A stretch of DNA of 64,000 nt from a virus (taxonomy: Duplodnaviria > Caudoviricetes). Made by a program: the position numbers and the translations under genes. The stretch spans positions 96,001-160,000 of IMG/VR virus record IMGVR_UViG_3300028886_000035. One strand, written 5' to 3'. Below are positions 1 to 64,000 of this stretch, piece by piece. The notes below the pieces were generated by a model that saw nothing but the letters and a program-made list of their open reading frames with translations, was not told where the DNA came from and made no database searches. Each line of letters opens with the position of its first letter. The first letter of the stretch is position 1.

Positions 1-3000
1 TTTATTTTTTCCAATTAATGAACTTAAACGATATTGTGCTTTTGAATGAAGTTGTTTAAAATATTCTTTTGATTTACCATCAGAAATATTTTTAATATCT
101 TTACTATCACTATCTTGTATATGATATTCTTTTGGTATTGCCAATCCATTTATTTGTGCTTTCTTAAATTGGTTATCAATTGCTTCTTTATCATAAGCAT
201 TCAAATCACTTAATGAAAGTAATTCTTCAAAACTATATTGACTAGCATATTTATCACTATTTATTTTGCTAATCTTATTAGTTTTTTCCCATTTACTAAT
301 TGTGTTTAAAATATCTTTTTCATTAGCAATTTTTTTCATCTTATTAAGCATTTCTCGCTTAGATAAAATAATATTGTGTTTTTCATGCTTATTAGAAGAA
401 TATTCATTATATGTTTTGTTAATTGTAGAAAGTTCAAATAAACTATCTAAATCCTTTTCACTTTCTGTATTTACCAAACCATTTTCAATTCCCATATCAA
501 ATTTAGCAGTTATACTCAAACCATTATTTTTATTGAAAATTTGTGCAGTACAACGCACATTATTTTCATCCATTTTAATAGAATCAAATTTAATACATTC
601 TAAATGTTTTGGTAAAGCATTTGAAAATTGTGATTTAAATTCAGATACAGTTAATCTCTTTTCTACATTTCTCGTATCTGTATCATCTATATATTCTGCT
701 TCTAATTCTTTATCTGCTACTTTATTTGCTTTACTTAAATTATCCTCTTTTAATCCTTCTGATACATTTAAATTACTACTACGCATTAAATCTTCAAAAG
801 ATTGTTCAGAAGCATATAATGTACTTGAAATTTTAGTAATAACATTCTTTTTAACTAATTCATCAATCATTATATCTATATTTTCTTCAGGAAGAATGTT
901 AAATAATTTTTCATGAAAATTTCTCTTAGAAATAATTACTTTGTTATGGCTATCAGAATTGTTTTCTTTTAAATAAGCACTTAGCATTTTGCTATTTTTA
1001 AAACGATTTGCTAAATCTTTAATTTCAATCATTTTATCATTAATTTTGCAATAAACATGTTCATTATCAATTTTAGCAACAATATTACGTTTCTTATTAT
1101 CTTTTGCTTTAAATGCAATTATCATATTCTGATTATCTAACATAGTTAAATCAAAATCATTTAAATATTTACCAATTAAATTATATGCTTTAACAAAATG
1201 TTGTTCTTTTTTATCTAATGCTTCTTGTGTTCTTGTATCATTATCAGAAATATAATGTCTTACTAATTCAGACAATGTAGTTCTATTTGCTTTTTCTAAA
1301 TTGTATGTTTTTAAATTTTTATCTATATCTTTTGTATAAGAATTTAAAAGATTATTAAATGATGTATTTGCAACATACGTATTAGAATTAATCTTTGCAA
1401 TTTTTTTACTATTGACTAAATCATTAATTAATTGATTCGTTTGTTCTTTTGTTAAATAATCTTTTAAATTATTTACAAATTGTTTATGACTAATAATGAT
1501 TTTTTTGTCTTTAGAAATATCTACATCTGTATCTTTTACATATGCACTAAGTAATTTACTGCGTGTAAACATAGTTTTTAATTCATCTAAATTTACATAC
1601 TTAGTTCCTGCTTTACAAAGAATATTGCCTTTTTTAATATATCCTGATACAATTCTCTTTTTATTATTGCTATTAATAAAAGATAACACGAACTTATCTT
1701 TACTAAGCATTTTTACGTCACAATTTTTAAATTTATGATTAACCTGTGCTACAACTGCTTCTTTATATGCTTCAATATTTTTAATTGCTTGTTGTGTTCG
1801 TGTATCATTATCTTTTGTTTCATAAGAATAGAACTTATCATCATTACCAAAACGAATTTTTGCTTGCTTAATGTTTTCTATCTCATTCTTACTTCTAAAT
1901 TTTGTTCCACGAACCAATTCAGACAATGATTTATTAGAAGCATATGTTGTTGAATTAAGTTTCGTAACTAAATTATTTTCTTCCCAATCTTGAATCATCT
2001 GATTGATATTTTCAGAAGAAATATAATTATGCAACTGCGCTTTTAATTCTTTAGCAGAATATACATATCCACCTGCAATCTGATTATCTTTACCGTTCAG
2101 ATATTCTTTAATTTCTTTATCATCGTTACCAAATTTTTGTAATAATTGTGCTACAGTAAATCGATTCATTTGTTCATCTTCAATATACTGCAATTTAGCT
2201 ACTTTTTCATTTTCAATATTAAAAACAAATCCATAACTATCTCTCATATTATTATGATTGATAACTGATGTTATATATAAATTATCATTATCTCTACTAG
2301 CATTAACCATTTTATATACATTAAATGTACGATTAATAATATTACTAGCTTCAATTGCCAAACGATTTGCAGATTTATTTTCGTAACTAGCTTTTGCTAC
2401 ACGATTATTTACAAATTCAGCAGTATGTGATACTTCACCTACAAATTGTTCTCTTGTATCAGGGAATAAATAATTTATATCATACGTGGAAGCATATTCA
2501 TTACTACCAATAGCAACAATATTTCCCTCTTTTACATTTTTTTCAATAAGTTCTTTGGCTAAACTTAAACGATTATTACAACGTTGTAAAATTTCATATC
2601 GTGTCATAACAGTATATTGGTATGACGCTTGTTTTACTTTTGTTGGTTTATTTAAATCTACTGTTTGACTATCTTCTATGGAATCTTCTAATCCCGCTTC
2701 ACTATATGGGTATTCATTAATGATACTAGCAATTTTAGTTGTAAATGTTTTATTTGCAACAATTTTACCATTATCATCATTGTACGTAAATGTATATTCC
2801 AATGGATTATTTAAAAGAGTTGCTTTAATAACAACTTTATCATTATCCACAGAAGCATTTGCAGTATATCTATACTTTTTTAAAAATTTAGATAATTCAT
2901 TCATTGCAAATACTTGCAACTGTTTTTCATTAAATGAAAATTTCATTTCACGTACATTACCTAAATCATTATTACGTTCTGCAATAATGTGTTTACGGTT

Positions 3001-3129
3001 AATGGTATTATTATCAAATTCAATATTCATTTTACGTTCAACAGGATTATTAAATTTAATGTTATCAATCCAATCAGGTACATTTACCTTTGGATTTGTA
3101 AGTAATTTTCCATCTACCTCATTGAGCAT
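1..3129 (-). CDS. Large hypothetical (probably virion) protein with internal repeats, >1043 aa, 3' end outside window
   Basis: Missing from the ORF track because it has no stop in the window. ATG at 3129 follows an AAAGGAG SD; reads MLNEVDGKLLTNPKVNVPDWIDNIKF... and is open at position 1 (spot-checked). Recurrent Y-A-S-x-x-S/D-phi-x-x-L motif. Confidence 0.85.
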   Translation of the reverse strand, partial: MLNEVDGKLLTNPKVNVPDWIDNIKFNNPVERKMNIEFDNNTINRKHIIAERNNDLGNVREMKFSFNEKQLQVFAMNELSKFLKKYRYTANASVDNDKVVIKATLLNNPLEYTFTYNDDNGKIVANKTFTTKIASIINEYPYSEAGLEDSIEDSQTVDLNKPTKVKQASYQYTVMTRYEILQRCNNRLSLAKELIEKNVKEGNIVAIGSNEYASTYDINYLFPDTREQFVGEVSHTAEFVNNRVAKASYENKSANRLAIEASNIINRTFNVYKMVNASRDNDNLYITSVINHNNMRDSYGFVFNIENEKVAKLQYIEDEQMNRFTVAQLLQKFGNDDKEIKEYLNGKDNQIAGGYVYSAKELKAQLHNYISSENINQMIQDWEENNLVTKLNSTTYASNKSLSELVRGTKFRSKNEIENIKQAKIRFGNDDKFYSYETKDNDTRTQQAIKNIEAYKEAVVAQVNHKFKNCDVKMLSKDKFVLSFINSNNKKRIVSGYIKKGNILCKAGTKYVNLDELKTMFTRSKLLSAYVKDTDVDISKDKKIIISHKQFVNNLKDYLTKEQTNQLINDLVNSKKIAKINSNTYVANTSFNNLLNSYTKDIDKNLKTYNLEKANRTTLSELVRHYISDNDTRTQEALDKKEQHFVKAYNLIGKYLNDFDLTMLDNQNMIIAFKAKDNKKRNIVAKIDNEHVYCKINDKMIEIKDLANRFKNSKMLSAYLKENNSDSHNKVIISKRNFHEKLFNILPEENIDIMIDELVKKNVITKISSTLYASEQSFEDLMRSSNLNVSEGLKEDNLSKANKVADKELEAEYIDDTDTRNVEKRLTVSEFKSQFSNALPKHLECIKFDSIKMDENNVRCTAQIFNKNNGLSITAKFDMGIENGLVNTESEKDLDSLFELSTINKTYNEYSSNKHEKHNIILSKREMLNKMKKIANEKDILNTISKWEKTNKISKINSDKYASQYSFEELLSLSDLNAYDKEAIDNQFKKAQINGLAIPKEYHIQDSDSKDIKNISDGKSKEYFKQLHSKAQYRLSSLIGKNK

Positions 3130-3150
3130 AATTTACATACACTCTCCTTT

Positions 3151-3492
3151 TTATGCTAATCTACCATAAATTTTATCTATTGCTTCATCGACTGTACTAT
3201 AAAATCCACGATACTGTACATCCGACCATTTTGATTTTTTATATCCTGCCAATGTACAAATAGCAGAAATAACTACAAATACTTCTTTATATTCCTTATC
3301 ATTTAATGTAAATTTCCAAACTTCAAATACATCTAACACATCAGGAACATTAACAACTGTATAAAAATCATCTATATTACTACGTGATTTATTTGTTTGT
3401 TTTCTAATGCTTCTAATTGGAGCAGGTGGATTAGCAAAATTTTGTTTTAGTAATGTACTAATATTGTCACTAGCTTCATTAATAGCATCCAT
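3151..3492 (-). CDS. Hypothetical protein; probably the C-terminal part of a fusion with 3531..4412 across an A10 run
   Basis: Frame extends upstream without a stop as KKKRLIADEIGNIPLSQV into the A10 run at 3537-3546. Confidence 0.7.
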   Translation of the reverse strand: MDAINEASDNISTLLKQNFANPPAPIRSIRKQTNKSRSNIDDFYTVVNVPDVLDVFEVWKFTLNDKEYKEVFVVISAICTLAGYKKSKWSDVQYRGFYSTVDEAIDKIYGRLA

Positions 3493-3530
3493 AACTTGAC
3501 TTAATGGTATATTACCAATTTCATCAGCTA

Positions 3531-4412
3531 TTAGTCTTTTTTTTTTGCATGAACAGAAGGTGTTTCATACATTTCAGGCTTTACCCCATCAAATCCACGC
3601 ATATCTGTAATATAATCATATCCCATATCTGTACTACTTGTATTACCACCATTATAAGGCGCATCATATGGGTCTTGATTACCATCCATCATACGTTCAA
3701 TATTTTTTAAACTTTCGTCTGAAATATTAAAATCTTGATAATGTTCGTAACCCTTATCATTTATTTTTTCATCAACTAAATCTTTAGTTAAACAAATTGC
3801 ATAATCTTCAGGGAAAATTACACTATAATAATCTAACAAATCAGAAACACGTTTAGCGGAAACATTTACTCCCATTTCTTGTATATCGTCTATCTCACCT
3901 AAACAAAGTTTTAATGCTTCGCTATTTTCAAATAAATGTTTCGATATATTTAATTTTATTTGAATATTTTTATTTTTAGCCATTTTAACAATTTTACTAA
4001 ATTGTTTTTTTGCATAAAAAGCTCTATCGTCAACTAAAACAGGATAAACTTTATATCCTAATTTTTCTATTTCATCTGCTACTGCTTTTTTTAATTTATT
4101 ATCATAACGCAAAGTGAATGCTTCATAAAAATTTTGTAATTCACCATCTGTTCCATTCCACAATGTAAGAATATAATCTGCTAAAAATTCAGGATAGAAA
4201 TGCATATTAATCATTTCTTGACCTGCAACCTTTGTATTTATTCCTTTATTCTTTGCCCATTGTTGAAAAGCATAAGGTTCATTCTTATACCCTTTTAAAT
4301 AATCATTCATAGAAGCATCACCTAAAATGTCTCCATCATCACGCCAATTTAAATCTAAGTCATAATCATATGGCTTATTGACTTCAGGGTTTTTTCTCAA
4401 ATCTTGTGTCAT
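3531..4412 (-). CDS. Hypothetical acidic protein, likely virion/head
   Basis: 293-aa ORF with AGGAG SD, downstream of a candidate late promoter. Confidence 0.8.
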   Translation of the reverse strand: MTQDLRKNPEVNKPYDYDLDLNWRDDGDILGDASMNDYLKGYKNEPYAFQQWAKNKGINTKVAGQEMINMHFYPEFLADYILTLWNGTDGELQNFYEAFTLRYDNKLKKAVADEIEKLGYKVYPVLVDDRAFYAKKQFSKIVKMAKNKNIQIKLNISKHLFENSEALKLCLGEIDDIQEMGVNVSAKRVSDLLDYYSVIFPEDYAICLTKDLVDEKINDKGYEHYQDFNISDESLKNIERMMDGNQDPYDAPYNGGNTSSTDMGYDYITDMRGFDGVKPEMYETPSVHAKKKD

Positions 4413-4993
4413 TATTTGTTCTCCTTTAAAGCATAATTTATAATTAATTGCTTAATATCTGATAACAATTTAGATGATACAACAATTTTTTGTTTACGTA
4501 AAAACTTAGATAAACTTTCGTCAAATTCATCTTTGTTTATTATATTATTTTTCTTGGCAACTTTCTTACGGATTACTTCATTTTCATTATCATCCTGTAC
4601 TTCTTTTATAAGATATTGCTGACCATCTTCATACGTTTTTAAAGTCCAAATAGAACCATCATCAAAATCATAATCATATAACCCCGCTACCGTATTTTTA
4701 CCAAAAGCACGGTATTTATTATCTCCGATATTCGTAAATGATTTTAATACATTTTCATCTACCTTAAATTTTGGAGCACTAGGAGAATAATATACATTAT
4801 AATATTTTCCTACTTTTTCATACATTGACTGATAACCATTCACATTTAAATCATGCTGAACCTGTTTTGCTTCTGTTTCAGAATTTACAACAGAAAATAA
4901 TTTCTTACTCTGTTTATGCATTGATTCCGCAATTCGTGTAAACGTATCATTATCAAAGATTTCATCTGAAACTCTTTTAATCACGTTTTTCAC
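4412..4993 (-). CDS. Hypothetical protein (GTG start)
   Basis: 193-aa ORF with AGGAG SD; TATT-N7-TAGA motif upstream. Confidence 0.8.
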   Translation of the reverse strand: MKNVIKRVSDEIFDNDTFTRIAESMHKQSKKLFSVVNSETEAKQVQHDLNVNGYQSMYEKVGKYYNVYYSPSAPKFKVDENVLKSFTNIGDNKYRAFGKNTVAGLYDYDFDDGSIWTLKTYEDGQQYLIKEVQDDNENEVIRKKVAKKNNIINKDEFDESLSKFLRKQKIVVSSKLLSDIKQLIINYALKENK

Positions 4994-5050
4994 ACTCCCT
5001 AATTCGTAAATTCTGAAACCAAAAGTTATAGTGGTATCAGAACGTTTATA

Positions 5051-5065
5051 TCTATTAAAAAAATA
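5051..5065 (-). promoter_or_regulatory. Candidate phage late promoter TATT-N7-TAGA
   Basis: Minus strand TATTTTTTTAATAGA; same motif and spacing upstream of five other late-type genes. Confidence 0.55.
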
Positions 5066-5137
5066 ATATAAACGTTTTATATTATTACTTTTTCTTATAT
5101 ATACAAAGCTATAATACTTGTTTTATAACATAAAAAT

Positions 5138-5163
5138 AAAAGGTAAGATTAATCTTACCTTTT
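5138..5163 (-). terminator. Intrinsic terminator
   Basis: aaaaggtaagatt/aatcttacctttt palindrome just after the MTase stop. Confidence 0.7.
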
Positions 5164-5172
5164 ATAAAATTA

Positions 5173-5844
5173 TTATTTATCATTAATCAAATCGCAACCA
5201 ATAAAATTGCGATTTGTATCTTTACAACAAGTTAAAACAGAATAGCCACCTGCACATGGGTCTAATACAAAGTCTTGTTCATCTGTTGTGGCTAAAATTA
5301 ATCGTTTCTGTAATTCAATTGGTTTACTATGTGGATGTACTTTTACTACCTTTTCTTGCCAAACATCAGGTATACCGTGGTCATTCCAACAGCCCTTTGC
5401 ACGAATAGGCTTCTTCTGTAATACTACCATATATTCTGCCTTATGTCTTGAACGGTATCCCATTCCTATTTTCATCTTATCCCACGTAATCATATCAACT
5501 ACTTCAAGTGGAAGTCCTTTCCTCCATTTATGAGCACTACCTTCACAAAGATGAAACCTATCTACCCACAAAAATATATGTCCACTTGGTTTTAATACTC
5601 TTGAAATTTCAGTTAAAAATTCAACAATTTTTTCTTCAGTCATTTGTGGTAATGCACAACGGTCTACATTACGATTTTTACCTTCATCACCGTAATGCAA
5701 TTGGTCTAAAATACCTCTATACTGTGGGTCAAACACACAAAGTTTAATTGTTTCATCTTTTAAACTTTTCATTAACTCCATGCCATCAGACTTATTCTTA
5801 TCGTTAATCACATAATTAGTTTGGCTAGAAAAAATATCCTGCAT
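5173..5844 (-). CDS. DNA N6-adenine/N4-cytosine methyltransferase (beta class)
   Basis: N-terminal catalytic motif VFDPQY (DPPY-like), HPHSKP, and C-terminal SAM motif VLDPCAGGYS...RNFIGCD. Confidence 0.9.
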   Translation of the reverse strand: MQDIFSSQTNYVINDKNKSDGMELMKSLKDETIKLCVFDPQYRGILDQLHYGDEGKNRNVDRCALPQMTEEKIVEFLTEISRVLKPSGHIFLWVDRFHLCEGSAHKWRKGLPLEVVDMITWDKMKIGMGYRSRHKAEYMVVLQKKPIRAKGCWNDHGIPDVWQEKVVKVHPHSKPIELQKRLILATTDEQDFVLDPCAGGYSVLTCCKDTNRNFIGCDLINDK

Positions 5845-5846
5845 TA

Positions 5847-6506
5847 TTAATCCTCTTTCTTCAACAATTTTTCATACAAATAACTTTTTAATTCCTCTAC
5901 GTGCATTTCACGTTTTTCCTCATCTGTATGTTTTTCATCTAAAATCATATATAATTCTTTTAATGCTTTTTTCTTGATAACTGAAACTCTACTTTGACTG
6001 ATTTTAAGTTTCTTACCAATTTCTTGTTGTTTATATCCTTCTAAAGTAAGTCCAATAACTTCTTTTTGACGTTTATTAAGCAAACTAAATATATACTCTA
6101 CATACATATCTGATTCACTATCACCAATGTCATCAACAGTTTTATTTTGTAATAAATAATCACAATCAGAAGGTTTTTCTCTATTTCCTTTAAAATAATA
6201 CCTTTGAATGTAAGCTCTTAATTTAATAATTAAATTCTTAAATAAATATCTATCAAATTTAAAGAACTTCCCATCATAATATGGGTCATATGCTTCACAT
6301 AAAACTGTAAAATAAATATATGCTTGTTGTAATAATTCATTTTTATCAAATGATTTCATCCAACCTAGCCAACCTACTAATCTTTGTATTTTTTCCTCAT
6401 ACATAAACCATATTTTATTTCTATCTGTTTTAACATCCTCATATAATGGTTCAAAAGGAGGAACTAAATCAAAGTTTTCTTTGGTTTCATCAGACGTATT
6501 TATCAA
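5847..6506 (-). CDS. Sigma-70-family RNA polymerase sigma factor (phage-encoded)
   Basis: Region 2-like ELLQQAYIYF...YDP...FDRYL and region 4 HTH LNKRQKEVI...YKQQEIGKKLKISQSRVSVIKKKAL. Confidence 0.85.
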   Translation of the reverse strand: MINTSDETKENFDLVPPFEPLYEDVKTDRNKIWFMYEEKIQRLVGWLGWMKSFDKNELLQQAYIYFTVLCEAYDPYYDGKFFKFDRYLFKNLIIKLRAYIQRYYFKGNREKPSDCDYLLQNKTVDDIGDSESDMYVEYIFSLLNKRQKEVIGLTLEGYKQQEIGKKLKISQSRVSVIKKKALKELYMILDEKHTDEEKREMHVEELKSYLYEKLLKKED

Positions 6507-6518
6507 ATTAATCCTTCC

Positions 6519-7739
6519 TTATTCACTTTGTTCAACAACAATAAATCCTATTTTCATATCACGACACATATCTTTAATAAACTCATTTACATCATTTAAA
6601 TCAATTGAATTTAATGTATCAATAATAACATCTTTATCTATTGTATCGTGTGCTGCATATTGGTCTAATTTAAAACTATTTGCATCTTCACAACAACGAA
6701 AAGCCTTTTTAAAATCACTTGTTAAAAATGCTTTTGCATGATTAAATTCTTTTTGTGTAATGCCTTTATCTAAATCATTTAATTTTTCGACAATTAATTC
6801 TTTCGTTTTTTCAATATTATTTTTATTTAATGCAGTATAACAAAACATTAATGATGGTTCATTTAAATCAAATGTCATAGTATCTGCACGAACAGTATAC
6901 GCATATCCATACTTTTCACGAATATCCATAAACCTAGAGCCAAATCCTCCACCCAATACATGAGCAATAATTTCATTTATTAATGTTTCTTTCGTGTTGG
7001 ATGATTTTGTTTCCCATATAGCAACCATTGTTGATTGAATTCCTTCAATTGTATCTACATTATCTTCAATAGTTATAATTGGATTGACAACACGATTATT
7101 AATGGAAGTTTTTGCAAATTCATATCCTTCTAAATAGTCAGATACAAATTCACAAATTTGTTCATGTTTTACATTACCTGTTACCATTAATGTAATATTT
7201 GATGGAATATAATTAGAATTAATAAAATTAATTAATTGTTCTCTAGTAATATTCCTTACGGTTTCAGGTGTTCCACCATTTGTCCAACGATTAGCATATT
7301 TTCTAAAAATTGTTTTAGTAATATTTTCCATTACTCTATGTGTAGCATCGTCATGATACATATTCAATTCTTCAATAACTACGCTTTTTTCTAATTCAAA
7401 TTCTTCTTCAGGAATAGTATTATTAAATACAATATCAGATATTACATCTAATGCAGTTTTCCAATATTCTTTTAAAATGGTACAATGAAATGCAGTACTA
7501 TTTTCTGCGGTATATGCATTCATGTCGCCGCCATATTGTTGTACATCTAACCAAATTTCATCTTTATCTCTATTTGCAGTACCTTTAAAAACTTGATGTT
7601 CTGCTAAATGTGCAATACCCAAACAATCATTCGGTTCATCAAAACTACCTTTATTTACAATATATCCCATAGAAACAAAATCTTCATCTGTTTGTTCTGT
7701 TATAACAGTCAAACCATTATCTAAAATTGTTTTTTTCAT
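6519..7739 (-). CDS. M16 (insulinase/pitrilysin-family) zinc metallopeptidase
   Basis: Inverted zinc motif GIAHLAEHQVFKGT (HxxEH), NAYT, EKSVVIEE, and C-domain LGGGFGSRF..IREKYGYAY. Confidence 0.93.
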   Translation of the reverse strand: MKKTILDNGLTVITEQTDEDFVSMGYIVNKGSFDEPNDCLGIAHLAEHQVFKGTANRDKDEIWLDVQQYGGDMNAYTAENSTAFHCTILKEYWKTALDVISDIVFNNTIPEEEFELEKSVVIEELNMYHDDATHRVMENITKTIFRKYANRWTNGGTPETVRNITREQLINFINSNYIPSNITLMVTGNVKHEQICEFVSDYLEGYEFAKTSINNRVVNPIITIEDNVDTIEGIQSTMVAIWETKSSNTKETLINEIIAHVLGGGFGSRFMDIREKYGYAYTVRADTMTFDLNEPSLMFCYTALNKNNIEKTKELIVEKLNDLDKGITQKEFNHAKAFLTSDFKKAFRCCEDANSFKLDQYAAHDTIDKDVIIDTLNSIDLNDVNEFIKDMCRDMKIGFIVVEQSE

Positions 7740-7817
7740 ATATATTTATCTCCATTTCATAATCATAATTTATTATATATATTTATTCATAAAAAAAATA
7801 ATATTTGATTGATAAAA

Positions 7818-7841
7818 AATAGCCTAGAAAACTAGGCTATT
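7818..7841 (-). terminator. Intrinsic terminator after terminase
   Basis: aatagcctag-aaaa-ctaggctatt hairpin with a T-run on the minus strand. Confidence 0.75.
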
Positions 7842-7845
7842 AAAA

Positions 7846-10800
7846 TCATCTAAATTTATATCTACCTGCCGTTGCTTTTGGCATATGTCCTCTACGACCT
7901 TCTACTGTTGCAAAGTTGGCAAGAACATCACTATCAGGTACATCATCATGATAACCTAATGGTGCTTCAATTTTCTTATTAACAGAATAACCTGTAACTG
8001 TTTGTTCCAAATCTGCCCATTCGCTTACCATACGATGATAGTATCCAATATTATTTTCTCCTGCACCTTCCGCAGTTGATTTTAAAAATCTTTCTTTAGT
8101 CATATATTTAAATTTACCATTATCTAATTCCTGTCTCCACTTTGCATACATGATATTTTTCATATTCATTCCTGAACCTGTAAATCTATCACGAGCATTA
8201 AAAATAATTCCCTCTAAATTTTTAATACCAAATTCTTCCTGCAAAGTTTGAACAACCGCAGCTCCACAACCTGTATAATCTGCAAAAATCTTTTTACATT
8301 CAAATCGTGGATGATAACCACCAAATAAATTAGATATATAGTACATTTGTTGTGGATAACTTGTATCCTGAAATTCTTTGGAGAAAACTTTTTGTTTTGT
8401 TCCATCACGAGCTACACGCAATACGGTAATTTGCGTACTATCTCCATCAGGATTACTACCTGCAAAGTCAATACCTGCTACATAATTTTCTCCAATAATT
8501 CCGTGGTCTATCCAATCAAATTGTCCATCTGTCATTTTCTTTATTTGGTCACTATCCAAATATTTGCCTGCGCCATCAATAAATTCAAGCATATATTGTG
8601 TTTTAAAATCTTCGATAGACAAGTTTCCTTCTGTCCATAATTCAGGATTATTAGGGAACATTTCTTCTTTTAAAACTTTAGGCATAGCTTGTTCTAATAC
8701 GAATCGTGAATATGGACGTACAATACCTGTTTTTGGGTCAGGTAAATATATTGCATCTAATGCCCATAACTGTTGACATTGTGTCCAATCTCTACGTACT
8801 ACAGTCCATTTATCATGTGCTTTACCTTCTACTGCATCATAAAAATGATTGCGAGTCTTTGGTGTACCAATTTGCACTATTTTAGCATTTGTGTTATGAA
8901 CAAAGATGCCATTTGCAATAAATGAATGGTGTTTGTCTACTGTCAAATCATAAACGTGTTGTAATCCTGAGAATTCAACTTTTACAACTCTTGAAAATCT
9001 CAAATCAGTATCAAGTAGTTCCTTTGGAATTTTATGTTTATGTTGTTTTAAAATTTCTACACCTTTGTTCAAAGTTTCTTGTTTATAAGAAACCAAAAGT
9101 TTGAAATTCTTATGGAAATTTTCAACTGATTCTTTATCCTTTACATGCAACACATAATATTTTTTGTAGCTAACTGTTTTGCCATTAATTTGATGTTGTT
9201 TTTTTCCATTTCTCTCTTGTATATAACTCTGTACGCCAAATTTACAAAGAATATCTTGAACATTTTTAACAATATTCAAACATATCGAAACAAATTCAAT
9301 TCTGCAACGTCTATTTTCTTCAAGACGTACAGAACCATCAGTATCATACAGCCCGCCAATTAATTCCTGTAAAGACTCTTTATCCCATTTTTCAAAATCT
9401 TTTGGTAATATTTTACTCATAGACGTTTTACCATCCAATCCAGAGTCTTTCATATGTTGCACAAAACCAATAATCGTACCGCTTTTATAATTACGATTAT
9501 CTTTTGTCACAAAACACTTTGAAGAAATTTCGCTAAATTTAAAACCCATAGAGTTAATATAATCAATCAATTCTTGGTCTTGGGTAAAATATTGTGCAGA
9601 GTTTATACAACATCCGTCACCTATCATCATTCCAAACAAACGGGCATACTGATTATGAATTGTACCAAAGAATGGCAATTCTTTCGGAATTCCCACCTGA
9701 TAGCCAACTTTAATTTTATCCAAACGTTCCCATCTTGGAATTCTTGCTTTTTTTGTTTCTCTGCTTTTTACAATAATGGGGTGGTCATCTGTACCACAAA
9801 TAGTTTTGCCATTAGCCAAAGTAATTGTTATGGTATCATATACACCTGTATCATGAAATTCTGTAATATTGCCTTTAACAATCTTTTTTGTGTCAAAATC
9901 AACACATGGAATTTCATTTATATTTTTATTATTCACCAATTCTTCTATAGTTTGCGTTGTTCCATCAAGCAATTGAATTTGGGAATTGCCTATCAAACAG
10001 CCGCCTCCCATAGGCACAATTCGTTCGCTGAATGTATAATCTGATACTTTCTGTGCCTCGTCCAATACAATAACGTCAAACGTTAAACCTTCAATATTGG
10101 ATTGGTCACTTGCTGATACCGCAGTTACATAAGATTTATTGCTTAATTCAATTCTATCTTTTGTTAGTTTTACTATTTTATTATTCAATCTATCTTCATT
10201 CATTTGAAAGAATGTAGATAAACGTCCAATAGATACTTCTGCCTGTTGTAAACGTGGGGTAAAGACACCTACTCGCATTTGTGGATAATTATCTATTAAA
10301 AATCCACAAAAAGAGCTAATAGATTCTGTATTATGTGTTACTGTATAATCCCCCAATAAAAACAAATGGTCAGGAGAATCTATTGTAAAACCGAAATATT
10401 CTCCTATTCCTTTTGGTTTAACTTTAAATTTAAAAATCAAACTGAAATTATTATCTGATAAATTTTTAGTTTTAACAGAAGATAATAACGAAAATCTACC
10501 AAAGAAATAAATGGAATTAGTTTTCTTATTCTTTTTTAAATTAGCTTTCATACCAACAGAACGAATTAAATCTAGCATTTCACAAGCAAAATTAAAATCA
10601 TCAATCTTTAATTTTATTTTATCTTTTCCTATTGTTGAACTTTTTCCATCAACAAATCCAGATAAAAATAGCAACCTTGTTTCTAATGAATTTATTTTTA
10701 TATCATGCAAAATATCATTGTTTGTATGATGATTAATATAGTCTTGGATGTTTTTATCAAAAACATTTTTCTCTTTGTTTGACAAAATTTTTCCTAAATT

Positions 10801-12555
10801 ATATACATTAAAATCAAAAGCAATATATTGATAATTTATATTTGCTCTATATCCAAATAAAGTTTTTCGTTCTTGTAAAGGTAATTTTAAATAATCTTTA
10901 ATCTCTATATTAAAGATATTGTTTTTTGTATCAATCAAAGATATTATATGGGAAGCATTAACAGTAAACGGTTCATATCCAATATCATTCGGTATTATTT
11001 CAAACATATCTTCATATCCATGACCTAAATTTGTAACTAATCTAGGTTCGCTTGTAGGAGACATTACATAATCTCCGATTTTTATATCTTCTACGTTTTT
11101 CCTTGAGCCATCTGCCATCAAAATTTTTGTTCCCTTTGCGAAACACTTGCCCGAATTATGAACTACCATACCTCCTGCAATAAACCATCCTTTATTTGGA
11201 AATTCTACATCCCAAACTTCTCCTATACCGATTTCTTTCCTTGATACAAACGGAGAATAATATAAATTTTCCCCATCTAAGCCTTTTTCTGTTTTTAATG
11301 GATTGCATCCTTTTGCATATTTAACATTAGGCATTGGCTTATCCAATATATCTCCAATAGTATTTATAAAATTTTTTCTATTTCTTTGACCACCTATAGA
11401 GATTCTATAAAACCATTGTGTACTCTTTTTAAACCATTCTTTTTTTATTGACCCACGAATCCCTAATTTATTTAAATTTTCTCTTAAAAATTGTGCGTAT
11501 TCCCATGATGTTTTTCCTGATAATCCCATTTCATAATTTAATTTATTTCGTTTTATCTTTTTAGAAATCCATCCATCACCACACCACATACCTCTGAAAA
11601 AAGCACATAATTGTGATTTTGTAAAATAATTTAATGCACGAGGTATTCTGTTTTCATCATAATTTAAAATTCTAATAAAGTCTTTAAATGAGTTTTTATT
11701 ATCTTTTTTACCAGTTGTAAATAATAATTGTGAGCCTTTTCCATTTGTATATTCTTTTATATGAATATCATGGAAATATTTTTCAACAATATATTTCACT
11801 CTATTCAAATAATTTTTATTGATATTTGTAAATTTACATGATTGTCGTGGATTTTTAAAATATCCATCCGATGTTATAAAACCTACTAATTCTGCCAATT
11901 CATCATTCATTTCAAAAATACCTTCATGTACTTGATTTGGCGAATGTATATTTATAAAAGTTTCATAACGATATGGTATTTTACCATCACCAAATTTATC
12001 CCATGAATCCAAACATAAAACCCAATCTTGTTTTGCTAGTTCATCTGCACGTTTCCAACCATTTTGTGTTTTGATAGGGTGATTACCTGTACATTTAATA
12101 ATATGTCCACCTTTTACATGAATTTCAAAAATAGGAGCATTATCATTTGTTTTCCATGCATCTTTATATTCTTCAATAGGAATTAATTTTCCATCACGAG
12201 TATGAATAATTGTTCCTTTTAATAAACATTGTCGGCTCATCATTCCTGCTACCTGTTTCAATTTTGGATTACATACTGCACGAATTAAAGCAGTTTGATT
12301 TTCATGTAATTTCTGTCTGCTTTCAGGCAAATGGTGGCGTAACACATTTTCACAATATTCTACAGGGTCTAATCTATTTAAAAAATGATGATAAATAAAA
12401 TCATCTAATTCTTCACCGTTAATAACATTTTCTTTACTTGACGCTACTATATCATCTTTTATAACAGATAAATTGTTTTGAATGTCTTTTGTCAACGCTT
12501 GTGTAGGCGTTTCTTCTTTATGCTTTATAGGCAATTTATATATCATTCCTTTCAT
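7846..12555 (-). CDS. terL: Terminase large subunit containing three inteins (spliced product about 570 aa)
   Basis: Spliced Walker A MSRQ|SGK|TES, Walker B VIVLDEAQ, IGTP coupling motif, and RNase H-like nuclease VAGIDFA...ADYTGCG...HDDVPDS. Confidence 0.92.
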   Translation of the reverse strand: MKGMIYKLPIKHKEETPTQALTKDIQNNLSVIKDDIVASSKENVINGEELDDFIYHHFLNRLDPVEYCENVLRHHLPESRQKLHENQTALIRAVCNPKLKQVAGMMSRQCLLKGTIIHTRDGKLIPIEEYKDAWKTNDNAPIFEIHVKGGHIIKCTGNHPIKTQNGWKRADELAKQDWVLCLDSWDKFGDGKIPYRYETFINIHSPNQVHEGIFEMNDELAELVGFITSDGYFKNPRQSCKFTNINKNYLNRVKYIVEKYFHDIHIKEYTNGKGSQLLFTTGKKDNKNSFKDFIRILNYDENRIPRALNYFTKSQLCAFFRGMWCGDGWISKKIKRNKLNYEMGLSGKTSWEYAQFLRENLNKLGIRGSIKKEWFKKSTQWFYRISIGGQRNRKNFINTIGDILDKPMPNVKYAKGCNPLKTEKGLDGENLYYSPFVSRKEIGIGEVWDVEFPNKGWFIAGGMVVHNSGKCFAKGTKILMADGSRKNVEDIKIGDYVMSPTSEPRLVTNLGHGYEDMFEIIPNDIGYEPFTVNASHIISLIDTKNNIFNIEIKDYLKLPLQERKTLFGYRANINYQYIAFDFNVYNLGKILSNKEKNVFDKNIQDYINHHTNNDILHDIKINSLETRLLFLSGFVDGKSSTIGKDKIKLKIDDFNFACEMLDLIRSVGMKANLKKNKKTNSIYFFGRFSLLSSVKTKNLSDNNFSLIFKFKVKPKGIGEYFGFTIDSPDHLFLLGDYTVTHNTESISSFCGFLIDNYPQMRVGVFTPRLQQAEVSIGRLSTFFQMNEDRLNNKIVKLTKDRIELSNKSYVTAVSASDQSNIEGLTFDVIVLDEAQKVSDYTFSERIVPMGGGCLIGNSQIQLLDGTTQTIEELVNNKNINEIPCVDFDTKKIVKGNITEFHDTGVYDTITITLANGKTICGTDDHPIIVKSRETKKARIPRWERLDKIKVGYQVGIPKELPFFGTIHNQYARLFGMMIGDGCCINSAQYFTQDQELIDYINSMGFKFSEISSKCFVTKDNRNYKSGTIIGFVQHMKDSGLDGKTSMSKILPKDFEKWDKESLQELIGGLYDTDGSVRLEENRRCRIEFVSICLNIVKNVQDILCKFGVQSYIQERNGKKQHQINGKTVSYKKYYVLHVKDKESVENFHKNFKLLVSYKQETLNKGVEILKQHKHKIPKELLDTDLRFSRVVKVEFSGLQHVYDLTVDKHHSFIANGIFVHNTNAKIVQIGTPKTRNHFYDAVEGKAHDKWTVVRRDWTQCQQLWALDAIYLPDPKTGIVRPYSRFVLEQAMPKVLKEEMFPNNPELWTEGNLSIEDFKTQYMLEFIDGAGKYLDSDQIKKMTDGQFDWIDHGIIGENYVAGIDFAGSNPDGDSTQITVLRVARDGTKQKVFSKEFQDTSYPQQMYYISNLFGGYHPRFECKKIFADYTGCGAAVVQTLQEEFGIKNLEGIIFNARDRFTGSGMNMKNIMYAKWRQELDNGKFKYMTKERFLKSTAEGAGENNIGYYHRMVSEWADLEQTVTGYSVNKKIEAPLGYHDDVPDSDVLANFATVEGRRGHMPKATAGRYKFR
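8893..9999 (-). mobile_element. Intein 3 (369 aa) with LAGLIDADG homing endonuclease
   Basis: G|CLIGNS ... FVHN|T; TDDHPI block B; LFGMMIGDG and LIGGLYDTDG motifs. Confidence 0.92.
10330..11145 (-). mobile_element. Intein 2 (272 aa), endonuclease degenerate
   Basis: K|CFAKGT ... VTHN|T; VNASHI block B; LAGLIDADG remnant LFLSGFVDG only. Confidence 0.9.
11155..12228 (-). mobile_element. Intein 1 (358 aa) with LAGLIDADG homing endonuclease
   Basis: Q|CLLKGT ... VVHN|S; TGNHPI block B; LVGFITSDG and FFRGMWCGDG motifs. Confidence 0.92.
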
Positions 12556-12610
12556 ACTCTGTTATATTGGTCTTTTTAAATATTATATAAAATTTTTATG
12601 TAAATATAAC

Positions 12611-12642
12611 AAAACAGGTATCTGAAATCAGATACCTGTTTT
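12611..12642 (-). terminator. Intrinsic terminator
   Basis: aaaacaggtatctga-aa-tcagatacctgtttt hairpin. Confidence 0.75.
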
Positions 12643-12659
12643 TTGTAATTATATAATTT

Positions 12660-12860
12660 TAAGTGGATAATTTCTTTTTAATTGATAAAAAACGCTTAAA
12701 AATTTATCATAACCTATATCACTTACATTTGTTTGCCATTCCAATTCACGGAGCTTGTCATCTGAAGGATAGGCAATTAATTTTTTAATTTTAAATCACT
12801 TTCATAATTTTCAGGATTATCATATTATTCATCATATGAAAAATCTGCTTCATTAAGTGC
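12660..12860 (-). pseudogene. Decayed coding remnants downstream of 12865..13287
   Basis: Broken frames read KKALNEADFSYDE*YDNPENY and KKLIAYPSDDKLRELEWQTNVSDIGYDKFLS. Confidence 0.45.
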
Positions 12861-12864
12861 TTTT

Positions 12865-13287
12865 TTAGTAACTTTTTTTACCATCAATTATAGTATCAAT
12901 ATAATTTTTATATTTATCTGATAAATCGCCTATAAGCATATCATATGCGTTCCAAAAATCTTCTTCTCCAACTCTTGCAGTATCATTCCTACTAAACAAA
13001 TGCAACACATGATTATTATCCTTTAAATTTACAAGTGTATCATCAACAAATGAAATATCAATCATATCTGAAATTGCATCTGAAACGATAGTTTGTATAT
13101 CTTCATCATTTAATGTTTTTTTATCACTATAAAAATTATTAACAACGTTATTAATATTTTTTTTAATTTCTGCATCGGATTTATTACAAAAATCCATCAT
13201 AATTTCAAAAAAATCATGTTCTGTTTTCGGAGTTCCATCACTATTGATATTTTTAATTTTAATATTATTTGCAAACAATCTTTTCAT
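12865..13287 (-). CDS. Hypothetical protein starting MKRLFA
   Basis: 140-aa ORF with GAGG SD. Confidence 0.75.
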   Translation of the reverse strand: MKRLFANNIKIKNINSDGTPKTEHDFFEIMMDFCNKSDAEIKKNINNVVNNFYSDKKTLNDEDIQTIVSDAISDMIDISFVDDTLVNLKDNNHVLHLFSRNDTARVGEEDFWNAYDMLIGDLSDKYKNYIDTIIDGKKSY

Positions 13288-13306
13288 TTCAACACAACCT
13301 CAATCT

Positions 13307-14338
13307 TTATTCTATATTATTATTTTTAAATTCTACATCATAACCAATTTTAGCTTTATCTAAAAGTTGTTTTGTATTATTATCATACAATGCAAGGTTC
13401 ATTGTATGATTCCCATTATTATGGAATTTAAATGCAAACATTTCATAAAAACCGCTTTTATTTAATTCTAAATTGGTTATCTTAAATTCATTTTCTTGAT
13501 AATGTGGTGTATAATTGCTACTGAATATCGTTGTATCATCACAACGCACATATAAAGTACAATTTAAATTATTATTTAAGCTATCAAATGATTTGATTTT
13601 TATTGCTACTTTAACAAAGTCATCACAGGATTCCGTTACAATATTAACTGTATCTGCATTATAAACAAATTTATAATCTGTATGAGTGTTTTTGTTATCT
13701 TCTGATGGATTATCATTATAAGCATCTGCTCTAGTAAAATAAGGTGTTCCATCATCTTTAAAACGTATAATATACTCTATTCCACCATCAGATAACACAT
13801 GATATTCTTGTTTTGGGTTAAACATTAATTTTAATTTATCTATTTCTGCGGACAATGCTTCATATTTATCATAAAATTCTTTTAATTGTTTTCTATCTTC
13901 AGAAGTAAAAGAATAGTCCGATTCTAATCCACATTTATATGTGCAACGCATTTCCTGTGTAGAACTAAAATTAAATACATTACGTAAATCATAAATCATG
14001 TCTTGTGTAATCATTATTGTACTAGCATTTAATTCAATAATACACAAATGAAAACAATCTTCAGGTAATTTAGGAATACGTTTTTCTTCAGTAGATTGTA
14101 CACCATACGTATATACGATTTCGCCTTTTGAATTAATAGATAAAACAACTAACCATGTACCAATGCGAGGTGCTTGTAATATTTCACTATCTTGTTCACT
14201 AAAATTAATCACTTGATTATTATAAATAATTGTACCACTATTAATATGTACGGACATATCTGCTACATCTAATTGTGTTACTTTGAACATATCCATAATC
14301 TTTTTTGATTTAAAATATTTTTCAGAATTTAATATCAA
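13307..14338 (-). CDS. Putative structural (tail/baseplate-associated) protein
   Basis: 343 aa; N-terminal V.INSG...PR...VVL...G.I....G.....P.LP...I.DLR pattern resembles phage tail structural domains (by eye). Confidence 0.55.
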   Translation of the reverse strand: MILNSEKYFKSKKIMDMFKVTQLDVADMSVHINSGTIIYNNQVINFSEQDSEILQAPRIGTWLVVLSINSKGEIVYTYGVQSTEEKRIPKLPEDCFHLCIIELNASTIMITQDMIYDLRNVFNFSSTQEMRCTYKCGLESDYSFTSEDRKQLKEFYDKYEALSAEIDKLKLMFNPKQEYHVLSDGGIEYIIRFKDDGTPYFTRADAYNDNPSEDNKNTHTDYKFVYNADTVNIVTESCDDFVKVAIKIKSFDSLNNNLNCTLYVRCDDTTIFSSNYTPHYQENEFKITNLELNKSGFYEMFAFKFHNNGNHTMNLALYDNNTKQLLDKAKIGYDVEFKNNNIE

Positions 14339-14344
14339 TTATTC

Positions 14345-15802
14345 TCACCTCACATCTATGATATTCTTTCTCATATCTATGATATTGTTTTTAACGATAT
14401 TTTTAACTTTATTACGCAAATCTATACATACTTTTCTTAAATCTTTTACTAAATGAAATTTGTTTGCTAAACGAACAAAATAGTTTTCTCCATAATAAGG
14501 ATTTGTATAAACCTTATTTATATTTGATTCGTTTTTTAATGCTTTTGCTACTTCTTCTTGTGAACAATTAAATGTATCGTCATCAACAAAAGCAATATCT
14601 CCAACTACATGACCAAATCCTACTTTTTCATCATTGATTTGATTTTGCACAGACCTTCTACTACGATTTTTATTACTATCATCACCTGTTATCATATTAA
14701 CCAAATCTCTATGTGTCGCATTTGAATCTTTTCCAAAATAAATTTTTCCTTCATAATAAATAAAAGGTTTATCACGATTAAAATCATTAATGTGGTCAAT
14801 ATTTTTAGTTGGTATTCTCCTACCAATCGCATCATCATTATTATCTAATTCTGTTACCAAATCATTTGCTTGCGCATTTTTTATTTTAGAAAAAGCACTT
14901 CTATATTTATAAGCAGAAGAATCTGTATTTAAATAATTAAACCATTGTTTTTCTTCATCATCTGTGGAAATTTTATTTTGTTTTCTCAAAAAATTTATTA
15001 CATCACTGGGATATTCAACACCTAATTGGTCTAATGGCATATTAGCAAAATGTTTTTTTATATCATCGGAATCGAGTAATTCAGTATATTGCTTATCAAA
15101 ATCTATATCTGCCGTTCTACGTAAATCTAAAACTTTTTTACTACCATACGCATAAACTAACGGGAAATTTTCGTCTCGTGGTTCATCACGCATGTCTAAC
15201 ATGGGATATTCTTCTTTATATTTCTTTAATTCACGTAACCAATGAGCCAATTGTAAGTGTTCTTCTCCACAAGCATCACAACCAGTCAAGCTATATAAAT
15301 TATTATATGCTACTTCATCTGCATGTTCAATTGCTTCATCTAAAGACATTAAAGCAGTTTTTTTATTGTTATTACGTAAATCAACAATATTCAATCTTAA
15401 ATCTTTAATAATTGGACTCACCTTCTTGGCTTGCAATTCTATCTGTTGAAAAGAATTATTAATTTTTGTAATACGATGAATAAGACGATTTGCATTATAA
15501 TTTACACAATGATAAGCATCGCTTTTACGTTTAAGATTAAATTTACTTAAACGACCAAAATACTTATCTTTTACATTATCTCCACGCAAATATACTTTGC
15601 CATTACAACAATCAATAATTACAGAATCATATTTATTCATATATTTACCATTTAAAGCTACTTTTACATAGCTATTATTTCTTTTGCTATTCAAATTATT
15701 ATTTTTAAATTCTTGATTAAAATAATCAACTAATGCAAGCGTGAAGTCATCATTTTTACTATCATTTGGTTTAACTGTAATCTTAGCCACAAGTCTTTTC
15801 AT
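14345..15802 (-). CDS. Hypothetical (probable internal virion) protein starting MKRLVA, with repeated I/V-D-L/M-R motifs
   Basis: 485 aa; late-type motif at 15843-15857. Confidence 0.75.
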   Translation of the reverse strand: MKRLVAKITVKPNDSKNDDFTLALVDYFNQEFKNNNLNSKRNNSYVKVALNGKYMNKYDSVIIDCCNGKVYLRGDNVKDKYFGRLSKFNLKRKSDAYHCVNYNANRLIHRITKINNSFQQIELQAKKVSPIIKDLRLNIVDLRNNNKKTALMSLDEAIEHADEVAYNNLYSLTGCDACGEEHLQLAHWLRELKKYKEEYPMLDMRDEPRDENFPLVYAYGSKKVLDLRRTADIDFDKQYTELLDSDDIKKHFANMPLDQLGVEYPSDVINFLRKQNKISTDDEEKQWFNYLNTDSSAYKYRSAFSKIKNAQANDLVTELDNNDDAIGRRIPTKNIDHINDFNRDKPFIYYEGKIYFGKDSNATHRDLVNMITGDDSNKNRSRRSVQNQINDEKVGFGHVVGDIAFVDDDTFNCSQEEVAKALKNESNINKVYTNPYYGENYFVRLANKFHLVKDLRKVCIDLRNKVKNIVKNNIIDMRKNIIDVR

Positions 15803-15842
15803 TGAAAAATATCCCCTTTAAAAAATTTCCGTTCTATTTTAC

Positions 15843-15857
15843 TCTATATAAAAAATA
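15843..15857 (-). promoter_or_regulatory. Candidate late promoter TATT-N7-TAGA
   Basis: Minus strand TATTTTTTATATAGA, about 40 bp before the ATG at 15802. Confidence 0.55.
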
Positions 15858-15920
15858 GTATTTATCATAAAAAAAATAATCTATCTATATAATGATATAG
15901 ATAGATTAAATTTAATTTTA

Positions 15921-18101
15921 TTAAGATACAATTGTATATTGACCTTCTGAAAGTCCTGCTTTTGAAGCATCAAAATCAGACAGAACATTTTTCAGTTTAA
16001 CTCCTGTTAATTTAGTACTTCCTCTAAACATATCTTGATAATTTGTACAAGATTTCATATCTATTACACCAATAATAGTAGTTAAATTATAAGCACCCCC
16101 AAACATATAGCTCATATTCGTTACATTACTAGTATCCCATTTAGATACATCTAATGTAGTTAAAGATTTACAACTATTAAACATTTGACTCATATCTTTT
16201 ACATTACTGGTATCCCAATTTGATAAATCTAATGAAATTAAAGAATTACAAGATGCAAATAAGTTTTTCATATTTGTTACATTACTAGTATTCCATTTAG
16301 ATACATCCAATGAAATTAAAGAATTACAATTATTAAACATATAACTCATATCTGTAACTTTACTAGTATCCCATTTAGATACATCTAATGAAATTAAAGA
16401 ATTACAACCATAAAACATTCCACTCATATCTGTAACTTTACTAGTATCCCATTTAGATACATCTAATGTAGTAAGAGATTTACAACTATAAAACATTCCA
16501 CTCATATCTGTAACTTTACTAGTATCCCAATTAGATACATCTAATGAAATGAGCGAATTACATCCATTACCGTAATAAGCACCCCCAAACATATAGCTCA
16601 TATTCGTTACATTACTAGTATTCCATTTAGATACATCTAATGTAGTAAGAGAATTACAACTATAAAACATATAACTCATATCTGTAACTTTACTAGTATC
16701 CCATTTAGATACATCTAATGAAATTAAAGAATGACAAGATGCAAATAAGTTTGTCATATCTGTAACTTTACTAGTATCCCATTTAGATACATCTAATGAA
16801 ATGAGCGAAATGCATCCTCTATCGTCGTAATAAGAACTCCCAAACATATAGCTCATATTCGTTACATTACTAGTATTCCATTTAGATACATCTAATGTAG
16901 TTAAAGATTTTAACTTATTAAATAATCCACTCATATCTGTAACTTTACTAGTATCCCAATGAGATACGTCTAACAAAGTTAATTTAGTATTCATATTATA
17001 ATTATATTTCCCACCATAGCCAAACATTTCACTCATATCTGTAACTTTACTAGTATCCCATTTAGATACATCTAATGAAGTTAAAGATAAGCAATCATTA
17101 AACATTTGACTCATATCTGTAACTTTACTAGTATCCCAATTTGATACACCTAATGAAATTAAAGAATGACATCCACGAAACATATAACCCATATCTGTAA
17201 CTTTACTAGTATCCCAATTAGATAAATCTAATGAAGTTAAAGATAAGCAATTATTAAACATTCCACTCATATCTGTAACTTTACTAGTATCCCATTTAGA
17301 TAAATCTAATGTAGTAAGAGATTCACAACTTATAAACATTCCACTCATATTCGTTACATTACTAGTATTCCATTTAGATACATCTAATGTAGTAAGAGAT
17401 TCACAACCAAAATACATTTTATATTTTTTTTCATCATAATTAGAAGCATAACTATTTGCTCCAAACATATAACTCATATCTGTAACATTACTGGTATTCC
17501 ATTTAGATACATCTAATGATATAAGAGAACCACATCCACAAAACATTCCACTCATATCTGTAACTTTACTAGTATCCCAATTAGATAAATCTAATGACGT
17601 AATAGAACCACAATTATAAAACATATACCTCATATTAGTTACATTACCGGTATCTAATTTTGGGATTGATAATAATGAATGGCATTTAAAAAACATAAAA
17701 TTATTATTTGTCGATTTATTAGTATTAATTATTTTAGGTATTTTAGTAATAGCATAGCAACTAGAAAACGAATTTGCTAGACTATCTGTAATTAAATCAA
17801 TGCTTCCATCATCATTTAATAATTCTCCTGGTATTTCAGCCATCGTTCGATATGTATCAGGATATAATTCAGACATAGTATATTTTGGATAACCTATACC
17901 TTTATGTTTTATTTCGCCCAATACCAAGTAAAAATTTTTATCTTTATCTAACCCAACAAAATTACATTTATTACCATTGAAATATATTTCTTTTATTTGA
18001 TTTGAATTATAATATAAATCATTAACTGATACATTTTCCTTTATTTCATTACCACTAGAATCTACAATTTTACCATCAATAATTTCATATTTTAATGACA
18101 T
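15921..18101 (-). CDS. DUF285/BspA-like 26-residue repeat surface protein
   Basis: About 20 repeats of C.SL..LDVS.WDTS.VTDMS.MF. Confidence 0.92.
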   Translation of the reverse strand: MSLKYEIIDGKIVDSSGNEIKENVSVNDLYYNSNQIKEIYFNGNKCNFVGLDKDKNFYLVLGEIKHKGIGYPKYTMSELYPDTYRTMAEIPGELLNDDGSIDLITDSLANSFSSCYAITKIPKIINTNKSTNNNFMFFKCHSLLSIPKLDTGNVTNMRYMFYNCGSITSLDLSNWDTSKVTDMSGMFCGCGSLISLDVSKWNTSNVTDMSYMFGANSYASNYDEKKYKMYFGCESLTTLDVSKWNTSNVTNMSGMFISCESLTTLDLSKWDTSKVTDMSGMFNNCLSLTSLDLSNWDTSKVTDMGYMFRGCHSLISLGVSNWDTSKVTDMSQMFNDCLSLTSLDVSKWDTSKVTDMSEMFGYGGKYNYNMNTKLTLLDVSHWDTSKVTDMSGLFNKLKSLTTLDVSKWNTSNVTNMSYMFGSSYYDDRGCISLISLDVSKWDTSKVTDMTNLFASCHSLISLDVSKWDTSKVTDMSYMFYSCNSLTTLDVSKWNTSNVTNMSYMFGGAYYGNGCNSLISLDVSNWDTSKVTDMSGMFYSCKSLTTLDVSKWDTSKVTDMSGMFYGCNSLISLDVSKWDTSKVTDMSYMFNNCNSLISLDVSKWNTSNVTNMKNLFASCNSLISLDLSNWDTSNVKDMSQMFNSCKSLTTLDVSKWDTSNVTNMSYMFGGAYNLTTIIGVIDMKSCTNYQDMFRGSTKLTGVKLKNVLSDFDASKAGLSEGQYTIVS

Positions 18102-18115
18102 ATAAAATCACCTCT

Positions 18116-18550
18116 TTAAGAAACCGAATCTGATTTTATATATAAAATACCATTTGTTTTATCAAAAGAAACAAATTTTATTGCTTCTGTATTTTTTACA
18201 TATGTAGTCGTAATATCTGAACCATTTTTATCATTCGTTGCGTTAACTGCATTTCTTACAGTTAACTCTTTATATCCGTTATTATTTGATAAATTATTAT
18301 TATCACATATCACATATGTTGCTTTTGTATCAATTACACGAACAATATCTCCATTTGACACAGAAGAAGATGTTAAACTAAATCTGCTTGTATCATTTTG
18401 CACTTCTATAATTTTATTACTAGATGACAATGTTTTTGGTAAATTTTTATTATTAATAATTCCTTTTAATCTACTAACATTAATATCATCTGTTTCTAAG
18501 TGATATACTCTATTTAATAAATCCTTTATTGTTTTTGATAAAGAAAGCAT
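18116..18550 (-). CDS. Short tail-fibre-like protein
   Basis: V.ND..RF.LT...V.NGD.VRV.D and NAVNATNDKNGSDITTTY are fibre-like segments. Confidence 0.55.
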   Translation of the reverse strand: MLSLSKTIKDLLNRVYHLETDDINVSRLKGIINNKNLPKTLSSSNKIIEVQNDTSRFSLTSSSVSNGDIVRVIDTKATYVICDNNNLSNNNGYKELTVRNAVNATNDKNGSDITTTYVKNTEAIKFVSFDKTNGILYIKSDSVS

Positions 18551-18606
18551 ATTATAATCACCACACTTTTATACAAAATATGTTATATCTACTTATAACA
18601 TAGCTA

Positions 18607-19995
18607 TTAAAACCAATCAAACCATGTATTTTTCAATTTATTAATATAATCTTGTTTATCAGTAAATTGTGTATTAGAATCAGGTGTTGGATTCAATAAT
18701 ACCAAAAAATTGTCAATATCTTTAATATTATAACAATTATTCGTATTATGATTAAATTCATACGTTGATATAGATGTTAATTCTCTATCTGTGCAAACAC
18801 AATCTCCAAATCCATTTGTTTTTGATAATTCAAATGATTTTTTTATTTTATCTTCATCTGAACAATAATCAATAACAAGTGACCTAACTCCAACATTTTG
18901 TGATATCCCCATTAATCTATAAAATTCATCACGATATTCTTTTGGTGTTTCTTGATTATCTGCCATATTCCAATCAATATCTGTACCATAATTAATATCT
19001 TCTACTGTTACTGCATCAACAATACTTCCGAATCGTTTAGTATCTTCTAATGTCCAATCATGTTCTGCATTCGGTTCAAATATACCAACACCACCATTAT
19101 TAATTATAGCAAATGATGGATAATTTCTTTTGGTAGCATAATTACGTATATCTTCAATTAATTGAAGCATAGCTCTACGATAATTCGTTGGTGTAGGAGT
19201 TGTTGTGGTTTTTTGTACTTCTACAAAAGACGGAACAAATAACGTACCTTTTGGTTTTGCATTTAAATTCCATTCAACAACACAATCAGAAGGAGCACCC
19301 CACGGAGCATCTTTAATAGAATCTTTTTTCTTTGCTACTACAATCTTTTTAAATTTGGACAATCCTTAAATGTATGTTTATCAATAGTTTCTGTAATAGA
19401 TGGAAAATATACTTCTTTTAAATTTGGAAAATTTACAATAGAATATTCTCCTGTGCCACTATGTTCTTCATTTAAAGGCAATTGTAAATATATGACATTA
19501 CCAGATAAAACAGATTCATCTAGTAATTCAGGAAAAATCTTTATATGTTGTATTTACAAACATTATGCTACACCATCCCATATCGCTTGTGGATTTTCTG
19601 TACGACCTCCATACCAAGCAGGGTTATGCCATTCATCAAAAGCATCTGTCCAACCATAAGAGCCATCAGGTATAGCGTCTTTTTTCTATGAATAGTTAAT
19701 GATTTAACCGCGCAGTCAAATGCACTTTGTCCTATTTTTTGTATTCCACTACCAATTTCTATTGTAACACCTTCTAGAACATCCATACCGCTAAATGCTT
19801 CATCTTCAATTATTTTAACAGAATTTGGTAATACAAGTTTTGATATAACAGGTCCATCCATAAATGCAACTTTTCCTAACCACCGCCTGACGAACTAATA
19901 TTTGATATTTTTGTAGAAAGATTATTTATACGTGTTTCTAAAGTAGGTATTTTTGATAATACATCTTTAATTATTTCTGATAAAGCAACACTCAT
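18607..19995 (-). pseudogene. Fragmented BspA-type LRR genes fused to a truncated GH114/PelA-like (TM1410-type) glycoside hydrolase
   Basis: LRR pieces (LVLPNSVKIIEDEAF, FPNLKEVYFP, APWGA) lie in shifting frames; hydrolase-like AIINNGG, DAVTVEDINYG, LVIDYC; ends abruptly. Confidence 0.6.
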
Positions 19996-20023
19996 ATTTC
20001 TATCTCCTTTTTTATTTTTATTT

Positions 20024-20038
20024 TCTATAAAATTAATA
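20024..20038 (-). promoter_or_regulatory. Candidate late promoter TATT-N7-TAGA
   Basis: Minus strand TATTAATTTTATAGA upstream of the ATG at 19995, just after a terminator at about 20056-20082. Confidence 0.5.
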
Positions 20039-20085
20039 TAATCAATAAACAAAAAAACCACCCATAAAATTATGGGCGGTTTGAA

Positions 20086-20658
20086 TTAAAATTCAATCAA
20101 ATCAGATTCACTACTAAGTTCATCATATTTTGATTCTGCTCCATCTGTACCTGCTTTAACCACTTGATTAAAAACATCCTTTAGAGCATTTGTAATTTTG
20201 CTATTAACCTGATTTTTTGTAACAAGATTTGTTCCTTTAATTGTGTGAGCAACCAATTGATTTACTTTGTCTTGTTGTTCTTCTGTTAAGTCTTTTGTCT
20301 CTTTATAAATATATTTTGTTGATTCTTTACCAATTAATGTATCAAAATAAGAATTAATACCTTCAACAAATTCTGTAACAATTTCATTTACAGGAATATC
20401 TGCAAAATTAGGTTTATCTCCATTAGAAATACTATTTAAAACTTCCGTAAATGCGTCATCTACCAATGCATAATAGCCACCTAAACAATCATCTGCTTCA
20501 GGTTCAACACTATCTTTTAAACCAAATGCAAAAGATTTATATTCATTTGAATTTTCAACTTTAGTTTTAGCTTGCATAAAAATTCTTGTAGTAATTCTAG
20601 CTACATCCATATTTAGTTTTTCTGTTGCTTCAATTAAACGTTTTTTAATAATATTCAT
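20086..20658 (-). CDS. Hypothetical acidic protein starting MNIIKKRLIEA
   Basis: 190-aa ORF followed by a terminator. Confidence 0.8.
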   Translation of the reverse strand: MNIIKKRLIEATEKLNMDVARITTRIFMQAKTKVENSNEYKSFAFGLKDSVEPEADDCLGGYYALVDDAFTEVLNSISNGDKPNFADIPVNEIVTEFVEGINSYFDTLIGKESTKYIYKETKDLTEEQQDKVNQLVAHTIKGTNLVTKNQVNSKITNALKDVFNQVVKAGTDGAESKYDELSSESDLIEF

Positions 20659-20675
20659 TCATAAAACCAACTTTC

Positions 20676-21257
20676 TTAATAATTTTCAATTATTCTTTGT
20701 ACATCTTTTGCACATTCAACAATACTATTATTTTCTACTCGAATATCATGTATCCCTAAACGATTAAAATTCTGTACACTAAAATCTTTACTATCTGCAA
20801 TAAATCTACGGCACATTTCTGTGTAATCTTCATTACCATTCATTTCACGAGAAAGATTTCTTAGCAACCTCTCTCTGTCTGCTACTACTAAATGTATAAC
20901 AACAACATCTTTCCCATAGATTTTTTGTAATTTGTTAACTCCATCAAGTGTATTAATCATAATATACTTATTATTTGATTTCATATCAAATTGTCCATCA
21001 TTTACTGTAAAATACGTCCAATCTCCATGAACAGTTTTATAAGTACGATATTCAATTACCTTACCTTGATGTTTTAATTTAGAAAAACTTCTTCTGTTAA
21101 CAAAATAATATTCTTTCCCATTATTTTCATTCGCACGAATAGGTCTAGTTGTATATGTAATAATTGGCGTTAAACCAATATGCATATCTAATAAGTTATT
21201 AAATATTGTATCTTTACCACTACAACTAGCACCAACAATACAAAATATTTTTGCCAT
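20676..21257 (-). CDS. gmk: Guanylate kinase
   Basis: P-loop GASCSGKDT; YTTRPIRANE.NGKEYYFV signature. Confidence 0.9.
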   Translation of the reverse strand: MAKIFCIVGASCSGKDTIFNNLLDMHIGLTPIITYTTRPIRANENNGKEYYFVNRRSFSKLKHQGKVIEYRTYKTVHGDWTYFTVNDGQFDMKSNNKYIMINTLDGVNKLQKIYGKDVVVIHLVVADRERLLRNLSREMNGNEDYTEMCRRFIADSKDFSVQNFNRLGIHDIRVENNSIVECAKDVQRIIENY

Positions 21258-21273
21258 ATGTTACTATCCACCT

Positions 21274-22068
21274 TTATTCATAATTTAAATATAACGATTC
21301 ATACACTTCTTCTGTATTTCCTCTTAAACGATTAAAAGAACTTAATCCTGATTTTATATATTCATGTCTTACATATATATCTTTAGGTAGTTCAACAGTT
21401 CTATCTGTATTACCACGAATACCATCATATGATAATGCAAACTTAACTTTTTTATTATTTAATTCTTTCAGAAAGTTAATAAATTCTTCATAATTTATTG
21501 TACCATAATACATACCTTTTGTATTAAAATATGGAGGGTCTAAATATACAAAATCATTACTTTTAACCATATGTAATATTTGTTCATAACTTTGATGAAC
21601 AAATATTACATCTTGTATTTTATTACTCCAATCCATCATAATCTTATGTAATTTATCAGGTTTGATACCTTTTCTACCATGATGATAAGAATTATTAAAT
21701 TCACCTTTTTTATTAAATCGAATCAATCCATTTGTACAAGTTCTCGAAAGAAACAGAAAATATGCAGGGTTTTTTGTTTGATTAAATTTATCTCTTATAG
21801 AATAATAAAATTCTTGTCCTTGTTCTTGCAATTCATTCCATAATGTTTCATATTCTTTTATTAAATATAATGGATTATTCTGTATAATTTGCCATAAATC
21901 AATTAACGGTTTACATATATCACTACATACTCGTTTTCCTTTTATATGATACATAATACTCCCACCACCTATAAATGGTTCATAATATGTATCATAATCA
22001 GGAAAATACGATATAATTTTTTCTGCTTGCGACCGTTTACTTCCACTCCATTTAATTACTGGTTGCAT
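21274..22068 (-). CDS. dam: Dam-family (D12 class) DNA adenine methyltransferase
   Basis: IKWSGSK, YYEPFIGGGS, NGLIRFNKKGEFN, FVYLDPPY. Confidence 0.92.
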   Translation of the reverse strand: MQPVIKWSGSKRSQAEKIISYFPDYDTYYEPFIGGGSIMYHIKGKRVCSDICKPLIDLWQIIQNNPLYLIKEYETLWNELQEQGQEFYYSIRDKFNQTKNPAYFLFLSRTCTNGLIRFNKKGEFNNSYHHGRKGIKPDKLHKIMMDWSNKIQDVIFVHQSYEQILHMVKSNDFVYLDPPYFNTKGMYYGTINYEEFINFLKELNNKKVKFALSYDGIRGNTDRTVELPKDIYVRHEYIKSGLSSFNRLRGNTEEVYESLYLNYE

Positions 22069-22307
22069 TATTTATCTCCATTACTCCCAATTCCCAATAG
22101 AACTTTTGTAATATATATTGCAAGTGCGACAATGAAGGATTGCCCCCATGTTAATTGAGTTAATCCAAAACCACAATTGAGTAAATATCCTATAAAATAT
22201 ACTAATACTGTACATACACCTAAATGGGTTAAAATTAGTCCAATTGTAATAACAGCAAACATACATAATAATATAAGTTTTTCCATTATCTCTTTTTTCC
22301 TTTCCAT
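22068..22307 (-). CDS. Small membrane protein
   Basis: Two or three hydrophobic segments; true start probably MEKLIL. Confidence 0.6.
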   Translation of the reverse strand: MERKKEIMEKLILLCMFAVITIGLILTHLGVCTVLVYFIGYLLNCGFGLTQLTWGQSFIVALAIYITKVLLGIGSNGDK

Positions 22308-22780
22308 TTTAAAAAATCTACGTAATTATTTATTTTCATAAATTTATAAATCAAATCGTTTGTAATGCTACGACACGAATTTTTTAGTGTGGTATCAAAT
22401 CTTGTTTTTAATTTCGCGTTCCGAATCGGTTTTTGTACTATTTCTATTTTATTATTTTCATCTACGTATAATAAACCAAATTCTTTTAAAACTAATTCTT
22501 TTGGTATTACATCTTTTGGACACATAATATAAAAGTAGTTACAATGTGGATAATATGATTTTTCTAAATTAAATAATTTTTTGTCTCTTTTATAGTCCTT
22601 TAAAGAAGCCTTTACTTCTACTACACGCACTTCTTTCCGTTTTAAATTCATCCCACAAGCATCTGCCACACTACGTAAATTTCTGAATTTAGTTTCTACC
22701 GATACTATATCTGTACAATATTTTTTTAAAAATCCACAAGCTACTATTTTTAATCTCTTATGTACTTCACTCTCTGCCAT
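22286..22780 (-). CDS. PD-(D/E)xK nuclease, MmcB-like
   Basis: VADACG...VVEVKASLKDY...YYPHCNYFYIMCP...FGLLYV. Confidence 0.75.
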   Translation of the reverse strand: MAESEVHKRLKIVACGFLKKYCTDIVSVETKFRNLRSVADACGMNLKRKEVRVVEVKASLKDYKRDKKLFNLEKSYYPHCNYFYIMCPKDVIPKELVLKEFGLLYVDENNKIEIVQKPIRNAKLKTRFDTTLKNSCRSITNDLIYKFMKINNYVDFLKWKGKKR

Positions 22781-22822
22781 TTATACCACCTCAATAAAAA
22801 AAAGGATATATAACATATCCCT

Positions 22823-23230
22823 TCATTTTTCTTTATTATATTTATTATTGAGAAATTCAATCTTTTTCTGCATTTCTCGTATATCTTTTGCTAAATTTTG
22901 AATAATCATTTGATAACGTTTCCGTTCCTCATTACTTCCACCATTATTATATAAGTAATGAGCTAAATCCAAATCTATTTCTTTTGTTATTAATTGTTCA
23001 TTATAACGATTAATTAATTCAACCAAAATCTCTAATCTACTTTTCGGCTGAATGATATTTTTTTCTTCAACTACTTTTGGTACTTTTCTTTTCTTTATTT
23101 GTTTTTTAGGTTTTTTTTCAACTATAGTTTTTTCATCTATAGTTTCTTCTAAACCTAAATCTATTTCTTCCTCTATAGGAGTATCAGATTCTTTTTTAAT
23201 TATATTTTCTTCATCTAAAAATTTATTCAT
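22823..23230 (-). CDS. Hypothetical coiled-coil protein
   Basis: 135-aa ORF with GGAG SD and a terminator downstream. Confidence 0.7.
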   Translation of the reverse strand: MNKFLDEENIIKKESDTPIEEEIDLGLEETIDEKTIVEKKPKKQIKKRKVPKVVEEKNIIQPKSRLEILVELINRYNEQLITKEIDLDLAHYLYNNGGSNEERKRYQMIIQNLAKDIREMQKKIEFLNNKYNKEK

Positions 23231-23249
23231 AATTCAATACTCCAAAAAC

Positions 23250-23453
23250 TTAACAATTAACCAAAAGCACATCAGAAACTTCTAATACGTCATAACCATA
23301 ATTAAAACAATTTTCTAATACGTTTAATATATCTTTTTTCTTACCGATTAAAGATACTTTACGTCCATTTTGTATACATAGCACATTATTATCTATACCG
23401 TCTTTTTTAATTCTCTCTGTATCACAATATTCAAAAAAGTTTGTTCTGTACAT
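23250..23453 (-). CDS. Hypothetical protein
   Basis: 67-aa ORF fitting operon packing. Confidence 0.55.
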   Translation of the reverse strand: MYRTNFFEYCDTERIKKDGIDNNVLCIQNGRKVSLIGKKKDILNVLENCFNYGYDVLEVSDVLLVNC

Positions 23454-23474
23454 TTCACATCGCCATTATTATTA

Positions 23475-24266
23475 TTATTCACTAATTGTATATTCCCATA
23501 CAATCGTTAATGGTGCTATATAAGTTGTATATGTCACATCAAAATTATCTTTGTCTAATGTTATTTTATTTAAATTTAACATTTGACCAACAGTAGAGCT
23601 ACTAGACGAACTACTACTTGAACCACTTCCACTAGAAGAACTACTCGTGAGACTACTTATATTAGTGCTTAGTACTTTCTCATATTGTTCTTCTAATTTA
23701 CTCGCATTATTAGCATTATTATTAGATAGACGATGAATTGTTAATTTTCCATTAACATAATTCACATTCCCCCATACACTTATTCCATTATCATTCCCTA
23801 AAAAAGAACCTTTTTCTTCATCATCTGCGGAATCAGTATAACTATTTTTACTATCTTTTAACGTAACACTTTTTTCTTTGATGGCATATTTCCAACTAAT
23901 ATATCCACCCATCGGGTCTTTTAACAGTTTTTTAGAAAATAATTCTTTCTCTGCTAAAAATTTCACGTCATTAATTGTGACATGATTTTGACCCTCACTT
24001 ATTTTATACAAATATACCTTATTTTTATTTACTGTATCTATTCCAAGTACATTGATTCCCATCATACTTTGATTTTTATCAAACATACTAACAAATCGTT
24101 GTTTGACAGTAGCGTCAAATAAAACTCCACCTTCATCATCTAAATGTTTTTTAAATTGTGCTTGCGCATTACTACCTAGCTTCCATCCATATCTACCATT
24201 ATCTTTGATTTCATTACTACTTTTCCAATTATCAAACTCCATAACAAACGAACTATATGCACTCAC
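23475..24266 (-). CDS. Hypothetical protein with Ser-rich linker
   Basis: 263 aa, GTG start, SSSSSGSGSSSSSSSSS tract. Confidence 0.75.
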   Translation of the reverse strand: MSAYSSFVMEFDNWKSSNEIKDNGRYGWKLGSNAQAQFKKHLDDEGGVLFDATVKQRFVSMFDKNQSMMGINVLGIDTVNKNKVYLYKISEGQNHVTINDVKFLAEKELFSKKLLKDPMGGYISWKYAIKEKSVTLKDSKNSYTDSADDEEKGSFLGNDNGISVWGNVNYVNGKLTIHRLSNNNANNASKLEEQYEKVLSTNISSLTSSSSSGSGSSSSSSSSSTVGQMLNLNKITLDKDNFDVTYTTYIAPLTIVWEYTISE

Positions 24267-24779
24267 TTATTTTTTCTTCCTTTCAGTTATATCTCTTATA
24301 ACAAAATCTCCATTAAAAGGCGATAAAGAAATATAATTAATATTTTTTAATAATTTGATTAAATCTTTATCTACTTTTCTAGCTATCTTTTCGTCTCCAA
24401 CTCTACCATCTGTCTGCCAAAAACCATCTATTCTATCTAACAAATAATTCATATTATCATACTTGTTAAATTCATGCCATACTAATTCCTCAAATATTTT
24501 TCCTTCATTTCCATAAATCAAATTTAATGGTAACGGACTGTCTGATACTGCTATATCTACTCCACTTTTTTCTAGCCCACGTAATCTATGTACTTGTGTA
24601 GCAAATAAATATAATTGGTCTTTTAACATTTCAAAATTTTGTTGTAAAATGCATTCTTTCGCATATTCTCCTACTAATTCCGTTTTATATCCTAATTTTT
24701 TTAATTTACTAAATACTTCAGCAGAAATTGTAGATTTACCTGCTCCTGCACCAGCAAAAAAATTAACCACTAGCATCAA
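24267..24779 (-). CDS. NadR/AAA_28-like P-loop NTPase (nucleotide kinase fold)
   Basis: FAGAGAGKST, ELVGEYAKE, AVSDSPLPL. Confidence 0.8.
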   Translation of the reverse strand: MMLVVNFFAGAGAGKSTISAEVFSKLKKLGYKTELVGEYAKECILQQNFEMLKDQLYLFATQVHRLRGLEKSGVDIAVSDSPLPLNLIYGNEGKIFEELVWHEFNKYDNMNYLLDRIDGFWQTDGRVGDEKIARKVDKDLIKLLKNINYISLSPFNGDFVIRDITERKKK

Positions 24780-25100
24780 AAAATCACATCCTATATAAAT
24801 AGTATACAGAATATCATTAAAATGATAGCGGTTAATAAAATAAATATATTTATCTATCCATGTATACTTGCAATATCTCTTGCAAGTATTTTTTTTATAT
24901 TTTTTATTTTTCCCACCCCTAGAACGCTCTCTAAGCGTTCATTTTTGGTCATAGGTAAATTATACCTAAAGTGGGTTAGACACCTGTCATCTGGCGTTCT
25001 ACGGCGCGTACAGGGGCGTTATTAAAACAGTTTACGCTCGGAAATGACAAACAGGACACAACGACTGCAAATAAAAAATAGACTACTTTCAAAAAAAAGG

Positions 25101-25129
25101 TTGACAATCTATTGTGTTTGGTATACAAT
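25101..25129 (+). promoter_or_regulatory. Sigma-A/70-type early promoter
   Basis: TTGACA-17 bp-TACAAT, driving the only plus-strand operon. Confidence 0.8.
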
Positions 25130-25183
25130 GTGAACAGAAAGTCAAAGGAAAAATAATTATGAGTTGGAAAGGAGAAAATATTC

Positions 25184-25339
25184 ATGTGGTATTATGTTAA
25201 AATTGACGGCTTGACATTTTCCAGTAAAGATTATTTAATCATGGAACAATTTGTTGAAGAATCCTGTGGTAACTACATTATACAAGAAACAACAGAAAAT
25301 TTAAGCAACTATGAAATTGATGAGCAGTATTTTATATAA
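25184..25339 (+). CDS. Small acidic hypothetical protein (51 aa)
   Basis: AAAGGAG SD; MWYYVKIDGLTFSSKDY...DEQYFI; below the ORF-track cutoff. Confidence 0.65.
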   Translation: MWYYVKIDGLTFSSKDYLIMEQFVEESCGNYIIQETTENLSNYEIDEQYFI

Positions 25340-25464
25340 TAGAAAAAAGGAAAGATAAAAATAACACTTGATGATATTCTTATTAGTATTATTGTGTCTG
25401 CTATTGTATCTACTACTGTAAGCATTACTATCAATGTATTGTATAGTATTTTAAGAAGGAGAAA

Positions 25465-25719
25465 TTGATATTGAACAGGTTAGAAAAAATTAAATGGTTA
25501 GTAAATAACCCAAATCCATGTTTTAAATGTAGTGATAGTGATTATTGTTGTGGTTGTCATCTCCATTATGAGTGGAAAGCGAGGTTTGACAAACTTAATA
25601 TTGATAATATTACTAATGAAGAAGCATATAGTGTTAGTGCGGTAATTTCTCTTAAAAAAGAAATAGAAAAACATATGCTAAATATATCAGAAGAAGTTAA
25701 AAAAGAATTTAGGTTGTAA
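25465..25719 (+). CDS. Small Cys-rich (zinc-binding) protein
   Basis: PCFKC...DYCCGC; AGGAG SD before TTG. Confidence 0.65.
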   Translation: MILNRLEKIKWLVNNPNPCFKCSDSDYCCGCHLHYEWKARFDKLNIDNITNEEAYSVSAVISLKKEIEKHMLNISEEVKKEFRL

Positions 25720-25767
25720 TTACTTTAATAGATAGACATGTGAACAAAAACATAGGAGGACTAAGAA

Positions 25768-26082
25768 ATGACTAAAAAGGAAATCATAGAGACTATTAAG
25801 AAGATGGACAACGCAAAAGTTATTAATCTTTGGAATAAATGTGTTGAAGAAAAAAGCTATCCATATAACACAGTTTATACTAATAATTGTGCTGTTTTCA
25901 ATTCATTCTTTACTCCGTATGATGCAGTGATGTCTGTCCTATATGGTCATTACAACGAAAATGATGACTATGTAATAATTGATGAGCATGAAAATGTTCA
26001 GTCTTTTACAGACTGGGACGATACGAAAAGCCCAGTTAACATTGATATTCTTGTAGATTGGTTGTTTGAGAAGGAGAATTAA
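25768..26082 (+). CDS. Acidic hypothetical phage protein
   Basis: 104 aa, AGGAGG SD. Confidence 0.8.
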   Translation: MTKKEIIETIKKMDNAKVINLWNKCVEEKSYPYNTVYTNNCAVFNSFFTPYDAVMSVLYGHYNENDDYVIIDEHENVQSFTDWDDTKSPVNIDILVDWLFEKEN

Positions 26083-26085
26083 AGA

Positions 26086-26409
26086 ATGATAAAATTTGTA
26101 AACTTAACTCCCCAAAAAGTTAATATCTATGGTAAAGATAAAAAACTCATTTTGAGTGTTGAACCTGAAAATGTTTCAGCTAACTGCACTCAAAAGAAAG
26201 TAATTTGTGGATACATTGGGGAAGTTCCTGTGTATCGTGTGGTATTCGGACAGGTTTTCAGCGTACCTATGCCAAAAGAGAATACGATTTATATTGTGTC
26301 TCAGGATGTAGCAAATGCCGTGAAACGTCCTGATGTATATTGCCTAGGTGAAGAAATTAGAGATAAGCAGGGATATGTGATTGGCTATGAGGGACTTTCA
26401 ACCTGCTAA
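26086..26409 (+). CDS. Hypothetical phage protein (NLTP[H/Q]...YIVS...RPD pattern)
   Basis: 107 aa, AAGGAG SD. Confidence 0.8.
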   Translation: MIKFVNLTPQKVNIYGKDKKLILSVEPENVSANCTQKKVICGYIGEVPVYRVVFGQVFSVPMPKENTIYIVSQDVANAVKRPDVYCLGEEIRDKQGYVIGYEGLSTC

Positions 26410-26504
26410 AAAGGAGAAATAAAAGATGAGACTGATTGATATGTAAAGTCAATGAAAACTATTTGTTATTTTTCTAACATAAGTATAGGGAAGGAGAGAA
26501 TAAA

Positions 26505-26669
26505 ATGATACATGATAAAGACGAGATATACGATGAGCCAATAGGTAGCTCAGAAGATTATGATAATAATTGGAGTCCAATGATGATATCATGTAGACTT
26601 TCTGAAGAACAAGTAGAAGAGTGGCTTAAGATTAAAAAAGAAATTAAAGAAGAATGTGGGGAGGTATAA
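26505..26669 (+). CDS. Small acidic hypothetical protein (54 aa)
   Basis: AAGGAG SD; MIHDKDEIYDEPIG...EECGEV. Confidence 0.6.
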   Translation: MIHDKDEIYDEPIGSSEDYDNNWSPMMISCRLSEEQVEEWLKIKKEIKEECGEV

Positions 26670-26737
26670 AAATAATGAGAACATATAGATGTAAGGTAAA
26701 AACTATTAAATATGCGGAAGTAGTTGTTTTTGCCAAA

Positions 26738-26787
26738 AATAAATTTAAGGAACCCACGAATTTATTCGTGGGTTCCTTAAATTTATT
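26738..26787. repeat. Long palindrome; likely bidirectional terminator with an IS200/IS605-like hairpin core
   Basis: aataaatttaaggaacccacgaa-ttta-ttcgtgggttccttaaatttatt between convergent operons. Confidence 0.7.
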
Positions 26788-26800
26788 ATCCTTTATTCAT

Positions 26801-27127
26801 TTAACTAGCATATTTATACGGACTACCTTTTACAATTACTCCACTATATGTATGTGGGCATTTTTTACATCCAAATTGGCAAGTCCCTGTTACTTTATCT
26901 GTTACTCTTGCTATTTTTAAATCTTCTGCATAACTATATGGACTACCTGTGATAATCTGTCCTTTCCCTCCACAAGTACAACATACTACGGTATCTGTTA
27001 TTCTTGCTATCTTTAAATCATCACTATAACTATGTGTACTTCCACTCGTAATAATTCCTACTTGCGTTCCATGTGGACAAGTTATTTTTACTGTATCTCC
27101 CAATCTTGCTACAGGTTGATTACTCAT
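26801..27127 (-). CDS. PAAR-repeat tail spike tip protein
   Basis: PVARLGD, KIARITD and KIARVTD repeats with G.I..GS and Cys/His zinc ligands. Confidence 0.88.
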   Translation of the reverse strand: MSNQPVARLGDTVKITCPHGTQVGIITSGSTHSYSDDLKIARITDTVVCCTCGGKGQIITGSPYSYAEDLKIARVTDKVTGTCQFGCKKCPHTYSGVIVKGSPYKYAS

Positions 27128-27423
27128 AATTTTTCTACTGCTTCACTTACTAATTTAGCATATTCATTGCAAATATCATTTCCGATTTGTGTATCTTCTG
27201 TATCCATCATTTCAGAAATCTTATCTACTACATCATCCAATGTACCATCAATCGTTAAAATTCCTTCAATTGTTCCTAAATCTGCCGTTTCATCTTCAGA
27301 CATATCTTCTTTAATTTGTTTGCATAATGTATCAAATTCATCTTTATTTTCAGAAATATATTCTTTTACATATTTCACTACATCTGCTTCATTTACTTCT
27401 GCAATTAATCTTTTCTTCATCAT
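27124..27423 (-). CDS. Acidic hypothetical protein starting MMKKRLIAE
   Basis: 99 aa, ATGA-coupled to PAAR. Confidence 0.75.
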   Translation of the reverse strand: MMKKRLIAEVNEADVVKYVKEYISENKDEFDTLCKQIKEDMSEDETADLGTIEGILTIDGTLDDVVDKISEMMDTEDTQIGNDICNEYAKLVSEAVEKL

Positions 27424-27540
27424 TTTCCATCTTCCTTAAAAATATATTTGTACATTTTATATAGGATAATTCCTAATATACATCCAAAAATAAATCCTAT
27501 TATATTCATTATTTTTGACTCCTATCTAAAAAATACTATA

Positions 27541-28137
27541 TCAAATAAAATTAATTACTATTTTACTTTTATTTTTTTCTGCCTTTTCTATTGCCCCTAT
27601 CAATACATCTATTACGGTATTAATTTTTATATTTTCCATATGATACGATTTTATATCTTCTTGTATCACACACGTTATACTATTTGTTTCTCTTTTTGCT
27701 TTTTCTTCTTTTTTGTTTTTCCGTTTATCTATATAAAATACTTTACTGCTTTTATCTTCAAATAATTTTTCTGCACCACTTAATTGTACTAAGTAACATA
27801 TGCTATCATTTAATTTTTTCTTTATATCTATTAGATTGTTTTTTAATCCATTGATTTCTTCATATGGTATTTCATTTCCATTATCGCATAAATACATAAA
27901 ACTAGGATATAATCTACCAATATCTGTAATATTTCTTTTTTCTTTTCTTTCTAAATTATACCATACTATATCTTGTAATAAATTAAAATATTGTTCTTCT
28001 ATATCTATCTTTACTTCAAAATGTTCCGCTATATCTCTTTGTATATTATTCATTACTTCTAAGATTTCTTCTTCTTGTATTCCTTCTCCTATTAATAAAT
28101 TATATACTTTAGTACTGATAGGCATCAAATTTTTCAT
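27541..28137 (-). CDS. Hypothetical protein
   Basis: 198-aa ORF with GAGG SD. Confidence 0.7.
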   Translation of the reverse strand: MKNLMPISTKVYNLLIGEGIQEEEILEVMNNIQRDIAEHFEVKIDIEEQYFNLLQDIVWYNLERKEKRNITDIGRLYPSFMYLCDNGNEIPYEEINGLKNNLIDIKKKLNDSICYLVQLSGAEKLFEDKSSKVFYIDKRKNKKEEKAKRETNSITCVIQEDIKSYHMENIKINTVIDVLIGAIEKAEKNKSKIVINFI

Positions 28138-28504
28138 TCGTACTCATTTCCTCTATACTTGGCATTTTTATTCCATTTAATAACATTGTCCTAAACCCAT
28201 ATATCAAACAAGGCTTACATATATAATGTTCATTATCTATGGTAAATAATGGTTTATTTTCTGTTCCTGTATGTCCACAAAATATACACCTATTTATATT
28301 TAAATCTACTTCCATTGGTATTCCATTTAATTCAATTTCTCTATTCTTCGTTTTTATAGTAGTTGTATTACCTTTTATTTCTATATCTTCTGCCCCTGAT
28401 TCCAATTCTTTATCCAATTCATTTATCTCTTTTTCTTCATTCTTTTTGTTTTCTTCTTCTGCTTTTATTTTTTTCTTTTGTATATCTAAAATATTTAATC
28501 CCAT
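28109..28504 (-). CDS. ClpX-type C4 zinc finger protein
   Basis: CIFCG-x15-YICKPCL closely matches the ClpX N-domain pattern CSFCG...YICDECV. Confidence 0.6.
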   Translation of the reverse strand: MGLNILDIQKKKIKAEEENKKNEEKEINELDKELESGAEDIEIKGNTTTIKTKNREIELNGIPMEVDLNINRCIFCGHTGTENKPLFTIDNEHYICKPCLIYGFRTMLLNGIKMPSIEEMSTNEKFDAYQY

Positions 28505-28559
28505 ATATTTACCTTCCTTCTTTTTATTCTCATTACTTGTATTATATTAAAATTGTCTA

Positions 28560-29080
28560 TTCTTTTTAAAAACGATATTGTTATATAATGATGTATATAA
28601 TTAAATATAAATAGATACTTTCATATAAATGACTAATCCAATATCATGAAATTAGATTTATTAGTATAACAGTTTTAACCATTTTTTTACCACATAAACT
28701 AATCTATTTTATGGGTTATTAATTTAAATTAGATTTATTAGTATAATTAAACAAGAAAAAGGTATCAATTAAATATATCCACTATCTTATCCATCTATAT
28801 TATTTTTTATATAGAGATAAGATAGTGGATAAAATATTAATAAAAAGATAATGTTGTATAAGTAAACAGATAAAATAGATAAAACAGATAAAATATGAAT
28901 AAATAGATAAATAGAACAGATAGAATAGTATAATTAAATTGATAAGTAAAAAGGTATCAACTAAATATACGCATCTTTTTATCCTTTATTTTATCTCTAT
29001 ATAAAATTCTATAAAAAGATAAATGGATAAGATATGGATAAAAAGATAATGTTGTATAAATAAATTGATACCATTTTTAT
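28560..29080. repeat. Non-coding region with direct and inverted repeats (candidate origin or regulatory locus)
   Basis: aaattagatttattagtataa x2, aaaaaggtatcaa.taaatata x2, aaaagataatgttgtataa x2, inverted tatccactatcttatc/gataagatagtggata. Confidence 0.65.
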
Positions 29081-30244
29081 TTATTTTTTCTCTGTATATT
29101 TTAAGTGAACTAAATCATAATAATTGTATAATTTTCTCGAATGGTTATAATTAAGCCATTGATTTCTCATATCCTGCATATCAGAATAATAAGGATTTTC
29201 TACATCATTAGCATTAATAACAAATCCTGTACTTTCATCACACGTACAATAACTTTGTGTATCTATTAATGTCTGATATGAATCACTTTTTTCTTTCATA
29301 TTTTCTACATCTTTACCAAATATGAAACATCCACGAACAGCTTCTTCATCTGTATATGAAACCCCATTATGATTATCGTAGAATTGAATTTTATATTTTT
29401 TCCTTGGTTCAAATTTTACTAACATAGCATCTGCTTTATGTTTATTATCTCCTTTATACGATGTATCATTTAAACCATCATTAAAAGTAGTTAATGTAAT
29501 ACTATTAGTAAAATCATCAGAATCATTATCATTCCATGATATACGTAAATCCAAACCAATCATAAACATTTTTGTAATACCACACGTATATTGTGGTGTT
29601 TTTAAAATAATTCCATCATCTATTAATCTAACTCTACCACCAAAAATTGCTTTAAATGCTTTATATAAATAACTGTAATCTGTAGCATTAATAAAATAAT
29701 TATCTTGTACAAAATATTCTTTTATTAAGTTATAAATAACATTTGTACAAATTTGCCAAACTGTACCATCATTTTCTGTGTATCTCATTCCACTATCATA
29801 CTCTGAACCAACAGGAGCTAATGGTAAATAACCAAATTCTCCATTATCATCTAATTGTACTTTTACATATTTATTTGGATAAGGAAAATAAACTGTATTA
29901 TGAAAAATAACACATTCTATTGGTTTTCCTGTTTTAGAATGTACATAAAATGAATGGTCATATACAGGAACATTAGAATGAACCTCTCTATATGTATCAT
30001 TATGTATTATTTCCTGACGATTAATTTTTCTAGTAGTATCAAAGCAGATATTATTCATATTATGAACGTGTCGTACTGTATCATTTTTAAATACGTCTGT
30101 ACGATATATTTCCCTACACGTATCATTTCTATCTGTTCTACTATTTCCTATATTGCGAAACGTATCTAACTTTTGTGTTACTCGTTTACCTTCTACAATA
30201 CCTTTAACAATAAAGATTTTTGGAGTGGAAATTTTTTGTATCAT
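29081..30244 (-). CDS. Tail fibre/receptor-binding associated protein (paralog of 33567..34931)
   Basis: Shared YxPL...S..DSGMR, TGI..MF.IGL..RI, TT.N.GL..TS..GD....A.AML.KF and YNYYDL..L.Y; N-terminal DT.R repeats. Confidence 0.7.
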   Translation of the reverse strand: MIQKISTPKIFIVKGIVEGKRVTQKLDTFRNIGNSRTDRNDTCREIYRTDVFKNDTVRHVHNMNNICFDTTRKINRQEIIHNDTYREVHSNVPVYDHSFYVHSKTGKPIECVIFHNTVYFPYPNKYVKVQLDDNGEFGYLPLAPVGSEYDSGMRYTENDGTVWQICTNVIYNLIKEYFVQDNYFINATDYSYLYKAFKAIFGGRVRLIDDGIILKTPQYTCGITKMFMIGLDLRISWNDNDSDDFTNSITLTTFNDGLNDTSYKGDNKHKADAMLVKFEPRKKYKIQFYDNHNGVSYTDEEAVRGCFIFGKDVENMKEKSDSYQTLIDTQSYCTCDESTGFVINANDVENPYYSDMQDMRNQWLNYNHSRKLYNYYDLVHLKYTEKK

Positions 30245-31203
30245 TCAGAACACCCACTTTCCATTTTATAATCTCTTTGTAAAGTATTATAATCCCAAAA
30301 AATACCTTCTATTGGTTCTATTTCCATTACTTCTGATTGTATTCCTGCTTTTGGTTCATTATAAGGTACAGTTTTTATAGAATCGGTAAAATTATTCACA
30401 TTAAATTTCATAAAATTACCTAAGTTCGTATCACAACTTGCTTTTAATGCAGAAATGGATAATCCATATACAGAATATTTATCCACCTTTATATCTTCTA
30501 TTTGTTTTAAATCTTTTAAATTTTGTTGGATAAATTTGCCTTCCTTATTTGTTTTAAAACCATCACCATCTGCTTGCCAATTTGAAGTGATATTAGTATC
30601 TAATATTTCACAAGTAAGATTTCCCAATTTAGAATCGCCTATAATAAAATTAGATAATGCAGTTCCAAATTGAGTATAATAATTCACATCATCTGTTAAT
30701 ATAGGAATAATATTTTTGATTTGTACTCTATATGGTTGCTCATTATCAAAGAATTTAATTAATCTATCTTTAAACGTATATAATAGTTCATTTTCTTCCC
30801 ATAAATCTATCTGTTCTACTGTTCCATTACTGTGTAAATGTAATTCATAAGAATGAATTTTATCAAATTCCATATAACCTTCATATAATTGACTATTATC
30901 ACAAGTAAGAACAATATTATTGTGAGAACCAATATTAAAAGTTAAATCATGGTGTTCACTAGTAATTCTAAGTAAACCTTTCTTATCGTTTGTATTCTCA
31001 TTAGACAAATTGGTATATACATCGAAACGTACATACCAATCAAACATTTTTTTATTGCTATATACATTATACCAATATACATTACTAAATGGAATAATGT
31101 ATTGTTTACAATGTGTATATTTTTTGTCCTGACCTTCTTGATAAGAAAAATTACTTTCTTGAAATAAAGACCCAAAACCAGGGTTTATATATACAATACT
31201 CAT
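30241..31203 (-). CDS. NPGF-family putative tail/receptor-binding protein 1
   Basis: N-terminal VYINPGF; beta-rich; paralog of 34947, 35979 and 37012. Confidence 0.65.
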   Translation of the reverse strand: MSIVYINPGFGSLFQESNFSYQEGQDKKYTHCKQYIIPFSNVYWYNVYSNKKMFDWYVRFDVYTNLSNENTNDKKGLLRITSEHHDLTFNIGSHNNIVLTCDNSQLYEGYMEFDKIHSYELHLHSNGTVEQIDLWEENELLYTFKDRLIKFFDNEQPYRVQIKNIIPILTDDVNYYTQFGTALSNFIIGDSKLGNLTCEILDTNITSNWQADGDGFKTNKEGKFIQQNLKDLKQIEDIKVDKYSVYGLSISALKASCDTNLGNFMKFNVNNFTDSIKTVPYNEPKAGIQSEVMEIEPIEGIFWDYNTLQRDYKMESGCSE

Positions 31204-31217
31204 AATTTTCCTCCCCC

Positions 31218-31646
31218 TTAAACCGTTACAATATATGTATCTAAACGAATTGATACAGATATATCTTTACGTGGCTTTTCATCAGAAGAAGAAGAAATTT
31301 TTAACCAAAAAATTGTATTCGTTGATGTAATTGTATCTGTTATAACTAAACTATTTTTGAATAACCCTTTTGTTTTAGCTTCTGTTTCATTCTTAAAATC
31401 TTCATCTTTTGCAATTTGCCATTTTTCTCTCGTCAACCCAATAAATGAAATGGCTGTTTTATTTGATTTGTACCCTGGTTGTGTTCTAATTGCACATTTC
31501 AAATACTTTACTTCACTTTTTGTAGCATCTAATGATACTGAAACTGGGTCAGTCTGTAAATCATTTTGTGATACTAATGTACCGTCCGTCTTTCCTTTTG
31601 TTACAGTACCTTTATATATGTTTATATATTCATTAGGCGTTGCCAA
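31218..31646 (-). CDS. Putative tail-associated structural protein
   Basis: 142 aa, TTG start after AAAGGTG SD, inside the fibre module. Confidence 0.65.
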   Translation of the reverse strand: MATPNEYINIYKGTVTKGKTDGTLVSQNDLQTDPVSVSLDATKSEVKYLKCAIRTQPGYKSNKTAISFIGLTREKWQIAKDEDFKNETEAKTKGLFKNSLVITDTITSTNTIFWLKISSSSDEKPRKDISVSIRLDTYIVTV

Positions 31647-31665
31647 TTATATCACACCTTTTATA

Positions 31666-33528
31666 TTAATTATTAATTACGGCAGTTGATGTTCCATTGA
31701 ACATAAAAGTATTACCTTCCATATATCCCAATTCTTTAATTATTTCACCTGTAGTAGATGGCATTGTATATGTAGTCTTACCGTTTTTACCCAAATATAC
31801 AACATAACCGTTATGAGTAGAATCTGTTGTTGGTAATGCATAAGATTGTGATACTAATGTAGTTCTTGTAGCATCGCTATCAGATAATGCAATAACAATT
31901 TTTGTGGCAGTTAATGTATTACCATTATCTGCCAATTTATACCCACCTGAAGAATAATATAATATGTCTCCTTTTTTACAACTACTACCTATAGCCATTC
32001 TAGCTTTATGAGCACCTATAGCATTAACCGCTTTTAACTGTTTTATATCTAGTTGCATTTGTGCTATCTCTGCTAATGTTTGTGGATTGAATGTAGAACC
32101 ATCTACGGCATCTACAGATGTATCTATCCATACCCTACCACCTGGGATATGCATCATATCCGTAGCATGGATTACAGGCGCACACAGGTCGTTTTTTTGT
32201 ATATAAGCATAACTATTATATTCTAATTTACCATTTTTACCTTGATTTATCGTTAAATAACGTTTATCTGTATCGTTTTTATAAATTTTTACAGTATAAG
32301 CGTCACCACCTGATTTATCTGAACCAGCATAATTATGGGTATGATTATATAAAGCATTACTTGTAACTAATTTATTACTACCATTAACACCTTGTATATT
32401 CGTTTCTACGTCTCTTGAACAAGCCTCTCTTAACGTATATCCTTCATATGTCTTATTTGTTAATGCTTGACTATCAGATGTAGTAATAACAGGCTTATCA
32501 TTAGAATATAATTTACCATCTATCATATACGCTTTGCTATTTGAATACGTATATTCTTTTTGGTTTTGATGTTCACCACCAACTAAATATAATTTACCAT
32601 TTTTTTGCGTAGCATTCGTTGTACCACTAACTGCTTCATCAGGTAAAGTTAAGGTTCTGTTTTCTATACCTGTAATTAATCCTTTATTATTAATAATAAT
32701 CCTAGGAACTAGAAAACTTTCATTCATTTTTAATTTACGAGCTTTATTATCACCATAAGTACCTGCAAACGAACCAATTGTATTTAACGATAAATGCACA
32801 GAATAATTATTATCTGTACCATCAAACATATACGAACCAATAACATCACCATAGTAAGAAATTTGTGATTTCTTACTTAATTTCGTAGCTTTTGTTGCAG
32901 TACCATCTAAATCACCATGAAATTTCGTTGCAGTAATATCATCACCCTGTACAAATACATTTGATGTATGATACATTTTATTTGGATTACCTGATGTTAC
33001 ACCTGATAGTAAAATCTTATTCGCATTATCGACTAACACTTTAATAGTATTAGCGTCTCCGCCAATGGTATCTGAACCTGCATACTTATGTGTATGATGT
33101 GTCATATCATACATTAACTTATTTACATCTTTACGTAAATCATTAATTAATGATTGATTTTTGCTATCTTGTAAACTAACATGATTTTTTAAAGCATCTA
33201 AATCAGAACGTATATTAGAAGCAATATTTCTTATATCTAAAAATTCTTTTGTATTTTTATCATCTTGTGATTTTACCGCATTTTGAAAATCTGTTAAATC
33301 TTTTCTTAATTTATCACAAGTAGTTTTTAAGAATTTTGTTCGATTTGCTAATTGCTGGTGGGGAATATTATCATATCCGTCAACTCCACCATGTATATAA
33401 TCTTGTTCGTCTATTAGATATATTGTATTTTCCCACGTATCTTTTTCTTGTACAACAGAATTTTCAGTCAATACATCTTTTTGTTGTGGAACACCATCTT
33501 TATATGTAACTTTTGACAAATCTTTCAC
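31666..33528 (-). CDS. Tail fibre protein A
   Basis: NIPHQQLANRTKFLK baseplate-attachment-type motif, coiled coil, HTHKYAG and HTHNYAG motifs; paralog of 37958..39703. Confidence 0.8.
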   Translation of the reverse strand: MKDLSKVTYKDGVPQQKDVLTENSVVQEKDTWENTIYLIDEQDYIHGGVDGYDNIPHQQLANRTKFLKTTCDKLRKDLTDFQNAVKSQDDKNTKEFLDIRNIASNIRSDLDALKNHVSLQDSKNQSLINDLRKDVNKLMYDMTHHTHKYAGSDTIGGDANTIKVLVDNANKILLSGVTSGNPNKMYHTSNVFVQGDDITATKFHGDLDGTATKATKLSKKSQISYYGDVIGSYMFDGTDNNYSVHLSLNTIGSFAGTYGDNKARKLKMNESFLVPRIIINNKGLITGIENRTLTLPDEAVSGTTNATQKNGKLYLVGGEHQNQKEYTYSNSKAYMIDGKLYSNDKPVITTSDSQALTNKTYEGYTLREACSRDVETNIQGVNGSNKLVTSNALYNHTHNYAGSDKSGGDAYTVKIYKNDTDKRYLTINQGKNGKLEYNSYAYIQKNDLCAPVIHATDMMHIPGGRVWIDTSVDAVDGSTFNPQTLAEIAQMQLDIKQLKAVNAIGAHKARMAIGSSCKKGDILYYSSGGYKLADNGNTLTATKIVIALSDSDATRTTLVSQSYALPTTDSTHNGYVVYLGKNGKTTYTMPSTTGEIIKELGYMEGNTFMFNGTSTAVINN

Positions 33529-33542
33529 CCACCTTTATTTTC

Positions 33543-33557
33543 TCTATAAATAAAATA
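33543..33557 (-). promoter_or_regulatory. Candidate late promoter TATT-N7-TAGA
   Basis: Minus strand TATTTTATTTATAGA directly upstream of fibre A. Confidence 0.55.
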
Positions 33558-33566
33558 AATCAGACA

Positions 33567-34931
33567 TTATGTTATATCGGTTTGATACCTTAATTTTGAT
33601 AAATCGTAATAATTATATGTATGACGAGAATTTGTATAAGACAAATAAGCACTTCTAAAATAATTAATATATTTATTTGTCAAATCAACACAATGTATAT
33701 AGTTTGTTTTTACATCATATAAGAACCATTTATAATTTCTATTTAATTGTTCAAATGAATAACTATATCTAGGTAATGATTCTGTTGTCATCCCAAACAC
33801 AATTGCATTTTTAACTAATGCACTACTATCATAAGATGTGCCATAATATTCATCATTAAATTCTATTTTAAATGTTTCTCCTTTATTAAATTTAATAAGC
33901 ATGGCATTTGCTAACCAATTTTGGTCTCCACCAAATGATGTTGTTTGCAAACCATTATTATAAGTAGTTAATTCTACTCCATATTTGTTTGTTATTCTTA
34001 TATTTAACCCGATTACAAACATTTGTGAAATTCCTGTAATTGGATTTGGTGGTGTAAAATAAATTCCTTTACTGTCAGAAGCCATTTTAACGTGTGCTCT
34101 ACCAAATATACCACATAATATTGCATATAATTCTGCATATGTTGTCATTGGTATTAAAATATCTCCAAATGGGAAATATTTATTATTTATATTATCTTGC
34201 CTAGCTACACAAATCTGTAATTCGTTACCATATTCATCTGTTACTCTCATACCACTATCAAAATCAGAATCTAATCTATCTAATGGTACATATCTTGTTT
34301 TACCATCGGAACAATAACAAGACAAATGAGCATTTTGTAATGGAAAACCTTCTGTATTATCATACATCTTACATTTGACTGTTTTTCCCCATTTCTCCAT
34401 ATAAAAATTAAAATACCATTGTCTTATAGATTTTTTCCCTGCACCAAAATCAGAATCATGATATGTAATATATGGATATTCATTTACATCCAATCCATTT
34501 ATTTCATTATATGTAATATAAGGATACTGATATACTTGTTCTTTATTGTTAAATTGATAAGTAATATATGGATATATTGTTGTATCTTTTTCATTTTGTT
34601 TAACATCAAATTTAATTTGTGTTGCTTTTTGTTTTATATTTACACGTTTCGCTATATCCATTTGCGTATATAAATGAGAATGTGTTTGAGGTATTTTTGG
34701 TATTGTCATAACACCAAATAATTTTGGTTTAAAAAAGGTTTTATTTTCAGATATTACACCAAATGCCTGTGGTTTTACATAGGTATCCTTATTTGTATGT
34801 ACACCAAATAATTGTGGTTTAATATATGACGTTTTCATCGTCATAACACCAAATGATTTTACTTCCTTCACTATACTATCTAGGTAAGATACTACCGCAA
34901 AAATTTGCGGGGTTACATAGATTTTATCCAT
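33567..34931 (-). CDS. Tail fibre/receptor-binding associated protein (paralog of 29081..30244)
   Basis: Same C-terminal domain; N-terminal Y.KPQ.FGV repeats and YPYITY x3. Confidence 0.7.
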   Translation of the reverse strand: MDKIYVTPQIFAVVSYLDSIVKEVKSFGVMTMKTSYIKPQLFGVHTNKDTYVKPQAFGVISENKTFFKPKLFGVMTIPKIPQTHSHLYTQMDIAKRVNIKQKATQIKFDVKQNEKDTTIYPYITYQFNNKEQVYQYPYITYNEINGLDVNEYPYITYHDSDFGAGKKSIRQWYFNFYMEKWGKTVKCKMYDNTEGFPLQNAHLSCYCSDGKTRYVPLDRLDSDFDSGMRVTDEYGNELQICVARQDNINNKYFPFGDILIPMTTYAELYAILCGIFGRAHVKMASDSKGIYFTPPNPITGISQMFVIGLNIRITNKYGVELTTYNNGLQTTSFGGDQNWLANAMLIKFNKGETFKIEFNDEYYGTSYDSSALVKNAIVFGMTTESLPRYSYSFEQLNRNYKWFLYDVKTNYIHCVDLTNKYINYFRSAYLSYTNSRHTYNYYDLSKLRYQTDIT

Positions 34932-34946
34932 TATCTCACCTACTTT

Positions 34947-35972
34947 TTAATTATTCTTGATTTTATTCGTTATTGTAAAAATAGCTTTTGAAAAGTTATC
35001 TTCATTCCACTCTACATTATTATTAGGATTTTTAACTAAGATTTTAGAATTGTTTCCATAATATTTTTGATTTGCTAAATGTTGTTCATCATATTGTGTA
35101 TCATTAACAGAATATGTAATATCATTATTACCATATGAATAAGCAACTTCGCTACCTAACATAACGGCATCTATAGATGTATTATCATACCAATCTATTT
35201 TCTTTTTTAATTCGGTCATATCTACCTGATATTTGATTACATCATCATTATTCCCTGTAACATATGTTCCATCAGATTTTTTTGCCCAATTTGTACCTGT
35301 CATTACTTTTATTGGAAATTCTACACAATATTTATCATCTAAATTATTTTCACTTATAATAATATTTGAAATATTGCGACCACATGTAGTAGCCCCACAT
35401 ATAGATATGTTATCAATATAAAAGAATTTTTCAGGCTTATATAATAAATAAATTCCTGTTTTAACATCTAAAGTAAAATTTTTATCGTTATTTAATTTTA
35501 CTTCAATATGTGTCGATAAATCTAATTCGCTATAATATATATGTAATTTTACATTTATCAATGTTGCTTTAAAAATATCTACATTATTTAATTCTCCAAT
35601 TATGGAAGCATTATTGTTTTTATCTGTTACTTCTATATACATTGTTTTATCTTTATATTTTAATGATATTAAAGGATAATTTTCGTTTGATGTTGCTAGA
35701 TTTATTAATGGGGATTTTTGTGTCTCTTTTTCATAATAATCATAAGATATATATAGTTCTTTAATTGATTTTAATTTATCTTTCGTATTCGTATTAAATA
35801 ACCATGTATCAATATGAGTATTATCAGGATAATTGCACCAATAACTATTAGTAAAATTGTTTTTACATTTTATTTCATTACCGTTTTCCCTAGTATCTGC
35901 ACATACCATATTAGGTAAAAATTGATAGTACCCCGGGTTTATATATAAAAAATTATTAGACAATATCATCAT
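34947..35972 (-). CDS. NPGF-family protein 2
   Basis: LYINPGY; ISNIII and ..NP....WN motifs. Confidence 0.65.
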   Translation of the reverse strand: MMILSNNFLYINPGYYQFLPNMVCADTRENGNEIKCKNNFTNSYWCNYPDNTHIDTWLFNTNTKDKLKSIKELYISYDYYEKETQKSPLINLATSNENYPLISLKYKDKTMYIEVTDKNNNASIIGELNNVDIFKATLINVKLHIYYSELDLSTHIEVKLNNDKNFTLDVKTGIYLLYKPEKFFYIDNISICGATTCGRNISNIIISENNLDDKYCVEFPIKVMTGTNWAKKSDGTYVTGNNDDVIKYQVDMTELKKKIDWYDNTSIDAVMLGSEVAYSYGNNDITYSVNDTQYDEQHLANQKYYGNNSKILVKNPNNNVEWNEDNFSKAIFTITNKIKNN

Positions 35973-35978
35973 TCCTCC

Positions 35979-37007
35979 TTATATATTTTCTTTACTCTTT
36001 ATTGTAAAATTTGCTTGCGATAAACTATTTACATTCCACGTAAAATCATTTGAAGGATTTTTATCTAATATTTTAGATTTAAATCCTTTATTTTTATTGC
36101 TATCTACAACTATCGTTTCTATTGGAACATTATCTATACTTAATTCTACGTGTTCTGTACCTTCTGAATATCCTGTCGTTGCACCAAATAATACATCATG
36201 AATATTTACTTGATTACTTATATAATAATCATAATCTAAAAAAATTGCCGTATTCGATGAAAAATTCATTTTTTGATTATTAGAATCTGCATAGTACAAA
36301 TTGTTCTTCTTTGTCCATGTAGTACTATCTATTTTAGTAGGTACTAAAATACTTTTCTTCCCTTTTAATGTTTCATTACCTGCAATAATACTAGATATAT
36401 AACTAGTATCAATATTAGAACCGATATATGTATTTATAATATTATTCGTATTAAACCATTTACTTATATCTACTTTTTTATATACTACATTATTTATCCA
36501 TAATTCTATACTGTTTTCAGTTCTCATATTAATGTGTATATCAAAATTTGTTATTGATTTATACAATCCTATCTGTTCTATTTCAAATAAGTATTGAAAT
36601 GTATCTGATGATGTATCTACTTCATTTTTTCTGTTTTCTATTTGTGATAAAAGATTTGATTGCATAATATTATTGATTCCATCTGTGGCTATAAATAACA
36701 AATTATACTCTTTTTGATTATCTAAAATCATATCTATATATGGATATTTTTCATTATCTAATTTAAATCTTACCAATGGAGTATAATTATTTGTTCTTCC
36801 TTTAGTTTCAGTAATATATAAATCGAAATCGAAGTAATACTCATTTGATTTAAATAAAGTATCAGTCTCATATAAAGCGTAATATTCATTTTTATTAAGT
36901 GATATATATGTTCCTATATGAGTTTTCTTTTTATCTATATTTGTATCACTTTTTTTAGTTGGATTAACTAACAATTCATTGAACCCTGGGTTTGCATAAT
37001 ATATCAT
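35979..37007 (-). CDS. NPGF-family protein 3
   Basis: YYANPGF; IELWINN, ISSIIA, KNP....WN. Confidence 0.65.
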   Translation of the reverse strand: MIYYANPGFNELLVNPTKKSDTNIDKKKTHIGTYISLNKNEYYALYETDTLFKSNEYYFDFDLYITETKGRTNNYTPLVRFKLDNEKYPYIDMILDNQKEYNLLFIATDGINNIMQSNLLSQIENRKNEVDTSSDTFQYLFEIEQIGLYKSITNFDIHINMRTENSIELWINNVVYKKVDISKWFNTNNIINTYIGSNIDTSYISSIIAGNETLKGKKSILVPTKIDSTTWTKKNNLYYADSNNQKMNFSSNTAIFLDYDYYISNQVNIHDVLFGATTGYSEGTEHVELSIDNVPIETIVVDSNKNKGFKSKILDKNPSNDFTWNVNSLSQANFTIKSKENI

Positions 37008-37011
37008 ATTA

Positions 37012-37944
37012 TCACTTCCTGCTTAGTTCAATGTATATTTTTTTATTAGAAAATTCATTTGCGCTAAATGGTTTTTTGGTTTCAGTATTAGTAGATACAT
37101 ACGCATTATTATATCCTGTCTGATTTGACTCAATTTTGAACGAACCTAAATCTTGATTATCTAAATGTTGTACCGCTTCTGTTTTATATGTATCTTCATT
37201 TTCTACTTTAGTAACCAATCCAAAACCTGTTATATCTTTATACATATTATTGTCTAATAACTCATTTATTGTAAATTCTCCTGAAGTATTATTAGCAATA
37301 ATTTTATGTGTATAATCTGTGGTAAGCATATGAATACGTTCATTTCCAATTTTATTTGAATCATTATAAATAATGTTAGATATACAAGTATTTACATCTA
37401 ATACATAATTACAATAAAAATTTATACGATTCACTTTATTTATTGCACCAGTTTTATATAAACTAGTATCTAATAAATTACGTACTAATCTTCCGTTTAC
37501 ATACACTTCAATTGTTGTGGTATTACTCCATATAACATGTAATTCAAATGTATTAATTTCGTTTATTTTTACATATAATGGGTCGGACATTAATGGAATT
37601 TTGCTATTAGTTAAAATATTCACTTCAAATGTATCTTTTAAATATTGTTTAAAACATAATTGCAAATTTTTATTTGGGTCAGAGTCATGATAAAAATCAA
37701 ATACTTTTACCCAATCATTAATAAAATTTGTACTTCCTGGAGCTTTTGTAATAGACATATCAAACAAAATATAAAAATTATCTACTAAATTAACAGTTTT
37801 ATAAAAAACACAATTATCACAATCATTTAATTTTAAATAGTATCCTGTATTTGACCTTTCATGATTTTCATCTATTCCGATTACATTATCATTAAATATT
37901 TGGTATTCAAATATCTGTGGGAAACCAGGGTTTGTATATTTCAT
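37012..37944 (-). CDS. NPGF-family protein 4
   Basis: KYTNPGF; FELHV...IEVYVNG, ISNII. Confidence 0.65.
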   Translation of the reverse strand: MKYTNPGFPQIFEYQIFNDNVIGIDENHERSNTGYYLKLNDCDNCVFYKTVNLVDNFYILFDMSITKAPGSTNFINDWVKVFDFYHDSDPNKNLQLCFKQYLKDTFEVNILTNSKIPLMSDPLYVKINEINTFELHVIWSNTTTIEVYVNGRLVRNLLDTSLYKTGAINKVNRINFYCNYVLDVNTCISNIIYNDSNKIGNERIHMLTTDYTHKIIANNTSGEFTINELLDNNMYKDITGFGLVTKVENEDTYKTEAVQHLDNQDLGSFKIESNQTGYNNAYVSTNTETKKPFSANEFSNKKIYIELSRK

Positions 37945-37957
37945 TTATATCCCTCCT

Positions 37958-39703
37958 TTATACGTTAATTATTGCTACTGTATTTGGATTAAATATTAAC
38001 ATATTACCTTCTACATAACCAATTTTCTTACACACACGTCCTGTAGTAGTTATTGGTACATAAGAAATCTTACCATTGTCTCCAACATAACAAGTCTGAC
38101 CATTGTGAGAAGTAGTACCTAAATCGAATCTTCCACTATACATAACTGCTATATCTTGTGATAAACCATCTGTAGTAGCCAATACAATATTATCACAGTT
38201 ACTATTGTTTTTGTTATTAGCAGGTTCATATCCTGATGGTTTATATACTAATAAATCCCCTGCATGAATTTTTATATCGGTAGCATTTGTACCTCCATAC
38301 GATGGATTTAATTTAACAATTTGTGTTGTCCTAGCAATGCCAGTAGTATCTTTTGCTATATCTGCATTACCACTCCATGCTTCTTCATCAATAGGTACTT
38401 TATTAGAATCAATCCATATTTTACCACCAGGAATATACATATTTTGTGTAGCATATAAATCTTTAGAATATAATCCTGTACCTTTAACGTATATATTGGT
38501 ATTTTTCTTTAAAGCCCCTTTTTTATCATTATTAACAACCAAGTAATTAATATTATCGTTATCTATATCAATCTTGCTATATAAACTTCTCCCATCAACA
38601 CTATCTGCTAAAGCATAATTATGTTTATGTCTATATAAAGCATTACTTGTTGTTAAACGATTATCATCAGGCGACCCACCAACTGTTTCATCTACTCCAC
38701 GAGCACAGGCATCTCCTAAAACATATCCTTCATATGTTTTATTTTTCAATGCCTGATAATCTGTTAAATTAACAACTTCTTTACCATTTGAGTATAAATG
38801 ATGTTCGTCTATATAAACTAAATTTTGTGTATACGTAGACGCTTTACTTGCTTGTTCACTTGTACCCAATACAAATATTTTTTTATTGGTTGGTAAAGAA
38901 CTAGTAATTCCATTAATACCTAAATTATTTGGTAATGAGATTGTTCTATTATGAATATCAGTAACTAATCCCATACTATTAACTGTAATATCAGGAACGG
39001 TAAACGAACCACTTGTACCCAAAGTCATATCGCCAACTGTACCATATTCACCTTCATTTACAGATTGTGTACGAATATTAGTATTAATAATAATATCATT
39101 TGACCCATCCATTTGGACAGAACCCAATACATCACCTGTTAATGTCAATGTAATAGATTTATTTAATTGTTTTGCTTTATCTGCAATACCTTCCAAATCA
39201 CCTACTATTTTTGGTGCTTTTAAAGTATCATTTTCTATACTAATTTTAGAATTTCTTCTTAATTTATTTGGCATAGCTTCCATAGAGCCAATCAAATTAT
39301 ATTCTGTTAAATTATCTGTAATTACATCTACTGAATTAGCATCTCCACCAGGCTTTTTACCACCTGCATACATATGCGTATGAGTTTTCAATCCATTTTG
39401 TAATACACTTACATCTGTCGTAATAGACTTTAATTGAGCTAAAATAGATTTTTCGTCCATAGCAGAAGAAGTGTTTGATAATGTGGTTAAATCAGTAGAT
39501 AATTTATCTACTTTGTTTTTTAAATCATTATATTCTTTTGTATGGTCTGTTTTATATGTAGCTAAATAATTCTTTAACGCTTCTAAACTTGTTTTTAAAT
39601 ATAATGTTCTGTTTGCCAATTGTTGATTTGGCACATCATTATTTATATCTACAGAAGTTATAGAAGGAGAATAAATATCTGTTTCTGTTAAATTCTTTGG
39701 CAC
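37958..39703 (-). CDS. Tail fibre protein B
   Basis: VPNQQLANRTLYLK, HTHMYAG, L.NKTYEGY.L..AC.R.V, IPGGKIWID shared with fibre A. Confidence 0.8.
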   Translation of the reverse strand: MPKNLTETDIYSPSITSVDINNDVPNQQLANRTLYLKTSLEALKNYLATYKTDHTKEYNDLKNKVDKLSTDLTTLSNTSSAMDEKSILAQLKSITTDVSVLQNGLKTHTHMYAGGKKPGGDANSVDVITDNLTEYNLIGSMEAMPNKLRRNSKISIENDTLKAPKIVGDLEGIADKAKQLNKSITLTLTGDVLGSVQMDGSNDIIINTNIRTQSVNEGEYGTVGDMTLGTSGSFTVPDITVNSMGLVTDIHNRTISLPNNLGINGITSSLPTNKKIFVLGTSEQASKASTYTQNLVYIDEHHLYSNGKEVVNLTDYQALKNKTYEGYVLGDACARGVDETVGGSPDDNRLTTSNALYRHKHNYALADSVDGRSLYSKIDIDNDNINYLVVNNDKKGALKKNTNIYVKGTGLYSKDLYATQNMYIPGGKIWIDSNKVPIDEEAWSGNADIAKDTTGIARTTQIVKLNPSYGGTNATDIKIHAGDLLVYKPSGYEPANNKNNSNCDNIVLATTDGLSQDIAVMYSGRFDLGTTSHNGQTCYVGDNGKISYVPITTTGRVCKKIGYVEGNMLIFNPNTVAIINV

Positions 39704-39732
39704 ATTTATTCACTCCCTATTTTTATAATTTC

Positions 39733-39747
39733 TCTAAAAACAAAATA
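39733..39747 (-). promoter_or_regulatory. Candidate late promoter TATT-N7-TAGA
   Basis: Minus strand TATTTTGTTTTTAGA upstream of fibre B. Confidence 0.55.
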
Positions 39748-39797
39748 AAAAAAGCACGTAATTTTACTACGTACTTTCAGTTAAATCAATATTATTA

Positions 39798-39975
39798 TAC
39801 AGGTATATCATTTCATTATATCATTTCATTATATCATTTAATATACCTGTATTTTTAATAATAATATTATTAAATTTTTATATATAGTTTAATCACATCA
39901 ATTTAATTATACCAACATATCTAATTTAATATCTATATGCAAAAATTATACCAATATATCTACTTTAATATCTAA
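39798..39975. repeat. Non-coding repeats
   Basis: tacaggtatat/atatacctgta inverted repeat around a 13-bp tandem (tatatcatttcat); aattataccaa.atatcta.tttaatatcta x2. Confidence 0.6.
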
Positions 39976-40164
39976 TTCATTATACGAAACAATCTTTTTA
40001 TCTTAATATACAAATATATCTTTTCTTCTATTCTTTTTTCTATATATTAAATTACCAATCATGTGAATCAATATATTATGCACTATAATCTGTTTATAAA
40101 ATAAAGAAGTAATATTATTATTGATAAAATGATTATATAAGAATATCAATCTATATAATTTTTA

Positions 40165-42351
40165 TTAAGGCATCCAATCGAAATTTTCATTAGGTTTACC
40201 GATAGTTTCACATTCATCAATATCATCAATACCGTTATGGTTCATATCAATATAATCCTTATTATAAGGATTAATTTGAATATCAACGCCATAGAATTTA
40301 TCAGGAGTATGTTGGAATAAACCATTATGTTTAATTTTTCTATCATAATAATGATAATTAGTATATTTCAATTCATCTTTACGAGTAAAGTTTTTAGTTT
40401 CCTTATCTATAACAGTAAAATTGTGGATGTGAATATTATCAACGAAAGAACAAGTCCACGGAGAATCAGACATTTTCATTTGTTCCCATCTATGGATAGC
40501 ATAATCCAAATTATAGAAATATTCTTTATAGTGTAGCCATTTATCTTCCGTATCAACGATTTTCAATTGACGTTTATCATTAATATAATAATGGTATCTA
40601 TCCAAATCTGTTTTCGTAACGGTTTTATAATCGAATTCGATATAGAAATATTCAGGAACAGTTTCTCTTAGAATAACCAAGGGAGCAACGTCCTTTTTTT
40701 GTTGTTTATCTACCATCCATACTTCTTTTTTCTTAGCATTAGCTTTGACAACATGATTTAAAGAAGGTAATGCATAATCATCGAAATCATGATTTAAATA
40801 CCATTTACCGATATAAGTAAAATCGAATTCATCAGAAAAGTATTCATCTTTGACAAACCACGGTTTAATTTTAACAATAGTTTGATATTCTGTACGAATA
40901 TCAGCATCGGTATCTATATAAACAGGAAACACACCAAACACCCAATACGTATTAGAAGCAAGACCTGTAATATTAATTTCGTAATGATAAGCTGCGTGTA
41001 TAGCAGGAACATCAACGATTTTATAAGTACCGTCATCATCGTCAGTAATATATTGGTCATCTTGTTTAAACATAATACGTATATGGTCGATATGGTTTCT
41101 AATTTTCAAATCATAAGAAATTTTCATAGAGCGGATTCCGTCCTCGAATTTCAGATTATACATTTCATCATAATAAGGTTTATAATGAATCAATTCTGCT
41201 TGTGAATCAGTATTCCAAAAATACAAATCAGGATATATTTGATGGTCGTTATCCCAATCCTTTTTAAATAATTTACTTCTTATATAAGGTTTAATAAAAT
41301 AAGAAGTATTGTTATCAGGAAGGTGGAATTTTTCATGATTTTGAAATTGATAATCAGTAATAAAATAATCTAAAGAAGGAACGTGGTCGGAGTTTAATTT
41401 AAAGAACACGTCACCGAAATCTATATCGTTATTATCCTCATAATAAGCATAGATAAAATCATCTGTAACTAATTTACCTGTAACTAATTTACCTGTACTA
41501 TCTTTAATCAAATGGCGGTGTTGTTTATATTTTAAATTTTTCAATAATTTAGGGATATGGTCAAACCATGTTTTATTATATGTATGAGCAAAGATGGTTT
41601 GGAAATTCATATTATCTACGTCATAATATTCCAAAGCGTAATAATAAGCTCTACCATCAGCTATCATAGTATCATTATAAGATAAAATATCATTATTGTG
41701 AAAAGTATCTACATAACGATACCAAACTTTTTCATCATTTTGTAAGATAAATTTGCCTTTTGATAAATCAGGGACATCATTGCTATCTTTATCTTTAATA
41801 GTATCTATTTGTGTATTATCTGCGCGTTTATATAACTTGACTGTAAAATCAAAAGGATAATCAATAGGATTCCACGATATAGTAGCAGAATGACAGTCTG
41901 CATTAATGGTAGCTTTTAAATCATATTCAAATTGCAGTAATTGATGTGTATTTACAATATCAGGTTTACGAGAACCACAATTTCTACAAAAACGACTAAA
42001 TAAAACGCTTGCTTGACGTAAATTATCTTCATTATATTTAATCTTTTTATTGCCGTATTTATTGATAATGAGTTTATTTATATCTTCATTATAAAATGTC
42101 ATATCATTTAGAAGATTGTTATAAAATTTATGTACTTTACTTTCTGCTTCTAGTGTATGTAATTCACCGTAGCCATTTACGAGCATATCTTCTAAAACAT
42201 TCCATTGTTGTTGCAGGTAATCTTTATCATAATTTGGAGTTTTAAAAATTTCTTCTATATAATTATATTGTTTATCTATAGCGGAGCATAAAGAACAGTT
42301 ATCATTATGTTCCCACATTATTTTAGTTTCATCAACAATATATTTAGGCAC
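40165..42351 (-). CDS. Large beta-rich putative structural protein (FN3-like segments)
   Basis: Probable GTG start at 42351 after GGAGG; ATISWNP...YYYAL and ITGLASNTYWVFGVFP segments. Confidence 0.65.
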   Translation of the reverse strand: MPKYIVDETKIMWEHNDNCSLCSAIDKQYNYIEEIFKTPNYDKDYLQQQWNVLEDMLVNGYGELHTLEAESKVHKFYNNLLNDMTFYNEDINKLIINKYGNKKIKYNEDNLRQASVLFSRFCRNCGSRKPDIVNTHQLLQFEYDLKATINADCHSATISWNPIDYPFDFTVKLYKRADNTQIDTIKDKDSNDVPDLSKGKFILQNDEKVWYRYVDTFHNNDILSYNDTMIADGRAYYYALEYYDVDNMNFQTIFAHTYNKTWFDHIPKLLKNLKYKQHRHLIKDSTGKLVTGKLVTDDFIYAYYEDNNDIDFGDVFFKLNSDHVPSLDYFITDYQFQNHEKFHLPDNNTSYFIKPYIRSKLFKKDWDNDHQIYPDLYFWNTDSQAELIHYKPYYDEMYNLKFEDGIRSMKISYDLKIRNHIDHIRIMFKQDDQYITDDDDGTYKIVDVPAIHAAYHYEINITGLASNTYWVFGVFPVYIDTDADIRTEYQTIVKIKPWFVKDEYFSDEFDFTYIGKWYLNHDFDDYALPSLNHVVKANAKKKEVWMVDKQQKKDVAPLVILRETVPEYFYIEFDYKTVTKTDLDRYHYYINDKRQLKIVDTEDKWLHYKEYFYNLDYAIHRWEQMKMSDSPWTCSFVDNIHIHNFTVIDKETKNFTRKDELKYTNYHYYDRKIKHNGLFQHTPDKFYGVDIQINPYNKDYIDMNHNGIDDIDECETIGKPNENFDWMP

Positions 42352-42377
42352 AAAAATACCTCCTTCTTTAAAATTCA

Positions 42378-42392
42378 TCTAATAATAAAATA
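42378..42392 (-). promoter_or_regulatory. Candidate late promoter TATT-N7-TAGA
   Basis: Minus strand TATTTTATTATTAGA, following a terminator at about 42402-42428. Confidence 0.55.
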
Positions 42393-42433
42393 ATACAAAA
42401 AAAGCGTATGATTTGTTTTTATACGCTTAATTT

Positions 42434-42829
42434 TTAGATACCGAAGAATTTCATATATTCATAGATAAAATCTTCTTTGTAATTATCTAAAATTTCTTCA
42501 AAGATTTTATGATGAATGAATTTATTATTTTTTTCTTTAATAAACTGATTTTTGATAGTTATAAACGGAGTACAATTTAATTCCCTTAATGTAAAACAAT
42601 GACCATTACTGTAATCTTTTTTTATAGAACACCATTGATTATAATGGACAGTATGTACATGTACACTATCGTCTGCAAAAAAAACATAGATGTAATAAGC
42701 AGATTTTTTCATTTCACATACATATCCAAAACAATATTGAATATCAAAATCATTGATATAAAATTTAAATGGAGTAAGTAAAGCACGGTTTTCTTTTTGA
42801 GATAAGAAAAAATTGGTTAATTTTCGCAT
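42434..42829 (-). CDS. G-phi tail family protein (ends MKFFGI)
   Basis: 131 aa with shared C-terminal motif. Confidence 0.7.
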   Translation of the reverse strand: MRKLTNFFLSQKENRALLTPFKFYINDFDIQYCFGYVCEMKKSAYYIYVFFADDSVHVHTVHYNQWCSIKKDYSNGHCFTLRELNCTPFITIKNQFIKEKNNKFIHHKIFEEILDNYKEDFIYEYMKFFGI

Positions 42830-44283
42830 GGGAACAACAACTCACTTTTCGTTCTACCTGAAAGTTTAATCATCGTAGTAAGTTTCTTCTGATACTCATT
42901 AATCAGAAGATTGAGTTTCTTCACAATGGTTGCATGGTTATCAGAAACATGGTCTACCCAATCATAATTAACTTTTGCTAAACCACAATTGGTTTTTACG
43001 AAATATGTATCATACTTATAGCTATCAGGTTTATATGTATCCTGTTTATCAATAACAACGTAACCGTGTTCAAATTCAAGGGTTTTAAACCCATTGACTT
43101 TAGCATAATCTTCCAAACGGAAAGTCGCTTCAGTAAGAGTATCGAATGCCAATTCCAATTCTGTATTATCAACGTTCTTTTTGTGTTTTGTTACGTTAAA
43201 TCCACAATTAATAAACTCTTTTGGAGTCTGCGGAAGATACGTAGAACCATAACGATAGTATCTCTTATTATATCTTCTGCTAAAAGCTATAGGAGTAGTC
43301 ATGCGAACCGTAACGGAACTGTTATCAATAATGGGGACAGATATACGGTTATATTCCTTGCCTAAAATACGTTTTGCAAGAGCTTTCTGATGACGGTTCA
43401 TTTTATCAAATCTCGTAAATAAAGTCATAAATGTATCATAGATGATTTTTGTTTCTTTGTTTACGTTTTTGATACGTTTCAGGACGTTGAATATATCAAA
43501 TGGAGTAGTAAGAGTAAAATATGCCTCGCCAATTTTAATTCTGCAAAAAACATTAGGAACATTAAGTGCATTTTTCCTTTTTACAGAAATAATGTATTTC
43601 TCTTCCTTACTTGCATTTTTGTCATAAGGATAAGAATTATATCTTCTATTACCAATATTAGGAGAAGCACTATCATGAATAACGTTAAATAAAGACATAA
43701 TAATACCATCGTTTTTATGATAATAGTAAAGAGATTTAAAAATATCATCTTTATTAATATCATTATGAGTATAGTCATATCCAAAATCTTTATCCTTATT
43801 TACGAGCTTGTAAAATTTGAAAGAATTTTTTGGTGTTTCAATATTATAGTAAGTTTTAAAACCTGATTTAACATATACCTTTTTACCAAAAAAGTTATTA
43901 AAACAGACTAATGTATAACTACTATTAGATTTAGCCATACAATCATCAAGAATGAGAACATCATATAATTCAATATTGCTATCAGGTTCGGTTTCATTAA
44001 AATGAATGTGGTCATAATCATAAGTAGAATAAGAGCCATTCCAACTACTTACGGAATAAGACATATTATAAGTAGTGAAATAACCAATTTTATTCTGTAC
44101 TTCACGTTCCAGAGTTTGAAGGTACTGTTCCGTATTTTTATTGTTAAGTTTATTTCCGTTATATTTAACAACAACAATACGATTATTATACATAGCTGTA
44201 GAATACATGATACGATTTTTTGTAAAACTATGATTAAGAATATCTTCATTCAAATCAATTAAATATTTTCTAAATGATTTCAT
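42817..44283 (-). CDS. Hypothetical early protein, paralog of 44419..45765
   Basis: Shared IL..SFT, Y...CFNNF.G.K, VRM.TPI.F and NGFK...F..G.VVI; own TTGACA promoter. Confidence 0.8.
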   Translation of the reverse strand: MKSFRKYLIDLNEDILNHSFTKNRIMYSTAMYNNRIVVVKYNGNKLNNKNTEQYLQTLEREVQNKIGYFTTYNMSYSVSSWNGSYSTYDYDHIHFNETEPDSNIELYDVLILDDCMAKSNSSYTLVCFNNFFGKKVYVKSGFKTYYNIETPKNSFKFYKLVNKDKDFGYDYTHNDINKDDIFKSLYYYHKNDGIIMSLFNVIHDSASPNIGNRRYNSYPYDKNASKEEKYIISVKRKNALNVPNVFCRIKIGEAYFTLTTPFDIFNVLKRIKNVNKETKIIYDTFMTLFTRFDKMNRHQKALAKRILGKEYNRISVPIIDNSSVTVRMTTPIAFSRRYNKRYYRYGSTYLPQTPKEFINCGFNVTKHKKNVDNTELELAFDTLTEATFRLEDYAKVNGFKTLEFEHGYVVIDKQDTYKPDSYKYDTYFVKTNCGLAKVNYDWVDHVSDNHATIVKKLNLLINEYQKKLTTMIKLSGRTKSELLFPCEN

Positions 44284-44327
44284 TGTTAATTAACCTCCCA
44301 CTTTGTATTTCTTTCTTTGTTAATATT

Positions 44328-44356
44328 ATAATAACATATTTTGTTTCATTTGTCAA
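44328..44356 (-). promoter_or_regulatory. Sigma-A early promoter
   Basis: TTGACA-17 bp-(TGn)TATTAT, after a terminator at 44383-44408. Confidence 0.8.
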
Positions 44357-44418
44357 TAGTTTTAATTAATTTTTTTAAATAAAATCCCTATCTACATAGA
44401 TAGGGATTAGGGAAGGTA

Positions 44419-45765
44419 TCAATTTTCTTTTTTAATAAGACTATTAATAAATGAATTTACGTCTGTTCCACGCATTTTAGCCATTGTCGTGATATATTTA
44501 TCGTATTCGTCACGCAAAGCGATTGTACGGCGATACAGAGAGTTTTTGGGGAGTTTCTTTTTATCTTTTGTCTCCCATTTAGCGGTAACTAAATCAATAT
44601 TGGTAAACCCTGTAATACTATTAACGAAATAATCGTTGTTTTCTTCTTTCGTTCCTTTGATTACAACTTTTCCGTTTTTAAAATCGACAACTTTAAATCC
44701 ATTGTCTTTATACTGTTCAATATCAGGATAATTATAAATAAGAGATTCTACCAAAATATTGATAGCTTTCATATCATTTTTATCAACGTCACCTGTAATT
44801 TCAAAACTATTGTCGTACGTCATTTTATCATCTTTACAGAAAGAATGAAAATAGTTCTTATCTTTGTTAAAATAGTACTGTGTACTATCATCAAAGAAAC
44901 CATAGTTGAAACCAATAGGCGTAATCATGCGTACACGCACATTACCATTATTGAAAACGTCATTATGGATAGAGTCAAAATTCTTATTCAAGAATTTCTT
45001 ACTGATTTCAATTTCTTCATTCGTCATTTTTTCAAAATCCTTAAACATCACTTCAAAATATTTCTGAAGCGTATTCATATTTTTATCATCTTTCATGGCT
45101 CTAAAAATGAAGAAAATCTGTTCAATGACATAGATAGGATAAGGAACATTATCAATGATAATTGTGCAATATAACTGCGGAATGATATATTTATTGTATT
45201 TGCACAATTTATTAAAAGCATCATCAAAATCATCTTCAGCACTATCCAAAATCATATCTTGTGGAATACGGAGTCCAAAGATAATAGCGTCATTTCCTTT
45301 ACGATAAACAACAGATTTGTGAATATCAGGAGCACCATTAATACAGGTATCGACAAATGAAACCTCGTTATTTTTTGCATTCAAATACATAGATTTGTAT
45401 AAATACATATTATCGGAATAATTCTTATTTTTAAATGTGGTAAGTAGACCAATTTTGTGTCCCATAAAATTATTGAAACAATAAATTGAATAGCTCATAC
45501 CATTAGAAGCATACATTTTATGCGAATTGATAGTCATAATATTGTACATTTCTACGTTGTCAATATTATTTTCTTCCATATTATTCACGAAGAAATCTCG
45601 TTCACTAGGCGTACAATTGTTTTTGTCGAATTGTCCAATTATAATATCATATTTGTTTTCTTCATCGCGAATATACTTATGAGTAATAGGATGTTCTGTG
45701 AAAGAATTTTCAAGAATTTCATCTTCAATTTGTGTAAACAACTTGTTCATTTTATTTACCTCCAA
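44419..45765 (-). CDS. Hypothetical early protein, paralog of 42817..44283
   Basis: See paralog; true start probably MNKLFTQ after GGAGG. Confidence 0.8.
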   Translation of the reverse strand: MEVNKMNKLFTQIEDEILENSFTEHPITHKYIRDEENKYDIIIGQFDKNNCTPSERDFFVNNMEENNIDNVEMYNIMTINSHKMYASNGMSYSIYCFNNFMGHKIGLLTTFKNKNYSDNMYLYKSMYLNAKNNEVSFVDTCINGAPDIHKSVVYRKGNDAIIFGLRIPQDMILDSAEDDFDDAFNKLCKYNKYIIPQLYCTIIIDNVPYPIYVIEQIFFIFRAMKDDKNMNTLQKYFEVMFKDFEKMTNEEIEISKKFLNKNFDSIHNDVFNNGNVRVRMITPIGFNYGFFDDSTQYYFNKDKNYFHSFCKDDKMTYDNSFEITGDVDKNDMKAINILVESLIYNYPDIEQYKDNGFKVVDFKNGKVVIKGTKEENNDYFVNSITGFTNIDLVTAKWETKDKKKLPKNSLYRRTIALRDEYDKYITTMAKMRGTDVNSFINSLIKKEN

Positions 45766-45795
45766 TTAGTTTTTGTCCTTTTTCTTTGTAATTAT

Positions 45796-45824
45796 ATATT
45801 AGCACATAATGTACTGTTTGTCAA
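45796..45824 (-). promoter_or_regulatory. Sigma-A early promoter
   Basis: TTGACA-17 bp-(TGn)TAATAT, after a terminator at 45851-45874. Confidence 0.75.
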
Positions 45825-45873
45825 CAATTTTAATTAACTTTTTTAAAAAAAGATAACCATTTTATAGGTTATC

Positions 45874-46359
45874 TTATAATCCATCTTGTATAATGAATAG
45901 TTTATAAATTTGTGCCATGTTTCTATGTTGTAAATAAAATTTAAACAAGTCTAATAATAACTGTACATCTTCATTATCATAATAATGTTCTTGTAAAAAT
46001 GTTAGCAATTCACCATATAATTTATCGTTAGAAATTGTATAATTGAAATTCTCCATAGTAGCTGGTTTTTTGAATTTCCAATTATCGGTAGAAAAGGTAA
46101 ATGAACGTTCAGAATTCAGTTTATGTATTGTAATCAAATGAATTTTAATACTGTATTTTGCTACATTATAGTTTATAGTTGGTTTTTCCCTATAAGTTGT
46201 AAATTTAGAATAAGTATAGTCTAAACTGTAATCTATTTGAATTTCTATTGATGAACTGATAACATGATGAATTAGTTTATATCCTGTAATTTGATAATCT
46301 TGAAACATGGAATTGTTTCTCACTTTGATTATATCAGAAGTTTCTATTTTATAATCCAT
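45874..46359 (-). CDS. G-phi tail family protein (ends IIQDGL)
   Basis: 161 aa, GGGAG SD. Confidence 0.75.
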   Translation of the reverse strand: MDYKIETSDIIKVRNNSMFQDYQITGYKLIHHVISSSIEIQIDYSLDYTYSKFTTYREKPTINYNVAKYSIKIHLITIHKLNSERSFTFSTDNWKFKKPATMENFNYTISNDKLYGELLTFLQEHYYDNEDVQLLLDLFKFYLQHRNMAQIYKLFIIQDGL

Positions 46360-46473
46360 ATTTTTTTACTCCCATTAATTGTACTTAATTTATTATTTTA
46401 TGTTTATGTAATAAATAACAGTACAAAGATGAAAAAAGGTATAAAAATAATCATATATTTATAATTATATGAT

Positions 46474-46866
46474 TTATTTTTTTGACATTTTCATAAAATC
46501 TATAAAAGATTTTATATAGTTGTTGTAATAAGCAGGAAAATTATAAATAGATTGATACCAAATAAAATGATTTTCACATTTTTCTTTGTAATTGACTAAT
46601 ATATCAACAATAAAATGTTGATTTGTAGAATAAAAAAAGTTTATATGATATTTATATTGGTTTATATATAGCAAGTATTCATAAGAAATATTCAACATGT
46701 TTACATTTGATGCTGGTGCAACAACAATTTTTTTTGTAAAATGAATAGAAATAACAAAATTATATAATTTTATATATAGTTGATATAGTATCGTTATAAT
46801 TGAATTAATGGGAGAATATATAATCATTAAAAATTGTAATATATCTTTCATAGTATTATATTCCAT
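46474..46866 (-). CDS. Hypothetical protein
   Basis: 130 aa, hydrophobic N-terminus; lacks the G-phi end. Confidence 0.55.
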   Translation of the reverse strand: MEYNTMKDILQFLMIIYSPINSIITILYQLYIKLYNFVISIHFTKKIVVAPASNVNMLNISYEYLLYINQYKYHINFFYSTNQHFIVDILVNYKEKCENHFIWYQSIYNFPAYYNNYIKSFIDFMKMSKK

Positions 46867-47293
46867 GAAACATAATATATCGTTTATATAATAAATTCTT
46901 ATCCATATATTTTAAGAAATATGTGGGATAGGTTTGTTTTATCATGTTTTGATATATGTGTGGATTATCCTCTGTATGAATAGAATATAATAAAGTATCA
47001 AGTGATTTTCGCATTTGATGTTTATTTAAATATGGTGGTTTCATAAATGATATAGACATAGCAACATTTTTTTCATAACATGATATATGTAAACGTATAT
47101 GTATATCTAAATCTAATTTATTTACATATACAATATATTGAAAACGATATACATCGTATGTATTTTTTGATATACTTGTATCAGTGGTATATATATCATA
47201 TGTATCGCATAATAATATATATAATGATTTGGGTATTTGTGATTTGGGTATTTGTGATTTAAAATTTTTAACGGAAAGAAAATGCATAATCAC
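46856..47293 (-). CDS. G-phi tail family protein (ends IMFHGI)
   Basis: 145 aa. Confidence 0.7.
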   Translation of the reverse strand: MIMHFLSVKNFKSQIPKSQIPKSLYILLCDTYDIYTTDTSISKNTYDVYRFQYIVYVNKLDLDIHIRLHISCYEKNVAMSISFMKPPYLNKHQMRKSLDTLLYSIHTEDNPHIYQNMIKQTYPTYFLKYMDKNLLYKRYIMFHGI

Positions 47294-47892
47294 ATACCTA
47301 CTTTCTGAATTGATTTTATAATAAATTTGTTGTAGTCTTTCTTTACATATTTATTGAAAGAATATTTAATAAAACAGTAAATAAAAATATATTCACAAAT
47401 CATACTAATTAAATCCATGTTTGTTGATTTAATATATGATTTTATAGATTTTGATAAAGCATGATAATCCGTTTCAAAATTTATAGCATTGTTTTGGTCA
47501 AAACAATGTTTATTATATTTTATTTTGATATTTGGATAATAATATACTAAGTCATCTTTAATATTAAAGTTTTTTAAATAAAAAAATACACTAGTAGATT
47601 TATTGAATAACAAAATGTTATAAAATTTTGTTGAAAGTAGATTGAAATCTTTATATTTATTCATATTCTTCTTATTAAAATCAAAATATTTATCTAGTCT
47701 TTTTATAGCTAATTCACAAATACCATATTTATCTTTCATATAAGTTAATTGTTCTGTTTCTTCATATATTTTAGAATATAGTATAATGTACAATAAATTA
47801 ATTGGTAATGTAATAATATGAAATAATGGTATAATAATATTATACCATTTATTGATAATCCAATTAAATAGGTTCTTTAAATGCCAAAACAT
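47290..47892 (-). CDS. G-phi tail family protein (ends IQKVGM)
   Basis: 200 aa, hydrophobic N-terminal segment. Confidence 0.65.
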   Translation of the reverse strand: MFWHLKNLFNWIINKWYNIIIPLFHIITLPINLLYIILYSKIYEETEQLTYMKDKYGICELAIKRLDKYFDFNKKNMNKYKDFNLLSTKFYNILLFNKSTSVFFYLKNFNIKDDLVYYYPNIKIKYNKHCFDQNNAINFETDYHALSKSIKSYIKSTNMDLISMICEYIFIYCFIKYSFNKYVKKDYNKFIIKSIQKVGM

Positions 47893-48278
47893 TTTGTCAC
47901 ATCATCCATTGTAAAATGAGGAAAATTTTTTAAAGCGTTTGGCTGAACTTCGTAATAAGAAGATAAATCGTGACGAATAAAATCAGTTAAAATATTCTTC
48001 ATTTTGATATGCAGTTTATTTTTATTTTTTTCAGTCAAAAAATATTTATATGTTTTTGTCCAAAATTCATTCATGCAATATGTACAATAAAAATATTGTT
48101 TATCAAAATTATAATTAATTGTATATATTACATTAGTTGTATTATTAGAGATATGGTTATGACCAAAAAGTTCAATAGTTTCTTTATTTGCATAAAAAAT
48201 TTGTTGTTCCCATGTACTTGTTTCGTTCATTAAAGACGTAGTAATAAAACCTTTTTTGTAAACGTTTTTTATAACCAT
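47877..48278 (-). CDS. G-phi tail family protein (ends TKCFGI), close paralog of 48291..48701
   Basis: W..QQI, YTIN, K..NIL and NFPH.T shared. Confidence 0.8.
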   Translation of the reverse strand: MVIKNVYKKGFITTSLMNETSTWEQQIFYANKETIELFGHNHISNNTTNVIYTINYNFDKQYFYCTYCMNEFWTKTYKYFLTEKNKNKLHIKMKNILTDFIRHDLSSYYEVQPNALKNFPHFTMDDVTKCFGI

Positions 48279-48290
48279 AATTAGTACCTC

Positions 48291-48701
48291 TTATAAGCCA
48301 AAAGTTTTTACAATAATTTCTTTGGTAATGTGTGGAAAGTTCATAATATAATTTTTTGTATATCGAACTTTTTCATGATGATAATTTTTTAGTTTATCTA
48401 CTAAAATATTTTCTAATTTTTTATAAAGAACTTTTTCTTTATTATAATCACAAATATATCTATGTTCATCAAAACCACAATCATCTATTGCATATACCAT
48501 ATACAGAGTATTGTCATTATAATCAAAATTGATTGTATACTCTAAAATATGGTCACTTTCAGAATAAAAATAGCAATTGTACATAGAAAAATAGCAACTG
48601 TACATAGGAATGGATTGTTTAGAATGATAGATTTGTTGATTTTTCCATCTATCTATTTCTCTTTGTGATACAAATGTATTATGGTAATTGATAATAGGCA
48701 T
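48291..48701 (-). CDS. G-phi tail family protein (ends VKTFGL)
   Basis: 136 aa, AAAGGAG SD, promoter upstream. Confidence 0.8.
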   Translation of the reverse strand: MPIINYHNTFVSQREIDRWKNQQIYHSKQSIPMYSCYFSMYNCYFYSESDHILEYTINFDYNDNTLYMVYAIDDCGFDEHRYICDYNKEKVLYKKLENILVDKLKNYHHEKVRYTKNYIMNFPHITKEIIVKTFGL

Positions 48702-48737
48702 TTGTGATTATCTCCTTTCTTTGTTTTTATATATTAT

Positions 48738-48767
48738 ATTATATCACTTATACAGTATATTTGTCAA
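48738..48767 (-). promoter_or_regulatory. Sigma-A early promoter
   Basis: TTGACA-18 bp-(TGn)TATAAT, after a terminator at 48786-48813. Confidence 0.75.
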
Positions 48768-48817
48768 CATTTTTTTTAAATAACAAATCCCTTATGTAAA
48801 TACATAAGGGATTTTTG

Positions 48818-49180
48818 TTATAATATCTGTGGCGAAAACCCCACGGGCTTGCCCGTGGGTATTAGTGAGTTCGTAGAAGTTACATTAATTCGTTTACCAT
48901 GAACAATTTCCTTTAAATTACGTGATACACCTGTATAATTTTCAAGTGGTTTTTGTTCATTTACTTGAAAATCGCTTGATACAGTTTGGTGAGAAAATGT
49001 TTTTGGAAGTGATAAACGATTTAACTCTGCACATATTCCATCAATGTAATCAATTTTTTCTTGCAGACGTGTTTGCAATAACTCTTTTTCTCTCTTTAAT
49101 AACATATATTGAGTTTCTAAATTTTTATATTTAGCTTTTAATTCAATATATTTATCGTTTATATCATATATATTACTCAT
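48818..49180 (-). CDS. Coiled-coil hypothetical protein
   Basis: 120 aa, AAGGAG SD; 3' end runs through a GC-rich hairpin. Confidence 0.7.
   Translation of the reverse strand: MSNIYDINDKYIELKAKYKNLETQYMLLKREKELLQTRLQEKIDYIDGICAELNRLSLPKTFSHQTVSSDFQVNEQKPLENYTGVSRNLKEIVHGKRINVTSTNSLIPTGKPVGFSPQIL
48840..48859. repeat. IS200/IS605-like subterminal hairpin remnant
   Basis: cccacgggc-tt-gcccgtggg, GC-rich in an AT-rich context. Confidence 0.5.
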
Positions 49181-49191
49181 TTCAAAACTCC

Positions 49192-51051
49192 TTATTTAAG
49201 TAGTTTAATTAATTCTTCTTCTGTAATAATTGGAATATTTAATCGACGAGCTTTATTAGCTTTTGTTGAAGTTGATGTTTTATTATTCATAACTAAATAA
49301 TTGGTTTTTTTAGTAACTGTGCCTGTTACTTTATACCCTTTTGCTTCTATCAAATTAATATATTCTGTACGAGGTTTTGATAATGTACCTGTGATAACAA
49401 AAGATAAATTTTTGGTTTCTATTTCGTTATCAATTGGAGTAATATATTTACGTAATTCTTCCATTTCAGAAATAAATTTATCTGAAATTAATTTTTTTGC
49501 GGTTTTTTCACCAATACCATCAATAAAGGTTAAATCAGATTTTGTTGTAAGAATAGCATATAATTTATCATAAGAATGAAATGTATGCGCAAGTAATTTT
49601 CCAACATTAATTCCAATATCAATAAATCCAATGGAAGATATAAATACTTCTAATGGTAATTCCTTAACAGATTTGATTTCATTGAAAAGATTTTGAGAAC
49701 TTTTTTCTGCAAATCCATCTAATTGTTTGATTTGTTGTAACGTTAAATTGAATATATCTGTTGGTTTATTTACAAATCCTTTATCAATTAATTTAATAAT
49801 AGTTTGTTCGGATAAACCTTTTACGTTAATATTTTTCTTAGAAAACATATATTCAATTCTACTTACAAGTTTACCTTTACAGGTATCATTTGTACAAATT
49901 AGATTATATGAATTTGTATTTGTATTCTGCTTTGTCAATGGTTGTCCACAAGAAGGACAAGTAGAAGGAATAGTTAGTTTTTCTCCATTAGATGATTGAA
50001 TTTTTTGTGTAATTTTTGGGATAATTTTATTGGCTTTAATAACCATAATAGTATCACCAATATGAAAATCAAAATATTCTGCAATACCTGCATTTGATAA
50101 TGTGGCTTGTGATACTGTTGTACCTTCTAATTGAATCGGGTCAAAAATAGCAATTGGAGTAATACATTCCTTTCCAACTTGCCATTTAATGTCTCTAATT
50201 GTTGTTGTTTTTGCTTCGTCCTGTGCTTTATAGGCAAAAGCATTAAGTGGGTGATGAACAGTAGAACCAAATTTTTCTAGGCTATGTTCAATATTTGATT
50301 TAACAACAATACCATCAATAGGAATATCTTTGTTAATGTTATCTTGATACATTTGTTCAATGTATATAATAATTCTATCTGATGAACAATTTGGTAATAA
50401 GTATGATACTGTATTGAACGAAGTATTTTCTTCAATATATTTTAATTTATCCAATTCACTTTTATCATAGCCTATTACATCATAAGCTAGAAATTGGATT
50501 TTATCGAGGTAGGGACTTTTATCCAATCTACGTAAAATACCTGCTGCTGCATTTCTTGCGTTGGCAAAAAGTGGCTGGTTTTGTTTTTTTTGTTGTTCAT
50601 TAATCCATTCAAAATCAGACTGCGTTAAAAATGCTTCTCCACGAATAGGATATTCAGAATGATTTGGTTCACATGGGAAATTGTTAAGAACTTCACCATT
50701 TGAACCATTACCTCTTGTAACAAATTCTCCATTCGGATAAGCAACAATGGTTAATCCATCTAGTTTTAATTCAAGTACTACAGGGTATAGTTTTTTAATA
50801 GTTTTATTTAGTTTTTCTTTTTCATAAAATTTGATTTTATCCAACGAATTTATATTAGTAGGATGTTTAAAAGGTTTTAATCCTTTTTTAATATGTCCTG
50901 AAATATAATCTAATTCTTTTTTACCAAAATGAGTGATGAACTCATTACGGAGATTATCGTAATCTTCATCACTCATAATTGGGTTATCATTATCATAATA
51001 TGCTATATCTGCATTTTTGATTTTTTGAAGTAATGTATCATGTAAAATCAT
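49192..51051 (-). CDS. ligA: NAD+-dependent DNA ligase
   Basis: YY....PIMSDEDYD, ELKLDGL, RGEAF, FANARNAAAG, IDGIVVK, zinc finger CPSCG, HhH, and BRCT FVITGTL. Confidence 0.96.
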   Translation of the reverse strand: MILHDTLLQKIKNADIAYYDNDNPIMSDEDYDNLRNEFITHFGKKELDYISGHIKKGLKPFKHPTNINSLDKIKFYEKEKLNKTIKKLYPVVLELKLDGLTIVAYPNGEFVTRGNGSNGEVLNNFPCEPNHSEYPIRGEAFLTQSDFEWINEQQKKQNQPLFANARNAAAGILRRLDKSPYLDKIQFLAYDVIGYDKSELDKLKYIEENTSFNTVSYLLPNCSSDRIIIYIEQMYQDNINKDIPIDGIVVKSNIEHSLEKFGSTVHHPLNAFAYKAQDEAKTTTIRDIKWQVGKECITPIAIFDPIQLEGTTVSQATLSNAGIAEYFDFHIGDTIMVIKANKIIPKITQKIQSSNGEKLTIPSTCPSCGQPLTKQNTNTNSYNLICTNDTCKGKLVSRIEYMFSKKNINVKGLSEQTIIKLIDKGFVNKPTDIFNLTLQQIKQLDGFAEKSSQNLFNEIKSVKELPLEVFISSIGFIDIGINVGKLLAHTFHSYDKLYAILTTKSDLTFIDGIGEKTAKKLISDKFISEMEELRKYITPIDNEIETKNLSFVITGTLSKPRTEYINLIEAKGYKVTGTVTKKTNYLVMNNKTSTSTKANKARRLNIPIITEEELIKLLK

Positions 51052-51449
51052 TATTTATCTTCTCCAATCAATTCTCCATGATATGAAAGATAATTCAAAC
51101 ATTTATCAACGGCTTTAGCAAACTGCTTAGTGTTATTGTTTGTACAATGATTATAAGCATATCCGTTTGCGTTTTTAAGAATTTTTGGAACGTCTTTCAT
51201 AGATATAAATGCTTCACAGAATTTATCTTTTTCTGATTTGAATAAGCATCTATTATTATCGGTTACATCATCTACACGATAATTGACCAGCAATTTATCA
51301 TTTTTTTGCGCAATATCAATCACATATTGATATCTAAATGCGTCCGATGTGAAGAAAAACAATTGTCGAATGAGTTGACCATCAATATTCTTACTGTTAC
51401 ATTTGTGACGAAAAGTAACTTTGTAATTCATAACACTTATCCTTTCCAA
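51051..51449 (-). CDS. Hypothetical protein
   Basis: 132 aa, coupled to the ligase. Confidence 0.7.
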   Translation of the reverse strand: MERISVMNYKVTFRHKCNSKNIDGQLIRQLFFFTSDAFRYQYVIDIAQKNDKLLVNYRVDDVTDNNRCLFKSEKDKFCEAFISMKDVPKILKNANGYAYNHCTNNNTKQFAKAVDKCLNYLSYHGELIGEDK

Positions 51450-51799
51450 TATGACATATTATTTGTATTCAGATATAGATAAATATAATTTTCATCTTTA
51501 TCTACTGTAGGACTACAATTATCCATTTGACCTATATTTTTCATTATCAATGAATTGTGTAATTCTGATGAAATACGCCAATACTCTGCATCGTTAATGA
51601 ACGTAATATATGGGTCATGCAATGAATGTTGTTTGACTAAATTAGCAAATATAATCATAATAATGTTTCGACAAAAAACCTCTAATGTATGGTTCAAGAA
51701 ATATTTATGATTATCTGAATTGGCATCAAGAAACTCTTCCAATGATTGTTTAATCACTTTAATGTATTTTTTGTTTTTTACAATAATTTCTACAATCAA
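51437..51799 (-). CDS. Hypothetical protein
   Basis: 120 aa, TTG start after AAGGTGG SD. Confidence 0.65.
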   Translation of the reverse strand: MIVEIIVKNKKYIKVIKQSLEEFLDANSDNHKYFLNHTLEVFCRNIIMIIFANLVKQHSLHDPYITFINDAEYWRISSELHNSLIMKNIGQMDNCSPTVDKDENYIYLYLNTNNMSYWKG

Positions 51800-51813
51800 T
51801 TTTATACCACCTT

Positions 51814-53382
51814 TTAACAGATAATTGTTTCTTCAATGTCACGTTTGTAATCCTTGTTATAAGGAATATATGCACGGAGTTTATTCATACGGTCAAGATA
51901 AAAGCATACCTTACCATTATCATAATCCATTACATTATATACCAAATCATCATCAGTTTCAACAATATTCGTATTGAATTTTAGACCATTTACTTCTTCT
52001 CTCAAATCGTCAGGAGGAACTTCTGAAAGGATATCGGTTGTAAGGTGTTTAAGCAAATCGTCTTTACCGAATTTACGTGCATGACGCAAGTCATATACTG
52101 CAAATTCTTCTTGTTCTTCTTCAATGCGAACAAAAACATTTTCATTGACTTTGCCAATGTCAATATATGGCGTTTTGTATTTATCTTCAATCAAATGTCC
52201 GTGATAAAAAGAATTGTTTTCATATGGGATTTTGTATTTTGGATTGTTATCTTTATCCAAATATACAAATACATAGAAATCGTGATAACCATCAATATGG
52301 CACTTTACTTTATAAAAGTATACATGTTCATACTGAATATTTTCTTCTCCACATTCTGCCATCTTTTCATCATCAATTTTGGTTTCAATTGTAACGGAAT
52401 GCTTTAGTTTCATTTCCAACTCTTTTTTGAGCCAATTCAAGTTAAAAGAGTTTTTAATTTCATCATGAGAACTTTCTTTGGCTTCTACCTTTTCATCTTT
52501 AATTTTCTCTACAGGAATACCATTCCATTTGAATAGATTTACACGAGAAAATTTATTTCTGCAAATACCTTTACGAATAATTCCTTTGCGGAAATCTTTG
52601 TCCATTTTTTTGAAGTCTGCGTAATCAATTTCTTTGTTACTTTTTGGTTCAATGGTAAAACGGTTAAGGTTATTTCCAATAACAGGAATGTAAAGTCTTA
52701 AAGTGTTTTTGTTATCAATGAAAATGTAGCCAAAGAAATCTAAATTATCTTTAGAAGAAAAACGCATTACCAAGTGTGGGACAATATCGTTTGAAAAATA
52801 TTCAACTTTTACATTAGTAATGTCATCATAATCAATGGCAACGATACAATCTTTGTATACAAAGTCTAAGATGCTTGCATCCATATCTTTATTATATACA
52901 TATTCGATGTACTTATCGAATTGTTCTTTATCAATAGTAGCATAGCTAACCATTTGCTTGCGAGAACGACCAGGACAAATATGCTTATGAAAATCATCAT
53001 AAATATTGTGAATACTGTCTTTACTATCGAACCATTTGCTTAATTCAGTAGAATCAAGAGGAATAGCATGACGAATGTGGTTTTTATCTTCCTTAGAAAG
53101 AAAATTGTGTTTTGGGATATATGCGCGCAACTTATCGTTTATATCATAGTACAAAACAAAGAATACAGGCATTTCGTCCGATTTATGAGCACTACAAAGA
53201 TATGTATATGTTCCTTTTGCATAATACATAAAATTGTCGAAAGTCATATCAACTTTTTTAAAGTCTGATTTAACTTTTTTGTAAAGTTTATCCAAATTAT
53301 CCATTTCATTCAGAACATCTTCACTTGTTTTGTCCATCGTCATGCGTTTCATTTTTATTCTCCTTATCTTCTTCGGTATCAT
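51814..53382 (-). CDS. Hypothetical protein with four internal repeats (Y.D....LRAYIP)
   Basis: LYYDINDKLRAYIP, IFIDNKNTLRLYIP, VYLDKDNNPKYKIP, FYLDRMNKLRAYIP. Confidence 0.8.
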   Translation of the reverse strand: MIPKKIRRIKMKRMTMDKTSEDVLNEMDNLDKLYKKVKSDFKKVDMTFDNFMYYAKGTYTYLCSAHKSDEMPVFFVLYYDINDKLRAYIPKHNFLSKEDKNHIRHAIPLDSTELSKWFDSKDSIHNIYDDFHKHICPGRSRKQMVSYATIDKEQFDKYIEYVYNKDMDASILDFVYKDCIVAIDYDDITNVKVEYFSNDIVPHLVMRFSSKDNLDFFGYIFIDNKNTLRLYIPVIGNNLNRFTIEPKSNKEIDYADFKKMDKDFRKGIIRKGICRNKFSRVNLFKWNGIPVEKIKDEKVEAKESSHDEIKNSFNLNWLKKELEMKLKHSVTIETKIDDEKMAECGEENIQYEHVYFYKVKCHIDGYHDFYVFVYLDKDNNPKYKIPYENNSFYHGHLIEDKYKTPYIDIGKVNENVFVRIEEEQEEFAVYDLRHARKFGKDDLLKHLTTDILSEVPPDDLREEVNGLKFNTNIVETDDDLVYNVMDYDNGKVCFYLDRMNKLRAYIPYNKDYKRDIEETIIC

Positions 53383-53515
53383 GATAATTAAATAATACTT
53401 TAGTTACCCTGACAATTGTATTACAAATCAAAAATAAAAGAAAGAAGGTTAATATTGGACTATTATTCATAAAATCAAATATCGTCATTATTTTCCCTCT
53501 CTTTCTTTGAGCCAA
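53321..53515 (-). CDS. Small single-TM membrane protein
   Basis: PILTFFLLFLICNTIV hydrophobic segment. Confidence 0.55.
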   Translation of the reverse strand: MAQRKRGKIMTIFDFMNNSPILTFFLLFLICNTIVRVTKVLFNYHDTEEDKENKNETHDDGQNK

Positions 53516-53943
53516 ACCAATGTTTCAAGACGATTTTGTATAACATCTGATTTTCGTTTACAATCAACAATGTTAATTTTATTTAGCTTATATGCTTCTT
53601 CTATTTTATATAAAAGTTCTCTTTGATATTCAATTTCTTTGTCTAAATCAATTTTTGTGTTCTTATTTTTAAAAAGAAGTAATTTATCAGAAATATCCAA
53701 ATCTGGCATTTTAATATTAATGGTTTTGCTAATATGTATATATTTCAAATAGATATATACTCCAAATGAGACAATTGAAATTGTTGTACTCACAAATCCA
53801 ATGATAATCATATAACACATAGAATTAAGTATAACACTATCCGCATTATGTGGCATTGGAAATGCAGAATAACAAAATAATGGTGTAAATGTCAATATCA
53901 TTCCTACTATAAAACTAGTTTGTGTAAATCGTTTTAAATTCAT
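53488..53943 (-). CDS. Two-TM membrane protein
   Basis: 151 aa, AAAGGAG SD, promoter upstream. Confidence 0.75.
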   Translation of the reverse strand: MNLKRFTQTSFIVGMILTFTPLFCYSAFPMPHNADSVILNSMCYMIIIGFVSTTISIVSFGVYIYLKYIHISKTINIKMPDLDISDKLLLFKNKNTKIDLDKEIEYQRELLYKIEEAYKLNKINIVDCKRKSDVIQNRLETLVWLKEREGK

Positions 53944-53967
53944 TGTTTATCTCTCCTTTTCTCATAT

Positions 53968-53996
53968 ATTGTAACATATTATTTGGAATTTGTCAA
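53968..53996 (-). promoter_or_regulatory. Sigma-A early promoter
   Basis: TTGACA-17 bp-(TGn)TACAAT, after a terminator at 54025-54049. Confidence 0.8.
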
Positions 53997-54050
53997 CACT
54001 TTTAACTTTTCTTATAAAGAAATAAGGTAGTACGTGAATTGTACTACCTG

Positions 54051-54266
54051 TTATATTCCATAAAAAATTATATAGTTAAATTTAATTATTTCTTCAGATT
54101 CTTTTTTAGGACAATTTGAATGTTGAGTACTAAAATTAGATGCTTTGCAACTCCAAACACTTTTATTATATATATTATATACTGTACCTACAGTATTATA
54201 TAAATCATGTTCGTTTTGATTTATATATACTGTAACATCATTATTACAAGAATATTTCCATTTCAT
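54051..54266 (-). CDS. G-phi tail family protein, short (ends IIFYGI)
   Basis: 71 aa. Confidence 0.6.
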   Translation of the reverse strand: MKWKYSCNNDVTVYINQNEHDLYNTVGTVYNIYNKSVWSCKASNFSTQHSNCPKKESEEIIKFNYIIFYGI

Positions 54267-54269
54267 CTT

Positions 54270-54617
54270 TCACATCCCCCAACAATATACAATATATGAT
54301 TTTAAATTTTGAGGTGTTGTTACATTTTGTGATAATTCTTTAATTGTTTGTGTAATTTCGTGTGGATAACATTTTATATTCCTAACTTTTCTTAGATATA
54401 TTGTATCATTACCATGATTATAAGCAAAGCAAAAAGTATTAGTATATTTCAAAGAGCACTCTTTAAATAAATTAATTAAAATTTTCCATTCTTTTTCAAA
54501 ACAAACTATAATAGAGATTCTATATTCTGTATTCTGATAATGTCTCAAATCAAATCCACATTGATATGAGTAACGTGGAAAAACATTATGAAAATTTGGC
54601 AAATAATAATAATACAT
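54270..54617 (-). CDS. G-phi tail family protein (ends VYCWGM)
   Basis: 115 aa. Confidence 0.7.
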   Translation of the reverse strand: MYYYYLPNFHNVFPRYSYQCGFDLRHYQNTEYRISIIVCFEKEWKILINLFKECSLKYTNTFCFAYNHGNDTIYLRKVRNIKCYPHEITQTIKELSQNVTTPQNLKSYIVYCWGM

Positions 54618-54620
54618 ATA

Positions 54621-55001
54621 TTATAGTCCCCCATTATAGCATAGCATTAATTGTACAAAATCATCAGTTATATTCAATTCATTTAGTACATTTTGTACCA
54701 TTAATTTTGGATATTTATCACCTAATGTTGTAAAATCTCCTAATAGATAAGTAAAATTATTTTTCTGTTTGTGTTTAAATATACGCATATAAACATCATG
54801 TAATCTATCATCTTCGTTGGGGATAATTAAATCAACCAATCCAATAGCAAAAGGTTCATATTGTTTTAAATATTCTATATTGTCTGTGTCATATAGATTA
54901 TCAAATGATTGCATTGATAATCCTATATACATAGTTATATCGTTCTGTTTAAATAAAAAATAATTATGTTCACAATTGGTAGTAATATGATATGAAAACA
55001 A
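54621..55001 (-). CDS. G-phi tail family protein (ends CYNGGL)
   Basis: 126 aa. Confidence 0.7.
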   Translation of the reverse strand: MFSYHITTNCEHNYFLFKQNDITMYIGLSMQSFDNLYDTDNIEYLKQYEPFAIGLVDLIIPNEDDRLHDVYMRIFKHKQKNNFTYLLGDFTTLGDKYPKLMVQNVLNELNITDDFVQLMLCYNGGL

Positions 55002-55367
55002 TTATAACCCAACTCCATATATATACACAAATGGTATTATATCATCTAAATTGTCTCTTATAAATTTTGTTACAATATCTTTTTCTTCTTTTGTTTTAAA
55101 TTTATATTTTTCTTTAAATTTTAATTGAATTTTGTTTTTTGAATTTAAAACCATTTTTAAATGGAGGAACTGATAATCATTTAGCATAATATCATGATAT
55201 TTTTTCCATCCCTTATAATTAATGGCTAAATTCATTTCGACAGGATAATGATAATATTCAAAATGAAATGATATGTTTGACACATTATTTTTAAAGCGAT
55301 ATTCTAATATATGATGACATTGTGAACACGTAATATTTTTATTATTTGGTATAAATGAAGTAACCAT
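55002..55367 (-). CDS. G-phi tail family protein (ends IYGVGL)
   Basis: 121 aa. Confidence 0.7.
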   Translation of the reverse strand: MVTSFIPNNKNITCSQCHHILEYRFKNNVSNISFHFEYYHYPVEMNLAINYKGWKKYHDIMLNDYQFLHLKMVLNSKNKIQLKFKEKYKFKTKEEKDIVTKFIRDNLDDIIPFVYIYGVGL

Positions 55368-55768
55368 ATTCCATTTCTCATAATTATATAAGTTAAAACG
55401 ATTTGATGAAATGTTTTGTTTATATTACAAATATTCATATATTATTGAAATAATGTTTGTTGTGTAATTTCATTCAATGGATTATTTGGTAAATAATTAA
55501 ATTTAAGTATGTCTAATTTAAATTGATTATTTTTAAATATTAGTGAACAAATAACGTCTTTAAATTCAGTTTTGTATTGACCTTGTTCATCTATTTTATA
55601 GACATTTAAACTTATTGTTCCAAAACTATTTTTATTAAATTTGCTAGAAAAAAATTTTTTAACAAATTTATATAAATATATTGAAAATACAAATTTACAC
55701 GATTTTGTTTTTGAAACAATAATAATATTGTCATTAGCAATATTTATATATGTATCAATGTATTTCAT
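55367..55768 (-). pseudogene. G-phi family member with a premature TAA
   Basis: After ...QTLFQ* the same frame continues YMNICNINKTFHQIVLTYIIMRNGI. Confidence 0.6.
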
Positions 55769-56298
55769 AAACCACGTACCTTTATAATCTTATCTTTATA
55801 TTTATCAAAAATTTCATTTCTACTATTATACATACGTTTACAAATATTTTGTAATAAATCGTTTGGGATGGCAGATAAATATTTTGTTAATCTGTTAATT
55901 TGATTTTCTGTTAAATAACACATGTATTGATTTCTGTTATATGCAGATTTAGGAGATTCAATTTTAAAAGTATCATTATCAATAAAAATTGATAATTTAA
56001 AATCTACATATGATATACCAGTAATAGTTAGACAAAGCATAAGTGGAGTATCTTTGGTTAATTTATATGGCAAAATATTATCAGAATCAAATTGATAAAA
56101 TGGCAAAATATCATCAGAATCAAATGGATAAAAATGTAAATTGATACTTACAGAATTGTAATTGTTAAAAATAGTCCAATGTTCTGTTTTAAATGGAGCA
56201 CAATAATATCTGTTTAAATCTTCACCTGTTTGTTTTTCTATTATAAAATTGTCAATAGACCTAAGATTTTTCAAAATCCACACCTTCTTATTGCCCAT
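55765..56298 (-). CDS. G-phi tail family protein (ends IKVRGL)
   Basis: 177 aa, internal duplication FDSDDILP/FDSDNILP. Confidence 0.7.
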   Translation of the reverse strand: MGNKKVWILKNLRSIDNFIIEKQTGEDLNRYYCAPFKTEHWTIFNNYNSVSINLHFYPFDSDDILPFYQFDSDNILPYKLTKDTPLMLCLTITGISYVDFKLSIFIDNDTFKIESPKSAYNRNQYMCYLTENQINRLTKYLSAIPNDLLQNICKRMYNSRNEIFDKYKDKIIKVRGL

Positions 56299-56705
56299 TC
56301 CGATACTTTTTTAAAGTTAAAAATTTTAGAGTTATTTAATAATTGTCTGATTGGTTTAATTTCATCTTGTGTTATATCACTTAACTTATCAATATCATAT
56401 CCTTCTTTAATACCATCTTCAAACATATCATAATAGGATAATTTTATAATTAATTTTTTCGTATCTTTGGTTTCATATTGCGCATCACTTTTTTTATCAA
56501 TAATAACATATACATTAAAATATCTATATTCAGAAGGGTATGGTATTAAATTATCGTTGATAATATTTAGATTATCTTCTACAAATTTTAAATAAATATT
56601 ATAATTTTGATAAGGTACATAAATATCATATGATTTTGGATTTCTTGTACCATGATAAAGAAGCCATTTATTATAGTATTTTTCCCATTTTTTATAATAA
56701 TCCAT
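56271..56705 (-). CDS. G-phi tail family protein (ends IRRCGF)
   Basis: 144 aa, AAGGAG SD. Confidence 0.75.
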   Translation of the reverse strand: MDYYKKWEKYYNKWLLYHGTRNPKSYDIYVPYQNYNIYLKFVEDNLNIINDNLIPYPSEYRYFNVYVIIDKKSDAQYETKDTKKLIIKLSYYDMFEDGIKEGYDIDKLSDITQDEIKPIRQLLNNSKIFNFKKVSEWAIRRCGF

Positions 56706-56755
56706 TATACCATTTCTCCTTTCATATAATTATTCTTATATAAATAGTTTATCAA

Positions 56756-56785
56756 AAAACAGGTGTTTTGTCAACACCTGTTTTT
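56756..56785 (-). terminator. Intrinsic terminator
   Basis: aaaaacaggtgtt...aacacctgttttt hairpin. Confidence 0.75.
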
Positions 56786-57281
56786 AAATTCCATGATTAA
56801 TATTGATAAGTTCAAGCAATTTATATTTGCAGAAATTATTGATAAAAAAATCTTTTATATTTATATCTGTTTCTGTTTTATCAAAACTTTCATATAATGA
56901 ACTCGGTCGTGGATTTGGTAAGTCCCCAACGTATGTATCATAATAATCTAATTGTATTTCTCCATCATCTGTTCGGTGAATGGCATAATTAAAAATATCA
57001 ATTTGTTTTACAATTGATAAATTATCATTAATATACTCGATTTTAATTTTTGTTTTAACTGTTTCCAAATGTTTAAAGTATCTTTCTAACCCTAGAAATG
57101 GAGTACTATAAAAAATTGTAATCTTAATATTAGAATTATTTGTTTTGTTTTGGAAATGAAATATTGAAGTTAGTTTGTTATAATTAGAAATGTGATGTGT
57201 ATCTATACAAAATGAACAACTGTGAGATAAGTAGTATTTATTATTAAAATTGTTTAATGTCATCATTTCCTCATATCCCAT
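56784..57281 (-). CDS. G-phi tail family protein (ends NINHGI)
   Basis: 165 aa. Confidence 0.7.
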   Translation of the reverse strand: MGYEEMMTLNNFNNKYYLSHSCSFCIDTHHISNYNKLTSIFHFQNKTNNSNIKITIFYSTPFLGLERYFKHLETVKTKIKIEYINDNLSIVKQIDIFNYAIHRTDDGEIQLDYYDTYVGDLPNPRPSSLYESFDKTETDINIKDFFINNFCKYKLLELININHGI

Positions 57282-57293
57282 TTAAACATTATA

Positions 57294-57677
57294 TCACATC
57301 CCATTTGTATAAACATACATATCCTTAATTAAATTTGTTGGGATTGAATTAATCATTTTTTCTATACGTATAGCATCTTTATCCATAATACTTTTTCTAT
57401 CTTTAGGGAATATGTTAAAAGTAGGGATTTCTTGAAAAACAAAATTAAAGCACAGTTGATGTAAACATTTGATTTTCCTTCTGCATGATTGTTTATAGGT
57501 CGCGTTTAATCGAATATTCCCATTTTCATTAAATGATACACAAATGTTTAAATTGTTATTTTGATTAATTGTATATTGATTCCCGCCATAATATCCATTC
57601 TCATTTGACATTAAATGATAATAGTCATACTTAACTAGAGTAGAAATTTTTTCAAGAAACATCGTTATACACCCCAT
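57294..57677 (-). CDS. G-phi tail family protein (ends VYTNGM)
   Basis: 127 aa; tail IP......MY shared with the next two genes. Confidence 0.75.
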   Translation of the reverse strand: MGCITMFLEKISTLVKYDYYHLMSNENGYYGGNQYTINQNNNLNICVSFNENGNIRLNATYKQSCRRKIKCLHQLCFNFVFQEIPTFNIFPKDRKSIMDKDAIRIEKMINSIPTNLIKDMYVYTNGM

Positions 57678-58039
57678 ATCATGATATACATTGCTTTTCT
57701 ATCATCTTGTGGTATATTATCAATTAATTTGTTTGCTCTAATATACCATCTTTTAATATAGTCTTTATCGCCATCGAAATTAAATTGATATGGTTCAATA
57801 AAAATTATATCTATATTATGATTATCATTTTGATGGAAATATACAAGTTTATCCTTCACACCTTTAACACAACAACGATTGCTTTTCGTTTTCCATGCGT
57901 CAATGTGGACATATCTTTCATTAAGAATTCGAATTAGATATGTATTTTGGTGAATATTATCTTTAAATAAAAAATCTTTGCCAAATGAAGAATGACTGTA
58001 TTGTGTTGATTTTAGATTGTTTATATGATGTAATTCCAT
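57665..58039 (-). CDS. G-phi tail family protein (ends IMIWGV)
   Basis: 124 aa; NR.C..G and W..R motifs shared with 58055. Confidence 0.75.
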   Translation of the reverse strand: MELHHINNLKSTQYSHSSFGKDFLFKDNIHQNTYLIRILNERYVHIDAWKTKSNRCCVKGVKDKLVYFHQNDNHNIDIIFIEPYQFNFDGDKDYIKRWYIRANKLIDNIPQDDRKAMYIMIWGV

Positions 58040-58054
58040 ATCATCTTACCTCTA

Positions 58055-58426
58055 TCATAATCCATAATTAATTATATATGCTTTTTGCACAATATTCTGT
58101 GGTAATATATCAACTATTTTACGTACACGTTTAAACCAATGCTGTTTAAATTCACTATAACTATAGTATCCTGAATTTTCTCCATGACATATATTGTTAT
58201 CTTTTAAATAAAGTTTTAATTCCCCATCATGAAAAATTGGTTTAAATTCGGTACAAGCTAAACCTCTAATGCAAACTCGATTTGTGTTACTCATATGAGC
58301 ATTAAAACGAACATTGAATTTATTGTTTAAGTATATTTCATAGTCATGACGATGTTCTTCATCAATAATTTTGATATTACAAGCTCCAAATCTATGATAT
58401 GCTTCAATTGAACGAATATAAATCAT
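58055..58426 (-). CDS. G-phi tail family protein (ends IINYGL)
   Basis: 123 aa, AAAGGAG SD. Confidence 0.8.
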   Translation of the reverse strand: MIYIRSIEAYHRFGACNIKIIDEEHRHDYEIYLNNKFNVRFNAHMSNTNRVCIRGLACTEFKPIFHDGELKLYLKDNNICHGENSGYYSYSEFKQHWFKRVRKIVDILPQNIVQKAYIINYGL

Positions 58427-58450
58427 ATTTAATCTCTCCTTTTATAAAAA

Positions 58451-58479
58451 ATTATATCAAAATTTTTTATTTTTGTCAA
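58451..58479 (-). promoter_or_regulatory. Sigma-A early promoter (perfect consensus)
   Basis: TTGACA-17 bp-(TGn)TATAAT, after a terminator at 58497-58523. Confidence 0.85.
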
Positions 58480-58521
58480 CAGTTTTTTGAATAGAAAAAC
58501 GACTATCAACTAGATAGTCGT

Positions 58522-58875
58522 TTATAATCCAAAAGATATAATATAAAATTGTTTTAAACAACGTTTTTTAACAAATCTTATGATTTTTTTTGATGTTTTA
58601 AAATCCATAGGCACATCATATTTAAATGCAGCTTGTTTTGTAATATCCATAATTTTAATTCCTTTTGAAGTTAAACGTACTTTATAATGACTACTATAAT
58701 AAAAATTATATCTAATTATTAATATAAAATCTCTTTTATTATTATGACTATAATAATAGTCTATATTTAAAATACCATCTTTATATGTTAATTGAAATTG
58801 ACTATATGTTTCATTGAATATTTCTATATATTTCGTTTTAATATGTTGAAAACGAAAATATGAATTTATATTCAT
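58522..58875 (-). CDS. G-phi tail family protein (ends IISFGL)
   Basis: 117 aa. Confidence 0.7.
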   Translation of the reverse strand: MNINSYFRFQHIKTKYIEIFNETYSQFQLTYKDGILNIDYYYSHNNKRDFILIIRYNFYYSSHYKVRLTSKGIKIMDITKQAAFKYDVPMDFKTSKKIIRFVKKRCLKQFYIISFGL

Positions 58876-59225
58876 ATACCTCTACCTATCGTTACCATTT
58901 TAAAAATTTCTTCTTTATAATTTCTATATATTTTTTTTGCTTTTATAACATAATCCTTGTCAAAAATTTTTTCTATAAACCATATTGTTCTATACTTATC
59001 GTTTTTACCAACAATATTAGCATTAATTTTAATGCCATCTTTATTTGTTATATCAAAATGGAAGCTATCTGCAACATTATGATGAAAATTTTCATAGCAA
59101 TAAGAACTACTTGTATTGACTCTAATATGTATGCGATAAGTTTCACCATGATATGTAATTTCAGTTGTATATAACGATAAATGGTCATTGTATATTATAG
59201 TACCATATTTTGTTATTTTGCTCAA
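58872..59225 (-). CDS. G-phi tail family protein (ends TIGRGI)
   Basis: 117 aa. Confidence 0.7.
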   Translation of the reverse strand: MSKITKYGTIIYNDHLSLYTTEITYHGETYRIHIRVNTSSSYCYENFHHNVADSFHFDITNKDGIKINANIVGKNDKYRTIWFIEKIFDKDYVIKAKKIYRNYKEEIFKMVTIGRGI

Positions 59226-59228
59226 TAT

Positions 59229-59711
59229 TTATAATCCTTCTGTATAAGTAATAATGTTTTGAATAAATCGTTGACCATCATTTATTAAAAAATCATCAAA
59301 AAAAATACAAATGTTTTTATATTGATTGATGTTTTGCTTGTGATTTCTCATATTTATATAGTATTTTTGTTTTTTATAATTGGTTATACTAAAATTTCCT
59401 TTTCGATATGGTATTTCTATTTTTTGTGATATAAATTTTAATCCATTTTTAATTTTTATATCATACGCTCTATGAGTATAGTGAATATCTTTGTCTATTA
59501 TAGATAAAACAAGAGTTTTATGGTTATTATGTTTCATTTCACCATAACTGTTCATGATATAATCATTGGCAATTGTAATATCTATATTAGCCTTTTTGTC
59601 TTGATGAATAATATCAAACCGATAATGATATGTATCATGATATTTTTGTGAACACTTATTTCTATATACAATTTTAACATTTTGTTCTTCAAATGTCCAT
59701 TGTTTTTGCAT
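59229..59711 (-). CDS. G-phi tail family protein (ends TYTEGL)
   Basis: 160 aa. Confidence 0.7.
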   Translation of the reverse strand: MQKQWTFEEQNVKIVYRNKCSQKYHDTYHYRFDIIHQDKKANIDITIANDYIMNSYGEMKHNNHKTLVLSIIDKDIHYTHRAYDIKIKNGLKFISQKIEIPYRKGNFSITNYKKQKYYINMRNHKQNINQYKNICIFFDDFLINDGQRFIQNIITYTEGL

Positions 59712-59822
59712 TAAAATTCACCACTCTTTATGTTAAAAGTTTTATCTTCTACAATAAATATATAATAAAAATTGACTTATTATTTATTTACTATAACTAT
59801 TAATTATAGTTTAAATAATAAG

Positions 59823-59957
59823 TCATAAACCAAATTTTTTACAAAATTCTTGTTTAAAGAATGTTTCTAAATGAGTTAATTTTTTATTCATTTTCTTATC
59901 TAGGTTAATCATTTCTTCTTCATTTGGCATATTAGTAATTTGTTTAATACGTTTATA
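59823..59957 (-). pseudogene. 3' fragment of a G-phi family gene truncated at the IS remnant
   Basis: Reads YKRIKQITNMPNEEEMINLDKKMNKKLTHLETFFKQEFCKKFGL*. Confidence 0.6.
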
Positions 59958-59961
59958 TTAT

Positions 59962-60216
59962 TGTCAATGCGTCTATCAGTCTAACGATGACCGTATTGGA
60001 GCTATAAATATTCAACACCTCGGAACTATGTGGATTTCCGGAGATAACCATCCTCGCTACGAAAGAATAACAACTGCTTCGGAGTAAACTCCTTAGCAAA
60101 GCGGGTGTTGTTAGCCACCCGACGATGTAGGCGGATTTAGGGAGACATCTTGGATGTCGTTAGTACCTATGCAATTCCGACTTACAAGCTCCCGACTTTA
60201 GTCGGGAGTAGTTGAC
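59962..60216 (+). mobile_element. tnpB: IS200/IS605-family remnant: tnpB 3' end plus right end (omega/reRNA region)
   Basis: CQCVYQSNDDRIGAINIQHLG...ASE* (zinc finger/RuvC-III tail, 59962-60087); terminal hairpin ctcccgac-ttta-gtcgggag followed by tagttgac; GC-rich island. Confidence 0.85.
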
Positions 60217-60218
60217 TG

Positions 60219-60563
60219 TTAAATGCCTTTTGTATATGATAAAAATAATTTTGCATAATTGATAATTTCATTTTTATATTTAGCATAATATTTTATTATA
60301 CTCTGTCGTTCTTTTTCAGGAATATCGTTAAAATCATCATAATTGTAAATTTTTCCTTGGTTGTTTATATCTAAAGTCATGTAATATTCACAATCTTTTA
60401 CAAATACATCAACAACACAACAAGTTTCATATGAACAATCTTCTGTGACCTCATATTCTTCATATTGCAATATTAATTGTATATTATCATTGATATAAAT
60501 TGAAGCATATTTATCTATAAATGGATTTGTTAGATAATATTTTGTCTGTGTTATCATTTCCAT
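60219..60563 (-). CDS. G-phi tail family protein (ends SYTKGI)
   Basis: 114 aa with its own promoter. Confidence 0.75.
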   Translation of the reverse strand: MEMITQTKYYLTNPFIDKYASIYINDNIQLILQYEEYEVTEDCSYETCCVVDVFVKDCEYYMTLDINNQGKIYNYDDFNDIPEKERQSIIKYYAKYKNEIINYAKLFLSYTKGI

Positions 60564-60585
60564 TTTTTATTCCCCCTTTTATTTA

Positions 60586-60614
60586 AATATACCATATATT
60601 ATATTCATTGTCAA
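60586..60614 (-). promoter_or_regulatory. Sigma-A early promoter
   Basis: TTGACA-17 bp-(TGn)TATATT, after a terminator at 60635-60663. Confidence 0.75.
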
Positions 60615-60661
60615 CAGTTTTAAATATATTTTTAAAAGGCTACTATTGAATAGTAGCCTTT

Positions 60662-60900
60662 TTATAATCAGTATAAAATCACATATATATCTGCAATTTT
60701 TCTGTATGGTAAAGAATATTGTCCAACAAAATTATATATGGATTAAATAATTGATAATATAGTGTCTTGTATAACACACAATCACTTCATTTGTTGATTT
60801 GCTCGATTTAAATTCTATAACTTCTTTTTCCCATTTTCAAACGAAATATGTAAATTATTATTTAAAATTTTGCAAAACAAATAATTAATCATAATATCAT
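60662..60900 (-). pseudogene. Decayed G-phi family gene
   Basis: Ends ADIYVILY-TGA-L-TAA, consistent with GGA->TGA at the conserved Gly. Confidence 0.5.
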
Positions 60901-60902
60901 CA

Positions 60903-61280
60903 TTATATACCATTAACTAATATAAAGAATTGTTTTGTATTAACTAAAAATTCATCGTGATATTTAGATACAATTTGTCTAGTTATTTTTTGTGTTCGTT
61001 CACCAATAACTTTTGTAAATTTTTCTCTATTAAATTCCATATGATATATATCATTAATAATGTAAGTTTGTTTTTCTGTACGACCCAATATAATATTTAT
61101 TTCTAATCCACTATGTATTTTAAACATATATTTTAAACGCTCATTGTATGCAAATGTTAAACGAACATTATCCTTAATATAATATTCGTAAAAATCATCA
61201 AATATATACGGATTTATATCTTTATGTGGAATAGTATATTTGCATTGTTTTAATGTAAAATCTTTCATAATCCACCACAA
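60903..61280 (-). CDS. G-phi tail family protein (ends ILVNGI)
   Basis: 125 aa. Confidence 0.7.
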   Translation of the reverse strand: MWWIMKDFTLKQCKYTIPHKDINPYIFDDFYEYYIKDNVRLTFAYNERLKYMFKIHSGLEINIILGRTEKQTYIINDIYHMEFNREKFTKVIGERTQKITRQIVSKYHDEFLVNTKQFFILVNGI

Positions 61281-61591
61281 CGAATATAAAAATTTTTCAT
61301 TAAATCAGTTAAAATTTGTTTATGCGGAATAAATTTATCATCTAATTCATCTATATTTCTTTTATTTTTTATGTCAAAAACATCTAAAAAATTTTTAACT
61401 GTAATAACAGTAAGATAATTTTTTTGATGATTACAAAATCCAATTTTAAAATCACTATCCATATTATAATAGAACAGTACTTCTAAATTCCAATTATAAT
61501 AAATTTCTCTAATTTCATAAAAACTTTTATTTATTATTACTCGTTCTTTTAATACCCAAGGCATGATGTTACATTCCTTCCCATATAACAC
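61265..61591 (-). CDS. G-phi tail family protein (ends IRCGGL)
   Basis: 108 aa. Confidence 0.7.
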   Translation of the reverse strand: MLYGKECNIMPWVLKERVIINKSFYEIREIYYNWNLEVLFYYNMDSDFKIGFCNHQKNYLTVITVKNFLDVFDIKNKRNIDELDDKFIPHKQILTDLMKNFYIRCGGL

Positions 61592-61766
61592 GACATCGTT
61601 TTGTTAATTCTATTAATTCAGATTGATATTTATCTATAATTGGCATTAAATACTTTAGTTGTTTAGAATGTATATATGATAATTTGTTATTACAAACTGT
61701 AAAATCAATTTCCCCATAGCCTAAAATGTTTCTTTTTTCCTTTATATATGATTGTTTACAATCCAC
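61569..61766 (-). CDS. G-phi tail family protein, short (ends VIWEGM)
   Basis: 65 aa. Confidence 0.6.
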   Translation of the reverse strand: MDCKQSYIKEKRNILGYGEIDFTVCNNKLSYIHSKQLKYLMPIIDKYQSELIELTKRCRVIWEGM

Positions 61767-62094
61767 TTTGATAAGTAACTAACATTCTATAATAATCCAT
61801 GATTTTGTTATAATTCTTTTCTACATAATTTTTAATTTCATCATAATAAATGTGTTTTTTATCATTGCTGTCTATATAAAATATGTTATCATCTAAACTA
61901 TGTTTTAATACATATGTATATCTGTATTTATTTATTTTCAATGTGATGTGTTTTTTGTAGGTAAATTTTTCATAAACAATTTCAATTTGATAGTCATTGT
62001 AACTATCAAAAATATTCATTTTATTAATAGAACAAAAATTACCTTTTTTGTTTATTATAATTTTATTACTTTGAAATCGCCCCATAATTATCAC
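61756..62094 (-). CDS. G-phi tail family protein (ends TYQSGL)
   Basis: 112 aa. Confidence 0.7.
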   Translation of the reverse strand: MIIMGRFQSNKIIINKKGNFCSINKMNIFDSYNDYQIEIVYEKFTYKKHITLKINKYRYTYVLKHSLDDNIFYIDSNDKKHIYYDEIKNYVEKNYNKIMDYYRMLVTYQSGL

Positions 62095-62458
62095 ATCCCA
62101 AAAGAATATACTAGTTTTTTCTGATTCGTTTCAGATTATGTTTATATATTTTTTTTGTAAATTTTATACATGATATTTAATTTGCCATCTGTTAAATCAA
62201 AATTCGCTTCACCACGTAATGTTTTAAATTTACAAGAACGTTCTGAATAGAACTTTGTAATTGGTTCGTTAATATGTAATGTTGAATTTTCAAATACACT
62301 AGTTTCTTGAATGTCAAAATGACCTAATTGAGATAAAAATCTGTATCTAAGTATTCTTGTTCATCATGATTAGTATAAATAGATATACCAATATTTGTAT
62401 AATCTGATAAAGTAACCGATGTTTTATCCCAATTATCATTATAAAAATCTATATCCAT
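62091..62458 (-). pseudogene. Frameshifted G-phi family gene
   Basis: MDIDFYNDNWDKTSV... then frame breaks; final frame ends QKKLVYSFGM*. Confidence 0.55.
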
Positions 62459-62474
62459 TAAATTTTTCATTTTT

Positions 62475-62930
62475 CTATATCCCAAATTCAATTATTATAT
62501 CTTTTTGTATATCTTTCTTAATTCTGTTATATTTTGATAAATAATTTGCTAATTCTATAGTTGCTCTTTTTAAATAAAATTGATATTCATCATCTGTGTA
62601 CCATCCAATATATTCCATATCATTAAATAATGTTTTTATGTCACATTCTCCATACATGAAATTTAATGGTATGAAGCTTATTTGTAATTCACTTATATCT
62701 GATTGTTTTTCTTTGAAATATATTTTTTTATTATAAATTTCAAAATCATATTGATTTTTTTTGCCTTTAAAGTATAGATTAATAGTTATTTGCAAATTCC
62801 AAAATTCACTTTGTATTTTATACCATACAGTTTTCATTTTTATACTCCATATATCTTTACTAACTGCGTATAAACCATTTGTTGTTTTCATAAATTTGGT
62901 GATATATTTTTTTCTTCTACGAAATCTCAA
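62475..62930 (-). CDS. G-phi tail family protein (ends IIEFGI)
   Basis: 151 aa. Confidence 0.7.
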   Translation of the reverse strand: MRFRRRKKYITKFMKTTNGLYAVSKDIWSIKMKTVWYKIQSEFWNLQITINLYFKGKKNQYDFEIYNKKIYFKEKQSDISELQISFIPLNFMYGECDIKTLFNDMEYIGWYTDDEYQFYLKRATIELANYLSKYNRIKKDIQKDIIIEFGI

Positions 62931-63001
62931 TTCATAACGTCTCGTTCATACATGGTTTCTAGTTCATTACATTCATCCATATATAATTCTTTAACCATAA
63001 T

Positions 63002-63445
63002 TTACATTCCATTCATTAATATTTGACTTTCTTTTACTCTTTTGAATAAAATCCTGTTATATTTAAAAAATGGGTCATAATAATCGGCATAAATATCTTT
63101 ACTTTCCATTTGTATATAGAATTTTTTATTATTACGATATAATTCTTGAATTAATTTCTGCGTAGCAATAATATATGCAGGTGTAATATCATCATATTTT
63201 AATACTATATGAATGAATTTATCATATTTGTTTTTAATGAATGTCATCATTTTAAAATTTTTATTTTCTTTTGTATCGTTATTGACAATATAATTGATTT
63301 TATATTTTTTTACTGTATCTCCTATTTTAGTTGACTGTAATTTTATATCTAACATTTCTCTCTCTCCTATTACATTAATTATATCATTTTTTGTCAACAA
63401 TTTCAAGTATTTTTTGATTACTTTTTGTATATATGAAAAGGACAC
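63002..63445 (-). CDS. G-phi tail family protein (ends ILMNGM); true start probably MLDIKL near 63355
   Basis: AGGAGAG SD before the internal ATG; terminator at 63436-63467. Confidence 0.7.
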   Translation of the reverse strand: MSFSYIQKVIKKYLKLLTKNDIINVIGEREMLDIKLQSTKIGDTVKKYKINYIVNNDTKENKNFKMMTFIKNKYDKFIHIVLKYDDITPAYIIATQKLIQELYRNNKKFYIQMESKDIYADYYDPFFKYNRILFKRVKESQILMNGM

Positions 63446-63466
63446 CTAATCATGGAGGTGTCCTTT

Positions 63467-63820
63467 TCATATTCCATTACTATATACCCAAAATTCTTTT
63501 ATCTCTCTTTTTAAATCTTTTTTCATATCAGAAAAATCTTTTAATATCTTATTCATTCGTTCTTCTTTTTTATACCATATCGTTTGATATGTTTTTAAAT
63601 ATTTAATGCAATTTATATCCTCTATAACATATCCCAAACTATCTTCTCCATATCGAAATCCAAATTCTATTCCACAATTTTCTTTTCTGATACTAACAAC
63701 CTTGTTTTGTGAAAATCGTAACCATAAAAATATACCGTTTTTATTCCATATTTTATAACTTTTATAATTAGGAACATATTTATTTAAATAATTGGTACAA
63801 GTAAGTTCATATCCCATCAA
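63467..63820 (-). CDS. G-phi tail family protein (ends VYSNGI)
   Basis: 117 aa. Confidence 0.7.
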   Translation of the reverse strand: MMGYELTCTNYLNKYVPNYKSYKIWNKNGIFLWLRFSQNKVVSIRKENCGIEFGFRYGEDSLGYVIEDINCIKYLKTYQTIWYKKEERMNKILKDFSDMKKDLKREIKEFWVYSNGI

Positions 63821-63989
63821 AGACTATCATCCCTTTTTTTATTGATTCAATATATTCTTTATATCCATGTAATCCTATTTGTTTTTCATACCTTAATAAG
63901 TTGTCATGATAGAATTGTTTGATTATTCCATTTATGTGATATATTTTGCTTATTAAAATGATATTTGCTATATGAAAATAATCCCATTC
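63807..63989 (-). pseudogene. 3' part of another G-phi family gene at the window edge
   Basis: Reads EWDYFHIANII...YKEYIESIKKGMIVFDGI*, with an in-frame TAA at 63990-63992. Confidence 0.5.
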
Positions 63990-64000
63990 TTATATATAAG

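What the first reader, a model, noticed from the sequence alone, without database searches (positions are those of the whole stretch)
42434..63989. Array of about 30 divergent small early proteins sharing a C-terminal helix-Gly-[ILMVF]-stop tag: candidate adaptor/effector library
Seen: 27 intact minus-strand ORFs of 65-200 aa end in G followed by one hydrophobic residue and the stop (FFGI, QDGL, FHGI, KVGM, CFGI, TFGL, FYGI, CWGM, NGGL, GVGL, VRGL, RCGF, NHGI, TNGM, IWGV, NYGL, SFGL, GRGI, TEGL, TKGI, VNGI, CGGL, WEGM, QSGL, EFGI, MNGM, SNGI). From 54051 onward this holds for 21 of 22 ORFs, and none of the credible genes in 1-42 kb ends this way. Positions -6, -5 and -4 are mostly hydrophobic or aromatic (e.g. 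MYVYTNGM, AYIINYGL, FYIISFGL), while the rest of each protein is highly divergent. All four Gly codons are used, and several members end at terminators with no coupled gene, so the constraint looks protein-level. Inference: a variable N-terminal recognition domain plus a constant tail that docks on one shared partner. Candidate mechanisms: (a) mimicry of the phi-G-[F/L] tripeptide (ClpX IGF, ClpA IGL) that docks on ClpP, or another protease-adaptor tail; (b) removal of the last residue to expose Gly for ubiquitin-like conjugation; (c) a degron or a PDZ-type ligand. I know of no described phage system like this.
Basis: partly seen in the sequence, partly recalled or inferred. Interest (0 to 1): 0.92.

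Follow-up and report, generated by a model that had tools for sequence, protein, structure and literature searches.

The report
Phage paralog array with Gly-capped ends
An uncultured 281-kb cattle-gut phage devotes about a tenth of its genes to one fast-evolving family of small proteins that all stop with glycine plus one greasy residue. This ending is most simply the textbook cap of their last helix rather than a separate docking tag, and what the family does is unknown.

Summary
All 27 window ORFs end G-[ILMVF]-stop. Genome-wide it is 40 of 375 ORFs, and 33 of those lie among the 46 ORFs at window 42,434-68,949 (binomial P about 6e-52), so the array runs about 5 kb past the window end.

The constraint acts on the protein. 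All four Gly codons and nine last codons are used, and distances to the next gene vary. Gly is invariant in 44 ortholog groups from related contigs, while the last residue swaps among L/I/M/V/F. A more distant relative (orthologs at 23-77% identity) keeps the ending in 15 of 22 ORFs.

The conserved part is longer than a dipeptide. Positions -14 to -3 alone separate members from other ORF ends (AUC 0.93) and show helical periodicity. Two AlphaFold models (pLDDT 76 and 72) each give a beta-sheet followed by one or two C-terminal helices that stop just before G-phi. Gly at C', a hydrophobic residue at C'' and a hydrophobic residue at C3 (77%) make up a minimal Schellman helix cap.

The family has no Pfam, PHROG or fold match. 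An exhaustive profile search of 1.84 billion proteins found only 10 representatives. Copies are gained, truncated and lost (median dN/dS 0.29).

The ClpP-mimic and ubiquitin-like readings fail their defining features. A shared docking role for the terminal helix is not excluded (about 0.22).

The parts
42434..42829 (-). member, 131 aa, ends FFGI
   Evidence: orthologs keep the tail
45874..46359 (-). member, 161 aa, ends QDGL; terminator-like hairpin just downstream
46856..47293 (-). member, 145 aa, ends FHGI
47290..47892 (-). member, 200 aa, ends KVGM
47877..48278 (-). member, 133 aa, ends CFGI; full-length paralog of the next gene
   Evidence: E 1e-9
48291..48701 (-). member, 136 aa, ends TFGL; three Logan alleles stop 8 residues early
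48818..53943 (-). non-member block that splits the array: 120-aa protein, NAD-dependent DNA ligase (49192-51051), and unknowns of 132, 120, 522 and 151 aa
54051..54266 (-). member, 71 aa, ends FYGI; terminator-like hairpin downstream
54270..54617 (-). member, 115 aa, ends CWGM (orthologs end GI or GL)
54621..55001 (-). member, 126 aa, ends NGGL
55002..55367 (-). member, 121 aa, ends GVGL
55367..55768 (-). decayed member: premature TAA after 108 codons; the old tail ...YIIMRNGI is still readable in frame downstream; intact (134 aa) in L001 and three other loci
55765..56298 (-). member, 177 aa, ends VRGL
56271..56705 (-). member, 144 aa, ends RCGF (ortholog ends GL)
56784..57281 (-). member, 165 aa, ends NHGI
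57294..57677 (-). member, 127 aa, ends TNGM
57665..58039 (-). member, 124 aa, ends IWGV (orthologs end GM or GI)
58055..58426 (-). member, 123 aa, ends NYGL; modelled: 8 strands, helices 90-106 and 110-121, then G122 L123
58451..58479 (-). perfect TTGACA-17-TGnTATAAT promoter-like site ahead of 58055-58426
   Evidence: contigs from four RNA libraries end at 58427-58438 (weak hint)
58522..58875 (-). member, 117 aa, ends SFGL; terminator-like hairpin at 58523-58497
58872..59225 (-). member, 117 aa, ends GRGI
59229..59711 (-). member, 160 aa, ends TEGL; best-conserved member (73-77% identity in the distant relative L017)
59829..59963 (-). remnant: last 45 codons of a member that is intact in L001 (7676-8143, 155 aa); still ends KKFGL
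60219..60563 (-). member, 114 aa, ends TKGI; modelled: strands 6-74, helix 83-112, then G113 I114
60674..60913 (-). remnant of a member that is intact in L001 (6266-6595)
   Evidence: tblastn, 45% identity
60903..61280 (-). member, 125 aa, ends VNGI; its L001 ortholog is split by a TnpB gene
61265..61591 (-). member, 108 aa, ends CGGL
61569..61766 (-). member, 65 aa, ends WEGM (L001 ortholog is 108 aa)
61756..62094 (-). member, 112 aa, ends QSGL
62475..62930 (-). member, 151 aa, ends EFGI
63002..63445 (-). member, 147 aa, ends MNGM
63467..63820 (-). member, 117 aa, ends SNGI
63807..63989 (-). 60-codon open frame ending FDGI with no long ORF from a start codon; short or decayed member, status open
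48738..48767 (-). perfect TTGACA-18-TGnTATAAT promoter-like site ahead of 48291-48701, preceded by hairpin 48814-48785
   Evidence: RNA-library contigs end at 48713 and 48728 (weak hint)

Best explanation
The array is one lineage-restricted, fast-evolving family of small, mostly basic, soluble alpha+beta proteins. The family is expanded by tandem duplication. This cattle-gut jumbo phage has 33 intact copies and at least 3 decayed ones, and its lineage has more than 50 ortholog groups.

Each member is an N-terminal antiparallel beta-sheet followed by one long or two shorter C-terminal helices. The G-phi end is not a separate tag. It is the last two residues of the family's best-conserved element, a terminal helix with the pattern [D/E/N]-x-phi-[K/Q/R]-x-phi-[Y/I]-[I/V]-[Y/I]-x-x-G-phi-COOH. 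In that helix Gly sits at C' and the last residue at C''.

This is the shortest possible complete Schellman cap. Gly takes the left-handed conformation that stops the helix. The backbone NH of the final residue bonds back to the C3 carbonyl, and its side chain covers the hydrophobic C3 residue (position -6, I/V). Dropping the last residue would remove the cap, and anything after it is dispensable. The stop codon therefore stays put while the rest of the protein diverges.

Shown: the statistics, protein-level conservation, purifying selection, helical periodicity, helix-then-G-phi in two models, restricted distribution, and gene gain and loss.

Inferred: the cap geometry, the burial of the helix against the sheet, and the biological role. 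The role is most likely that of early, host-RNA-polymerase-transcribed host-interaction (takeover or anti-defence) proteins whose variable sheet surfaces carry the specificity.
For: Statistics, codon usage and spacing argue for a protein-level constraint.

Gly is invariant in 44 of 44 ortholog groups. The last residue is L 18, I 14, M 6, V 5, F 1. Position -6 is hydrophobic in 77% (I 21, V 8), -7 in 89%, -11 in 80%, and -13 is polar in 77%.

A leave-one-out PSSM on positions -14 to -3 alone (G-phi excluded) separates members from other ORF ends with AUC 0.93. The hydrophobicity of the last 30 residues has its periodicity peak at 100 degrees, not at 160-180 degrees.

Model 1 (58055-58426, pLDDT 76, pTM 0.67) has 8 strands and helices 90-106 and 110-121, followed by G122 L123. 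Model 2 (60219-60563) was built from an alignment that left out model 1's subfamily. It has pLDDT 72, strands 6-74 and helix 83-112, followed by G113 I114. Both models draw overlapping weak fold neighbours.

Full-length homology inside subfamilies is shown by BLASTP (1e-9 and 2e-5), by hhalign (95%, 89% and 86%) and by alignment A1, which has further conserved columns.

Orthologs are under purifying selection: median dN/dS is 0.29 for 17 members against 0.12 for 8 neighbouring genes.

The definition of the Schellman loop comes from the literature. C' Gly is the most important C-terminal helix motif, with a C'' NH to C3 CO bond (PMC4515027). [quoted passage not shown]

Sigma-70-like promoters and terminators flank the transcription units. 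Contigs from four cattle-gut RNA libraries end next to these promoters, which is a weak hint only.
Against: Absolute invariance of a capping Gly across more than 50 groups that have otherwise diverged beyond BLAST and HHalign detection is stronger than a stability contribution alone would predict. So is the strict placement of the Gly one residue from the end.

The last helix is hydrophobic on nearly all sides (-8, -7, -6 and -5 consecutively). That would also suit an interface.

No coordinates were available, so the burial of the tail, the phi angle of Gly and the C''-C3 contact were not measured. The models have only moderate confidence, and pLDDT falls to about 62-63 in the last block.

Most groups could not be linked by sequence (only 4 of 946 hhalign pairs reach 50% or more), so common ancestry of all members is inferred from architecture, position and the shared terminal pattern.

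The function is not shown by anything here.
Confidence: 0.55

Rival explanations
1. Docking tag. The conserved terminal helix, with its free G-phi carboxyl end, binds one shared hub (a host or phage protein, or the paralogs themselves). The array would then be a library of diversified adaptors or effectors delivered to a single machine.
For: Gly and the exact chain end are invariant while everything else diverges. The helix is hydrophobic almost all round. The many diversified copies sit behind sigma-70-like promoters, as in host-takeover regions.
Against: In both models the terminal helix is continuous with the fold rather than set off by a linker. The pattern is fully accounted for by a standard helix cap. 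No partner candidate was identified. Truncated alleles lacking the tail persist in natural populations, although these may be pseudogenes.
Confidence: 0.22
2. The tail mimics the ClpX/ClpA IGF/IGL tripeptide and docks on host ClpP.
For: The end has Gly followed by a hydrophobic residue; L or F is last in 19 of 44 groups.
Against: The residue before Gly is aliphatic in only 4 of 44 groups, and only 2 match [ILVM]-G-[FL] (read). I, M or V is last in 25 of 44. The motif is a helix end, not a flexible loop. The phage encodes no ClpP.
Confidence: 0.03
3. The last residue is clipped to expose Gly for ubiquitin-like conjugation or another C-terminal modification.
For: The penultimate Gly is invariant. 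The phage encodes an M16 peptidase elsewhere (window 6519-7739).
Against: The models are a beta-meander plus helix, not a beta-grasp with a flexible tail. There is a single Gly directly after helical hydrophobic residues. The phage has no ThiF/E1. Conservation of a hydrophobic last residue is unexplained if that residue is discarded.
Confidence: 0.03
4. The C-terminal hydrophobic end is a degron or a PDZ/tail-specific-protease ligand that sets the lifetime of these proteins.
For: A hydrophobic residue carrying the free carboxylate is invariant.
Against: Such ligands bind as extended strands of 4-5 residues, whereas here the chain is predicted helical up to position -3. The positions equivalent to P-2 are not conserved.
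Confidence: 0.05
5. The terminal amphipathic helix is a membrane-targeting sequence of the MinD/FtsA type.
For: There is a short helix at the extreme C-terminus with a conserved basic residue at -10 and many hydrophobic positions. The proteins are mostly basic.
Against: No linker precedes the helix. In model 2 it is the end of a single 30-residue helix, with pLDDT 76-87 over residues 81-110. Hydrophobic residues surround the helix rather than forming one face.
Confidence: 0.05
6. A DNA- or RNA-level signal (ribosome-binding site of the next gene, or termination context) produces the pattern.
For: Many genes are tightly packed or overlap.
Against: All four Gly codons, nine last codons and three stops are used. 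The only fixed bases are those the amino acids require. Distances to the next start run from overlaps to about 500 nt, and some members end at terminators. Upstream residues -14 to -3 are conserved as amino-acid classes.
Confidence: 0.01

Closest known systems
Schellman loop (helix C-capping motif with Gly at C')
   Same: A helix is followed by Gly and then a hydrophobic residue. There is a hydrophobic residue four positions before the Gly (C3). The last three residues are non-helical in both models.
   Different: Here the motif lies at the very end of the chain and is invariant across a whole multigene family. The hydrogen bonds and the phi angle of Gly could not be measured.
Tandem arrays of diversified paralogs in jumbo phages (for example the RCC1-like arrays of Rak2-like phages, which an earlier scan note says share a 12-residue N-terminal peptide)
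   Same: There are tens of adjacent, strongly diverged paralogs in a very large phage genome, and a short terminal signature is the best-conserved part.
   Different: This is an unrelated family with a C-terminal signature that is continuous with the fold. The proteins are small (65-220 aa). No link to the virion is known.
Host-takeover / early gene modules of large phages (SPO1 gp37-60, T5 pre-early genes; from general knowledge)
   Same: There are many small orphan genes behind strong host-type promoters, interspersed with terminators.
   Different: Those modules hold mostly unrelated proteins, whereas here most belong to one family. Early timing is inferred, not measured.
p32/C1QBP/MAM33 fold (beta-meander sheet plus C-terminal helices)
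   Same: Both models hit it weakly over their whole length: Z 6.1/6.0 for model 1, Z 5.0-5.1 for model 2, and Foldseek E 0.08.
   Different: The scores are at background level. p32 proteins are very acidic, whereas these have a median pI of 8.75. There is no sequence similarity.
ClpX IGF / ClpA IGL ClpP-docking loops
   Same: Gly is followed by a hydrophobic residue.
   Different: The aliphatic first residue is missing in 40 of 44 groups. The motif is a helix end, not a loop. There is no AAA+ domain.

Membership tests
Schellman helix C-cap | An alpha-helix runs up to the residue before the Gly | tested here: met
   DSSP on two AlphaFold models gives H110-121 then G122, and H83-112 then G113. 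The hydrophobic periodicity peak is at 100 degrees.
Schellman helix C-cap | Gly at C' | tested here: met
   Met in 44 of 44 ortholog groups, in 15 further ORFs in L017, and in all 10 database representatives.
Schellman helix C-cap | Hydrophobic residues at C'' and C3 that can contact each other | tested here: met
   C'' (-1) is hydrophobic in 100% and C3 (-6) in 77%, mainly I/V. The definition is from PMC9951308.
Schellman helix C-cap | 6-to-1 and 5-to-2 backbone hydrogen bonds, with Gly in the left-handed conformation | not testable with these tools
   No model coordinates are returned. The definition is from PMC4515027.
ClpP-docking IGF/IGL tripeptide | [I/L/V]-G-[F/L] tripeptide | tested here: not met
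   The residue before Gly is aliphatic in 4 of 44 groups, and the full pattern occurs in 2 of 44 (read).
ClpP-docking IGF/IGL tripeptide | Lies on a flexible surface loop of an AAA+ unfoldase | tested here: not met
   No Pfam domain was found, and the motif is a helix terminus in both models.
Ubiquitin-like modifiers | Beta-grasp fold with a flexible C-terminal tail ending in Gly(-Gly) | tested here: not met
   The models are 6-8 meander strands plus one or two terminal helices, and the Gly directly follows the helix.
Ubiquitin-like modifiers | Cognate E1-like activating enzyme | tested here: not met
   There is no ThiF (PF00899) match in the 98%-complete phage genome. A host enzyme cannot be excluded.
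MAM33/p32 family | Significant fold or sequence match | tested here: inconclusive
   VIA Z is 6.1/6.0 for model 1 and 5.0/4.5 for model 2, and Foldseek E is 0.08. All are within background.
MAM33/p32 family | Strongly acidic protein | tested here: not met
   Median pI is 8.75, and 7 of 44 groups have pI below 6.
Any Pfam / PHROG family | Profile match above threshold | tested here: not met
   Ten members were scanned and nothing passed the curated cut-offs in Pfam. No PHROG match was better than E 0.01.

The most novel reading that the evidence does not exclude
The conserved terminal helix with its free G-phi end is a docking peptide. About 35 diversified beta-sheet binders per genome are plugged onto one common host or phage hub through it. 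That would be a phage-encoded adaptor or effector library with a C-terminal address, a system with no described counterpart.
Probability: 0.2. Interest if true: 0.85.

Novelty: new member of a known kind. Interest (0 to 1): 0.45.

Why it matters
This is an undescribed protein family with no Pfam, PHROG or fold match. An exhaustive profile search of 1.84 billion sequences gave only 10 representatives.

The family makes up roughly a tenth of the genes of a widespread cattle-gut jumbo phage. It turns over quickly between close relatives.

Such expanded, fast-changing early-type gene families are the usual place to find host-takeover and anti-defence functions. The array is therefore a ready list of candidates for screening once the host is known.

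The tail also shows how a strict terminal signature can arise from plain helix-capping physics, so it need not be a signal. If the tail nevertheless proved to be a docking address, it would define a new way for phages to organise effector libraries.

Tried and rejected
- Megablast of 12 kb and 10 kb of the window against INPHARED phages gave no match. tblastn of the best-conserved member gave no match either.
- The ligase finds only distant phages, at no more than 34% identity.
The scan with the ligase found nothing.
- The single metagenome scan returned only the JGI contig already in hand.
- Pfam and PHROGs scans of ten members gave nothing usable.
- Fold searches of model 1 (PDB by Foldseek, BFVD, ESM Atlas, VIA wide) and of model 2 (VIA wide) gave nothing above background.
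- The ESM Atlas feature search gave no usable hit.
- All-against-all hhalign of 44 groups linked only a few. A first run timed out.
- An iterative HMM search inside the genome stalled at 3 members.
- A homodimer prediction for 58055-58426 gave no verdict either way.
- The TnpB protein of L001 has no tblastn match in the window.
- Rfam at gathering scores found nothing in 42-64 kb.
- HxxEH or other peptidase motifs in the large neighbours at 42817-45765 were not found. The phage's M16 peptidase lies elsewhere.
- The RNA-library contigs cannot rank expression. No silent stretch or DNA run was laid, so transcription is only hinted at.

Full report
**Setting**

The window is bases 96,001-160,000 of a single 281,186-bp virus record. 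IMG/VR classes it as linear, CheckV puts it at 98% complete, and its G+C is 28%. Near-identical sequence occurs in cattle-gut metagenomes from 13 studies, including six metatranscriptome libraries. INPHARED holds no related cultured phage. The array genes all lie on the minus strand.

**Checking the observation**

- In a greedy non-overlapping ORF set for the whole genome, 40 of 375 ORFs end G-[ILMVF].
- Of those, 33 are among the 46 ORFs in genome 138,434-164,949 (window 42,434-68,949). Amino-acid composition predicts 0.6 there (P about 6e-52).
- The rest of the genome has 7 of 329, against about 4 expected.
- The array therefore runs about 5 kb past the window end.
- Two more ORFs with family-like ends lie together on the plus strand at genome 245,635-246,263.

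**DNA level or protein level**

- Tail Gly codons are GGA 17, GGT 9, GGG 4 and GGC 3. My chi-square on the counts against genome-wide Gly usage is about 6.3 with 3 d.f., which is not significant.
- The last residue uses nine different codons, and all three stops occur.
- Distances to the next start run from overlaps of a few bases to about 500 nt.
- Some members end at terminator-like hairpins.
- The only fixed bases are those required to encode Gly and a hydrophobic residue.
- A ribosome-binding-site or termination-context artefact is thus excluded.

**Relatives**

Word-indexed searches and one exhaustive profile search (1.84 billion representatives) found only the same phage lineage. The profile search gave ten representatives at E below 0.001, and every complete one ends G-phi. 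Their contigs were fetched.

- A syntenic 29.8-kb JGI contig (L001) carries 32 ORFs ending G-phi. Nine of these have no intact counterpart in the window.
- Clustering all loci gives 44 ortholog groups with the tail. Gly is invariant in all of them. Within and between groups the last residue changes only among L, I, M, V and F.
- A more distant ENA contig (L017), whose orthologs share 23-77% identity, has the end in 15 of 22 ORFs. One gene there carries four extra residues after G-I, and one ends NIWI.

**Real genes, rapid turnover**

- Between the window genome and L001, members have median dN/dS of 0.29 (n=17). Neighbouring non-members have 0.12 (n=8). This is purifying selection, somewhat relaxed.
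- Window 55442-55768 has a premature TAA. Its old tail...YIIMRNGI, is still readable in frame downstream, and four relatives have the intact 134-aa gene.
- 59829-59963 is the last 45 codons of a member that is intact in L001. 60674-60913 is another remnant.
- The L001 ortholog of 60903-61280 is split by a TnpB gene.
- Three Logan alleles of 48291-48701 stop eight residues early.
- The exceptions in the array are thus decayed members, as two other first-stage notes on this stretch proposed.

**What is conserved**

Aligned from the C-terminus, the 44 groups share more than a dipeptide:

| Position | Pattern |
|---|---|
| -13 | polar in 77% (D/E/N) |
| -11 | hydrophobic in 80% |
| -10 | K/Q/R in 61% (read from the counts) |
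| -8 | hydrophobic in 66% |
| -7 | hydrophobic in 89% (Y/I) |
| -6 | hydrophobic in 77% (I/V) |
| -5 | hydrophobic in 68% (Y/I) |
| -2 | G in 100% |
| -1 | hydrophobic in 100% |

A leave-one-out weight matrix built on positions -14 to -3 only separates members from all other ORF ends in the genome with AUC 0.93. The hydrophobicity profile of the last 30 residues has its periodicity peak at 100 degrees, which is helical, and none at 160-180 degrees, which would be strand.

Inside subfamilies the homology is full-length. BLASTP gives 1e-9 and 2e-5, hhalign gives 95%, 89% and 86%, and further columns are conserved in alignment A1. Most groups, however, cannot be linked by sequence.

**Structure**

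- Model 1 is 58055-58426, built from a 19-row alignment (pLDDT 76, pTM 0.67). It has eight meander strands and helices 90-106 and 110-121, followed by G122 L123.
- Model 2 is 60219-60563, built from a 63-row alignment that deliberately left out model 1's subfamily (pLDDT 72, pTM 0.58). It has strands 6-74 and a single helix 83-112, followed by G113 I114.
- Both models therefore have a sheet followed by one or two terminal helices that stop one residue before the Gly.
- No fold search gave a match above background. Both models draw the same weak neighbours: p32/MAM33-like chains at Z 4.3-6.1.
- The proteins are basic (median pI 8.75) and have no membrane segment, unlike acidic p32.

**Mechanism**

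A helix, then Gly, then one hydrophobic residue, with a hydrophobic residue four positions before the Gly, is the Schellman loop.

- The literature describes C' Gly as the most important C-terminal helix motif, because its left-handed conformation allows the C'' NH to C3 CO and C' NH to C2 CO bonds (PMC4515027).
- Common Schellman loops are biased towards a hydrophobic patch between the C'' and C3 side chains. Ccap, C' and C'' are non-helical, and most such hydrophobic clusters are buried (PMC9951308).
- The motif needs exactly two residues after the helix.
- A chain that stops at C'' has the shortest complete cap. That explains both "Gly plus exactly one residue" and why that residue must be hydrophobic.

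I therefore read the tail as the structural end of the family's most conserved helix, inherited from a common ancestor. This rests on sequence statistics and two moderate-confidence models. The hydrogen bonds, the Gly conformation and the burial of the helix could not be measured because no coordinates are returned.

**What remains odd**

Total invariance of a capping residue in a family that has otherwise diverged beyond detection is more than a stability contribution alone would predict. So is a last helix that is hydrophobic nearly all round. A role of this helix as an interface with one partner, or between paralogs, is not excluded, and I give it about 0.2-0.25.

The specific proposals fare worse:

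- The ClpP-docking tripeptide is matched in 2 of 44 groups, and the motif is not on a loop.
- A ubiquitin-like end lacks the fold, the flexible tail and an E1 in the phage.
- PDZ or degron ligands bind as extended strands, whereas here the chain is helical up to position -3.

**Expression**

Perfect or near-perfect TTGACA-17/18-TGnTATAAT sites sit in the intergenic gaps just after terminator-like hairpins, at 58479, 48767, 60614, 53996 and 63406.

Contigs from four cattle-gut RNA libraries are identical to the window. Several end within about 10-25 nt of these -10 boxes. The ends at 58427-58438 occur in all four runs, and those at 48713 and 48728 occur in two. This is only a weak hint of transcription units, because DNA carry-over was not controlled.

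Early timing and a host-interaction role are inferences from this layout and from the gain-and-loss dynamics.

**Verdict**

The array is a new, lineage-restricted multigene family. Its striking end has an ordinary structural explanation. The docking-library reading is possible but unsupported, and two of its proposed mechanisms fail their defining features.

Noticed in passing
window 59965-60218: A stretch of about 250 nt, richer in G+C and apparently structured and non-coding, lies directly after the stop of 60219-60563. Contigs from one RNA library reach depths of 100-690 here. It has no Rfam match and no similarity to the TnpB gene or its 3' end in L001.
   Followed up: partly
L001 4709-6025: A 438-aa TnpB (Cas12f1-like_TNB) gene is inserted inside the ortholog of window 60903-61280. 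It splits that gene into 4402-4638 and 6091-6276.
   Followed up: partly
window 48670-49336: Contig depth in two RNA libraries (about 800 and 650) is far above the neighbouring bins. The bin holds the 120-aa coiled-coil-like gene 48818-49180 and the 13-bp-stem hairpin at 48785-48814. Whether this reflects a highly expressed gene or RNA, or foreign contigs, is unknown.
   Followed up: no
window 42817-44283 and 44419-45765: Two large adjacent proteins (488 and 448 aa) look like paralogs of each other by eye, sharing blocks such as VRMTTPIAFS/VRMITPIGFN. They have no Pfam match and are conserved in all relatives.
   Followed up: no
window 6519-7739: The phage encodes a 406-aa M16-family peptidase (PF00675, E 2e-30) next to a 1569-aa gene.
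   Followed up: no
G000:C1:245635-246263 (outside the window, + strand): Two adjacent ORFs (104 and 99 aa) end ...AIYNGL and ...IYNFGL, matching the family's terminal pattern away from the main array. ORFs at 191,721 and 195,677 end FFGL and YSGL.
   Followed up: no
L017 4400-4705 and 5484-5828: In the distant relative, one gene ends ...KNFGI followed by four extra residues (ANKL), which may be a stop-loss extension. Another ends ...LIYNIWI, with W where Gly is expected. These natural variants could be used to test the importance of the tail.
   Followed up: no
window 53488-53943: A 151-aa protein with a hydrophobic N-terminal half (probably membrane segments) and a coiled-coil-like C-terminal half sits at the border of the second array block, behind its own promoter-like site at 53996-53968.
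   Followed up: no
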